DNA from: Stegostoma tigrinum | Lineage: Eukaryota | Assembly (NCBI RefSeq): GCF_030684315.1 | Contig: NC_081375.1 | Span: 37,368,068-37,432,067 of the forward strand | Length of the DNA: 64,000 bases | Direction of reading: 5' to 3' | In this document: one piece after another, positions 1 through 64,000 of the stretch | Numbering within the stretch: position 1 is the stretch's first letter | Layout of the letters: each line of letters opens with the position of its first letter | Program-made: the position numbers and the translations under genes | Notes under the pieces: model-generated | Database searches by the model: none | Seen by the model: the letters and a program-made list of their open reading frames with translations, nothing else | What the model was told of the DNA's origin: nothing

Positions 1-13
1 TAGTTCCACTTAC

Positions 14-188
14 TGGAGATCAGTTGTTGCGTTCTCTTTCGCTCGGCCATGTGCCACTGCCAGTTTTCCAAGGCACGGTCCTGATTTTGTGATTTGGTAT
101 AAATAATGTCTTTGGATTTCTTTTCATAAACCTGCAGCTCCTGAGGTCTGGCTTCAGCAGGAAAATGCTCGGAGATCACACTGGCCAA
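14..188 (-). CDS. MYCBPAP: MYCBP-associated protein, coding exon 5 (gene continues beyond window start)
   Basis: Polypyrimidine/CAG acceptor and GTAAGT donor; 175 nt, phase 0 to 1. Reads LASVISEHF...QDRALENWQWHMAERKRTQQLIS, matching recalled human HNFLKNWQRNTALRKKQQEALS. Confidence 0.9.
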
Positions 189-2545
189 CTGAACAACAGA
201 AAAACGGAGGGTTAAAGAGATAATCATTATGCAATTTAGCACTGGGTCAGGCAATAATTGCTGGAGAATGGATCACAGCAGTAACAGAAACAGCAGCAAC
301 AGGTCATATTGCCCTTCGTCTCTGGGATCTGGCCTCAATTCTCCAAAAGAATGAAAGTCTCTCAGGGACTAAAAAGGTAGCATTCAGAATTTATAAGCAG
401 GAAATGATCAGATGGTCATCAGGTCTTCCACACATAACCACAGACTCAGGCTCATGAAAAAGCACAAATAATGGATAATCAGATGCCCACATTCCCACCT
501 GCCCACATATTCCCAACTGCTCTCCTACCTATCCACTTGCACAGACTCCCTTCTGCACATTTCCCCGCACAGCAAACTATTCATGTGCCCACCCACTGTT
601 TGTCATTCACTCCCAATAAAGAAGCAAAAAACTACATTAAAAAGGCTAACCAGAGAAAGAAAATCAGAAAATGCCTTTCTAAACACCTTTCCTGAGCCCT
701 GTCTAGGAGATCATGCTGACCTTGTTATGTGGCATTTAAGGTTATCTATATTTTTCCAGGTAGAAACTATGTGAAGCCTTACTATCTTTTTTGAAAAGAG
801 CAACTGTCTAACATCCAACCAGATAATCTGCTTTTCAGAACGTTTGTTGTGAGATTAAATAGTAGCCAGGACATAATTTCTTTTAATATCCAGGTGAGGT
901 AGATAGCAGTCTTAATTTAATGTCGCCCCTGATAGCTGGCACCTGAACTTAACTGACAGCTTGCTTTATCCGCTCAAATATCTAGGATGATGCTCTAACC
1001 CACAAGCTTTTGGTACAAAGGCCAAAGAACTAGAAACTGCAATAAGGTTGTTCTAAATCTGATAATGCGTTGATATATAAATGGTAGCATTATTGAGAAT
1101 ATCCCACTGGTGATATTACAAACTCAACATTGTCACAACGTACATTGAAGCTTTACTTTCCATCGAACCTGTAATGGTAAAGGTATACAATATATTACAA
1201 TCATTACAATATAATTATTATATTTGGAATTCGGATTGTAAAGTGGAGGTAGAATAGATGTGAGGTTTCAATTCTGTGAAGATAATTTTGAAAGAGGTCA
1301 GAAAGCCATTTGGAACACCAAACTGAAGACATAATTTGCAAGACGGCATGTGACTTAAGTGCCTGGCAGGATACCTGTTTCGTTAATTGATGGAATGTTT
1401 ACAAAGTTGAACTCAAGTGATATATAGAAAAAACAGATCAGGGACAACAGTTTTTGAATTCAGTTCAAAATCAGGTTTTAGTCCAGGAGAACAATTTCAT
1501 CCTAGCAAAAGGGTTTTTAGTTTGTTAAGTGTCCAAGCTTTGAGAGTTTGTGTAGAAGTTTTCAAGCTGTTAGAACTGAAAAGAAGTTTTAATCATCAGA
1601 ATTGTAAAGAGGTTTCCAGGCCATCAAACCAACAAGTATAAGATCAGTAAGAAATTACAGATAATTAACATAGTTGTGACACTTCTCTAAAAATATCACA
1701 GGGAAAAGGCTTGAAATGTTACTTTTCTGCTAATGTTAAGATTTTTTAAAAAATTATATAAACAGACCTTTGTTTATTTGCTTCCGTTTGTGTAATAAAC
1801 CTTTGTTCTTTCATTAAAGAACATTGGCAGCCTAGTTCAGTGTTTGGGTTTAACCAGCAAAGTAACAACTGCAGAAGTTATTCTTACAATATATCAAGCC
1901 AGGTTTCACTCTGGGGTCTGAATTGTCCAATTAGCTGGAATCATAACATTGCCTTGTGTTTGTTTTGGCGTGTTTGCTGGAACAATGTCGAAAGGGCTTT
2001 ACACTAAAACTAACCCTTGTTGTACCCATCCTTAGAGTATTTGATATGGGCAATATAGAGGACACCTTATTCTGTATCAGTCCCATATTGTACTTGCTCT
2101 GGGTGTGTTTGATGGGACCCTTGTAGTGGGAACTTTACTCAGGATTTATGTTGCGTCTTATCTACATGTATTTAGTGCTAAGTCTAGTTGCTTGAAATTA
2201 AAATGTGTCAACACTGTGGTAGCAAGAGTAACAGTGCCTTTATAAACAAATAACAAAAAGGTAAGAGCATAGCAAATAATTCAGAAAAATAAATTAGGAT
2301 GCTCTACAAGCTCCAACCTCATTGTCCATCGGCCCAAACAGCTTTTTAAAACTCCTTCCTAAAGTTCACAAATCTGTCTTTCCTGGTTGACCCACTTTTT
2401 CATGATTTTTTGAACTGCATTTGTTCACAGAGAGCTCAAAATTTACAAATGAGCCTATTTGGGGAAGATAAATCACATTCCACATTCCTATAACTAATTT
2501 CATGTCTTAATTCATGTCAGGAATGATAACATGGTTGTACTCTAC

Positions 2546-2652
2546 CTCAGAAAGTCCTCTTGCGAGCAATTCCTTCTTAAAATCTGCCAAGGTTCCAAGG
2601 ATGCTATGAGGCAGTACTCTCCCCTCTGTGTCAAAGCGAGGACCCCCAGGAC
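2546..2652 (-). CDS. MYCBPAP: MYCBP-associated protein, coding exon 4
   Basis: AG/GT bounded, 107 nt, phase 1 to 0. Reads (G)PGGPRFDTEGRVLPHSILGTLADFKKELLARGLSE vs recalled human GPGDSFDGSDQILPHHILGSLQDFKRIALARGNTQ. Confidence 0.92.
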
Positions 2653-4309
2653 CTGTAGGTTTATGATTTGATGATATATGCTGTTAGCAACAGTTGATTG
2701 TTGGCACTTATTGCCCACAGGAAAGCTTTGGAGTACAATATAACTCACAGTATACAATATGTTCACATCCCCAGGTACCAACCATAATGACACTGTGATG
2801 ACAAAACAATGTAAAGGGTTGTTCTTACTCCTAGGAAAATATAAGGTTTAGCCACCATGAGGTCTATTACTTTGGTTTTTCTATTTTTTCCTTCTACATT
2901 GAAAGTATCAAAATCATTTTGGATTGTTTTACCATCAGCATAAATATCTCGTGTGTTAAATCAGTCAATATTGGCAAATTATTCAATCTTGTGAATCTTT
3001 GTAGCCACATCCAATCATATTCTAATCTCACATCCAGCAGCACAGGATTGGATACAGGCTTGGACAAGGCCTTTCTTGATCTATCCCTGGGGCACTATTT
3101 CAATTGCTTTGCTCCTGACCATCCATTGGTGTGGGGCTTTCTCATGTTCCAGCAGAGAACTGTGTGTGTCATGAGCACGTCAGTACAAGTTGATAACTGC
3201 ATAATCCTGATTAGCAGCCAATCTTTATCCAGTGATATGACGCTTCCAGCACTACATCATTTCCCGAGACTGAGTGTGGAAGGATGTACTTATTATCTGA
3301 ACCATGTGAAGTGCAAATGATTGCTGGATAGATTACTGACGTTTATGCCCCACCAGCAGCCAAAAACTGAAGGCTATCCAAGAAATCTAGGTAACAATTT
3401 AGCATTCACATTCCCGAGGATATATATGAAAAAACAATTTAAGGTATAACATTCTTTCTGTCTTGTTCTCTCACATTCCAAAGATGCCAGAATGGAAGGA
3501 TTTAACTGGGACAAGATCAAATGTATAATTCAAAAAACATGCACAAAGATCATCAAGTTTGAATTTTGCAGATGCTAAGACTGATTTAATGAGAATGAAG
3601 AAGAGATTTACTAATTTCTCAGACAGCCTCCATTACACGTCAAAATCAACCTACTTCAGAGCAGAAATGAGAAGAATACTTACTTAAATCTGAGAATGGT
3701 CCATGTTAACAAAAATAAATGGTGGACAGAGTTCACCAATGCAACTTATGTGATTGATGGGGGGAGTGGACTGAAAATCAAGCTACACCATTCCACAAAC
3801 ATTGCAAAAGTATGAACGACTTATTTAAAATGGTCGATGTTTTTCCTCACCTTTATTATTAATTACATCAAGAGACTTACCCTTGGTTTTTCAATAAAGT
3901 GTAAAATTATCTAATATATTCAAAACAAACTTATTCTTTCGGCAAGTGACAAAATTAATTACCTATTAAGCTTCAATCCAGAATTAAACTTTAACCCCTT
4001 AATTCCTAATTCACACATGTTGATAAGACAAGATGCTGTTCTGCTGTGGTATTATAGAGGGGAAAAATTAGACAAAAAGCACCCTGGTGAATTAAATGTC
4101 TAAATGAAGAGGGTAGAATGAGATCTTCAGCGGGTTTTCAGCAGAGGAGTGTGCCCCAGAGGATTAATAGATAAAGCACTGGTCTCCTAAGCCAGCGAAA
4201 GTGAGTTCATGTCACATTTGGGTTTGAGGATCATTCAGTACATTTAAAGCTGAGACAGATAGATTTCAGGGGCAGGCAATGGCCTAGATAGATGGGGTGG
4301 CGATAGGGT

Positions 4310-4585
4310 TAGGCACGGTGGCTCAGTGGTTAGCACTGCTGTCTCACAGCACTGGGGGCCAGAGTTCAATTCCAGCCTTGGACAACAGTCTGTGTGAAGT
4401 TAGCAAATTCTGCCCCCATGTCTGTGCAGGTTTCCCCTGGGTGCTCCAGTTTTCAGGGATGTGTGGGTTAGCCATGGAATTGCAAGGTCACAGGGATAGG
4501 ATGGAGGGGGTGGCGAGTCTGTATGGGATGCTGTTTGAGGGTCAGTGTGGACTCAATGGACTGTTTCCACATTGTAGAGATTCTG
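4310..4585 (+). mobile_element. tRNA-derived SINE, HE1-like (elasmobranch)
   Basis: A-box-like GGCACGGTGGCTCAGTGGTTAGCACTGCTG, B-box-like AGTTCAATTCC, and a CR1-like 3' tail (GGACTGTTTCCACATTGTAGAGATTCTGTG). Boundaries approximate. Confidence 0.75.
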
Positions 4586-4635
4586 TGAATGTAATACTTT
4601 ACTCACTAAGTGAGACAGAGGGATATTTTTTCTTC

Positions 4636-5335
4636 TTAAAGTTTTTGAGAAGGTTTGTAGCTCGGGTTGTGGATGAATTTGTAGACATATTTGCCGAGCT
4701 GATAGGTTTAGTTGCAAATGTTTTGTCACCCTGCTAGGTAACATCGTCAGGTGCTCTGTCCCGCTTGTTATTTATATGTCTCAGTTTGCTGGGGTGGCTG
4801 GTATTACTTTCAGTTCTGTTTCTCAGTGGTTTGTACAAAGAGTTTAATTCAATGTGTTTGTTGATGGAGTTCTGGTTGGAATACCAGGCCTCCAGGAATT
4901 CCTTGATGTGCCTTTGATTGACTTGTGCGATTATCGATGTGTTGCCCCAGTCGAATTCATGACCCTCAGAGATAATGGGAACTGCAGATGCTGGAGAATC
5001 CAAGATAATGAAGTGTGAAGCTGGATGGACACAGCAGGCCAAGCAGCATCTCAGGAGCACAAAAGCTCCTTTGTGCTCCTGAGATGCTGCTTGCCTGCTG
5101 TGTTCATCCAGCTTCACACTTTGTTATCTTGAATTCATGACCCTTGTTGTGCGTGTCTAATGAGATAAGTGAGAATTGGTCGCGTCTCTTAGTGGCTAGT
5201 GTGTGTTCATGTATCCGCACAGTCAATTTTCTTCCAGTTTGACCTAGGTAGTGTTTCTCACACTCCTTGCATGGTATTTTATATATTACCCCTGTTTTGT
5301 CGGTTTTGGGTATGGGATCTTGTACCTTCAAAAGC
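4636..5335 (-). mobile_element. Penelope-like element 3' fragment (GIY-YIG endonuclease plus terminal repeat), interrupted by a hairpin insertion
   Basis: GVIYKIPC..C...YLGQTGRKLTVRIHEH is a GIY-YIG motif. It resumes after the insertion as DWGNTSII...EFLEAWYS...SINKH. A decayed hammerhead motif (CTGACGA-GTTACC..GGTGAC-AAAAC) lies at ~4720-4750. Confidence 0.88.
4967..5130. mobile_element. Fold-back (hairpin) Penelope-terminus insertion, copy A
   Basis: CAGAGATAATGGGAACTGCAGATGCTGG tail followed by inverted arms folding near 5066; 14-bp TSD GAATTCATGACCCT at 4953-4966 and 5131-5144. Confidence 0.9.
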
Positions 5336-5339
5336 TTCA

Positions 5340-7505
5340 CTAAAATCCAAATAAACAACATCTACTGCACTGCTTTCAATCAATCATTTTGGTAACTTCC
5401 TCAAAAAGTTCAATCAAGCTTGTGAGATATGATCTTCCTTGCGCAAAACCATGCTGACTATCCCTAATAAATTTTTGCCTCTCTAAATGTCCATTCATCC
5501 CATCTTTCTTAATCACCTCCAATAATTTACCCACAACTAAAGTCTAACACAAAGGTCTATAGTTCCCCGATTTCCCCTTTGAATCTTTCTTAAACAAAAT
5601 TACAATATTAACCAGGGTCCAGTCATCAGGCACCTAGTTAGAGATGATGCAAATATTTCTGCAAGGTATCTCGTAATTTCCTGTCTTACTTCCCACAACA
5701 TTCTGGGAAACGGTAGACCAGGTCCGGAGATTTATCCATCTTTATATTCTCTAAGAGAATAATGTGGACTGTTTTTAAAACATCACAATTTATTTCTCTG
5801 CATTCTCCAGACGCCATTTAGTATCTCTCCTATCTCCTGGAGTTCAACGCAAAGATGACCTCCTTGATCTTTAACTCTTTAACTGGCCCTACCCTCTCTA
5901 TCGTTACCCTCTTGCTCTTAATGCATTCATAGAATTTGTTTGGATTATCCTTCACCTTATCTGTCAATGCTATCTCATATTCCCTCTTTGCGTTCCTGAT
6001 TTCTCTCTTAGGAATGCCTCCTATACTCTTTATATTGATTAAGAGACTCAGTTGAACTAAGTTGCCTATATCTAAAACAAGATTCACTTTTGTTCTTGAC
6101 TAGAACCTCAATATTTTTATTCATCCATTGTTCCTTAATCTTAGCAGCCTTAGCCTTCAGTCTAACAGGAAAAAAATGCTTCTGACTCTCGTCATCACAC
6201 TCTTGAATACCTCCCACTTGTCATATGTCCTTTTAACCATGAACAGTCTACCCAAATCAACTTTGAAGGTTCTTGTCTGATACCATTAAAATTTGCCTTA
6301 CTCCAATTCAAAACTTTAACTTTTATGGAAGGCTTATCCTTTTCCATAAACATTTTGAAACAAATAGAATTATGATCGCTAGACCCAAAGTTTTCCCCTA
6401 CTTTTACTTCAGTCACCCGCCCTGACTTATTTCCCAAAAGAAGGTCTAATTCTGCTCCTTCTCTAGTAGGAGCATCCACATTTTGATAAAGAAAGTTTTT
6501 TTCAAACACGTTTGACAAATTCTTCACCATCCAAATTTTTAACACAATGGTAGCCCCAGTCAATTTTTGGAAAATAAAAACCCCCATTATTACAATTATG
6601 CTTACATATATCTGAGATCTCACTGTATATTTATTTCTCAATTTCCCTTTTACTATTTGGGGCCTATAGTACAATCCCATCATAGTGATTTTTCCTTTCT
6701 TTTTTATAATTTCTACCCATATATTTTCACTGGATGATTTTTCAGAAATATTTTCCTTAGTTAAAAACGTCATCCCCGCTCGTTTCTTGCCTCCTTTTCT
6801 ACCCTTCCTATAGCATCTGAAGCATCTAAAACTCGGAATATTGAGCTGCCAGCCTTGTTCATCTCTCTGCCTAGTTTCCCTAATAGCTATGATGTCTCAA
6901 TTCCACATTCTTAAACATGCCCTAAGTTCATCACCCTTACTTGTAAGATCCCTTGCATTGAACTAAATGCAATTTACATCTTCAGACTCTGACTCGCTCA
7001 TCTTTCTTTTCTAACTGACGTGCTCTCCTCACATCCAGAATCTTCCCCATCAATCCTTCTATTCACACTGCTACTTAGAATTCTTCCACACCCCCTCTCT
7101 ATCATAATAAAGTCTCCCTTAATAGAATGAGCAAATCTCCCTGCTAGGATATTGGTTCCTTTCAGGTTTAGGTTTGACCCATCCTATTTGAACAGGTCTT
7201 TTCTATCCCAGAAGACATTGCAATTGTCCAAAAACTTGAACAATACACCAGGTCTTCAGCCATTGATTTATTTCCTTTAACCTTTTGTTCCTTCCCTCGT
7301 TTGAGTTTGGCATTGGGAGTAAACTAGAAATTGCTACGTTCAAGGTTCTATTAACAATTTGCTTGAAACGTTTAGAGACATTCTTAATCTTAGCACCAGG
7401 AAAGCAATAAGCCATCCTAAATTTATTCTCACTGCCACAGAATCTCCTGTCTATGCCCCTGACAGGACAGTCCCCTATAACAATAATTCTATTAAATCTT
7501 ATCAA
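5340..7505 (-). mobile_element. Decayed CR1 LINE (ORF1 esterase remnant, ORF2 endonuclease and RT remnants)
   Basis: IVIGDCPVRGIDRRFCG (SGNH/esterase ORF1); GLYYRP, PTREGAELDLLLGN and GSSDHNSI (APE endonuclease); frameshifted RT-proximal sequence. Confidence 0.85.
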
Positions 7506-8169
7506 ACACTGCCTAACCTAAGAATCATAATCCATACACTTATACTAAAAATACAAAATCGAACTGTGAAAACTTGCATTACATGCACAGCTTCTTCTAA
7601 GTCACTAAAATTAATTATGAATCAAAAACAAATGGACCATCCCCTGATTCCAAGCTGAAGTCAGCAATATCGTTCTTAAAGATAATTTGCTACCTGAGAC
7701 AGGTGGAAGGAATACTATTAAGACCTCTCAATCCAATGTTCAATTGAAACATTGGACTAAACAATCCAACTAGTTCCTCAAAAGCTATCCTACATGTGAA
7801 GAACAAAAAGACATTGGTCTGGACAACATATCTGCAAAGGTTTACAGAGCTGACAGTAATGAATTTCCACTCAAATTCTCAGTCCTTTGCGTAAAAAAAG
7901 GTTGGGAAGAAGAGGTACTATTCTTTGACCTCCACAATGCATCATCTTTTTCACTTTTCAAGAAAAAGATAAATAAATTTTTGGGAATTATTGAAGCATA
8001 TCCCTTCTTTCCACTATGCAGTAGATTCACAAATGAATCATTCTGAAATGGATCCTACTGATCAGCAAAAATATCCTTCCAAAGACCCAATGTGGTTTCT
8101 GGTTATTCAGAGGAATTACAGACATGGTATTTGTCACTTGACAAAACCAAGAGATGTTTCTGGAAAAAC

Positions 8170-9040
8170 ATGATTGCACAATGTTCAGCACCATTCGTGA
8201 CTCCTCAGATACTAAAGCAGTCCATGTTCATATGCAACAAGATCTGGACAATATCCAGGCTTGGGCTGACAAGCAGCATGTGACATTCGTGCCACACAAA
8301 TGCTAGGCTATGACCATCACCAATAAGAGACAATCTAACCACTGCCCCTTGACATTCAATGGTATTACCATCACTGAGTCCTCCACTATCAACATTACCA
8401 TTCACCAGAAACTCAACTGGACACATCACATTAACACAGTGGCTACAAGAGCAGGCCAGAAATTAGGAATTCTGTGGTAGTAACTCACCTCCTGACTCCT
8501 CAAAGCCTGTCCATCATCTACAAGACACAAGTCAGCAGTGTGATGGAATACTCCCCACTTGCCTGGATGAGTGCAGCCCCAACAACACTCAAGAAGCTTG
8601 ACACCATCCAGGACAAAGCAGCCCACTTGATTGGCACTACATCCACAAGCATTCACTCCCTCCCCCACTGGCACGCAGTGTGTACTATCTACAAGATGCA
8701 CTGCATAAATTCACTGAATATCCTCAGACAGCGCCTTCCAAATCCACAACCACTTCAATCCAGAAGGACAAGGGCAGCAGACATATGGGAACACCACCAC
8801 CTCCAAGTGCCCCTTCAAGTCACTCACCATTCTGACTTGGAAATATATCGCCATTCCTTCACTCTCACTGGGTCAAAATCCTGGAATTCTCTCCCTAATA
8901 GCATTGTGGGTCAACCCATGCGTGGAGGACTGCAGCGGTTCAAGAAGGCAGCTCACCAGCACCTTCTCAGGGGCACCTAGGGATGGGCAAGAAATGCTGG
9001 CCAGCCATTGATGCCTACATCCCACAAATGAATAAAAGAC
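8170..9040 (+). mobile_element. Non-LTR retrotransposon 3' end (CR1/L2 group RT C-terminus and 3' UTR)
   Basis: IYKTQVSSVMEYSPLAW...KKLDTIQDKAAHLI and SWNSLPNSIV motifs; terminal GAATAAA. Confidence 0.75.
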
Positions 9041-9759
9041 AATTCTCTGCAACAGTAAAAATCTTCTTTTAATCTAACATTATCCTTTTCTTTGTTCAGA
9101 TTTTGTTTGTGAATGGAAGGTATACTTTGTTGAACATTTTGAATTGTTCCTTTAAATATTTCCCATTATATATTTACTACTGCTATAACCTTTGGTCTGT
9201 GTACACAATCAACATTAGTCAGCTCTTCCTTAACGCCTTTATGATTGGTTCTGTTTAAATTTATCATTTTTTTGGTGATTGAAGTATATCGTTTTCAAAC
9301 TTAATTTGGAATTCAGTTGTTTCACGCTCACTATTTCCCTGTGAATCATTTCCAATGAGATTATTAATTAATCCTACCGCATTGTGCAATTTTAATCAAG
9401 AATAGATTTATTCCTGGTCAGTTCCACAGCCTATTGTTCCAACACCCGCAGTTCCAGAAAACTATCTCACCTTCAAACCACGTTCACCAATTTGACTTAT
9501 CAAACTTTTTGAAGATTAAAGTCTCAACAATTATTATACCACCTTTGTTTCAAACTCCCATAAATTCTTGATTAATGCTTTGTCCAACAGTATTTTGACC
9601 CTTAGGGGTTCTATCAACACCTTCCAGCAGTGTTTCCTAATCCTTGCTAGTTTGAATATCCACTTGTACTGATGATATTTCCTGATTTTTTGAGTCGAAG
9701 TTCTTTCTTTCTGTCTTTAAGTCATGCATTTCCTTTGAGGTTTGGGTTTTAATTCAGAC

Positions 9760-10035
9760 TCCATACACCCAACACGAACACTTAAACATTCACACCTAAT
9801 ATATACATGCCCACACACACTGACGCACTCGCTGCACAGAGAGATGTAAACATCCCCCACATACAGATATTTATGCAGATAAACACATTCATACACAGAT
9901 AGATAAGCTTCTAAAGCATAGGTGCATACACACTGCACCCTTCCTAGCCAGAGACAGACACAAACATGTACGCACGCACACAGACACATGCCTCCCCGCC
10001 TTGGATACAGATACATTAACACCTGCACATACATA
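9760..10035. repeat. Degenerate (CA)n-rich low-complexity tract
   Basis: Interrupted ACAC/ATAC runs. Confidence 0.6.
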
Positions 10036-10142
10036 CAAATTTTAGCATGCCAAATCACCATTATGAAGTCTTTAAATAAGCAGTAGGGACCCTATAGGGA
10101 AGGAGCAGCGGATTTAACTTCATTTCATGAACAATTACTAAC

Positions 10143-10293
10143 CTGAATAGTCCATCGTTTTCAGTTCATCCACAGATGGGGCAGCTTTAGCTATAAGCCT
10201 TTTCACTTCCATTTCTTTCTTTGCTTTTGGTTTTCGAATCACCATTCTACTGGTGATAGGGATTGCCTTTAAAGGCACCCGGGGACCATGCAG
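10143..10293 (-). CDS. MYCBPAP: MYCBP-associated protein, coding exon 3
   Basis: Pyrimidine-rich TAG acceptor and GTTAGT donor; 151 nt, phase 0 to 1. Reads LHGPRVPLKAIPITSRMVIRKPKAKKEMEVKRLIAKAAPSVDELKTMDYS(G) vs recalled human ...FIIRKLK...LVARPANPDEATKPLDYSG. Confidence 0.9.
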
Positions 10294-11339
10294 CTATGAG
10301 GAACACAAAGGGAAAACAAATTCAGTTGATTGCTACAGTTAGCCACAACTCTAGATGGATTCTTGGCTTTTTGATCTGGCAATTGACTCTTACTGACTTC
10401 AGCAAATCATGTACTGTTAAATTTTCCACTGTTCTCTTTACTTTCTTTTGTTTTGTACCTGAGGTCTAATGACCAACAAAACATGAACTTTATTCGTATA
10501 TGAATCTGAACAGGTCACATTTATGAGTAGCTTAGCTCTGTTACATTCTGCTCAGTAGTAATGGACACACTTGCTTAGGGGTGAAGAATAACATGGGAGG
10601 TTGAGAGAGCAGCAGGGTAACTAGGAATAGCATGGTACAGCAGATGATGATAATGTAGCAGGTGCAGAATGACATGGGAAAGGTGGAAATGACATGGAAA
10701 TGCAAAATATGGAACGGTAAAACAGAGCAGCATAGGAGGGGAATGACATGAGATATGTGAAATGGGGATGGCAATAGCTCAAGAAGAAGGATTGGAATGT
10801 GGTCTGGGAAACTAAATGGGACCAGGCATGAAATGGAATCCAGAATGGGCTAGTTGTAGCACAAGACAGAATGGTATAGGATGAATGGAATGGAAATTTT
10901 AGAAAGTACGGCTGCAATAAAGACACTGCAGACATATTGTTGGTAACTGCTTCAATAAAGACCCAGTAAATGAACAGAAAGCAAATTTTAATTCTGAACA
11001 TTGCAAGTTCCAATTCACCTTGGTATGAAAATAACAACTTGTATTTATGTAGCATTTTTAACATAGTAAAACACACCAAGATAGTTATCAAACACAATTT
11101 AACATGAGCCATACAATTGGAAAGCAAAAAACATTAAAAGTTAAGATTTAAAACAAAGACTCCCTGTATCTTAAAGAGAGAGGTAGAGATTAGAATGGTT
11201 CCTATGCAGCATTTTCTCTCCTGATTCTTTGCACCCCAACATCTTTCACCTGGTTCTGAAAGTCTCAACAAATGTAGCCCAATATTTCAGTCTTCTAATC
11301 ATTTAGTTGAAGGAAATTTCTGAGTTTAAATCTGATTTA

Positions 11340-12115
11340 TTTTGCATGCACCAGGATACAGTGAAAAGTATTACTTTGCATACAATACAGGCAGATCATT
11401 TGAAGTGCATCAGGGTAGCAGAACACAGTGCAAAATATAGTTATAGCTACAGAGAAGGTGCAGATAGAAAGAGAGATCAATATTAACATTTGAGAGGTCC
11501 ATTCAAAAGTCTGATAGCAGAAGGGAAGAAGCTGTTCGCAAATCTGTGCATGTACTCAATGGAAGAATATGGAAGAGAATATAACTGGGTTGGGAGGGGT
11601 CTTTGATTAGGCAGCAGGAAGGGTAGAAGGAGTCAACAGAAGGAAGGCTGGTTTGCATGATGGGCTGGGCTGTGTTCACTACTTTCTGTAGCTTTTTGCA
11701 GTCTTGGGAACAGCAGTTGCCATATCATGCTGTGATGCATCCATATAGGATCCTTTCTATGGTGCATCTATAAAAATTGGTACCAGTCTTTAAGAACATG
11801 TCAAATTTCCTTAGCTTTCTGAGGAAGTAGAAACATTGTTGCACTTTCTTGGCTGTCACATCAATGTGGGTAGACCAGGACAGATTGCTGGTGATCATCA
11901 CTCCCAGGAACTTGGTGCTCTCGACCAGCTCTACCTCAGCAACACTAATGCAGATAGGGGCGTACCCACCACTCCACAATGACCAGTTCCTTCGTTTTGC
12001 TGATGTTGATGGAAATTGTTGTCTTTACACCATGCTGCTAAGCACTCAATCTCTCCATGTACGGTCTCGTTGTTGTTTGAGATCCAACCTACAATGGTGG
12101 TGTTGTCAGCAAACT
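11340..12115 (-). mobile_element. Rex1/Babar-like LINE 3' fragment
   Basis: ESTKFLGVMITSNLSWSTHI...KKVQQCFYFLRKLRKF...NFYRCTIERILYGCITA is typical of the Rex-Babar RT C-terminus. Confidence 0.75.
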
Positions 12116-13389
12116 TGAGCTCATGTAATGTGGCTGTTGAACAAATATTATGAAGATAAGGTTAATATTTGACAATCAGAGACAGTGGAGCGGTCCATAG
12201 TGGCCATGGTGAGATATAGCTGGCTTGATGATGTTGCCTAGGTTTTTTTAAATTCATTCATTTTTAGGTTTGAGGGCATTGCTGGTTAGGCCAGCATTTA
12301 TTGCCCATTCCTAATTACACAGAAGTGTCAACCAGATTGCTGTGGCTCTGGGAGTCACGTGTAGGCCAGACCATGTATGGGTGGCAGTTTCCTTTGCTGA
12401 AGGATATCAGTGAGTTAGGTGGGTTTTTTTCTGACAACCATCAATGAATTCACGGTTATCATCAGACTATTAATTCAAGATATTTATTGAATTCAGAGGG
12501 CAGGTCTGGGTCTCTGGATTAACAGTCCACTGATAAGACCACTAGGCCTTTGCCCCCCTCTATTAAACTTCTAGCTGCTAGTTGGTGTAAGAGAGACCAT
12601 AAGCCAATCTTTAGCTGTTTTAGTTTTATTCATGGAGTGAAATGTTATATGTCTACAGATGTAACGACACTCACATACCAGTCTTAGCAAGTTTATCTTT
12701 ATTGTATTTTTAGAAAAATCAAATCAACAAAATAACTAAACAATAATCTCTAAGGGTGGAAAAGATGCAGCCCAACTTGGGTTGAGCAAGCCGCCTGCCA
12801 GTGCCTAGACCTGTTGAAGGCACAATAGTCTTTTTGCCTATTTACATCCATTTTGATGACTGCCTTTTCTCCTGTGCTCATTTTGAGAACTTCCATTGCA
12901 TTGGACCACATCTATGAACAAGGACTGCTCTGGTTTGCCACTTCTTTCACTGGTATTGAAAGAATTTACAGGCTGAAAACCATCCTGCTGAGCCACGTTA
13001 TTAATGCACTTTCCATGGTCAACAAGTCCTGGTGTGGAACTTGAACTTTAACATTTAAATGCATTGGTAGGAATCATCTACTGCACTTCAAGATCTCCAA
13101 AACAGAGCTCTTCTATCTTCGGCATACTCATCTGCTTAACACAGACAGCCGCTTTCCCCATTTGGCAAATTGAACACCACTCCCCCACACAACAGATGGG
13201 TGAACTAATCATTAAACTAAAAAGTAGCCATCAAAAATTATTAATTGATTGAATATCCGTCAGCTACCATGATGGAATTTGAATGAAATATCCCTGGATC
13301 ATTAACTTGGGCCTCTGTATATCTAGTCCAGTGACACTATCATGACACCACAATATCTCCTGCTTAATTCTCTTTATGTATGTTCCAGT

Positions 13390-14740
13390 CAACCTGTTCA
13401 GAAATATTATGACATACTTCTGGAGCAAGTAGAACTTGAACCTGGGTCTCCTAGCTCAAACGTACAGACACAACTACGACATCAAGAGAGTCCTTAGTTC
13501 TCTGTTTAAAAAAAATGTAACCTATTTTTCTAAGCAACTTGTTCAGAGATGTAACTACACACCTCTGGGGCAGGTGGGACTTGAACCCTGGCCTCCCAGT
13601 CCAGGGATAGAGACACTAGCACTGTGCCAAGGGAGGCCCCCAAAAATGAAGAATCAAGCAAGATGAGAAATGCAGTTGGCAGAGTTTGAACCTGAGCAGG
13701 AAGACCCCAATGGATTTCAAATCCATTGTCTTAACAATTTGGCCACAGATACAGGACTTAATTCTCTTTATACTCTTTTCAGTAATCAAATAAATTAATT
13801 AGCTAATTAACTAAAGTACTACCCTTTTAAACAGCCACTATAACAAAAACAAAACTCTAGAAGAAACTTATCCAATTTACATTAATATATCATTTTCAGG
13901 ATAGATGATGCACTCCATCATCTGCAGTGTCCAGTTGCTGAAGGTCCCAAGAGTAACAGTGCTCACTACATGCTTCCTCTATGGGACAGAATGACAAAAG
14001 ATGCTGACAGATGGGTCTAATGAATCCCTGCTCCATCCACTGATTGGCTCTTTTGAAAGCAAGTTTTGCCAGGACAAGGAGTAGACACAGAAGGATGTCC
14101 ATCTGATTTGCCACTCCCCTCTATACAGGTGGCCAAATAATAGGAATGCAGGACTGAAATACAATCAAAAATTCAGATGCAGTCGCTTCAAATAAGGAAA
14201 AAGGCCCTGTTATCGAAGACAGTCTGTACAAACATGGAAAAGAGATTCCATGAGCCTGCACAAAATATTGGTGATCTGGGAGTGCATGAAACACCTTAAA
14301 GCCTATTGCATGGAACAGGTAAATGCAAGACCCTTCAAGTCGTTCCCCCACCATGGTAAAAGGGAGGACTCCTGCATAAACTGCTTCCAATATGGAACCC
14401 CCACCACCTCTCCACAGCAAGACAGAGAACATGTCTGGGCAATCTCTCTGAGCTGAACTCAAATGTCTTTTTTTTCTTAATCAACCTGTTCAGAGATATT
14501 ATTACACTCCTCTCGAGCAGGTGGGACATGTACCCAGGCATCTTGGTCCGGGAGTAGGGGCACTACCCTGGTACCACAAGAGGGCCTTTTGGAATATCCC
14601 TTTATTTTAATTTAACCTTTGTTTTCTAATTAACTTATTTAGTGATGTTATTACACACCTCTGAAACAGGTGAGACTTGAACCCAGGCCTCTCTGGTGCT
14701 AGGGCAGAGACACCACCACTGTGCCACAAGAGGGCCCTTG
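13390..14740 (-). repeat. Cluster of ~105-bp tRNA-like SINE units (about 13390-13495, 13535-13640, 14482-14590, 14630-14738)
   Basis: Four similar units AACCTGTTCAGAGAT.TTA.TACACACCTCTGG.GCAGGTG.GACTTGAACC...; B-box GGTTCAAGTC on the minus strand. A partial copy is also at ~23665-23725. Confidence 0.7.
13671..13752 (-). pseudogene. tRNA-Ser(UGA) pseudogene
   Basis: Minus strand GTATCTGTGGCCAAATTGTTAAGACAATGGATTTGAAATCCATTGGGGTCTTCCTGCTCAGGTTCAAACTCTGCCAACTGCA aligns end to end (82 nt) with recalled vertebrate tRNA-Ser-TGA; many differences are at CpG sites. Confidence 0.8.
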
Positions 14741-17029
14741 GGAATGTCTCTTTAAGCTGTTTTGAGTAAAGGAGAAACCAATGAGCAGATTAATCAACTG
14801 AAAGTCCTTTAAGGGGCACTGTACCACAAACAAAATTCTAACATGAAATTTGTTAATCAAAAATAAGATGTTACTTCCAGAATGAAGATGCATTCCAGCT
14901 CCCAGAATCTCTTCACACTCTTCTGAGTAAAAGATGAGTGATTGAAACAAAAATAAACAAAAAAACTAGTGAACACCATTTTAGCAGGCACTATAACAGA
15001 AGTCAAAACATTGATAGGGCCTTAACCAATTAAGTGAAAACACCATTGTGCAAGAGTTAATGTACTCCAAGGCCTTGTGGTGTCCGCAGGTCTTGGAAGG
15101 CCTCAAGCACAACAGTGGGTTCTGCGTTCTTTGTCTCTATGGACATTAGAACATGGAAGAGGGAGGCAGAAAGGCCAAAGAACCCCTCAACTTCCCATTG
15201 CTTAGACCTGTTTGTGGCCACAATGGCCAACCCAGGAGTAGGCTAACAAGAAGGTCCTACGCTGTACTCCCCCCATATCCCCTCTGTACTGTGTCGCCAA
15301 AGATTGAGAAGACTTAGCTAAAGTGCTCAAGTAACTACCCAAACAATTCCTTCAATATGTATATACTTAACCTTACAAAAAAAATGCTGATTGCAAGCAT
15401 TTCCCTGGCTACAATTATATAGGTAGGTGCAGTCCTCCCTGCCAAATGACAGAACAGAGCTATTGGAGCAAGATGCTGTGGTCAACCTTGTCAAGCTGGC
15501 AAAAAGATGGAGAAAAATGAAGAGGGATAATTTATCTTTGTCACAATCATGTACAATGTCACATGTAATGTTGATAAAGGCATTTTTATTAAGTGACAGG
15601 AATAGAAATCTGATTAGAAGGGATCATACATGGAGTTCTGAGAAAGGTGTACACACATGTGGGTGATTACACATGTTCCTGGACTTTGGAAAGAGAAAAA
15701 GGAGGTTGGAGATAGGTCAGGGCAGTAGTTTGGAGAATAGAGTAGTCAGATATTTGAACATATGGGTGATAAGATTTGCAGGAGAAGAAAACAGTTAACA
15801 ATATCAGCTAACCTGGGCCAACAAACAGAATTAGATCATTTGCTATTTGGTTAGAATAGGGCATAGAGAACAAGAAAAAGTCTTGTAGGCAAGATGAGAT
15901 TGAGGAGAAACGGGTAAGGAATAAAGGAATAAGAGAGAGATATTTAAGATCAAGCCTAGAGCAAGGAGAAACTGAGTGGACATATTGCTGTATGTCCTGA
16001 GCAAGGGAGAGAATCATCAGAGATAGCAGAATGGTCTCAATCTTTGTAACAAAAGAAGTACACAAGGAACTAGAACTTGTTCAAGGTAGGGTGGAGAGGA
16101 CAGGTGACAGGGATTTGAGGAGATATCCATAGTGGAGAAGCTGTACGATATCTTTGCAATTCATGATTATCAGGAAAAGTGTGCAGTTTTGGCAGGAGAT
16201 AGTGGAATTCAGTAGTATTTTACATAGTCCAGTTTACATAGACCTGCAGTTGTATGGTCAAGTCAGTAATTTACCATAGACATTCAAGTCTGCACTCATC
16301 AAAGCAATTGAAGAATGCTTCATTATGCCCTGAATTCCTATGTCTCGATGGGTAGAGTTGAAGATTGTTAGATTCCATCTTATTTGATATGGTCATAAAT
16401 GATTAATAATTTTGACTAAGCAATTAAATTATATTCTGCTTAACTGTAGTTAACATAGGACACCTTTTTGTCACAAAACTAACCCAGCTTGTAACTCAAC
16501 CCTTACTTGAAAGGGGGAACACTGCTATACCACCGAATGAGAACTTGTTGTCTTACAAAATTGAATGAGCAAGTTTACATCATTAAACACTTTTCAAGTA
16601 CCTGCCATTTGTCATTATCAGAGGAAAGCTGAATGTGCTTATAATGTGAAGTGTGGAAAAGAAAAATAACAGCTGTGTTCTACATTAGGCTAGTTTTATC
16701 TGTAGTATTTTAGAAACAGAGAAATAATTATTATTTGCTCAATGTATTCTTTGTATTAGAGTTAAAATCTGCCACAGTGTGAGTTTAGTTTTCTGGCTAT
16801 ATAATCCTTTTGGACTTTTATCCTCAAAACCATGTTCTATCTGAATGTCTAAATATACTTCACTAACTAGTCTTTCACACATTGATCGTCATTATGCATT
16901 TTTACTTTATACACTGTTTAGTTTTTTTTAAGTCCTGGTTGTATCTCTTTCATCCAACACACTCTGGTTTGGTAACCTTTGTTGTCTAGCATCCACAGTA
17001 TTTCTGGTTTTCCAAAGTACGAGCAAGGT

Positions 17030-17163
17030 CTGGTATCCTTCTCAAAGTGTTTTTCATTTTGCACCAGTGTAAATCCTTCAGTAAGCTTGTGTGGATCAAT
17101 TTCCAAGTGATTTTCATCTTCTACAAACAGCTGCATAATTGGTCCATGTAAAGTCATTGTTAG
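17030..17163 (-). pseudogene. Short GAPVD1-like coding fragment (RasGAP-domain region) inside a MYCBPAP intron
   Basis: LTMTLHGPIMQLFVEDENHLEIDPHKLTEGFTLVQNEKHFEK resembles recalled GAPVD1 LTATLHEPIMQLLVEDEDHLETDPNKLIERFSPSQQEKLFGEK; similarity is lost on both sides. Confidence 0.75.
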
Positions 17164-18595
17164 GTCATAGGGCATATGACCAGTCTGTATTCACATAAAG
17201 CATAAGGACTGTGAGCAGCAATGAAGACTGCAACACTGACAAAGCAGCTGGAAGTCTACTTGCTGACAGAGATCATCTACATTCTCCAAAATAAATGCAC
17301 ATTTTATGTTGCATTGTACTTTTTAAATATGCTTAAAAACTCTTTGCTGAGTGATGTGTGACCTCCTATGATCCAGTAACTTCTCCAATCTGTTAACAGC
17401 CCAAAAAAAAACGCACTCTCTAGCAGATGGCCTCTAAAGGGAACTGACAAGGTGGCTGATTTAATGAGGTAGTCTCACCAATTTAAACAACTTGAAGAAT
17501 ATGGACTCAGAGTATCAGTCATGACGACATGACAGCATTCATCCTCCTACCTGAACTAATGAGTAAGGAAAATATCATAAATTACAAAAATAACAGTAAC
17601 AAACCATGAAGAAGTGGATGGTGAGACAAATAATTGCCATCTTGGGGAACCAATCAAGGGATTGGGAATAATGCCATTAAGATGATTGGTTTTTTCACAA
17701 GTAATAAGCAGGAATTGAGCACATGATGCTTAACCAATCTGAGATGAGTGCATGAACAGTTCATGCACTAACAAGCTAATTAGAGTTCAGGATGTGTCTA
17801 AACATACCCAGGGAGTAGTGGCTCATATGGGTTAGTAAGGCCTACTTTTTAGTGTGCAAAAAGAAGACAGAAGGACAACTACAGTCAGTAAAACATGCGG
17901 CAGCACCCTATTCTGATGGAAATTACGATCCTCTGTTCCATCAACTGAGTCTATTGCCTTGTTAAGTATCAACTTGCTTTGGTAAACTCAATAACGCCTG
18001 TGAAACATGTGAAATCATACTTGTACCTGGAACAGGCATTGTAATTAATCAAGACTGGTGAACCTTCAAGTTGGCTCTCCCAAACTCGATCTACAATTGT
18101 AATTGGCATAGGTCTAATAATGAAAGTGAAACCATAAATCTTGCAGCTTAGCAATTTTTCCACTTTGATTTTGGATGCCAGTGTTCTAGTTGTACGAAAA
18201 CAGCTTGGTGTGAACTTTTGCTGCATTTAGTACATTCAGCTATTTCTTTACCGTGTGCAATGAATTAAATTTTCCAAAGATTAGCTTCTGCTGTGTTGAA
18301 ATTTATAAGAGAACAGAGAAACAGCCTTTCTCGCTGAAGATAAAATGTATCAGCCTAGTCATTTGCAATCATGTGCTGGGTTCCATCCTCATTTGAGGTT
18401 GGGAGTGTCCAAAGTCTAGGTGCTGCAGTGGAAGCTCAGGCTTCTGAAACACAAATTCAACAGCAATTGTGACTAGTGTTCATAACGGAATGCCAGATAT
18501 CACTTAAGTCCAACAAACTTATTTCCACAGGAACAGCCAAAATCACATTCAAAACACACTCACTAAAGTGATAGAAATGAAATATTTTTCCATAC

Positions 18596-18726
18596 TTGAG
18601 TAAGATCTTCTGGTTTTATTGCCAAGGCCATGATGTCTTCTCCATTCAATACATCTTCTTTCTGTGGCTTTTCTTTAATGGGGGTAATCTCCTCAATTTC
18701 TTTCTTATTTTCCTTCTTTTTGTCTG
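18596..18726 (-). CDS. MYCBPAP: MYCBP-associated protein, coding exon 2
   Basis: TTCAGCAG acceptor and GTATGG donor; 131 nt, phase 1 to 0. Reads DKKKENKKEIEEITPIKEKPQKEDVLNGEDIMALAIKPEDLTQ vs recalled human VLQGDDILALAIKKEDL. Confidence 0.93.
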
Positions 18727-19944
18727 CTGAACAACACAATCATTCACAGAACATTGTAGAGCAAACCTTAATTAACAGATTTTGCAAGTGCACTTTTAGC
18801 TCAGCTGTATGGAGAAAACAAAACAGAACTTGTAAATATGTAGCATAAAGAAATGTCCTAAGGTGCTTCGCAGAAACACTACAAAACAAAGTATGATACT
18901 GAACTACAAAATGTTATTTTAGGTGAGAAGACCAAACGCCTGGTCAAAGGGGTGAATGTAGTGATTGTAATGCCACTTGGACATCATAGAATATGAATTC
19001 CCCAAATGGAACTGTTAAATTAGGAAAATCAGGGAGCCCTGGCTGACAAGTAAAAAGGGGAGTGTCAGAGATACTGACGTTCTAGCACCTGGCTCTAAAC
19101 AAAGTTGTGCCAAAGTCAAGGACTCTTCATGTGTAAATAAAGGTTGACCAGGTGATTGCTACTGGCCTCTGCATAGTTATTTCAGCAAAGTTTAAAGGAG
19201 AAAAGTCAAGTAGAGGTGTAGTGTGGGAATTCCAGGATGTAGGGCCCAGGTATATGTTGGCACAAACATCCATGGAGGAGTGATTAAAATCAGGGATAAA
19301 CAAAAAGTCAGAATTGGTTCCCTCTACTTGCCCCATCATTCACTCTCAGGTCAGATACAACACAAATTAAGTACAGGGTAATGCTCCTCTACAATGTTCT
19401 ATCAAGCACTTTGGAGTGGATTACAGCACAGGTTCCATACAAGCATCAGGCTCTCTTCACAATGTCACGTGAAACTTTGAGCACAAAATGAAACTCCACA
19501 AGGGATATAAAAATCAACACAATGTTCTCACAATTAATTAAGGAAAAGAGGGTGATCAGGAGCAATTTGGATCTCTTGGTAAGTGGTATTGTCAATGGAA
19601 ATAAAGAAAAGGTTTACATATTGAATAACTACTTTGTGTCAATATTTACAATAGGAGGTGGCAGAATGATGGACATTCCAAGGGAAGAAAATACAATCAA
19701 CAAAATTAACAAAAACAAGATAACTTATGAAAAAGGAGACACATATCCCCAGCACCAGATTGTTTCCATCTCCAAAATTTACTGAACGTAGATGAGGGCA
19801 AAACATGGTCTGTCTGTATTCTTCTGAAGCTCAATCAATTCTGAATCTGTTCCCAACAATCTTCAAAATTTCACCTTTCTCCTTGCTTTTTATTAAAGGC
19901 ATGAAAGGGTAACAAGAAAATTATAGATCTCTTAACAAGACATT

Positions 19945-20445
19945 CCTGGATATCCAAGATAACAAAGTGTGGGGTTGGATGAACACAGCAGGCCAAGCAG
20001 CATTTTAGGAGCACAAAAGCTGACCTAGAGCCTTCATCAGAAAAGGGGGATGGGGAGAGGATTCTGAAATAAATAGGGAGACAGGGAGAGGGGGACTGAA
20101 GATGGATAGAGGAGAAGATAGGTGGAGAGGAGAGTATGGGTGGGGAGGTAGGGAGGGGATAGGTCAGTCGGGGGAGGACGGACAGGTCAAGGGGGTGGGA
20201 TGAGGTTAGTAGGTAGGAAATGGAGGTGTGGCTTGAGGTGGGAGGAGGGGATAGGTGAGAGGAAGAACAGGTTAGGCAGGTGGGGATGAGCTGGGCTGGT
20301 TTTGGGATGCAGTGGTGGGAGGGGAGATTTTAAACTGGTGAAATCCACATTGATGCCATTGGGCTGCAGGGTTTCCAAGCAGAATATGAGTTGCTGTTCC
20401 TGCAACCTACGGGTGGCATCATTATGGCACTGCAGGAGGCCATCA
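19945..20445 (-). mobile_element. Penelope-like element 3' end (endonuclease C-terminus, pyrimidine-rich 3' UTR, terminal repeat with CTGATGA)
   Basis: GLLQCHNDATRRLQEQQLIFCLETLQPNGINVDFTS is a PLE C-terminus. It is joined to the same terminal sequence as the hairpin copies (GAACACAGCAGGCCAAGCAGCAT...AGGAGCACAAAAGCTGAC). Confidence 0.85.
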
Positions 20446-20861
20446 TTAGCAAACACGTATGTGGTTTATATGAATGATATGGAAAGTTCTCCTTGCTAAT
20501 GCCTAGTAGTTTGCCCCACATTGGGAGAGCTGTTCCACAAGCTTGTGAAGTTACAGCCTGACTTTGTCAGTTTGGTCTGATTCCATGACTGTGATTATGT
20601 TCTAGACATCACCACCACCATCCCTGGGAAGTCCTATCTGATTGGCAAGGCAGACATAGCACCCTTAACATAATGAAACATTACAAATAGTGTCACAGGA
20701 ATTTTGAAGAACGAAGTATGACACTAAACCTCAAAGGAAGCGTTATGTTGGACAATCAAAAACTCTAAGGGAGTGGGTTTAAAGAGGAAAGCAAGTCAGA
20801 AAGGTGAAGGGAATGGAGAGAATTTTAGAGCTTGGGGTTGAGGCAACTGAAGGCACAGTCA

Positions 20862-21140
20862 CTAATAGAACATAGAACATTTCAGCGCAGTACAGGCCCT
20901 TCGATTCTCGACGTTGCGCCAACCTGTGAAACCAATCTGAAGCCCATCTAACCTACACAATTCCATTATCATCCAAATGTTTACCAATGACCATTTAATT
21001 ATCCTTAAAGTTGGCGAGTCTACTATTGTTGCAGGCAGGGCATTCTGTGCCCTTACTACTCTCTGAGTAAAGAACCTGCCTCTGACATCTGTCCTCCATC
21101 TATCACTCCTCAATTTAAAGCTATGTCCCCTTGTGCTTGC
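20862..21140 (-). mobile_element. CR1 3' end, same family as the 40951-43808 element
   Basis: ASTRGHSFKLR...RTDVRGRFFTQRVVR, a 3' UTR closely matching 43545-43806, and a (TTCTATG)n tail. Confidence 0.85.
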
Positions 21141-22150
21141 CACAGTATAGCAATTATGATTGGGAATTGTAGTTGTCGGAGGAGGCTGTTTACAGACTGT
21201 TAGCTGAAGTTGTAGCTCATGGAATTGAAGGCTACTTATTGACCTGAGGAAATTGTTACAATTCACCATATTTATGAACAACTTAGAAAGACAAAGAGGA
21301 AACTACCTGGGACTTGATGCCTAAGAAAATGGTAGAAGCATAAATAATCAGTTATTTCAAAAGGTCATTGGGTGGGTACTTGATAGAAGTAGACTTGCAG
21401 GATTATGGAATGGGACTGACTGAATTGCTCTGCAGAAAGCCAGCAGAGACTTGGTGGGCTGAATGATGTTCTTTGGTGATTCTATGACCATATGCAAATT
21501 TGCCAAATCAAAGGTGGGGGGGGGAGGTCTTTGCATGATGGAAATTACAGGAGATATTGATAGATTAAATGAATGAATATAATGAGCTATATTTCAATGG
21601 CGTAATGTGTCAGAACCTAAAAAGGATAACTTTTTCTAAATGTAAGAAGCTAGAAATTGCTATATGTACAAAGAGACACGTGGACTTATTTACATAGATT
21701 ATTATTAAAATATCACAGTGACCTCGCTTTCATCACAAGTCCTCTATGTGTTATCACCTATCAAATATGTCCCTACGTATCGCGGAATGTATGTTTGAAT
21801 CCTCCCAATCAGGTTATCACCCGTACAAACCAGGTTTTATCAAAGTTACAAATGAAATTCTATGTGACTGACGAGCGTAAACTTTCCCTCTTTGTTCTTC
21901 TCAACTAGTTTTCAGCCTTTGACATGATTATCACTCAGCCCTCTTGCAGGAGCTGTCCAAGTTGGGTTTCTTGACCCACGTCACTCCCAGAGAATCTTTA
22001 CTGCCCAGGGATAGCCCACATTCCTCACAGGAGGCTGGAGGTACTTTGAGGCCCTACGTCCCCAGGGTAGAGTTCGCAGTGCAGGAGCATCCTCCATGTC
22101 TCACTGTGGCGAGATGGGGAATAGAACTCTGCCTCCCCCCTCACTCCTAC

Positions 22151-22214
22151 CTGGTGAGCTGCGCAGGGTGGGCTCTCTCCGGGAAACTTTCATTGGAGTC
22201 CGTGTCCCCATCAT
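22151..22214 (-). CDS. MYCBPAP: MYCBP-associated protein, first coding exon
   Basis: MMGTRTPMKVSRREPTLRSSP followed by a G|GTAGGA donor. Its phase 1 fits exon 2, it resembles the recalled human N-terminus MKSLKKDSRLRITP, and it lies in a CpG-rich patch. Confidence 0.75.
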
Positions 22215-22289
22215 CTGAAATCAAAGCCAGAGGGCTGACAAAGCACAACAGAACAAAGCCAGGTCCGTCTCCGGGTGCAAACCCCAGGC

Positions 22290-22350
22290 ACGGACGCCGT
22301 CTCCGGGCAACCGCCCTTCCCGACACTTCCGCCGTCTCCACAGAAACCAG
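22290..22350 (-). promoter_or_regulatory. MYCBPAP promoter-proximal RFX X-boxes and ETS site
   Basis: Minus strand GTTGCCCGGAGAC (22299-22311) and GTTTCTGTGGAGAC (22334-22347) fit the X-box consensus; CACTTCCG ETS-type site at 22324-22331. MYCBPAP is a motile cilium/flagellum gene. Confidence 0.65.
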
Positions 22351-22394
22351 ACAACTGCAGACCGTGCACGGTGTGGTCAGAGTGAGCAAGAGGC

Positions 22395-22655
22395 TTATAC
22401 TGGGCTATTGCAGAGGGAGAGAGAAGAATTTTAGTCTGGATTATTACAAAGACAATAGGTTGTAATGAGTTATTTACAGGGAGAGCGTTATACTGGGTTA
22501 TTTCAAAGCAGGAGAGAAAGACGTTAGATTTTGTTAATAGCGACGGATTTGAATGGGCACAGGAGTAGGATCAGACTGGGTTAATAGACTCGGGGAGTGG
22601 GGATTAGACTGGGTTATCAGAGAAAGAGAGGAGTTTAGTCTGGATTATTACAGAG
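22395..22655. repeat. Degenerate ~30-bp tandem repeat (AGACTGGGTTATT/AGTCTGGATTATTACAGAG)
   Basis: Several diverged units are visible upstream of the MYCBPAP first exon. Confidence 0.5.
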
Positions 22656-25600
22656 AGGAAATTGCCATGGTGCAGAATGAGGCCGTTTGGCCCATCATCT
22701 CAGCACTGGTTTTCTAAATGAGCATTATGACTTGGTGCCATTTTTTTCTGCATTATATCTTAGGCCTGAATATTTTTTTTTGAAAAATCATATGCACTTT
22801 TGAAAACCTCAATCAATCTGGCTGTCACCACGATTCCAGGCGCGGTGTTTCAGATCTGAACCACTCGCTGTGTGAAAAGGTTTGTCTCCTATCACATTTG
22901 CTTCTTTTAGAAATTTCCTTCTCATTTTTGATCATTGTATGAGGGAGCAGTTTGTCCATATGTACTCTGCCAATCCCCCTCAATGAAACCTCCTCTTAGC
23001 CTTCTCCTCTCTATGAAAGCAATCCCAACTTCTCCAATCTATCTTCCGCCTTTGAACCATTCCTGTAAGGGTCCAACGCACACTGTCGAATGTTTTTGCA
23101 TCCTTTCTAAAGTGTGGGAGCCTTGAACTGTGTACAGTGCTCCAGCTGATGTTTTAACTATTATGGTATACAAATTCAGAATAACCTCCTTGCTTTTGTA
23201 ATCCATGCCTCCATTAATAAAGCCTAAGATAATGTTTGCTTTATTTTACAGCTCACTGAATTTGAATTGAATCATTTATTGTCACGTGTATTCGATATAA
23301 AATACATTGAAAAGTGTGTACCATCGCAATACATAGGCGCCATTCACAGCAACTTAGAATAAAATGAAAAGGTAACTTGAAGAGAGTCCAACTTTTCCTT
23401 CTCCACGGCTACGGCATGCTGCCGCCAGAATCCTGCTCCGGGCTTCCCAGTCCATGCCTTGCCGTTACCGGGGGCCCACTCCACGTGGAAACGAACGTCC
23501 TGCTCCAGGTTTCACAGGCGACTGACCGACTCTGTAGCCGAACTGCCGCTTCGGTACATTGTTGAAGTCGCCTTCCTGTTGGCGGGGGCGGCGGCACTGA
23601 GACGAAGAGGACACGCCCAGGCATCGATTACTCTGTGCTGGCTCTTTGTACCTATTTTTCTAATCAGTCCGTACAGAGATATTATTACACATCTCTGGAG
23701 CAGGTGAGACTTAAACCTGGCCTTTCTTATTAACCCACGTTTCCGTGTGACTATCAATTATTTCCTTAATAATGATTTCAATTTTTTTTCCATCATAGAA
23801 GTCAAGCTGGCTGGTTTAAGATTTCTAGGCTTACTCTTACAATCTGTTTAAGCAAGTAATAGTTGAGAATACAAATAAATGTGTACCGATTACATGAAAA
23901 GCCCGAAGGTGTTGAACTGTTTGGATATTTTCTGGATTGAAAAGGGTTTTTGCCATGTGGTTGCTTGGAAAATGGGCCAACCGTTTAATGTGTGCTGTAC
24001 TTTAGCTGCTTTACAGTCCTTTACAGGAAATCTTCGGATAAAAGACATGCAGAGCCTAGAGGGAGAGAACAGCATGGGGTTTATGACCCTTAATGGCTGA
24101 AAAACCTGGCTTTGAAAAAATACATCCCTGTGCTGATGGTTGCCTTAGTAACCCTTTCAGGACTAGAGTTCGGTTTGACCAAGGTTTGACAAGAGGAAGA
24201 GATCTGAAGCTACATGGCTCTTTCTCTCGAACCCCCACTCCCGATTCCCCAATTATCTGGGGAATGTGACACTTTCCAAATCTCAAATTGTCTTATAAAC
24301 CATGAAAAGTTGACCTGACCACTTTCCAAAGACTCTGATCCTGCTTGATTTTATTCCAACCTGAAAACCTTCGATCAGTCTTCGGCTGTCAGCATTTCCA
24401 TTTTATTGACAATACTTTTTTTATCCTCTTGTTTGTTTCCAGACAGATTTTTAAAATTTTGTTTCTTTTTTAAATACCTCATCTTTGCAGAGTCTGTTAT
24501 TCTTTGTGTTAGCATGAGTGTTTTTGTTTGGAGAAAGTAGACATGATTTGGAGAACAGGCTGTGCATGCACACAGCTATGCATTTAGGATACAGCCTATC
24601 TCACCAGGCTATTGCTATCCTCCTGTAGTTTACCACTGCACTCCTCACTGTTTACTACCTTACCAATTTTCACTTCATCCACAAACTTCTTGATCATATT
24701 CTCTACGTGTTAAATCCAAATCATTAATATATACAACAAACAGAAGTGGGTCCATACTGAGCTCTCCAGAACTCCACTGGAAACACATCTCTAGTCACAG
24801 AATTGGCATAGAGGTTCAGTGCAAAAGACAAAGGGTTGTTAATGGTAGTGAAAGAAAATGGAGATGTAAATGGGTGTAAATTAAAGGGTGAAAGGGAGAG
24901 AATGTAATGAGACCAATTGCTCTAACATATCAGGTTCAGTGTCAGATTGTACTTTATAATACTCCTACAAAGCTTTTTACTTGTTTTATTGTGTTGCAGG
25001 TGCTATGTAATTACAGGTTATGATTTAACTGGAATACTCAGTACAAACCAGAAAATGCTGGGAACACTCAAGGTCTGGTAGCATCTACAGAGCGATTAAA
25101 AAGAGAGAACTTTCAAAATCATGACTTTTCTTCACATGTCATCAGATACCGTTTGAATAAAGGATGAAGTACAATTGTGAATTTCAGCCAGGATCTTCAT
25201 GTGACAGAGAGATTGGTACACAGAGATATTCGGTTGCATGGGCAGGAGTCCCATGAGATCATGGAATCCAGAGTACCGATCAGCTCCTTTGCTTTTCATC
25301 TCAGGTGCCACACTGCCTCTTTGTGAATCAAACTATCATGCAGCTTGATGGACAATGTGTTGTCATTCTAAACATGTGGAACCATGATACTGTACTTCAA
25401 GGGCAGCTTTGGGGTATCCTTTTAGAGTTTTGTGCTCCCCTGGAATGTTTGAGTGTTGAAAGAACATGACTTGCTGGGGAGTTAGTTTTCAGCTATGCAG
25501 GCTCTGTGTCTAGGCCATTTTTGTTTGAATTCTTTTTTATCTTCATTCATTGGATGTGGGCATTGCTGGCTAGGCCAGCATTTATTGCACATCATTCATT

Positions 25601-26399
25601 CTGCTGGATAACTAACTGTCTTCTTGAATCTCTGCAGCCCTTCCAGTTTTGGGACACCAAAATGCTGTTAGGGAGATCCATAATATTTACTCAGTTACAG
25701 TGAAAGAATGGTGCTATATTTTGAAGTGAGGATAGTGCGTTGGTTGGCGGCAACTTGCAGCAACTGTTGCTTCCACATATCTGCTACCACTTTTCTAAAT
25801 CATTGAGTTTATGGTTTTGAAAGGTGCTGTTAAGAGAACCCTTGGTGGACTATGGCAGTGCATCTTGTAGATGGCACACATTACTGCCACTGTTCATCAA
25901 GGATGATTTTTGAAGGTGATGGATAGGGTGCCAGACAAATTCAAGGAAAATGCTAAGAATCATTATGAACTCGTTGTAATAATTAACTTGATAAAAGTAT
26001 TGATTCAATAAATCGTGAGGGCATGAAAATTTGAATGCCCAAGAAACTCCAAAACAATTCTGCAATTGCTGTACAATGGTATCACTGCATCTGTCAAGAA
26101 CAACCTTCGACCCTGTTTCACATATTCAATAAGGATCGCATACGATTGCCTTCAAAAATCCAGATTTGAGCCCAGCAAGACTGTGTGATAACGCTCTTAC
26201 GTATAGAATTTATTAGAAAATGGCTGTTCACCAATGGTGTCAAAGATCAACTACTCTGATGTCACTCAGTATTAGATAATACCTAGCTGCAGAACTCTTT
26301 AAACTCATTGCCCCCGAACCAAATTGGAATATTCCGCTGGAGCAAATCAAGGATCCCATTCATCCACAAAGCTTCCTCGCAACACCATGCGATGCTGGC

Positions 26400-26860
26400 A
26401 GCCTGTAGATGGTGCTGCTGAGGGAGGTCATATTCCGCCGGGGGAGCAGCCAGTGCTCCCAGACGCCCACCAGCCGGTCCTCGAGGGTCTGATCCAACCG
26501 GCGGGAAAACAAACCGAAAATCTGTTTTTGAAAGGAAGACAGTCCACGCGTGGAGGATGGGGGGCGGGGTTATCTGGTAGCCTAACGCGGGGAATCACGT
26601 GGTGAATGACATGGGACGATGGGGGACTAACACGTGCCCCGCATTCTGCTCGCTGATTGGGAGGCCGGTGTGAGTGACGGCTCACGCGCCCCACCCATTC
26701 CTCCACACTGGGCGTTTGTCCGAGGCGACCCCGGTCTGAAATCTCAGACGCGATCCGTCAAACGGGCCTGGTCAGTAAGTCGGTGGCGGCTGACTCCTGG
26801 GAGGAACAGGCTGTGGTTTTTGAAAGTTGTCTGGCTTTCATTTGCTGAGGTGCGAGGTCA
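26400..26860. promoter_or_regulatory. CpG-rich promoter, probably of MFSD6L and possibly bidirectional
   Basis: High CpG density; GC box 26561-26569; CACGTG E-boxes at 26596 and 26631; ATTGG at 26656; candidate + strand donors at 26771, 26775 and 26850. Confidence 0.7.
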
Positions 26861-28155
26861 CATCTGAGTCTAACATTTCCTGCTAATATTTCCTCATTAG
26901 CTTGGATTGGCCGACCTGTCCCGGCTGTAACTTTTGCCCAAAACAAATCTCTGATTTCACATTTTAATCGGTAGGCAGCGAAGGAGGGAAGTTTTGTCTT
27001 CCATGTTCTAATAACAACTTGCATTTGTGTCGTGCTTGTATCATCGACAAACATCTTGGAGCGGCTTCACGGAGATACTCGGATGTTAACTGGTCAGATG
27101 AGACGTTAAGAAGGGGTGGTCAGCAGTTTGGACAGAGGTTAGTTTATAGGAAGGTTTTATAAACAATAGAAAACGAAGTCATAACGATAAATTGATGGGA
27201 AGAAGAGGGGGAGGAAGGAATGATTTGGTGGAGGTTACAACAATAGGATGACACCATGAAGGGCTTAATAAATCAATCCAAGGCTTTGAGAAGCGCGATG
27301 TCCAGAGTGGGAAGGAAACTGCGTAGTAGATACCTGGCTGAGTTGAGTTTACAGTGAGGTTAACCAGTGAAGCATAGTCATAGTTAAGGGGCTTAACGTA
27401 AATGAAGACTCGGGATTGTTTTAGGGGGAGGAGTGTGCCCTGATGTTACTGGTGCAGAGGTCAGAAGGTCCTTGGATGGAGAGGAAGCACAATCCAAGTT
27501 GCAGGAAAGATGAAAAGGATATGCGGTGAATGAAGACAATGTGGTCAAAGACTTAGGTTCTTTTTGCAAAGGGGTGGTAAATAATGTAGCAGTCTCAAAT
27601 TACATTTTTGAGGGACATTTTGGTTCTGTGATAAGGGGGAAAAACCTGATGGAGAACAATCAATAGGTTTGATGTAGTGGACTGGTTGGAGAATTTAGGG
27701 AATGTATGGTGGAGATGGGCATGAGTTCAGTAGGTAACAATAATCAAGAAATGTTACAATATCAGGCATCATGTGGGATCCAAATGGGATTTTGAATGAT
27801 CTACAGATTAGTTGGAATGGGTTCAAGGAAGTCCCATGGATGAGCTTGTAAAGGGAAAACTGGCAGACAGGAGAGGAATTAGAGAAAACTAGAAGGCTAG
27901 GGCAGAGGAATCTAGAGTAGGCTTTGCGTAGAGAAGCAATTGAATGAATGTTCTTAATAATAGAGCTAAAGGCCGACTCTCATTTAGGAATGGATAAATC
28001 AGTTTATGGACATGGCTGGTAGTGGAGAAGAGAAACTGAAAACTATTGTTGATCTCCAAGATAACCCAAATAGAGCATGTAAAAATAGTTTAATTGCTTT
28101 GCTAGATAGACATTTCACATTTTAATTAGGAACTGTGTAATATGAAAGATGGTAT

Positions 28156-28380
28156 CAGAGATAATGGGAACTGCAGATGCTGGAGATTCCAAGATAATAA
28201 AATGTGAGGCTGGACGAACACAGCAGGCCAAGCAGCATCTCAGGAGCACAAAAGCTGATGTTTCGGGCCTAGACCCTTCATCAGAGAGTCTCTGCTGAAG
28301 GGTCTAGGCCCGAAACGTCAGCTTTTGTGCTCCTGAGATGCTGCTTGGCCTGCTGTGTTCGTCCAGCCTCACATTTTATT
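28156..28380. mobile_element. Fold-back Penelope-terminus insertion, copy B (in the presumed MFSD6L 5' intron)
   Basis: Tail plus ~90-bp inverted arms with axis at 28288; a hammerhead-like CTGANGA-GGGTCTAGGCCC-GAAAC motif in each arm; TSD (T)AATATGAAAGATG at 28138-28151 and 28380-28393. Confidence 0.92.
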
Positions 28381-28494
28381 AATATGAAAGATGTATTGTT
28401 TAGAGATCTTGAATTAAATCCATTTTTTGTCTAATTTTTTTGGTTGTTTTTTCAGATTACCAACTGGAATGTTTTTTGGGAAAATTATAGAGCC

Positions 28495-30441
28495 ATGAAG
28501 AGAAACAAACAGTGGAATGTCAGCAAAGCACTGGCTCTTGCCAGTCTCTATCACTTTCTTCATAGTGCAGCAGCAGCCTGTGTGGTTCCGTTCCTTACTA
28601 TATACTTCAGGCAGCTTGGATTGACTGCACAATTTGTTGGCATTATCATGGGAGTAAAGTATTTTATCTTCATGCTTTGTACTCCCTTTTGGTCTTACTG
28701 TGCTGGGCGCCATAACAAAAGGAGAGTTCTTATACTTGGTTCCTTGTTGTCATCAGTAGGAGCAGGCCTTCTATTCACACTCATTCCACCTATAGATAAG
28801 GAAATAGAATACAAATTCTGTAACAGAAGTATATATGCAAAAAACGGTTGGAATCAAAATACAAGACCAGAAGTCAAAGACCATATCAGTGACATTAAGA
28901 TGAATAAATTTGCATATACCATTCTTCCAACAGTAGTGAATGGTGCTTTAACAAGCCTTCCTAGTTCAACACTCCAAGCTGAAATTGAAGAAAACTTCCC
29001 GAGGCTGACCACTGTTGAATCATCTATTACAAACAGAATCAACCGTCTAAAACGGCCACACAAGACTGAACTGAGCAATGTTACATATTCATATGTATCA
29101 ACTCCATCAGAAAATAGAGGTAGTACACAAACTGGAGATGATAATCGTCAATCAAAGTTGAACCAATTTCTGCAGATGAAAGACTCTGGCCATGTAAGAA
29201 CCAAGGTAGAATCTGCCAAGCATTTTCCTTTTAAAGAAGATAACAAGGAGAAAAACAGTACTTTAGATGTTTATTCTACTTCAGTTAACAGTGCCATCAT
29301 GAAAAGGGATGTTGCTTTGAAAACTGGCTCTGAAGACCGATTAGAAAAGCAGCACATTAACACTGAGCCTGATCACAGTTTTAAAATTCTAGACAACCAA
29401 CACCAGACACTCGTGCTTATTTTACTAGCTGTGGCTCTATGGGAAGTTCTAGCATCAGCTTTGGAGTGGGTTGCAGATGATGGGCTCTATGACTATCTGG
29501 ACTGTGTTGACTCTGTTGACCGTTATGGTAAACAGTGGATTTGGGGTTACTTGGGCACAGCTGGAGCATCTTTTAGCATAGGGATTCTTGTGGATAGGCT
29601 GCACTGTTTTATTAATGCATATACTTCTAGGATTGCAGTGCATTTTTATGGTTATGCAGTGTTGATTACATTGACACTTCTTGTTGGTGTGTTCTATCCA
29701 ATTCATACAGCTAAGAAAAATGACATGATAAACCGCACTGTCAAAGGATTACATCTGTTGGGAGGTGATGGAAGGGCTATGTTATATGTGATCACAGTCT
29801 TTATCACAGGAGCTATTAGATCTACAATAAACAACTTCCTGTTCTGGCAAATGCAGAACAATGGAAGCAGTGAGACTTTTATGGGCATTGCTGTAGCAAT
29901 TGGATTTATAGCTGAAGTTCTACTTTATCTTTTCAAGGACAAAATGTTAAAGATCTTGTCATTCTCTGGATCAGTGGCATTTGGACTTGTTTGCCTCACA
30001 GCCCAGCTGCTTTATTATTCGTTCCTCTGGTCCTCTTGGGCAGTATTGCCTATTCAAATCCTGAATGCTTTTAGCAATGGTGCCTTATGGTGGGCTGTTT
30101 GGGGACAAGCTAATGATTTAGCTACCCCTGGTATTGAAAGAACACTCCTTAAAATCTACCATGTTTTATCCTTTGGTCTAAGTGCAAGCATTGGCAGTGT
30201 TTGCAGTGGCTTCATTGTGAACAATTTTGGCATAGAAAGACTTTATCAAGCATGTTCAGCTATTGCTATGGTTTGGTTAGTGGTCTTCCTCATTGTACAG
30301 TCAAAAATTCCTCGGCAAAAGAGGGTAAACTATTCGCGGCTCTTAGCTGATACCAGTGATATGAGTGACTCGGATGATGAGCAAGGTAAAGATTGGCTTA
30401 TTACAGCTCTGAAAAATGATGACTTTTACAGAAGTAGTTAG
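28495..30441 (+). CDS. MFSD6L: Major facilitator superfamily domain-containing protein 6-like (648 aa, single coding exon)
   Basis: Intact ORF from GCCATG. MKRNKQWNVSKALALASLYHFL...CVVPFLTIYFRQLGL N-terminus, long low-complexity loop, YGKQWIWG motif, further TM helices, C-terminal YSRLL...SDSDDEQGKDWL. Splice acceptor TTTTTTCAG ends at 28455. Confidence 0.95.
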   Translation: MKRNKQWNVSKALALASLYHFLHSAAAACVVPFLTIYFRQLGLTAQFVGIIMGVKYFIFMLCTPFWSYCAGRHNKRRVLILGSLLSSVGAGLLFTLIPPIDKEIEYKFCNRSIYAKNGWNQNTRPEVKDHISDIKMNKFAYTILPTVVNGALTSLPSSTLQAEIEENFPRLTTVESSITNRINRLKRPHKTELSNVTYSYVSTPSENRGSTQTGDDNRQSKLNQFLQMKDSGHVRTKVESAKHFPFKEDNKEKNSTLDVYSTSVNSAIMKRDVALKTGSEDRLEKQHINTEPDHSFKILDNQHQTLVLILLAVALWEVLASALEWVADDGLYDYLDCVDSVDRYGKQWIWGYLGTAGASFSIGILVDRLHCFINAYTSRIAVHFYGYAVLITLTLLVGVFYPIHTAKKNDMINRTVKGLHLLGGDGRAMLYVITVFITGAIRSTINNFLFWQMQNNGSSETFMGIAVAIGFIAEVLLYLFKDKMLKILSFSGSVAFGLVCLTAQLLYYSFLWSSWAVLPIQILNAFSNGALWWAVWGQANDLATPGIERTLLKIYHVLSFGLSASIGSVCSGFIVNNFGIERLYQACSAIAMVWLVVFLIVQSKIPRQKRVNYSRLLADTSDMSDSDDEQGKDWLITALKNDDFYRSS

Positions 30442-33400
30442 TCTTAATAGGTTTATCTCTTTAGTCCATTCCTTGATGAATATATATGAAATCTTTATAT
30501 TCAGCACAAATGCCCTGGTTGTTGCTTTAAAGTCTAAGCCAAAGTGGACATCTGGAATGTAAATTTTCAGATGACAATTTAATAACCAATTAAAGCTTAA
30601 ATAATTTGTGCTTTTCAAGATTAGTACGCTAACTCTGTTTGTGTGATTCTCTTTTGAGGATGGCTGTTTTAGCTGCAAATTTATGGGATAGAGATTTATT
30701 TTTAAAAAAGTAAATTATGGGAAGTTTATAATTTTTGAATATTTGAAAATATTTGTTTTGAGATGGAAATGTTCCTTCAGTAGTTGTCAAGTCATAACCT
30801 CAATGACCAGATGATGTTGCCTGTGGGGGTGTTTTCATCGTTGTAATATAAGGCTATTGTATGATATACTTCTATGCCAAGTGAGTGCTAACGGAACCAG
30901 AATTATTCTGGATTGACTGTTTTCTAGTCCATTGCTTGAAATGAGACAGGCTAGTAATACAGATCTCCCATTTATGGTGTATCTAATGTACAAATAATTT
31001 AAATACAAAAATTGCATTTATACAGCACCTTTTTATCATGCAGTCATTCAGCATTTGTTGTCACTTCGGCCTTAGTAGGATCACTTGTCATGCTTCTTTC
31101 CGGCTTTCTTAAAAGCTTTCAACATTTCCAACGTTATCCGTCCCATCTAATTTTATTACATCTACTATTTTTATCCTCATTTTCTCTTTCAGTTGATGGT
31201 AGAACAAGCTGTCTTTCTTTGTTTAAAATCTCTGCTTGGCGCTCTCTCTAGCTTTCTCTCTGTCACTGTTGCTGTCTCGTTCTTGCGCTCTCTCTCTCTC
31301 TCTGTCACCCCCTTGCCTTATCTAACTATTTGGTAATCCTTTTGATTCCTGAACTTTTATTCTTGGTCTACACCACTCATTTGTCTTTCTGTTCAACTGA
31401 TTCTGAGCATCCACTGCTGTACCCAAATTTAATTTGTTATCCTCCTTTCACTTTCTTCAGAGTCTAACTCTTGCAGCCACAGCCTGCAACACCCCACACT
31501 AGTGACTGGACTAGATATTTTTCCGGATTTGTGCTCATGCTTTTGAACTTTAAGACACAAGTTTAGATCACTGGTCATGCCTTTTGTAGCTAATCTAACC
31601 TGTATTTCAATCTTGGAAATAACTTTGTTTATAATTAAGTCAGTTTCATTGAACTTGTCTTTTTATCAGAATACTTCTAATCTTGGCTTACCATTTAGTC
31701 TGTTGATGTTGGTCTTTGCTTCATTTATATAATCAGTTCAAAAGATGCTGTCTTTTGAGTAGGCCTGCTGTAGTTTCTAGCTGTTTCTTTATTTTGGCCA
31801 TGTGCAGTATCATGTGCTATGATGTGGCTACATCTCTCTGGGAACTCTTCCTGCACCATCCTAATTGTCTTTTCTCATTATATTGCCCTCATCACATTCC
31901 AAAAATGCATCTTACCCAATTCATTACATACGTTGTCCTTGTCCTACCTTTTTTTCATGATGCTTTTTATTTTCTACCACACTCCCCAGTACGGGGCACA
32001 TCAGTGGAAGCTGTCCACAGCCAATTTATACTTGCTCTAATTTCATTGGAAGACATTTCTAGCACTACATTTTAGTAAGTTCCTGTTTTGACTAAGTTGC
32101 CTGTTAACCCTTTTTGCTGGGAACTAATTGATGATATGGATATGATAAAGAAATGTTGAGGCTAGTTTTTTTTTAAAGTGAGATGTGAACAATTTCACAA
32201 TTTATGCTATTCATATTTTAGATTGTATTCGAGTTTGGGAATGCTAGAGAAATAACAGAATCGTATGTTTGTCTTGGTAGATTTTTTTGTTAGGGATTTT
32301 GATCAATAGATATTATACTGGAGTTAGACTTTAAATAAAAATGGAAAATGCTGAAGATGCAATAGTGATCCCTTAGCATTTTCAAGCAAAAAGACAATGT
32401 TTAAAACTCAGAATTGATGGGAGTAAAATTGAAAATGAGCAAAGGAAAAAAATCATAAAAGTCGTGTACAGATTTGCCAACTGCAGTTAAAAGCACGCAG
32501 CTTTTTTTTTTAAACATAAACCAGAAAATGAGGTGCAAGATGATTTTTCAGTCTAATCAGTTGAGCATTAATATATTATGCTGCAGCAAGTGTTTTCTCT
32601 AATGCCAAGTATACAGTTGAGTTAGTAATCAACAGGTCAGTTAGTATGTTTAGCATTTGTAGATTAACTATTTTGTCAGCTTAAAATAGATTTATTTTTC
32701 TCATGGAGTACCTGCTTAACAGGTTGTTGGTGACTCAGTTCTTAAAGCTGTGTAAAGCAGCTGCACAAACACCAAGTTTGCATTTTTAATGCCTGGCCCT
32801 TGGTAAGTTAGTTCATCAAAGCTGCACTAAAGAACTCTGAATTCTTACAAAATCTGCCTGATATTTCTTGTTCTTGATTGTGATTCAGTAATACCTTATT
32901 AAAAAGAGCACAGCTGAATATTTGATGAGGATATGATAGACGTAGGCCCTTTTCTCATGCCATTCCATAACATTGAGTAGGCTGACATGAAGATCGACTG
33001 ACTGCTTGGATGAAATTCCAGGAGGAAAATATTGCCCATTGTATGGTATGGCCATCATGAATCATTGATTTCTAGAAAGGTAGAGAATTTTTCAAAAACA
33101 AATTGTAATGGAGAGCCCCAGTAAATGCATATCCTCTGAGGACCTCCACAACATATTTTTTAAAGTTGAAAATTCTTCAGGGAATTGTTGTAGATGGAAA
33201 ATCAAATAGCACAGCAGGAGGCCATTCATCTCAATTGCAATTGAATGAGCTAACTATTTGCCTTAGTATACTCAACGTTTTCTGTTTTCATGTTGGATTC
33301 TTTTGCCATCAAAATTCGTAGAATTTGAAATGAGGGAACTTTTTAAAATTTGTGACATTTTGTTCATTTTTTAAAAAATATAAATCTTTCCAGATGTTGT

Positions 33401-34839
33401 ATTGGCTTCCCAATCCAATAGAACAGAACATTCTTAGCTAGTTGGTCAGGCAACGAGCTGATCTGTTTCAAGGACCAATATCACTTCAAGACTAGGCTTG
33501 GAGTGCTTCACTCCATCTTTCCTAACTAAGAGTCTTCCATCTTTTTAGTACTGTATGTGATGCTCTAATGAAACGTGCCAATTGCACAAGCAATAACTGA
33601 GGTTCCTTTTTTTAAGAAAGAAGCCATACAGTATGGGAGAGGGCAGGGGAGAAAAATGTTCTTGATTTGCAAAATTCAATATATCTTGTTTAGAAAAGTT
33701 TCATACACAGTTTGGAATAGAAACTTTTTAACATCTAGTGCCTTGGCCTATTAACATGCAAAGTAATTGCATAGTTTGGAGTGTGGTGAACTTAAGTCAC
33801 ACTTCCTTCAAGAATCAACTTTGCAATGTCAGTGCATTGAATTGTACTGTAGCATTATAATTGCAGTTAAAAACAAGATACTGTGTATAATACCTGAACT
33901 CAGTTTAAATATTTCCCTTGTACAGGTCATCAGCACTGGTGGTTTTTCATTTGAATGCTGAATACACAACTTTTTGGGAAAATGTTTTACATTTTGAGAT
34001 GACTGTGTTTGAATATGTAAATATTCCATTGAAGTGTTACCTTTGAGAGAAGAAAGCACTCGCAAAAAAATGTGATCTTTCATTAAAGAGAAAAGGCTAA
34101 TTCTTGGAACTAATTGGCTCCTTATTTCATTGATGTTAGTCAGTACGAAGGCAGAAATAAATAAATGCTTTATTATCTCCTTTACTGGAATTGATTTATT
34201 TTTAAAAATGTGGCACTATTTTTAAAGTTATTTCTATGTTTGGTTGAATCTCGTTGGGTTTTATTCCAGTGTTGCATTTCTGAATAATAAGAAGAAGAAC
34301 AATTAGCTACATGAACAGGAAAAAAAGTCAGCTTCAAATATATTGCCTATTGAGGTTTTGTACCAGTTAAAAATGATTGAAAGGGGAAAACATTAATATA
34401 CAAATCTTATTTGTGGAATATTCTTGCACTGATAAAATAAAATGAAATGTGCCTTGTTCAGGGATAGGTGGTGTATTTCTGCCTTGTAATGTTATAAATT
34501 GTGCAGTGGTTAATTGAAACTACTCTATCGAGTAACCACTGTATGTTGGCGTATTTGGTTGTAGACTAGAGCTCTAAATATTTGAAAATATATTCAATGT
34601 CTATGTACTAGAAAATTATTTATTGGACTGGTGACTGGATTTTTTTTTTAATAGATGATTTTATCTAAACCTTGTCAGTTGTCATTTTTGCCGAGTTTCG
34701 TTTAATTGTCAACTCATAGATGATATATTTTTCAATACATAAAAGCGAATTCTATTCCAGAATCAAGGTTGAAAGTCAAAAGAGGAAGGCATCAGTTGCA
34801 ATAATTCCTTTAAAATATATATGCTTCAAGTTTTTGACA

Positions 34840-35081
34840 AAAGAAACAAAGAACAGCAGATGCTGTAAATGAGAAACAAAAATAAAACTTGCAAGAAAAA
34901 CTCAGCATCTGCAGAGAGAAAGCAGAGTTTATTTTTTGGGTCCAGTGAGCCGCCTTCAGAACAGTAAAATACAGAACATTCTGAAGAAGGCTCACCAGAC
35001 CTGAAAGGTTGACTCTGCTTTCTCTCCACAGATGTTGACAGACCTGCTGGGGTTTTCCTGCCATTTCTGTTTTTTGTTTTT
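34840..35081. mobile_element. Older fold-back insertion from a second Penelope-terminus family
   Basis: Diverged inverted arms around ~34970 with a CTGAAGAAGG...CCTGAAAG hammerhead-like core; flanked by AAGTTTTT(n)GACA on both sides. Single-arm relatives at ~49375-49500 and ~54650-54755. Confidence 0.7.
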
Positions 35082-36689
35082 AAGTTTTTTTTTTGACATT
35101 TTGAAAGTATAAAAATGTTTGGATTCCAATTATGAAAAAAATGTTTTGCAATATATTTGAATTGTTTCAAATTAAAAATGCAGCTTTGGTTAAGAACATT
35201 GCTTAGCCATCAATTAGAGAGTACTAGTGTATGTTTAATGTAATTTATTTTGATTTTGGTTTTCAAGAATATGATAGTAGATGTTGGTATATGTCGAACT
35301 TTGAAGCCTCTAATATTTGGTCTAGAATGATTCTAAGAGAACCTGTGGTGTCGGTGGTGATCACTGACACCAGTGATTGAAGTGTAATTGGTGTCTGATG
35401 CAAAAGGTGGGCGTGACAATTTTTACATTTTGCAATATAGACCGTATCACCTGCATGATCCTTTGTGCCCAGTTATAAGATAACTTAAAAATAAAACATG
35501 CATTTCTGTTGTCAGAGAAGAGTTGAAGCTCCCTCCTATGCACCCAGCATGTTCTGGCTGAAGGGAGAGTTGATTTAAATACTAAATATGTGCACAAACA
35601 TGATTATTAGGGCTGGAAAATGGGATTGTCTTATGCCCTGGCCGACTCCTGACAAGTTTTATAGTCTGTTTAACCAGAAGAATACAGTAGAATATGTTTT
35701 ATTCTGTAAGTGATTTCTCTGCTAGAGCTTTGATTTAGTTTCTGTAAGATATTGACTTTTTCTATTTGTCTGCTGCTTAATGTTCAGGCAAGATGGCTTT
35801 CGGTATATCCATATGGTTTAATTGTTAGCTTATTCAGGTTATTGCTGACTGATATCTGCATATTTTGTTCACTGGAGGAATATGCAAAAATACAATAAAC
35901 AGATTTGTCTGCTGCTGCCATCATTTGCCATACGTATCTGGTAACTTCTAAATTAATTTTTTGACCATCTTGTTGAGTACCAGTAAACATGCCAGCCGGA
36001 AAGATTTTGAGGAATCCAATTTATGTTCACAAGTTCACAATTAAAAGATAATTTCTGTAATCTGTTGAAACTAGTGATTTCGGGGAAAATCCCAAGAAAA
36101 CTCAAATCACCAATTTTCCGTGGTCTGAGCTATATGTGCCTGAAGTCCCAGTCAATGTGATTGACAAGCTACTCAGTTTATCAATCTTACAGAAAATTCC
36201 AATGAAAATAAAATTGAATAAGTCATTAGTTGTTGGTCTAGGCACCAGAAATGACAATGGCACACCCTGCGAACTCCTTACTAACAATGGAAATTTTTGC
36301 CAGAATTGGAAGGTTTGTCACACTTTAATCAAGATCACTTGAGTCATATTTTACAGCAAAAATCCCAGATTCCATGACCACACTAGACATGACAATAAGG
36401 ACACCTTGTGAGAAATAAATTGTCCGTTGATTATATTGAGGATCTGATAACTATATAGTACTTTGTATCTGGTACAATTTGGCCAAAAAACAACCCATTT
36501 CTACTCTCATTAATAGTTCCAGTTCGTGCTTAAGCTCAGATCCATGGAATAGGAAGTTCTCTGAATAAAGACGACTGAAGTCCGTTTCATCATCTCTGCC
36601 TCTCACTGTGGTTTGTGGTACAAGAAGAGCCTCAACACGATCTGTTGCAATTTAGCAGATCCTTCAGAGATGGCAATACAGTGATTTAC

Positions 36690-39165
36690 CATCAGTGTAT
36701 TGTGCACAGGCCTCCAAACAGTAGTCAGGAGCTGGGGCTCAAGATTTACCAGGAGATAGAAAAGGTGTGTAAGAAAGGCAAAGTCACAGTGATCATGGGA
36801 GATTTCAACAAGCAGGTGGACTGGGAAAATCATGTTGGTAGTGGGTTGCAAGAAAACGAGTTTGTGGAGTGTCTGTGAGATGGCTTTTTGGAGCAGCTTG
36901 TAGTGGAACCCACAAGGGAACAGGTGATACTGGATTTAGTGTTGTGCAATGAGGCAGACTTGATAAGGAGCTTAAAGTAAAGGAATCCTGAGGAGGCAGT
37001 GATCATAAAATGATTGAATTTACCCTGCAATTTGAGAGGGAGAAGATAGAATCAGAGGCATGAGGAAGGACCTGGTCAGAATTGACTGGAAGAGGACCCT
37101 AGCAGAAAAGACAATGGAACAGCAATGGCACGAGTTTATGGGAGTAATTCAGGAGACACAGCAAAAATCCATTCCTAGGAAAAAGAAGCATGGTCCAAGG
37201 AGGATGAGGCAACCGTGGCTGACTAAGGAAGTCAGGGATGGCATGAAAGCAAAATAGACAGCATATAATGTGGCGAAGGGCAGTGGGAACCCAGAGGACT
37301 GGGAGCCTTACAAAGAACAACACAGAGCAACAAAAAATAAGGAGGGAGAAGTTTAAATATGAGGGTAAGCTAGCTGGTAATATAAATGAAGACTAACAGT
37401 TTCTTTTGATATATAAAGGGCAAAAGTGGACATTGGACCACTGGAAAATGATGGTGGAGGGATAGTAGTGGGGAACAAGGAGACGGCTGAGGAACTGAAT
37501 AATTACTTTGCATCAGTCTTCACGGTGGAAGACAGCAGTTATCTCCCAAAAATTCAAGAGAGTCAGGAGGCAGAGCTGCGTACGGTGGTCATCGCCAAGG
37601 AAAAGGTGCTAGTAAAACTGATTCGTCTGAAGGTGGACAAACCACTTGAACCAGATGGACTACACCCCAGGATTCTAACAAAGATAGCTGAAGAGAGAGT
37701 GGAAGTGTTAATGATGAACTTTCAGGAATTGCTAGAGTCAGGGAGGGTCCCAGAGGACTGGAAAATTGCTAATGTGACATCCCTGTTTGAAAAGGGAGTA
37801 AGGCAAAAGACGGAAAATTACAGGCCAATTAGCCTAACCTCGGTCTTAGGTAAGATTTTGGAGTCGATTGTAAAGAATGAGATTTATGAATATTTGGAAG
37901 TGTATAGTAAAATAGAGCAAAGTCAACATGGTTTCATCAATGGGAGGTCATGCCTGACAAATCTGTTAGAATTTGAGGAAGTAATGAGCAGGGTAGACCA
38001 AGGAGAGCCAATGGATGTTACCTACCTCGACTTCAAGAAGGCCTTTGATAAGGTGCCACACAGGAGGCTGCTGAGTAAGATAAGGGCCCATGGTGTTAGA
38101 TGCAAAGTGCTTGCATGGATAGAAGATTGGCTGTATGGCAGAAAGCAGACAGTAGGGATAAAGGGGTTTTTCTCAAGAAGGCAGCTGGTGACAAATGGTG
38201 TTCTGCAACTTCTCACTTTATACGCTAATGATCTAGGTGAAGGAACTGAGGGCATTCTGGCTAAGTTTGCAGATGATACAAAAAGACAGGTGGAGGGACA
38301 TGTAGTATTGAGGTGGGGAAGCTGCAGAAGGATTTGGACAGGTTAGGAGAGTGGACAAAGAAGTGGCAGATGGAGTACAACATGGGAAAGCGTGAGGTCA
38401 TGCACTTTGGTAAGAAGAATAAAAGCATGACTACTCTCTAAATGAGGAGAAAATTCAGAAGTCTGAAGTGCAAAGAGACTTGGGAGTTCTAGTCCAGGAT
38501 TCTCTCAAAGTAAACTTGCAGGTTGAATCAGTAGTCAAGGAACGCAAATGCAATGTTGGCATTTATTTTGAGAGGGCTTGAATATAAATTGGGATGTACT
38601 ACTGAAGCTTTATGAGACTCTGGTCAGGCCACATTTTGGATTATTGTGTTTAGTTTTGGGGCCCATATCTCAGGAAGGATGTACTGGTCCTGGAGTGGGT
38701 TCAAAGGAGGTTCACGAGAATGGTCCCAGGAATGGAAAGCTTAACATATGAGGAATGTTTGAGGACTCCGGGTCTATGCTCCTTGGAGTTTAGAAAGATG
38801 AGGGTGGATCTCATTGAAACTTACAGAATGGACATTGGGAAGATGCTTCCATTGGTAGGAGAGACGAGGACCTGAGTGCACGGCCTTAGAGTAAAGGGAG
38901 GACTTCTTAGAATGGTGATAAAGAGAAACCTCTGCAGCCAGAGAATGGTGAATCAATGGAATTCACTGCCACAGAAGGCTGTGGAGGCCAGATCATTGAG
39001 TACATTTAAGACCGAGATAGATAGGTTCTTGAGTATCAAGGGGATCAAGAGTTATGGGGAGAAAGCAGGAAAATGGGGTTGAGGAACTTATCAGCCATTA
39101 TTGAATGGCGGAGCAGACTCGATCAGCCGAATGGCCTAATTTCTGCTATGTCTTACGGCCTATTG
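36690..39165 (+). mobile_element. CR1 LINE ORF2 remnant with 3' UTR (stops and frameshifts)
   Basis: VIMGDFN endonuclease motif; NYRPISLTSVLGKILE, QHGFINGRSCLTNLL, YLDFKKAFDKVPH and KFADDTK RT motifs; WNSLPQKAVEA C-terminus. Confidence 0.92.
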
Positions 39166-40950
39166 TGAGTCCTCGACATTGACTCCAGACTCCATCCAGA
39201 TCAGTATCGGATCATATATGGTCAAGGAACCTTTTAACTGATAATCAGTTACCATCCTTTCTCAGCTGATGGATCAGTATTCCTCCATTTTCAACAAAAC
39301 TTGGAAGAAGCAGTAGTTGTGGCAAGAGAACATAATTCAATCTGGATATGGAACTTAAATATCCATCACTAAAAGTGGCTCAATAGCACATACCACTTCA
39401 GGCAAATCTTGAAGGATATACCTGTTACACAGGGCTTATTGCAGGATTTGAGAGATCCAGTAAGAGAGAAGAACCTACTTTGTCCTTTTCAATCTACCAG
39501 TCGCATGCATCTATCCATGACAGCATTGGTTTAAGTGATCATCACAGTTGTTGTGAAGTCTAATTTCTTCACAGGAATACATTCCATTATGTTGTGTGTA
39601 CTACCACTGTGCTCAATGATTCCGAAGCTTCAGAAAAGATCTAACAACTGAAAACTGTAAACCTATGAGTTTCTGCGGGCCATCAGCAACATAATTGCAT
39701 TTAACTATAATCTTTAACCAGTTGTGCCAGTCTTCAACAATTCAATTCAGTGTGCACAGTATTAGGAAACGGCTGAAGATGCAGGATATAACCAATGAAG
39801 TGAGTACACTGTTAATTCATGATTATTACACAGCTTTTCCCCGACTGGTTAATGATCTGAAATAAAAGCTGAAATTTTAAAAAATGATCTTTTAATTAAG
39901 GATTAATGTCTCACTGAAGACCCTCAGAGCAACAACTCTGAAAGCTCTGCTCACATCTTGATAGCTGAGACATTCCACTACAGCAGCTAAGACAAATGAC
40001 AACATTCTAAATCAAGTAACATTGAAATTTTTTTGTAAACAAATAAAATCCATGTGCACTACCTCCTAATGATTATGGATACTTCCTTTAAAAACAAATC
40101 TAGAATGAAGACTTGCATTGTCCCCGGGAACTAATCAATTATTTTAATTCTTTGGTAGTATAGAAGTTGAGTATTACTGAAAGAAAGGAAGCAAGAAACA
40201 AAAAAAAATTGAAGCTTTCCATCTTGCACTCATCTGGACAATTCACAAGAATACCAATATAAGGGGAAAACCAATATGTATGCAGTACGAGGTGAGTTCT
40301 GTTTTATTAGCTAATTGGACTCTGGTAGAATGTAGCAGTTTATGTTATTGACAGTTGACTGTTGAGCTTGGTTTAAATTTTAAGCCGGGGGGTTGACTTA
40401 ATGATTACACCGTAAAGTTAGGAAATGGATGGGTGTGTGCATGAAATTCTGGAGTATCACAAGACTGGCTTACCTGAATCTTCACTTTATACAGTATTAT
40501 TGATCAATAAAATACCGAGGGAACAAAACTTAAGTTCTATTAATTCCATGTTCTTGTCATCTGTGATTAGTAAAAGGATTTAAATTGGTTTTCACTTGCT
40601 TGTGAGACAGGCCATCTTGACAGTGGAGAGAGAAAAAAAAAACAAGTTTCAACGAGGAGGAATCGTGTTTCCATGTGTTTGAGTTGCATTACAAGTGTAT
40701 CTGCACGTGCAGATAGTACTCAGGCCGTTTTGGTAATGGTAATGGCCATTTGCCTTCGTAGGAAGACTTGGTTTTTCATATTAATTCTTTTCACGCATCT
40801 GAAATTTTGTAATGTAGAATATTTCGTCCTCTACCTTTTGAAGTAAAATCTATTTAACTAAATTTTAAGAGCATAGAGCTGTGAATAACATGGTTTTCAT
40901 TAGCAGCTTTAAAAAATAATGGAAGAGCAAGCTGCCGGTTCATTAACTCA

Positions 40951-43808
40951 AGCAAGCAAGAAGTTGGTTTGAAGTGTGTCTACTTCAATGCCAGGAGCGT
41001 CCGCAATATGGTGGGTGATCTTGCAGCATGGGTTAGTACCTGGGACATCGATGTTGTGGCCATTTCGGAGACATGGATAGAGCAGGGACAGGAATGGTGT
41101 TGCAGGTTCTGGGATTTAGATGTTTCAGTAAGAACAGAGAAGATGGTAAAAAGTTGGGTGGGGGGGGTGGGTGTGTGGCATTGTTGGTCAAGGACAATAT
41201 TACAGTTGCAGAAAGGATGTTTGGGGACTCGTCAACTGAGGTATTTTGGGCTGAGGTTAGAAACAGGAAAGGTGAGGTCATCCTTTTGGAAGTTTTCTAT
41301 AAGCCTCCGAATAGTTCCAGAGATGTAGAGGAAAGGATAGCTAAGATGATTCTCAATAGGAGTGAGAGAGACAGGGTAGTTGTCATGGGGGACTTCAACT
41401 TTCCAAATACTGACTGGGAACACTATTCGAGTACTATGGATGGGTCAGTTTTTGTCCAGTGTGTGCAGGAGGGCTTCCTGACACAGTATGTAGATAGGCC
41501 AACAAGGGGCAAAGCCACATTAGATTTGGTACTGGGTAATGAGCCCAGCCAGGTGTTAGATTTGGAAGTAGGTGAGCACTTTGGTGATAGAGATCACAGT
41601 TCTGTTATGTTTACTTTAGTGATAGAAAGGGATAGGTGTATACCACTGGGCAAGAGTTATAGCTGGGGAAAGACAATTACGATGAGATTAGGCAAGATTT
41701 AGGGAGCATAGGATGGGGAAGGAAACTGCAGGGGATGGGCACATTAGAAATGTGGAGCTTATTCAAAGAAAAGCTCCTGTGTGTCCTAGATAAGTATGTA
41801 CCTGTCAGGCAGGGAGGAAGCTGTAGAGCGCGGGAGCCGTGGTTTACGAAGGAGGTAGAATCTCTGGCCAAGAGGAAGAAGAAGGCTTATGTTAGGATGA
41901 GATGTGAAGGCTCAGTTAGGGCGCTTGAGGGCTACGAGGTAGCCAGGAAAGACCTAAAGAGAGAGCTCAGAAGAGCCAGGAGGAGACATGAGAAGTTGGC
42001 GGATAGGATCAGGGTAAACCCTAAGGCTTTCTATAGGTATTTAAGGAATAAAAGAATGACGAAAGTAAGATTAGGGCCAATCAAGGATAGTAGTGGTAAG
42101 TTGTGTGTGGAGACAGAGGAGAGAGGGGAAGCACTAAATGAATATTTTTCAACAGTATTCACTCTAGAAAACGGCAATGTTGTAGAGGAGAATACAGAGA
42201 TACAGGCTACTAGACTAGGTGGGATTGAGGTTCACAAAGAAGAGGTATTAGAAATCCTACAGAGGGTGAAGATAGATAAGTCCCCTGGGCTGGATGGATT
42301 TATCCTAGGATCCTCTGGGAAGCCAGGGAGGAGATTGCTGAGCCTTTGGCATTGATCTTTAACTCGTCATTATCTACAGGAATAGTGCCAGATGACTGGA
42401 GGATAGCAAATGTGGTTCCCCCGTTCAAGAAGGGGAGTAGAGACAATCCTGGTAATTATAGACCAGTGAGCCTTACCTCAGTTGTTGGTAAAGTGTTGGA
42501 AAAGGTTATAAGGGATAGGATTTATAATCATCTAGAAAAGAATAAATTGATTAGGGATAGTCAGCACGGTTTTGTGAAGGGAAGGTCGTGCCTCAAACCT
42601 TATTGAGTTCTTTGAGAAGGTGACCAAACAGGTAGATGAGAGTAAACCGGTTGATGTGGTGTATATGGATTTCAGCAAGGCATTCAATAAGGTTCCCCAC
42701 AGTAGGCTATTGTACAAAATGCAGAGGAATGGGATTGTGGGAGATATAGCAGTTTGGATCGGAAATTGGCTTGCTGAAAGAAGACAGAGGGTGGTAGTTG
42801 ATGGGAAATGTTCATCCTGGAGACCAGTTACTAGTGGTGTACCGCAAGGGTCGGTGTTGGGTCCACTGCTGTTTGTCATTTTCGTAAATGACGTGGACGA
42901 GGGCGTAGAAGGATAGGTTAGTAAATTGGCAGATGACACTAAGGTCGGTGGAGTTGTGGATAGTGATGAAGGATGCTGTAGGTTGCAGAGAGACATAGAT
43001 AAGCTGCAGAGCTGGGCTGAGAGGTGGCAAATGGAGTTTAATGCAGACAAGTGTGAGGTGATACACTTTTTGGTAGGAGTAACCGGAAAGCAAAGTACTG
43101 GGCTAATGGTAAGATTCTTAGTAGTGTATGAGCAGAGAGATCTCGGTGTCCATGTACATAGATCCTTGAAAGTTGTCACCCAGGTTGACAGGGCTGTTAA
43201 GAAGGCATACAGTGTTTTAGCTTTTGTTAATAGAGGGATCGAGTTCTGGAACCAAGAGGTTATGTTGAAGCTGTACAAAACTCTGGTGCACTTGGAGTAT
43301 TGTGTACAGTTCTGGTCACTGCATTATAAGAAGGATGTGGAAGCTCTGGAAAGGGTGCAGAGGAGATTTACTGGGATGTTGCCTGGTATGGAGGGAAGGT
43401 CTTACGAGGAAAGGCTGAGGGACTTGAGGCTGTTTTCATTAGAGAGAAGGTGGTTGAGAGGTGACTTAATTGAGACATATAAAATAATCAGAGGGTTAGA
43501 TAGGGTGGATAGGAAGAGCCTTTTTCCTGGGATGGTGACGGCGAGCACGAGGGGGCATAGCTTTAAATTGAGGGGTGAAAGATATAGGACAGATGTCAGA
43601 GGTGGTTTCTTTACTCGGAGAGTCGTAAGGGAATGGAATGCTTTGCCTGCAACGGTAGTAGATTCACCAACTTTAGGTACATTTAAGTCATCATTGGATA
43701 AGCATATGGACGTACATGGAATAGTGTAGGTTAGATGGGCTTCAGATTGATATGACAGGTCGGCACAACATCGAGGGCCGAAGGGCCTGTAATGTTCTCT
43801 GTTCTACG
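40951..43808 (+). mobile_element. Young 5'-truncated CR1 LINE with near-complete ORF2
   Basis: CVYFNARSV start, [34 protein letters not shown] and WNALP motifs with few frameshifts; (TTCTATG)-like tail; TAACTCA direct repeat at 40944-40950 and 43809-43815. Confidence 0.95.
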
Positions 43809-44094
43809 TAACTCAGTCCAACGTTATAGAATATTGTGTAAGACAAGGAGATTACAGTAACATACCAGTTTCTATCAGCGTGTTCTGTAAGATTAATTAC
43901 TACCTGATAGAATTATTTTCACTTAATACCCAAAGTTAAGCAATGTTTGCTTTCTGTAAACATGCTTTTTTATTGTATATTTTGTCTGCCAATAATGCAG
44001 CCTTTCATTTTCCTGGCATCAATAACTTCCAAAGCAGTCCACAACTTGGATCAGTGATTGAATCTTTTAAAGCCACCATGGCACTGCATGCGAC

Positions 44095-45155
44095 CCGCAG
44101 GGCTCAGTGATGGGGCTCTTGCTGTGTGTTATTTACATCAATGATTTAGGCTTGAATGTAGGAGGGATGATTATTAAGTTTGCAGAGGAAACAAAATTAA
44201 TGGGATGGTAAATAGTGATGGTGATTGCCTTAGATTACAGGAGGATATGGATGGGCTGGTCAAGTGGGCTGAGTGGTGGCAAATGGAATTCAATCTGGAT
44301 AAATGTGTGGTTATGTACTTGGGCAGGACAAACAAGGTAAGGGAATAAATGATGAACAGTAGAACCTTAGGAAGCTCCAAAGATCTGAAGGACATTGGTA
44401 TGCATATACACTGGTCACTTAAGTTATCAGAACAGGTGGCTAAAGTGGTTAAGAAGGCATATGGTAGACTTGGATGCTCTTGGCCTGCTGTGTTCATTCA
44501 GCTCCACACTTTGTTATCTTGGATTCTCCAGCATCTGCAGTTCCCATTATCACTCATATGGTAGACTTGACTTTATTAGTCAGGACAGAGCATTTAGTAG
44601 CAGGGGAACTCTAGCTACTGCCTAAATAACCTGCTATAGAGTATTGTGCGCAGTTCTGGAGTCCACATTCTAGAATGGATGTGACAGTGTTAGAGACAGT
44701 GCGGAGGAGATTTATGAGGATGTTACCGGGGCTGGAGACTTACCGTTATGACGAGAGATTAGACAGACTGGGTTACTGGAATAGAAGAGATTGAGAGAGG
44801 GCTTGACTGGGATGTATAAAATTATGAGAGGGATAGATAGGGTAGACAGGTAGAGACTTTTTCCCCTTGATGGAGGGATCAAACGACTGGGGACACATTT
44901 AAGGAGACATGAGGGAAAGTTTTTATACCCAGAGGGTGGTAGGAATCTAGAAGTCTGCTGTAGGGGTGGTAGAAGCAAAAATCCTCATCACATTTAAGTG
45001 GTATTTAGATGTGAATTTGCGATGCAAAGGCATACAAAGCTATGGGTTAAATTGTGAAAAATGGGGTGAGAGTCGGTGGGTGGTTGTTTTTGAATGGCAT
45101 GGATGCACTCGGCAAAGGGCCTTTGTCTGTGTGTAGATCTTTCTGACTCTATGAC
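44095..45155 (+). mobile_element. Decayed CR1 RT 3' fragment
   Basis: Decayed DNA equivalent of the WQMEFN.DKC and YCAQFWSPH motifs, followed by a CR1-type 3' UTR. Confidence 0.75.
44473..44554 (+). mobile_element. Single-arm Penelope-terminus insertion (same family as hairpins A-D) nested in CR1
   Basis: TTGGCCTGCTGTGTTCAT...TCTCCAGCATCTGCAGTTCCCATTATC; 15-bp TSD CATATGGTAGACTTG at 44458-44472 and 44555-44569. Confidence 0.85.
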
Positions 45156-45864
45156 AGCTATTAAAGAACATTATTGTCTTCATCTGTGTAAAGTTTAGGA
45201 GTAAAGCAGAAACGAGGGAACTGAAGATAAACTCTGAAAATATACAAATTGTGTATACAAATTAAAGTTGTGATGAATTTCTTTATACAAAAGTATTCCC
45301 TTCGTATATTTAACATAGTCACAAGACACAATCTCAAAATAATCACAAATGAAGGAATCTAGTGAGTCTTTGTTAACTAATCTAGCAACGTCATACAACT
45401 GTTGCCAGTACTTCTCGGTTGGATGCTACAGTTTGAGTATCTCCAATAATTCTAGGGCTTTTGCCACCTTTGTTCTTAAGTAGTCTATTCCCTTAAACTT
45501 TGTTTGAAAAATAGATAATTTTATCAATCCTATATTGCCTTTCACGAGTCTGAAACTCTCCTCATCTGCAAATAAATTTAATGCTGTGAATTTATCTTTC
45601 AATTATTGCATACATCTCCATAAGATCACATCTCAGTTTCTTGTAGATTGACAAACTCAGTTTTTCCAGTTTCTGTTTCTAGCTGTAACCTTCGAGTCTG
45701 AGATTAATATTATGGTTAACCTGAAGGTTTCTCTCATTTCTTAGGCAATGGGAGTTGAATATATTACTTGAGGTGCACTCTAACCAGAACACTCAAGCCT
45801 CAAATAATGTCAATCTTGCTAACAGTGGGCGTGCACTAGGCAAAAATCAATGTAATGTAACCTG

Positions 45865-45980
45865 AATGCATCGGTCTATATCTTTTTGATCTGTACATCC
45901 TTGCTTATTATGATCTTCTTGTAAACAAAGCTGTACTTTGGTACACACGACAATAAATCAATCAATCAATCAATCAATCA
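45865..45980 (+). mobile_element. LINE 3' tail ending in an (AATC)n microsatellite
   Basis: GACAATAAATCAATCAATCAATCAATCAATC tail, typical of non-LTR element 3' ends. Confidence 0.55.
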
Positions 45981-46046
45981 CAGTGATTTGATCAGAACAT
46001 TCTTTGACTTGTATTCAACTGTCAAAGATTTGGCTAGCTGATTGAA

Positions 46047-46485
46047 AGTGAAGATTGCTGGTGAAATCCTTGATTTTGCCAATCATTTTTGTCTGCACAA
46101 CGTATCCTATTATTTTCCTATTCAATCAAACTAATGCTTGAAGTTAAATTTAACATTTTTAAAATTTTACCTTACATAAACTGAGCAAATTGGCAAGATG
46201 AGCTTTCAAATTGTTATGGTACTTGATTGAAAGGGCTATCAGGTACTTCAGGTACTTCACACAATTCTAACTATTTAGGTACTTCAGGTTATATAGCCCT
46301 TTCAATCAAGTACCATAACAATTTGAAAGCTCATCTTGCCAATTTGCTCAGTTTATGTAAGGTAAAATTTTAAAAATGTTAAATTTAACTTCAAGCATTA
46401 GTTTGATTGAATAGGAAAATAATAGGATACGTTGTGCAGACAAAAATGATTGGCAAAATCAAGGATTTCACCAGCAATCTTCACT
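46047..46485. repeat. 193-bp inverted repeat with 53-bp spacer
   Basis: 46047-46239 is the reverse complement of 46293-46485, with no mismatch found by eye. Confidence 0.95.
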
Positions 46486-46737
46486 AGAATAGAATAGCAC
46501 TATCCTGGATTCTCAATTTTTTTTTTAAGAAGGATGGGGAGAACTTATGTTGGGAACATAGAAGGTTGAAGTAGCACAGAACTGCTTGAAAAGTTGTCAT
46601 CTTGTAGATCTGAAGATTAATTTTCCACAATTCCTGTGTACTACGTTTATTGAACTCAAATGACAGCAGTCATGCCTTGAATTCATCGTTTGGAATGCAA
46701 GCCCTCCCAAAAACAGAGCAATTTAGGAGTAGGAGCA

Positions 46738-46929
46738 GAGATAATGGGAACTGCAGATGCTGGAGAATTCCAAGATAATAAAATGTGAGGCTGGATGAAC
46801 ACAGCAGGCCAAGCAGCATCTCAGGAGCACAAAAGCTGACGTTTCGGGTCTAGGCCCGAAACGTCAGCTTTTGTGCTCCTGAGATGCTGCTTGGCCTGCT
46901 GTGTTCATCCAGCCTCACATTTTATTATC
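46738..46929. mobile_element. Fold-back Penelope-terminus insertion, copy C
   Basis: Tail plus arms folding at the CT|AG of GGGTCTAGGCCC (46851/46852); 14-bp TSD TAGGAGTAGGAGCA at 46724-46737 and 46930-46943. Confidence 0.92.
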
Positions 46930-48950
46930 TAGGAGTAGGAGCAACCTGTTTAGCCTCTTGAACCAATTCTCCAATTTAAGTTTAGATCATGATTGATCTG
47001 CTTCTTAACTTCATTAACCTGCCTTGGTTTTATATCACTTAATCGACTTGACTAGCAATGAAATTTGAAATTTAAAACGTCTTTGCCTCAATTGGTTTTG
47101 AGGGAGTATTTCAGTTTCCACTAATGTTGCATGATGAAGACTTCCTGATATCACTTCTCGGTGACTTGCTCTTATTTTAAGATTGATCCATTTTTCTGGA
47201 ATTCTCCCGTCATGGGAAAAAAATGGTCCTCTGTTCTGTCAAATCCTTTACTCATCTTAAATATTTAAATTATATCATCACTTAATCTTCTTGAGTGAAC
47301 ACAAGCCCAATCTGTAATCTTCCTCAATTTGAGTCTTTTAGCTCCAAGTCATTCTAATCAAAATGCAGTGTAAGGTCAAAAGGCGAATATATCGTTTCTG
47401 AAGTGTAGACTATCTCTTGAACAAAAACAAATGAATAAAACAGACTATCTCTGCCAGTAGATGGATAGTAAAATTCCAATATAGTATTTGAATTGGAAAC
47501 AGCTGTCACTTTTGGCTGAAACAACAATCAAACATAATTAAATAGAATCAATGATTGAGGAACATGTTTCCTACACAATGGGAATACACCTCCTTTTGAG
47601 ACAGATTGCATCATTTGAACTGTAAGCAGATCCATCTAAATAATTTGCGTTATGAAGCTACTGATCAGTTGAAGATAATTATTAAATGTCACATCTAGTT
47701 GGCCCCAAACTAATGTTCTAAGCCCCAATTTATAAATGTTTAGAAATTCTGCAAAATATATTTGCAATTTTTTAGAATTAAATTCTGTGTTGTCACAGGA
47801 TTGCAAGATGTATGTAATTTTCTTATTTCATGAATAGTCAGTGTTCTCTGCATACAGACTGCTGTTGTCATGGTAGCACAGATAAAATGCTTTTATAATG
47901 AACTGAATTAAAATGATTTGGATATGTTTGACAATCTGGTCATCTAAATTCCACAGTTGCACAACCATATGTTAAATTAACATGTAAAAAGAGTGAATAG
48001 GGAATTAAATAATGTTACATATAATTACATCACAATTGTCTACTTTTCGCTATTTATTTCAAGTCCAAATGTATTGCCTTTTACAAAAGGCACCTGTTAA
48101 TATAAGTGCAGTTACTAAGACAGTTTTATTTTCTCTAATGGTTTACAATTTCCGTTCTGACCATTGCACATATTAACAGATCATAATTGAAACGGGACAT
48201 TTGATTTGCCTGAAATATTAATGTAAATGGTGAATAGTCCAGATCAAATGTTTGGTGCAAACATATACTTTCTAAAGTGATACTATGACCTTTTAGTAAT
48301 TTGGGGGCATGTGTACAAATGAAGGTGGCTGTATTGAAATAACCTGTAATCAACTTGTGTCACCTTTCTCCTACGTACAGTATTCCATGTTTCATTTACT
48401 TTGCATGTGAAATGGCTTTGAAATTTCCTTATTTCATTTCTCCTAAAAATTGTTAGTCCCGCATGGGACCTATATTTGAAAAATGCCCAAATGCACAATA
48501 TGCACGTTTTTGAATATATATGTATTCAATGCATAAGACTTCCAATGTTTGACAGATTCACAGATATGGTTCCTGCTGCCAATGTTACTTGCCCCATTTG
48601 ACACTTGGCTGAGTCAGATTTGTGTCAGTGCCTCATAAATAGAAGCAGAATATTGGAAAATTTACATTTTGTAGAGTCTAGTGGGGCAGCGTACTGTAAA
48701 TAACCTCCAAGTAATACTTGACTATCCATTTTTCTTTACTTACAAATTCCCAACTCTACAGAAATTGTGAAGGATATGTGGGCAGAAGGCAATGTTAATT
48801 TATAGATTACACGGTTGTGAAGCTGGGTGAACACTAGCAGGCCATCAATTAATTTATAGATTGCTGCTTTTCTTGGCCACTAGATGTCAGTGCTGCCATT
48901 TACAAACACACTACTTTTAGAATTTATAAACAGCTTGTAATTCTACTTCT

Positions 48951-49129
48951 AAAATGTGAGGCTGGATGAACACAGCAGGCCAAGCAGCATCTCAGGAGCA
49001 CAAAAGCTGACGTTTCGGGCCTGAAACGTCAGCTTTTGTGCTCCTGAGATGCTGCTTGGCCTGCTGTGTTCATCCAGCCTCACATTTTATTATCTTGGAA
49101 TCTCCAGCATCTGCAGTTCCCATTATCTC
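48951..49129. mobile_element. Fold-back Penelope-terminus insertion, copy D (tail on the right)
   Basis: Arms fold at GG|CC (~49019/49020); 15-bp TSD TGTAATTCTACTTCT at 48936-48950 and 49130-49144. Confidence 0.92.
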
Positions 49130-49759
49130 TGTAATTCTACTTCTGACCAGTCAAGTGTTACAGTGCTTTTCAACAGCTGTATGGGCTGCAATGTAAAATC
49201 TAATGATTTGGTCACACCTCTGGTTTATAGTTACGACTTTGATAGTGGCAATAATTTGTATGAACACAAACATTAACTGAAAGTGATGTAATTTTAAGTG
49301 TCAAGTATACTTTTCAGATGCTTCATTTGCTGGTTTCCCCTCAAACTCACGTGAATCTAGAAATAAGTTCTGAAGAAAGTGAACTGGACCCTAAATGTTA
49401 ACTTTGCTTTCCCTCCACAGATGCTGCCAGACCTGCTGAGTTTTTCCTGCAACTTCTGTTTTTGTTTCTGATTTCCAGCATCCACAGTTCTTTTGGTTTT
49501 TGTATGTCTCAATTCATGGCCTGATTGCTGTCGCATTTCCATTACAGCAGCGATAGGCCCATCCACTTGACTTTGACTTTATTCTCAAATCTTTCCAGCT
49601 GCAGTGCCTGCCTCCCTCCAGTGCCTATCAAAGAAAGTGAATCATTCACAAGTCCAGACCCTGCTCTTTGGACTTCTTATTCAAGATTATATTGTCTTGT
49701 CACTTTCCTTTAAAACTTCTTACAGTATGTCCTTCTTTCACCATGCTTTAGCCTCTCAT

Positions 49760-50345
49760 AAAGTCATTGAGTCATACAGCAAGGAAACAGACACTTTGGT
49801 CCAACTAATTCATGCCAAAATAATCTCAAACTAAACTAGTTCTACCTGGCTGTGCTTGGCCCATATCCCTCCAAACCTTTCCTATTCACGTATTTATCTA
49901 AATGTCTTTTAAACTTTATAATTGTACCTGCATCCATCACTTCCTCTCGAAGTTCATTCTACACATGAACCACTCACTGTATTTTTTTAAAAAATGCCCC
50001 TTATGTGTTCTATAATTTTGTTTCCTCTCACATTAAAATTATGCCCCTGGTCTTGAAATCCCCATCTTAAGTAAAAGACCTGCCATTCACCCTAATTACA
50101 TCTCTCATGATTTTATAAACCTCTTAATCTTTTATGCTCCAGTGAAAAACCTTCCAGTCTATCCAGCCTTTCAAGCTTCTCCTTATAACTCAAACTCTGT
50201 ATTCCCAGCCACATCATGGTAAATCTCTTCTGTACCCTCTCCAGCTTAATAGTATCCTTCCTATAACAAGGAGACCACAACTGCATACAGTACTCCAGAA
50301 AAGGTCTCACCAAAATCTGTACAACCTCAACATCTCAGTTCCTGT
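49760..50345 (-). mobile_element. CR1 3' fragment
   Basis: LVRPFLEYCMQLWSPCYRKDTIKLERVQKRFT plus a CR1 3' UTR. Confidence 0.85.
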
Positions 50346-50599
50346 ACTCAAAGGCCTGAGCCGATTGCTGGTGTGCATTTTGCTTAGCATCCTCTCCTCT
50401 TCCATCCTAGTCTAAAGCATTATTGAGATGTTTCCCCACTGGGTAGGCACTAAATAAACACAAGCTGCTGGCGTAGCACACAGCTGTTATTTATTAAACA
50501 AATATTAGCAACCCATTGACTGTATGAGGTGGAAACTGTAAGTCAGAATTCTGTCATTGATGGAGAAAAGGAGACCCAAATGAGATCTGGAGTGAATGC

Positions 50600-51220
50600 A
50601 ATATGAGAATAAGCATTTGATCTTTATTGTGAGATCATGTTGTAGCTCTTCAGGGCATTGGTTAGGCCATTACTGGAGTACTGCCTGTGATTCTGGTCTC
50701 CCAGCTATGGGGAGGATGTTATGAAACTTGGAAGGGTTCAGAAAAGATTTACAAGGATGCTACTGGGGTTGGAGGGTTTGAGTTATAGGGAGAGGCTGAA
50801 TAGGGTGGGCCTATTTTCCCTGGAGTGTCAGAGTCTGAGGGGTGACCTTATACAGGTTTATAAAATGATAGAGTGTGGATAGGATAAATATACAAAATCT
50901 TTTCTCTGGGGTAATGGAGTTCAAAACTAGAGGGCATATGTTTGAGGTGACAGGGGAAAGATTTAAAAGGGACCTAAGGGGCAACTTTTTCCCAGAGAAG
51001 GTGGTGTGTGGGTGTATGGAATGAGCTACTTGAGGAAGTGGTGGAAGCTGGTACAATAACATTTAGAAGACATCTGAATGGGTATGTGAATAGGAAGGCT
51101 TTAGAGGGGTGTGGGCCAAATGCTGGCAAATGGGACTAAATTTATTTAGGATATGTGGTCAGCATGGACGAGTTGGATAGAAGGGTCTGTTTCCATGCTG
51201 TAGATCTCTATGACTCTGTG
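50600..51220 (+). mobile_element. CR1 3' fragment
   Basis: Decayed LVRPLLEYC...LGRVQKRFTRML...SYRERL; ends GGGTCTGTTTCCATGCTGTAGATCTCTATGACTCT. Confidence 0.8.
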
Positions 51221-52149
51221 TGACTACAAGCATGAAACGGTTTCAAAACGGGAACAAGTGACTGGGGACGCATTACAAAATTCACAAAACTGAACAATTC
51301 AACGTTAGCACAAAGTGGACCTGGGAACGGATTCCTTTCTAAAACAAAATCAGCCGACTCGGCGACAGTAGAAATCATTTTTTTAAAGGGAGTTTGATCG
51401 GTATCAGTTAAAGAGGTTACAGGTTTGTAGAGACTGAAATTACACCAGTGATGACATATTAATTGTCGATTGAAGGAACACAATGGGAGGAAAGACCTTT
51501 TGTCTCTGGATTTTCTCAGGATATTTGAGATTGCAACGTTGCCGATACCCGCGTACGGCATTATGAAAGCAGACTAATTCACCAGGCTAACCAAGGAAGG
51601 GTAAACGTTAACCTATTGTAGATAAACAGTGAGCTAAAGCATGAAATAGAAGCCAGAACTTTGTTTTTCCAATTGACAATTTAAAATAAAATTTAATGAT
51701 GTGAGAAAGGGCTGTTCCAGTTTTAGAAATTGATACATTGCGCGCATTTTCCACAATTTCCATATTCCAATCCAGTAAAGGTGTACTTAAGTTTGTTTTT
51801 AAAAGAGCAGATTTTTTACTCGATGGAACATTAAGATTTGCTGCAGTCCTTACTGTCTCCAAACAAAACAAGCTTCCCGACGGCACATCCAAAATTAGCC
51901 AGCAGGTGTCTCTGGAGAGCCCTGCGCCACTCGCATGCTCAACCTGAGCTCTGATTGAAAGGAGCAGAGCACACGAGAGCGCTCGCTAGCTGCTCTATAG
52001 CGCTCATTGCATTTCAATGTTGTACATCTTTCAATAATGGATATAAATCTATTCAGGTGTTGTCGGAATCTACTTCTGTAACATCACGGTTCAAAAGGCC
52101 TGAGGATTGAACAAAAAAAAGTACCTGTGTTTTATTATTGAATTTAGAA

Positions 52150-52228
52150 ATGATGGAGAATGAAAAATCATACGGAAAACATTATGGATCCCTTGAATCA
52201 ACTACGTGGAAGGCAGATAATGTAAAAG
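52150..52228 (+). CDS. bMERB domain-containing protein 1-like, coding exon 1
   Basis: MMENEKSYGKHYGSLESTTWKADNVK followed by a G|GTAAAA donor; resembles recalled human BMERB1 LEAEKPLRRYGAVEETAWK; phase 1 matches the next exon; CpG-rich patch upstream (~51880-52000). Confidence 0.75.
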
Positions 52229-53869
52229 GTAAAATAAAATGTCCGTGGTATTTTGTTTGTTCGCGTTTCTTCCACAGAGAGTGATGAAAAGGTGGCACCT
52301 GGTGAAAAGAGAAAATCTGTGTTCAAACAATCCTTGGTTTGGATGTATGTGCCAGAGCTTGGTTTGTTTAGCTAGCCAAGTTTAAATGCTTGCTCTGTTC
52401 CCCTACCCTCGTCATTGTCACATCATTCATTTATGTATCCTGTTTTCTTTCAGTAAGTCAATCCTTTGAAATGCACCTAAGTGTGTCGTTGGAAATACAC
52501 CTAACTCAGTACTGAACCTGACTCGATGCTGAATGCTGCTGTGCGGGTTGCGTGCTCCGGAATGGGCACGAATTCGCACAGTTCTGTCGATTTTAAAAAT
52601 CACTTCACATGCAACAGTTTGCTCTTTTTTGAAAATTCAGTCTCCTTTTTAATGTTTGACAGAGAATCTCTGCCCCCTCTCCCCACTTTAACATATTTGC
52701 GAGGATGAAAAGCAGGTGAACACAAGCCTTGCAGTTCTGTATAATACAAAAGCTCATGCTCTTCGACATCTCAACATCGGATAAACCCAGCTAAATTACG
52801 TACTCAAGCGATCAAACTTATTCAGTACCATTTCTCACCTTAACAATGCATAACTTTGGATATAGTTGTATACCGAATCGGTAATGGTTGTTCGAGTCAG
52901 CGTTGCAGCAAAGTACATGCTTCAACAAAAGCAATATTGAATTTGGATCAATTTTAACTTATAACTTCCTTTTTGATACGTAAAGGAAGCTTAACACGTC
53001 AAGAGGATTCTAAAGGAGGCAAGGGAAGGAAGATCAGAAATTATCAAAATATTTTAGAAATTATACCGAAAAGGATACTGAGAGGCACCAGGTATCTGGT
53101 CCTGAGAGTTTGAATATGACATGAACCTCGCAATGTTTCCTGGTTTGGGAACTCCATAGATGACTGATATTGTTGGGATCAGCCCTGTGAAACATGAAAC
53201 AGAATGCAGCAGACGTGTAGATGGGTGTGTCAGAAACCAATCGAGGCGTGCTTGATTTTGGTTATCTGTGAAATAGGGTTGTGTTTCGTGTCACAGCACC
53301 AACTACCACATAGATGATTGCAGAAAATAGTTCATTTGTATGTAACTTGATTAAATAAGTTGGAAATACTGCATGGTAAGGAACAGTCCACCAGTTTTTT
53401 TACCCGCATTATCATGAACACTCAAGCATCTTCGAATAATTATGGATTATTAGGAAATTAGCACAAAACGTTTTTTAATATAGGAACACCCTTTGAGAAA
53501 AATTGCTCTGGCTTGTTCCTGCTTGACTTTTGCTTTGCTGCTGTTTGTTTCAGCTCTCGTTCAGAGACTGGGCAGCTGCCTCCTGTTTAAGGCAACTGTC
53601 ATCTTTACTCAAAACATTAGTTTGCTCTCTTCCGGTGAATGCTGCCTGATCCATTGTGTTTGCCAACATTTTTTGTTTTCAGGCATGACAAAACCGTCAA
53701 AAGCATTTCCCAGAGTGGAGTTCCATCTTTCAAGGTAGATCATCGCGAGAGTTGTTTAGTTTTCACAAAGAATACATCATAAGATGGTTTTTACAGATTG
53801 TTGGTTAAGGGTCCAGAAGAACCCACCACAACCCAGATTTTGCAGGCCAGTGGTGAGGTGACAAAATCT

Positions 53870-54620
53870 AACAATTGTTATAAGATCATGGCTGATCTGA
53901 TTGTAACCCCAAATCCACATTCCCACCTACCCTGATAACACTTTACCCTTGATAACTTTTAAATCTTTTTTGTAATAAGAATCTATCTACCTCTGCCTTA
54001 CAAGTGTTCAACTCCACTTCCACCATCTTTTCCAGAAGAGAATTCTCAAGACTCACCACCCTCAGAGAAAAAGTTTGCCTTATTTCTAATTAAATGGGTG
54101 ACCCCTGATTTTTAAACAGTGACCACTGGTGTCATCAGCAAATTTGCAATCATACCTTTTGTCCCTTTGACTCAGTCATTTACAACAAATTGTAAACAAT
54201 TGACATCCCAGCATTGCGTACTGTGGCACACCTCTTATTACATTTTGCCAACTTGAAAAAGACCGATTTATACCTACTGTCTGCTTCCTCTTTTGTACCA
54301 ATCTTCTATCCATGTCAACATGCTAGCCTCTCCATTGTGAGCTTGTACTTTCCGCATTAACCTTTGATGTGGCACCTTATCAAATACTTTCAAAAAGCCT
54401 AAGTGAAATACATCTCCCAGTTCCCATTTATCCACAAATAGTGTTACTTCCTCAAGGAATTCCAATAGTTGTGCCAAAAATGGTTTCCTTTTCACAAAAC
54501 TCATGTTGACTCTGCCTGAATTCCTAGAACTTACACAAGTGCCCTCCTTTAATTTCTTTAATAATAACTTCAAACATTTTTGCTATGCCAGAGATTAAGC
54601 TAACTGGCCTGTAGTTTTCC
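53870..54620 (-). mobile_element. Decayed CR1 RT fragment
   Basis: LLEFLEEVT...LGFLKVFDKVPHQRLMRKV...LTWIEDW. Confidence 0.8.
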
Positions 54621-57600
54621 ACTTCCTTTCTTCCTCCCTTTTCTTCTATCAGTTCTGAGAAAGGGTCACTGGATCCAAAATGATAACTCTGCTTTCTGTC
54701 CACAGATGTTTCTGGAACTGCTGAGTTTTTTCAGCAATTTCTGTCTTTGTTTCTGCAGTGTTAATTTTATTCTGGTGCCCACTTTCTGAGCTGTCCAGTC
54801 TGGCAGCAACAACTTTGCTAAGTAGTCAGTAACATTGCGGAATTCTCACAGACAGAAAACCCAGAAGTATCAAGCAGCTTTTATCATTTACTTAAAAAAT
54901 GCACATCAGGTTAATATCTAATTCAAACAATAACAAATTTTTTAAAAATGTAAAAATTGATTGCATTTTAAGCTTAACGGAGGAACTTCACTCTCCACAC
55001 ATTTAAAGTTTGTTTTAGCAAGTCTAGATAGTTTCAGCAATACTTATGAGTTAGTATTGAGATACCTAAGTATCCCTTAATTAAGAAGGCATAATTTTTT
55101 TCAAAGGTTTTTACGACAAAACTTGTGACATTAGATGCGGAGGTATGCATTAATTCAAGTGATTTCTAAGATTTTCATCCACCAAGATTACATCAGCACA
55201 TCCTGCAGTGGCGAGGAGATTTATTGAAAGAAACTTTTAAATTTTTGATTTAATTTGTGTGCTAGAAATTGCTATTAGTTTCACCGAGTAATGATGGTGA
55301 ACACTGACTGCTGTTATCTTCATTAAAACTCAAGCAACATGATAACACAATGCATCAGTGTACAAATTTGAAAGTATCCATTGCACCATAACTGGTGATT
55401 GAACGACAAACCCAATATTAACTTGTTCATTATCTCCCAGTTGCCTTTGTCAACGAATTGATCTGTAATGGCCATAATGTCAGAATATTGATTATTAGGA
55501 AGGATTTTGGCAGCTACATGTAGGAAAAGAAGGTCTATCGGCCATGAAGTATGCCCATTGCCTTATTCCGCCACAAATGCAGAAGAGACTAACATGTTAG
55601 AGTGGGGCGCCTGAGCCAGACCAAACAACTTAAAACAGAGTTAACCACCATGGTATAAATTATTGTTATACGAGACAGAAAGCTAGCACAATGAGTAAGG
55701 ACATTTTCAGTTGCAAATCCAACATTATCAGAAGTAAAATGAGTAAAACGTGTACAACTTTAAAAAAAACATAGGAACTATTTTTCAAATGTAACATTTT
55801 AAACTTAATAAAATGTTAATTTACTAGTGTTAATTGCATATTTTATAAAGCATATGCTAATGTACTATGGTGCTAAATCTCTGGTCTCTTTTGAAGCATC
55901 AGATGTTGGGAGCAAAACATTGTTTGTAATGTACCTATGTTGTTATTAATGACTAATACTGTCAAATATTACAATAAATCCTTCTTCTAACCCGATATAT
56001 TTTGGCAAAAGAAGTTTCATCTAGACACTATAACTGTTTCTCTTGTATAGCCAACGCACCATGACCCCTTTCTCCAGCATCTGAGGTAGCTATGAATTTG
56101 GATCTCCAATTAATGTGTTGTATTGAATAGAAATAAATAATACTGTAATAGATTGAAGGAACTGGAATTGCCTTGTTTAGAGTAAATCGTACTTTTAGTT
56201 CCAATGTTCTAACGTGGTTTTGACTGACTACATTGCTAAAATTGAAAGTGTAATGATATTCCATTTTGTAATGTAAGTCAATCCATTACCAATGTAGCAT
56301 TTTACATGCCGTTCTTCATGGAATGTAGCATCTGATTTCAGTGGAATCAAACCTGGCTTGACTCCTGAAACAGCAACTGAACTAATGCAGCAGATCAATT
56401 AGCTGAGAAAACACACAAGTCATCTTCTGCCATCTCATTGTCTGAATGGTATGAATCATGGTGACCTGACTTAGCAAATTGCTCTGGAGAAAAAGAACTA
56501 CACTGTATTTCCTGCTACTGTGCAGAATGTACTGTTTCATGTCAACCATTGTAACATTCAATCATGGAAGGTTCATTTGTTCTCAGTGTGTGGGTGAAAT
56601 TGGCAAGCTACCTTTATCTCATTTCCTTAGTTGCCTGATGGAACAATGGTGAGCAACATTCTAAGAAACAGTGATTGATTTTAGGACTGTTTTTGAACTT
56701 ATAATTAGTCAGGCACTGTTTATGGCAGTTGACAACTTTATTGTCACTTATTTATAGTACTAGTCTACAGGGTATCTAGTTAGATTTGAGCTGTTTCTGC
56801 ACAGATGTTATATGTTATGTTAGCTGAAACTCTCATTCATGCCTTTGTTATCTCAAGATTTGACTATTCAACACACTCCTGGTTAGTCTCCTACATTTAA
56901 ACATCCATAAGCTTGAGGTCATTCAAAACATTTTTGCCAATGTATTAACTTGCAAGTTCTAATTCCGTGTTATCCCTGTGCAGACCTACCTTGGCACCTG
57001 AACAAGCAATGTCTTGACAGTAAAATTCTTAGCCTTTTTAATAATTCCTCCAAGTCCTTGACTCTCCCTATGACTGCAATCTACTACAGCCCCAAGATCT
57101 TCCAGGGTACCTGCATTCCTCTAGTTCTGGCTTCTTATTCCCAGTTATAATTGCTCTGTCATTGGTAGCTGGGACTTCAATTGCCTGGGCCCAAGTTTTG
57201 AAATTCCTTCCATTCACTTCTCTATCACACTTTCCTTCTTCAAGACACACCTTGAAACCTACTTCTTCGACCAAGTTTTGGCTACCTGACTTAATATTCC
57301 CTTATGTGACTCAGTGTCATATTTTGTTTTATTAGCTCCTGTGAAGATCTTGATTAGGACGTATAATTATATTAAAGGTGCTATTCAAATATGAGGTTTT
57401 TTTTGGTAAGCAGTACACCTTTTTGCATTTGTAAAGACAGTTTATTTTTACTATGAAACCACTCCGACTCATGAAGTATTCAAGACCATTTGTGTCAATA
57501 CCCAACATTATTTTGTATTGTCTGTTTGGATAGAATGTGGAACAATGGGACTGGACCAGAATTGTTACAAAGCACAGGATCATGGAAAAAGTATGCAGAG

Positions 57601-57849
57601 AATATCCAGAGAATAAGGGTGAGCCACTGTAGACGCAAAATTAATTAAGGAATAGTAAACAAAAAGAAGTGATGAAAGTTGTTTTTCAGATTGGGAGAAA
57701 ACATGTTCTACTTTTGAAATCATTGCTGTTTTGGTTTATTTAATGATCTGGACTTGGGCTTTTAGGGCTTAATTTCAATGTTTGGAGATTTATGTATTTA
57801 ATTTTCTTTGCAAAGAATGATAACATACTATTAGTTTTCCTAATTATTT

Positions 57850-59200
57850 CCTGTACCTTTTATGATTTATGCACTTGGATCCTTCAACATCTCAGAGCTC
57901 TGCAATCTCTCAACACTCACATAATATGCTTCTTTTTTCATTCTTCTAGTCAATGTTAGCAACTTCACATTTTCTCACATTATACTTCATTTCCCAGATT
58001 TTTGCCCATTCACTTAGCCTATTTTCCCTTGCAGCCTCCTTACATCCTCATCAAAATGTCCTTTCCTACTTTGTGTCATCAGCAAATTTAGCAACCATAC
58101 ATGCTGTCCCTTCATCCAACTCATTTATATAAATGATAAAAAGCCGAGCTCCAGCACTGATCCTTGTGGACACTACTTGTTACAACGTACCCAACAGAAA
58201 ATGACCCATTTTTACCTACTTTCTTTTCCTGTTAGCTAAAAAATCTCCTACCCATGCCAATATGCTATCCTATGCACCATGGGCTTAGTTTCCTCATTAA
58301 TCTTTGTGGCTCCTTATCAAGGGCCTTCTGGAAATCTAAGTACAGTACATCCATTGGTTCACTTTTTATCTCCAGCACCTGTACTACTTCACAAAGAATT
58401 CTAGTAGATTGCTTAAATCTGATGCCCCTTTCACAGAACCATACTGACTTTACCTGATTACCTCAAACTTTTCTCAGTACCGTGCATAACATCTTTAACA
58501 GTAACTTGTCCCTTTGACTAAGTCATTTACAAAAATTATAAACAATTGACATCCCAGCACTGAGCACTGTGGGGCAACTCTCATTACATTTTGCCAACCT
58601 GAAAAAGACTGATTTATACCTACCCTCTGCTTCCTGTTTAGCACCAATCTTCTATCCATGTCAACATGCTACCAGTTAAATGAACTGGCCTGTAGTTTCC
58701 TTTATTCTGACTCTCCATTATTGAACAAAGAAATTACATTTGCTATTTTCCAATCTAATTAAACCTTCCCCAAATCCAGGGAAGCTTCTAAAATTAAAAC
58801 CAAAGCATGAACTATCTCACTCGCCATTTTTCTTAGGATCCCAAGATAAAGTCCATTAGGACTTGTCAGCCCAACAATTTGCTTTGTAACATTTCTCTAG
58901 TGATTATCATTTCCTTTGGCACCTCTCTCCCTTTCTTCCTGATTTATTTCTGTGATTTATTTCTCTCCTCTACATTGAAAACTGATGCAAAACACTTGCT
59001 AAATTTCCTCCCCTTATTTTCCATTACTAATTCTCCAACACATTTTCTGGTGAACCAACACTATCTTAGCTATCTCTTTTCCCTTTTAAAACTCTATAGA
59101 TATTTTTATATTTCAGGCCAGCTTTCACTCATACTCTTTTATACAACATTTCCATTTGAAATAAAGGCCAACATTCCATCTGCCTTCCCTGTTACCTGAC
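57850..59200 (-). mobile_element. Decayed CR1 RT fragments
   Basis: Reverse complement of LDFQKALDKEP and KFADDTK-type motifs (GTGTCATCAGCAAATTTAGC); part resembles 54160-54325. Confidence 0.7.
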
Positions 59201-60398
59201 ATGTTACAATTGATTTTTCTTCCAATGTACTCGTTTTACTGGAATGAATAGGAGCGGCATAGGATCAAATGCACTCTCCTTGTCCCCTCCCCACTTGGGT
59301 GCTATCATTTCAATGAAAGCACTTCCTGCTCTTCACATACTTTTCAAACTTGCTGCCTCCTCTCTTGGTCCTGTCTTTATAATGAAGCCACTCCATTGTG
59401 ACTGGGCTTTTTTTGCTCTCTTGGCGAGGATGTGTAAATAGTGTAACCAATTCTTGTAGCTGTTTAGTGTCCATGGTAATAATAACATTAACTTGAATAT
59501 TGGTAATAGTGATTTTTAATACAAAAAATGTTTTCTGGTCATTCACAGAGGGTTAATTCAGGAAGAGAGGACATTGATCCATAGAAGTGAAGATGAACTT
59601 TAAGAAACCTTTTAAATGAGGCAAGGGTTTAAGAATGAATTTCTAGAGCTTGATGTCAGGGCAGCCAAAGAATTTCTAGCTCCCAATAGTACAACAAAGG
59701 GAGAGGAGATGCAAGCCAGAGTCTGAAGTAAGGACAGGTCTAAGATTGGTGGGTTGCCACTGGAGAGCTAAAGGAGGCTGCACAGATGGGTGGAGGTGAA
59801 TCTGTAGATTTGTACGTCAATTGCTCTAGATCTATAATGCAAATTGTTGATGTATACCATGAGTCGGAACTGTTCCAGAATGATATGGGATACTTCAATC
59901 TTCTCCCACTACGACTGGACCTGGTGATAACAAGTGAATGGAACAACTGCTATTTATTAGGACATTGGACTACATGTCTGATCTAACATGAACCCTGCAA
60001 TACAAAGTTTGATCTCTTTGATTGTATTATTCATTTAACCAGTATGTTATGATCTGTGTCTATCATACCGAAACTTCAAGTATCATGAGTATAAGTAATG
60101 GCAAATTATCATTTTTGTATGGCGATAAAGAATATTTAATGTGATGAAAACATTTAAAGTGTCGCCAGTATCAGTGAATTTTAAAGCTAGAGTTTAACAT
60201 TTCTGGGTGTGTATTTCAAAACAATGGATAAAGAAAACAAATGCTCCATCTTCCATCCAACTTCTCACCTTCTATCAGAAAATTTGAAGATCATTTCCTC
60301 TCTTCTATGCGTTATGCAATAATGTCTTCCAAAAATCAGGATTCATGTCTCATGGTGTAGGTTTTTCCAGACATCACTACATTTTAAGATGCAAATAA

Positions 60399-60551
<153 letters not shown>

Positions 60552-63384
60552 TAAGTATGAGTTTTACTTTATTCTAATATTTATCATTATGATATAAATT
60601 ATGTATTGCTGGTGCTTCAGTAAGCTGCAAGAATTTTTCTCTATGTTCATTTATAATTGTTCCTTACTTACAGTATTTGGAACATTATGATCTGAGCTGA
60701 TGTTACTACTAAACAAGTTAGGTCCCAGATTGAAATCTGGCTTATTAGGGGACTTTTTAAAAAAAAAATGATATACCTTGCACTGAAACACGAGCACAAA
60801 ATGCTGCAGATTGAATTTATAGTGAAACAGGAGTTTGTTATGGAAAAGAAAAGATAAAAGCAAAATAGGTTATTTACATAAAACACAGTTTTAAAAACAC
60901 ATGACAAGATGCAATATTCCCAAAAACGCCTCAGGAGTTGTTAAACATGAGAGACAATTCCCTCTCTATTACACCTATATATATTGGCTTAAGTGTTTTT
61001 TTCAATTTTCAGTCTTGAAAGTTTGATAGCCTCCTCTTTGAGTATTCAAACAAGCTGAGCTTAGGTTTTCTCAGCTTCAAGTAACCTCTACAAGGTTCTA
61101 ACCAAACATTTCTGATTTGCGACTTTGAAACTAAACTCCTTGCTTTGAAGTAACTTATTTCTTAACAGTTCTAAACTGCCTCCCGTCTTCAAAAGAAACT
61201 GCTTTACTATATCTAATTTCCGCTAGGACTTCTGCAAATTAAAGTCAGAAGTCTTTCCAAACTGTGGGTGTTGATCCAGGTTCAGTTGTGACATATTTAA
61301 ATGACTATTGGACAGTACATGAATTGGAAAGGTTTAGAGGGATATGGGCCAAATGCAGGCAAATGGGACTAGACTAGTTTAGGAAACCTGGATGAGTTGG
61401 ACTGAAGAGCCTGTTCCCATAACTCTAAGCCAAGAAAAAAAATCTGGATTCATCTAACTGAAAGCCTAATGTAGTTCACTATTTATTGCGTTCACTCATA
61501 GAAACCTCCCAGTGCAAACAAATTTCCATTACTCTTCAGGGACTATTTCTCTCATACTGCTTTTCTGAAACAAAATGGTTGCAGAAAACCTGACAAACTA
61601 ACTCCTTTATACCACATGGCACTAATTCAAAGTCCAAACTTATGCACACGTATTAAAAAAAACACCTCCATCACAGGAGTAATTCCTTTTCTATTTCTAA
61701 CTGTTTCTAAGCAACATCTCACAAAACACACAATTTAAAATGTTATATCTAGGACTGGTTCTGTCTAGTTATGTCATTAACAAACAATGTAGCTGATATA
61801 TTTACAGGACTACTTGACTCCATCAGCTGTAAAAAGTATCAACTATTTAAACAGGAGCTTCATTGCATCTTGTAACCCCTTGGAGTCATTAACAAAGACC
61901 TAGTTTCATTCATTCTGTGAATACAGATTGAATTGAGACATTGGGAAGGTACAGCCAGGGAACAATATGTGAGGGGGAATGGTAGTGGATGGATAAAGAT
62001 GGGAACACAATAAACTTTGGAGGAAAATTAAAAATAGTATGAACCTAATTGCTCATTCTCACAACGTAATGTTTGTTGGTTTATTTTTAAAGCATTAGCA
62101 AATCAAGTATTTGTTGTTAGGTTCAAGTAAAGTGTGTTTTGAGAAAGCTACTTACATTTATTTTGTTATATTTGATCAATTTTTTTGTACACAGCCTTTG
62201 CTGAACTTTTCTGCAGTGAAATGAAAGTTGTGTCCAATGGTCTGTTAAAATTTGGTACCATTATTGCCTATATTTAAAAACTACTGGGTTCAGGGAGAAC
62301 CTTCAAGCTTTTTGCAACCTACAGAAGGATTATACAAAGACCACCACACATGGTTACAGTATTCCTTTCATTTGTATGTGTGATTGTTGCATTGTTGTGA
62401 TGCTGATATCACTCGTCCTGTTCAAGGACAATCATTTTTGACTTTACATAAAAAATAATTGGGTGTGCTTTCATTTGCAGCATATGACACAGGCACTATT
62501 TTGTAGAATAGAGGATACTCAACGATTATTCCTCGAATTTCAACAATGTAATATTTTAAATGAATTATATGCTAATGATCTCTGAAAGCTAATGGTAGAC
62601 CGCCCTGAAGAATCTTGAAGTCACTGTTCTTTAATAGCTTGCATATTTGCCAGCTGCTAAAATTTATGAGAAATAGAAGTTAAAGCTCCAATGAGGCACA
62701 CACTTGTCTTGACACCAGAGTATGTTCCATCAAATAGGATGCTTTGATTGAATTGAACTGGTAACTGAAGAGAATATTACTTCTCTCATCTGATGGACTG
62801 CTCTGTGCTCTGCTGGCCTTTGGTAATATTGCTGTTTGAAATTGATCGATTAAAATTTTCTGGGGCAACATATGATATCCTATTAGAAGAAGATGCATAT
62901 CACCTGCTTCCTTTTTACGTCAACCACTGTGGCCCACTACAGCATCAAGAAAACATTGTGCTGACAGTTTACAGACCCTAAGTATGACACTTGGAACAAT
63001 AGACTGAGGATTGATTTGACATCAGTAGGGATTTTTTTTTTATGGATACTTGTTGCAAGTACAATGCTTCAATAATCTGAACTGAACATAGTGGCTAAGG
63101 AACGTGCTTGTATCTGTGGTGGCATCTTTACTGTCTCCGCAGTTTCAGAGCAGAGATTTCTTTTCCTCGATCACCCGTGCCATCTTTATCTCTCATCATC
63201 TGCATGTTAGCAACCATTTCAAGTGTGAACCGCCTCTTGGCACTGATTTGGGAAGTTAGTTGACCCTTGTTTCTTCACTGTTCCCCACACCATGTGGAAC
63301 TCAGCTAGCTATCTCTCTGCTGGCTCCACCATTGATTTAGTCTGCGAAGTGGGACAGGACAATTCACTTTTAATTTCTCTCATT

Positions 63385-64000
63385 TTCTTCAGGTCAGACG
63401 GGTGGGCATAGTTATCCACATCAACCCCAGTTATGCCTGTCTCTTCGTGGGCATGTGGAACTTACCTTATTCCCGTCCTATTCTGACCCCCATCCACAAC
63501 TCTTTCTATGGTATATCAATGATATCATTGGTGTTTCTTCCCTCTTTCATCACAATAGGAAAGGTTTATTGATTTTTGTTTCCAGTTTCCACCTGCTCTC
63601 ACCTTCACCTGGTCCATCTCCGACTTCTCCCTTCCCTTCCTCAACATCTCTGTTTCCATTTCTGGGGATAGGCTAGTCACGTTTATCCACGATAAACCCA
63701 CTGACTTCCACAGTTACCTTGACAATACATTCTCACACGCCGCATCCTGTAAAGAGTCTATTCCATTCTCCCAGTTCCTCTATCACTGTTGCATCTGTTC
63801 TAATTAAGTCAACTTCGACAAGGGTGCCTCTGAAATATCCATCTTCCTCCCCATTTGAGGATTCTCCAGCACTGTTGTTGACAGGGTCCTCAGCCCCTTT
63901 TGGCCCATCTCCCAGACTTTGGCCCTCACCCATCCCTTCCCTCCCACAACAGCAATAGGATCCCCCTTGTATTTATCTGCCACCCCATCAGCATCCATAA
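63385..64000 (+). mobile_element. Penelope-like element RT fragment (runs off the window end)
   Basis: Decayed PSYACLFVG, LFLWYINDIIG (YIDD motif) and KPTDFHSYLD..SH.ASCKESIPFSQFL, typical of PLE RT. Confidence 0.85.

Follow-up and report, generated by a model that had tools for sequence, protein, structure and literature searches.

The window analysed here, a 64-kb stretch of carpet-shark DNA, contains short insertions that consist of an unpaired tail followed by two inverted arms, raising the question of how such hairpins are deposited. The original prediction had offered two answers, abortive fold-back during integration of a Penelope-like element (PLE) or a self-propagating hairpin. Our analysis favors formation anew and disfavors self-propagation; with a probability of roughly 60%, the hairpins are dead-end insertions made anew by an autonomous PLE via two-ended target-primed reverse transcription.

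Structure of the tail-plus-hairpin insertions

All four predicted hairpins (A to D) were found in place in the 64-kb window, with near-perfect arms (0–3 mismatches per arm pair). Hairpin A (4967..5130, minus strand) has paired arms of 61–62 bp that contain 3 mismatches and 1 gap; 2 unpaired bases separate its tail arm (4967-5067) from its short arm (5070-5130). B (28152..28379, minus strand), the longest of the four, has 91-bp arms with 2 mismatches, a private variant present in each arm, and 4 additional bases (28152-28155) between the tail and the target site duplication (TSD). The arms of C (46738..46929, minus strand) pair over 74 bp with 0 mismatches, and those of D (48951..49129, plus strand) over 69 bp with 1 mismatch. 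Total lengths are 164–228 bp, and one arm overhangs the other by 35–47 nt. The unpaired tail, predicted at about 35 nt, does exist, but its length is 35–43 nt rather than a fixed 35; it is confined to one arm in 4/4 young hairpins and in a hairpin of an older family (see below). Between the arms of A to D there is neither an ORF nor a tandem pLTR, and the low divergence and absent coding capacity claimed for the hairpins are supported.

Target site duplications and empty sites

As predicted, each hairpin lies between exact, unrelated TSDs, of 14 bp at A (4953..4966 on the left, 5131..5144 on the right), B (28138..28151 and 28380..28393) and C (46724..46737 and 46930..46943), and of 15 bp at D (48936..48950 and 49130..49144). 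The predicted single-arm copy, E (44473..44554, plus strand), is a tail-bearing arm sitting in a LINE remnant, and its 15-bp TSD (44458-44472 and 44555-44569) is likewise present and exact. The direct repeats flanking A to E are mutually unrelated in sequence. Another piece, H (48809..48848, minus strand), had been missed; it is a tail-less, more diverged arm of 40 bp with its own 14-bp TSD (48795-48808 and 48849-48862). A TSD of 14–15 bp accompanies 6/7 young pieces, copy F (see below) being without one; in a chance control, just 4/3000 random window pairs had at least 14 bp in common. No sequence bias was detected within the TSDs (P 0.16).

Empty sites were reconstructed in silico, and one TSD copy gave a clean site at A and E. 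At A, a single TSD copy restored a GIY-YIG-like frame, 124 codons long, in an older PLE remnant (the N-terminal half of this host frame matches GIY-YIG in Pfam only at E 0.007), and two or zero copies left stops in all six frames. A paralogue at 43100-43330 aligned to the one-copy version of the E site, gap-free at the insertion point. When the six empty sites were queried against the window with Blastn, no nucleotide match spanned a junction.

These data bear on whether the palindromes are assembly errors or products of repair or recombination after insertion. Such events do happen here, as indicated by an unrelated inverted duplication, perfect over 193 bp, that lies 250 bp away from C, and assemblies are known to be troubled by inverted PLE structures. 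Against this stand the exact TSD that bounds each hairpin, the clean empty sites, the 6 substitutions between the arms of A to D (4 of them of the CpG-decay type), and the same asymmetry in five copies from two families. We regard this explanation as very improbable and rejected an assembly artefact.

The parent element and related copies

The hairpin terminus also occurs in copy F (19946..20444, minus strand), a 5′-truncated PLE comprising a GIY-YIG C-terminus, 3′ UTR, deleted hammerhead and terminus. The original prediction took this copy (19945-20445) for the parent; the terminus is indeed joined to a GIY-YIG C-terminus, but F is an older, diverged relative of the hairpins (5–7 differences from their arms over about 55 columns) and not the literal parent. 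Most of its tail is absent, the hammerhead has a 9-nt deletion, and its TSD is not above chance (best 8/14).

The F peptide matched RT + GIY-YIG proteins (14 matches among 19 candidates), including those of Rhincodon typus (86%) and Stegostoma tigrinum (84%); the Stegostoma protein continues via the 3′ UTR into the hairpin terminus, with 13/15 residues as in B. In P0001, one of the matched proteins, Pfam gave GIY-YIG at E 9e-5, above the curated cut-off, and RVT_1 at E 9e-5, below it; in the 60-residue fragment of F, no Pfam domain was recognised. P0005 joins the PLE ORF to the hairpin terminus. The proposed PLE origin of the hairpins is supported. Judged by these matches, the terminus is that of an RT + GIY-YIG PLE of carpet sharks, and the parent is probably of the Neptune type; the linker before the GIY-YIG domain of P0001 is CX4CxxC, which fits the Neptune/Nematis pattern CX2-5CxxC. 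A microsatellite was present at 0/6 target sites, which leaves PLE membership unaffected. The window's own share of the parent ORF is the endonuclease C-terminus only, and no full-length partial tandem (pLTR-ORF-pLTR) was found within the 64 kb.

An older related family is also represented. Its tail-plus-hairpin copy (~34840..35075), likewise missed earlier, has arms that are 78% complementary and a possible decayed TSD at chance level; two single arms, one with the tail (49363..49500, plus strand) and one with most of it absent (54650..54757, plus strand), begin just 5′ of the hammerhead core. An outside protein, P0017, has the tail-plus-hairpin form too, and the fold lies just 5′ of the core in B, the old hairpin and P0017 alike. 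P0017 was the only relevant one of 3 matches when read-through proteins in a 1.84-billion library were searched for more fold axes; two word-indexed searches gave further axes in 0/6 and 0/5 candidates, and GTDB genomes had 0 matches in two exact-pattern scans, as expected for a shark repeat. Among F and the three old-family copies, no TSD rose above chance (best 8, 8, 9 and 10 of 14; chance mode 8–9), so these copies do not allow the target motif described below to be tested independently.

Hammerhead motif and fold axes

The tail arm of B contains a putative minimal type I hammerhead (28254..28287, minus strand), whose core starts at 28284 and whose predicted cut lies between 28257 and 28256. 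Compared with the features in PMC4209133, the motif shows the core boxes, an extra base after position 9, a G-C closing pair and the palindromic ACGU; helix I has just 2 bp, and there is one core-adjacent G-to-A change. This core, at 28284 on the minus strand, was the only one returned when the window was scanned for the motif. The description of the terminus as hammerhead-bearing may apply to B, the only copy with a putative whole core (one substitution in both B copies), but not for the others in full: C and D keep the 3′ part of the core and A none of it, and no hammerhead family reached the Rfam gathering level in the window, the sole match being weak and tRNA-like (13671-13752). An Rfam E-value scan of B returned no hammerhead among 10 matches, all under cut-off, and in the monomer fold the core is paired away.

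Hairpins A to D have four different fold axes, every one in the hammerhead region. The axis of B (28288) is 3 nt 5′ of the core; in C, the GGG/CCC stem of helix II forms the junction of the arms; in D, the axis is the GGCC palindrome of helix II, without a loop; and the tail arm of A ends exactly at the predicted cut. A alone links the hairpins to ribozyme cleavage, and its cut site is also a 4-nt palindrome. The loop of C has the orientation of a strand starting at the short arm.

The original prediction held that independent axes would mean de novo formation. That test is weaker than it seemed: a single central deletion in the B core is enough to produce, with 1 mismatch, the core of C, of D or of A, so axis differences by themselves prove little, and both axis diversity and the orientation of the C loop have a second reading. 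With junctions that could be related by deletion and n=4, we dropped the argument that different axes prove de novo origin.

Arm variants within and between copies

Three arm haplotypes were found, concordant inside each copy. The B variant occurs in 2/2 B arms and in 0/9 of the remaining rows; a pair of A-type variants is shared by the two A arms and absent from the six B, C and D arms, and C and D are identical at shared arm columns. At no column are the long arms distinguished from the short ones.

These patterns bear on the possibility of a SINE-like hairpin that propagates itself. A B-like unit would be transcribed and recopied whole by the PLE enzyme as duplex RNA, with the free tail as its sole cis-signal, landing at dyad targets and shortening at its center by slippage at short repeats. 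The density of 4 per 64 kb, the identity of C and D, the single deletions that turn B into the shorter cores, the common fold point of B, the old hairpin and P0017, and the record of non-autonomous PLE derivatives are all in its favor. The three copy-concordant haplotypes, however, would require several masters or recurrent conversion, and arm-specific variants are absent; the cores of B are both mutated, an RT would have to unwind 60–90 bp of RNA duplex, short-arm ends range over 8 nt following the target, and TSD length and target motif are common to single-arm and long copies. Since the arms share their own copy's variants and single-arm forms of equal TSD length coexist, we disfavor this reading, which we consider decidedly improbable.

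Target sites and priming points

Outside the TSD, a dyad motif, NNYTGYTY reading outward from each nick, marks the six target sites. Among the 12 half-sites, +3 is a pyrimidine in 12/12, +4 is T in 9, +5 is G in 8 and +7 is T in 9, and positions +11..+20 are background (P 0.57). Information over +1..+10, a range picked after the data were seen, was 4.88 versus 2.0 (1/20,000 genomic draws). Motif strength was reached by 0/10,000 local draws, and by 0/3,000 even with the best of 21 offsets; the motif persisted after dropping any one site (P 0.003 or less), and right half-sites were predictable from left ones (P 0.0005). Leave-one-out scores were strong for C (top 0.01%) and B (top 0.15%) and weaker for D (4%), E (6%), H (12%) and A (31%); the best is exemplified by the half-site at 46944..46953 (plus strand), outside the TSD of C, with its partner at 46714-46723 (minus strand). 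These symmetric landing sites, from six target sites and four hairpins in one window, suggest an enzyme that cuts both DNA strands and copies RNA from both cuts. Of the two flanks of the old hairpin, judged by eye, one resembles the motif.

The short-arm ends are spread over 8 nt and track the target sequence. Primer and template match there at 18/30 bases (extension-aware P 0.002), at 14/24 for the hairpins alone (P 0.009) and at 15/25 upstream of the first mismatch (P 0.0005). The internal start is used outside hairpins too, in H, F and the older arm at 54650, and H is an insertion started from it alone.

The microhomology could also be explained by self-priming anew at each insertion: a cDNA or antisense template (PMC3846280) would fold near the hammerhead, copy itself and be joined by microhomology to the second nick, 35–43 nt short of the tail, some centers collapsing later. 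This would account for the identical arms of each copy and for a one-sided tail without a second RNA; rotifer PLE palindromes at inverted junctions have been so interpreted, and a 3-nt loop could close at the center of B. Yet D has no loop, the C loop is wrongly oriented for tail-primed fold-back unless a later deletion is added, and H, F and 54650 have the internal end without a hairpin. The dyad target suits two active subunits, though two cDNAs are not required. We consider self-priming unlikely. Simple fold-back of a tail-primed cDNA, the abortive route of the original prediction, is probably wrong because the C loop follows the short-arm strand and the target sites are symmetric.

In the two-ended mechanism that we prefer, a dimeric enzyme would bind the two inverted half-sites of the dyad motif and nick both strands 14–15 bp apart. 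The first nick would prime cDNA at the tail-end start site, and the second would prime the other cDNA 35–43 nt further in, at a spot partly set by loose primer–template pairing; the start zones and microhomology are observed, and Anolis PLE biochemistry points to initiation by the RT. Both cDNAs would end after 60–135 nt in the hammerhead region, where their ends cluster, possibly at an RNA 5′ terminus immediately ahead of the core in B, inside the helix II hairpin in C and D, and at the self-cleavage site in A. Their 3′ ends would then be joined head to head by short self-complementary words or end-joining, and priming from one end only may yield a lone arm, as in E and H, or a longer but truncated copy such as F. 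Against this mechanism, Anolis PLE initiates without homology, whereas microhomology is seen here, and the strict tail/no-tail asymmetry is not explained by the model.

Relation to known systems

Canonical EN+ PLE insertions consist of an inverted 5′-truncated copy with a 30–40 bp tail (PMC8557442, PMC3846280, PMC8969392 supplement), descriptions that bear out the earlier statement that this layout is known for PLEs. The hairpins share with them the head-to-head inverted copy, one-sided tail, short TSD, junction palindrome, extensive truncation at the 5′ end, RT + GIY-YIG parent and, as a putative motif of the terminus, the hammerhead. Their layout is the textbook PLE insertion in minimal form, so they do not constitute a new class. 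They differ in being 164–228 bp overall with no ORF or tandem pLTR between the arms, in TSDs of 14–15 bp versus 8–10 bp in the rotifer examples covered, in a dyad target versus the microsatellite bias reported for Neptune, and in that 4/7 young pieces here have the inverted form, which a curation guide calls "occasional". New here are the dyad target motif, the short-arm microhomology and the placement of all axes in the hammerhead region; a literature search with few subscription papers, and without Dfam/Repbase, brought up no publication describing a PLE form reduced to tail plus hairpin, PLE twin priming or a dyad PLE target.

According to PMC11167929, the purified PLE protein of Anolis carolinensis (PAc, Poseidon clade) nicks and extends both strands and was modelled as a dimer. 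Two start sites, ~70–100 nt downstream of the hammerhead cut, delimit the tail; initiation occurs without homology to the cut DNA, the start site is equal on both strands, and RNA ends at the hammerhead cut were not found. PAc resembles our proposal in the two tail-delimiting starts, the cutting and extension of both strands and the modelled dimer, and it uses an uncleaved RNA template, as B, C and D would need. It belongs to another clade than the shark parent with its CX4CxxC linker; it prefers ATT and starts without target homology, whereas the shark copies show a dyad motif and microhomology, and joined hairpin products and TSDs are not reported in the parts of PMC11167929 covered here. 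The PLE proteins at hand are without the N-terminal region that builds the modelled PAc dimer.

In L1 twin priming, the two segments derive from different parts of one RNA. Those of the hairpins, by contrast, overlap fully, so that two RNAs or a second pass would be needed, and their second start falls within an 8-nt zone. The likeness, following a passage in PMC9148063, is that both overhangs prime cDNA, giving an inversion within a TSD, and that the second primer pairs internally. Non-LTR retrozymes (10.64898/2026.07.22.740005) are also non-coding, PLE pLTR-derived and hammerhead-related, and occur in a chondrichthyan; their units, each with a complete type I hammerhead, are arrayed in tandem from head to tail, whereas each hairpin is one head-to-head unit, in most cases lacking a complete core. 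We rejected retrozyme identity on this arrangement and on the single core in the window. MITEs are similarly short, non-coding, numerous and hairpin-forming; that identity was rejected as well, since one end overruns the repeat, neither length nor end points are constant, and the parent encodes RT + GIY-YIG and not a transposase.

PMC8557442 and PMC11167929 state the origin of PLE inverted ends and the one-sided tail as open, and two-ended priming could account for these puzzling ends. The brevity of the insertions puts the two priming points, the junction and an intact TSD within 250 bp, where they can be read together. If the density in the window (4 hairpins and 7 young pieces per 64 kb) were typical, extrapolation would give tens of thousands per gigabase in the carpet-shark genome, enough to tell two-ended priming from self-priming computationally. 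A dyad target in which the stagger is fixed at 14–15 bp would provide evidence, in vivo, for a dimeric PLE endonuclease, which, if true, would be relevant to retroelement-based insertion tools. Hairpins of this kind would be mistaken for MITEs or precursors of microRNAs, and each would put a 60–90 bp duplex into any transcript across it. In the Rfam E-value scan, B scored against several pre-miRNA models, all under their cut-offs.

Hairpin insertions and their target-site duplications

The four tail-plus-hairpin insertions, each with two inverted arms and an unpaired tail on one arm only, all lie where the original prediction placed them, and the 14–15 bp direct repeats that it claimed for them and for a single arm proved to be exact matches. 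The arms pair over 61–62 bp with 3 mismatches and 1 gap in hairpin A (4967-5130), over 91 bp with 2 mismatches in B (28152-28379), over 74 bp with 0 mismatches in C (46738-46929), and over 69 bp with 1 mismatch in D (48951-49129); the repeats measure 14, 14, 14, and 15 bp, respectively. The tail-bearing single arm E (44473-44554) has an exact 15-bp repeat on both flanks, and a self-search of the window yielded H (48809-48848), a tail-less piece of 40 bp with a 14-bp repeat. By chance, a repeat of at least 14 bp arose in 4 of 3000 random window pairs. Hairpins A–D make up four of the window's seven inverted pairs (at least 25 nt, arms at most 1 kb apart). Self-search also brought out a related but older family, represented by one tail-plus-hairpin (at about 34840-35075) and by single arms at 49363 and 54650; a short old fragment at 16940-17015 resembles the tail of this family.

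Two insertions allowed the empty site to be reconstructed. Hairpin A sits within an older remnant (4734-5322) of a different Penelope-like element (PLE), in a GIY-YIG region whose frame is still open. Excising A and keeping one repeat restored a 124-codon open frame, whereas stops appeared in all six frames with two or zero repeats. The restored frame is similar to a GIY-YIG domain, with a blastp match to the database protein P0001 at E 1e-5 and a Pfam match of its first half at E 0.007. E sits in a LINE remnant, which we take to be CR1-like, and its single-repeat version needed no gap at the insertion point when aligned with the paralogue 43100-43330; the empty-site scores were 90, 87, and 70, the one-repeat version leading the two-copy version by a small margin. 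The direct repeats are true target-site duplications (TSDs). Four of the six between-arm substitutions, as read from the arm alignments, are of the CpG-decay type. Together with the empty-site results for A and E, this makes an assembly artefact an unlikely source of the hairpins, and we hold out very little prospect for later rearrangement or artefact as a whole.

A symmetric target motif

The main new result of the analysis is a dyad target. We read the flanks outward from each TSD edge of the six insertions, giving 12 half-sites. A pyrimidine occupied position +3 in 12 of 12, T +4 in 9, G +5 in 8, and T +7 in 9. Information summed over +1 to +10 was 4.88 versus 2.0 expected, a value reached in 1 of 20,000 genomic draws, in none of 10,000 local draws, and in none of 3,000 when the null took the best of 21 offsets; positions +11 to +20 were at background level. 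Left halves predicted right halves (P 0.0005). The motif persisted in the five sites of the original prediction, in the four hairpins, and with any site dropped (worst P 0.003). The older copies had no recognisable TSD, and the motif statistics therefore rest on six sites, on which the symmetric motif is statistically firm. The target preference is loose (leave-one-out ranks of 0.01, 0.15, 4, 6, 12, and 31%). A genome-wide test of the motif would be easy.

Start zones, microhomology, and fold axes

In all five tail-bearing young copies, the tail ends clustered at one point, within −2 to +4 nt. The short arms, which lack the tail, started 35, 41, 37, and 43 nt inside in the four hairpins, and H started 41 nt inside, defining a second start zone. 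At the starts of the short arms and H, comparison of the last six TSD bases with the template gave 18 matches in 30 positions (P 0.002, against a null of 9.4/30 that includes chance TSD extension). The hairpins alone gave 14/24 (P 0.009), and 15/25 positions matched after removal of the terminal run and first mismatch (P 0.0005).

The axes, or fold points, of the four hairpins differ, yet all fall within ~36 nt spanning the putative hammerhead. The axis of B lies 3 nt before the core, that of C passes through helix II, and that of D is at GGCC; in A, the tail arm stops exactly at the predicted hammerhead cut and is followed by two unmatched bases. That the hairpins propagate as such we consider distinctly improbable. 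The variant of B occurs in both B arms and in 0 of the other 9 rows of the arm alignment, two A-type variants occur in both A arms and in 0 of 6 arms of B, C, and D, and in no column do the long arms differ as a group from the short ones. Since variants agree within copies and none is arm-specific, the alignment fits copying of both arms from one source at insertion, a comparison that has low power and that inter-arm conversion could mimic.

Self-priming, proposed for rotifer PLEs (PMC3846280), would make a hairpin by fold-back of the tail-primed cDNA. The loop of C has the orientation of the strand starting at the short arm, which such fold-back cannot give. One deletion with 1 mismatch, however, could derive each of C, D, and A from the core of B, because any palindromic word within an arm forms a direct repeat across the axis, and this counts against reading C's loop as excluding fold-back. 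On balance, we regard self-priming as unlikely.

Residues 239-294 of P0017, a predicted protein, are a C-terminal read-through of a hairpin from a related subfamily; hairpins thus leak into gene models. P0017 has 15 more residues between its arms than D, placing its axis just outside that of B, and the arms of the older family also start just before the hammerhead core. These positions, with that of B, suggest that the template has a recurrent 5′ limit just before the core.

The parent element and the putative hammerhead

F (19946-20444), a 5′-truncated PLE copy proposed as the parent, is indeed joined to a PLE GIY-YIG C-terminus but is an older relative rather than the literal parent. The peptide at 20310-20447 matched 14 of 19 candidates, best a Rhincodon typus protein (86%) and then a Stegostoma tigrinum protein (84%). 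P0001 has RT and GIY-YIG domains and a CX4CxxC linker, a type that marks Neptune and Nematis elements (PMC8557442); judged by this linker, the parent is probably of the Neptune type. The element's host is probably a carpet shark. P0005, the Stegostoma protein, continues through the 3′ UTR, and its final peptide is 13/15 identical to the terminus of B. Since P0005 reads from the ORF into a B-like terminus, the two are linked outside the window too. PLE expansion has been reported in whale shark introns (10.1101/443036). At 63363-63930 lies a decayed piece of a PLE reverse transcriptase with its thumb, ~50% identical to P0001 and broken by frameshifts and stops.

By sequence, the terminus carries a putative hammerhead, with core boxes, one additional base following position 9, a helix II closed by a G-C pair, and palindromic ACGU where helix III would be; the minimal PLE hammerheads described in PMC4209133 share all of these. 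Helix I has 2 bp only, as in the D. virilis variant in the same source. Only B holds the full core (1 match in the window), with both copies mutated. The core is paired away in the monomer fold, and Rfam searches of the window and of hairpin B reported no hammerhead.

A proposed two-cDNA account and its precedents

That the target is a dyad and the stagger fixed implies two symmetric nicking events. In the simplest account, to which we assign a probability of roughly 0.6, each nick would prime its own cDNA, both cDNAs would halt near the hammerhead, where the ribozyme may play a role, and their ends would then be joined; one-ended events would yield E, H, and F. A dimer acting on two templates could carry this out. 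The account leaves the tail start at exactly one end unexplained. In work on a PLE from Anolis (PMC11167929), the purified protein, for which a dimer was modelled, cut both strands and extended them, using uncleaved RNA and starting at two sites that delimit the tail. That study reports no primer homology and similar start sites on both strands, and direct transfer of its model is therefore disfavoured.

The hairpins are real, and they represent a known insertion type in minimal form rather than a new class. What makes them valuable is the compact record that they keep of a reaction yet to be resolved. In the standard PLE layout, an inverted and truncated copy carries a 30–40 bp tail on one side (PMC8557442); PMC3846280 gives the same layout with TSDs of 8–10 bp, and PMC8969392 and its supplement remark on the likeness of this layout to a TIR. 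The median size of new Chlamydomonas PLE insertions is 128 bp (PMC9977147), Schistosoma has opposite-strand hammerhead pairs 100–700 bp apart (PMC4209133), and L1 is known to use twin priming (PMC9148063). Retrozymes are tandem units, in contrast to the inverted arms here (10.64898/2026.07.22.740005, whose supplements take in one chondrichthyan). PMC5753468, which lists UCON13 as Penelope, and PMC9004415, PMC6765202, PMC2377424, and PMC5718144 have little bearing on the hairpins. The literature searches yielded no account of the pure hairpin form, PLE twin priming, or a dyad PLE target. Repeat libraries contain hairpin-like Penelope remnants, so a consensus for the hairpin form may well exist.

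Other features of the window

B ends ~65 nt upstream of a splice-acceptor-like tract preceding a 668-codon open frame (28435-30441) with an MFS_1_like domain, presumably MFSD6-like; its 91-bp duplex may therefore sit near a splice site in the pre-mRNA. A perfect 193-bp inverted duplication (46047-46485), whose 53-nt spacer holds three copies of a 9–10 nt word, does not recur in the window and does not resemble the PLE; it may stem from very recent repair that left templated inserts, or from misassembly. A weak tRNA-like Rfam match (13671-13752, 29.8 bits) lies among repeats spaced ~145–150 bp (13380-14754, 23656) that are probably tRNA-derived SINE copies. The inverted pair at 50163-50808 (151 nt, 74% complementary, 344 nt apart) probably represents two LINE fragments in opposite orientation.
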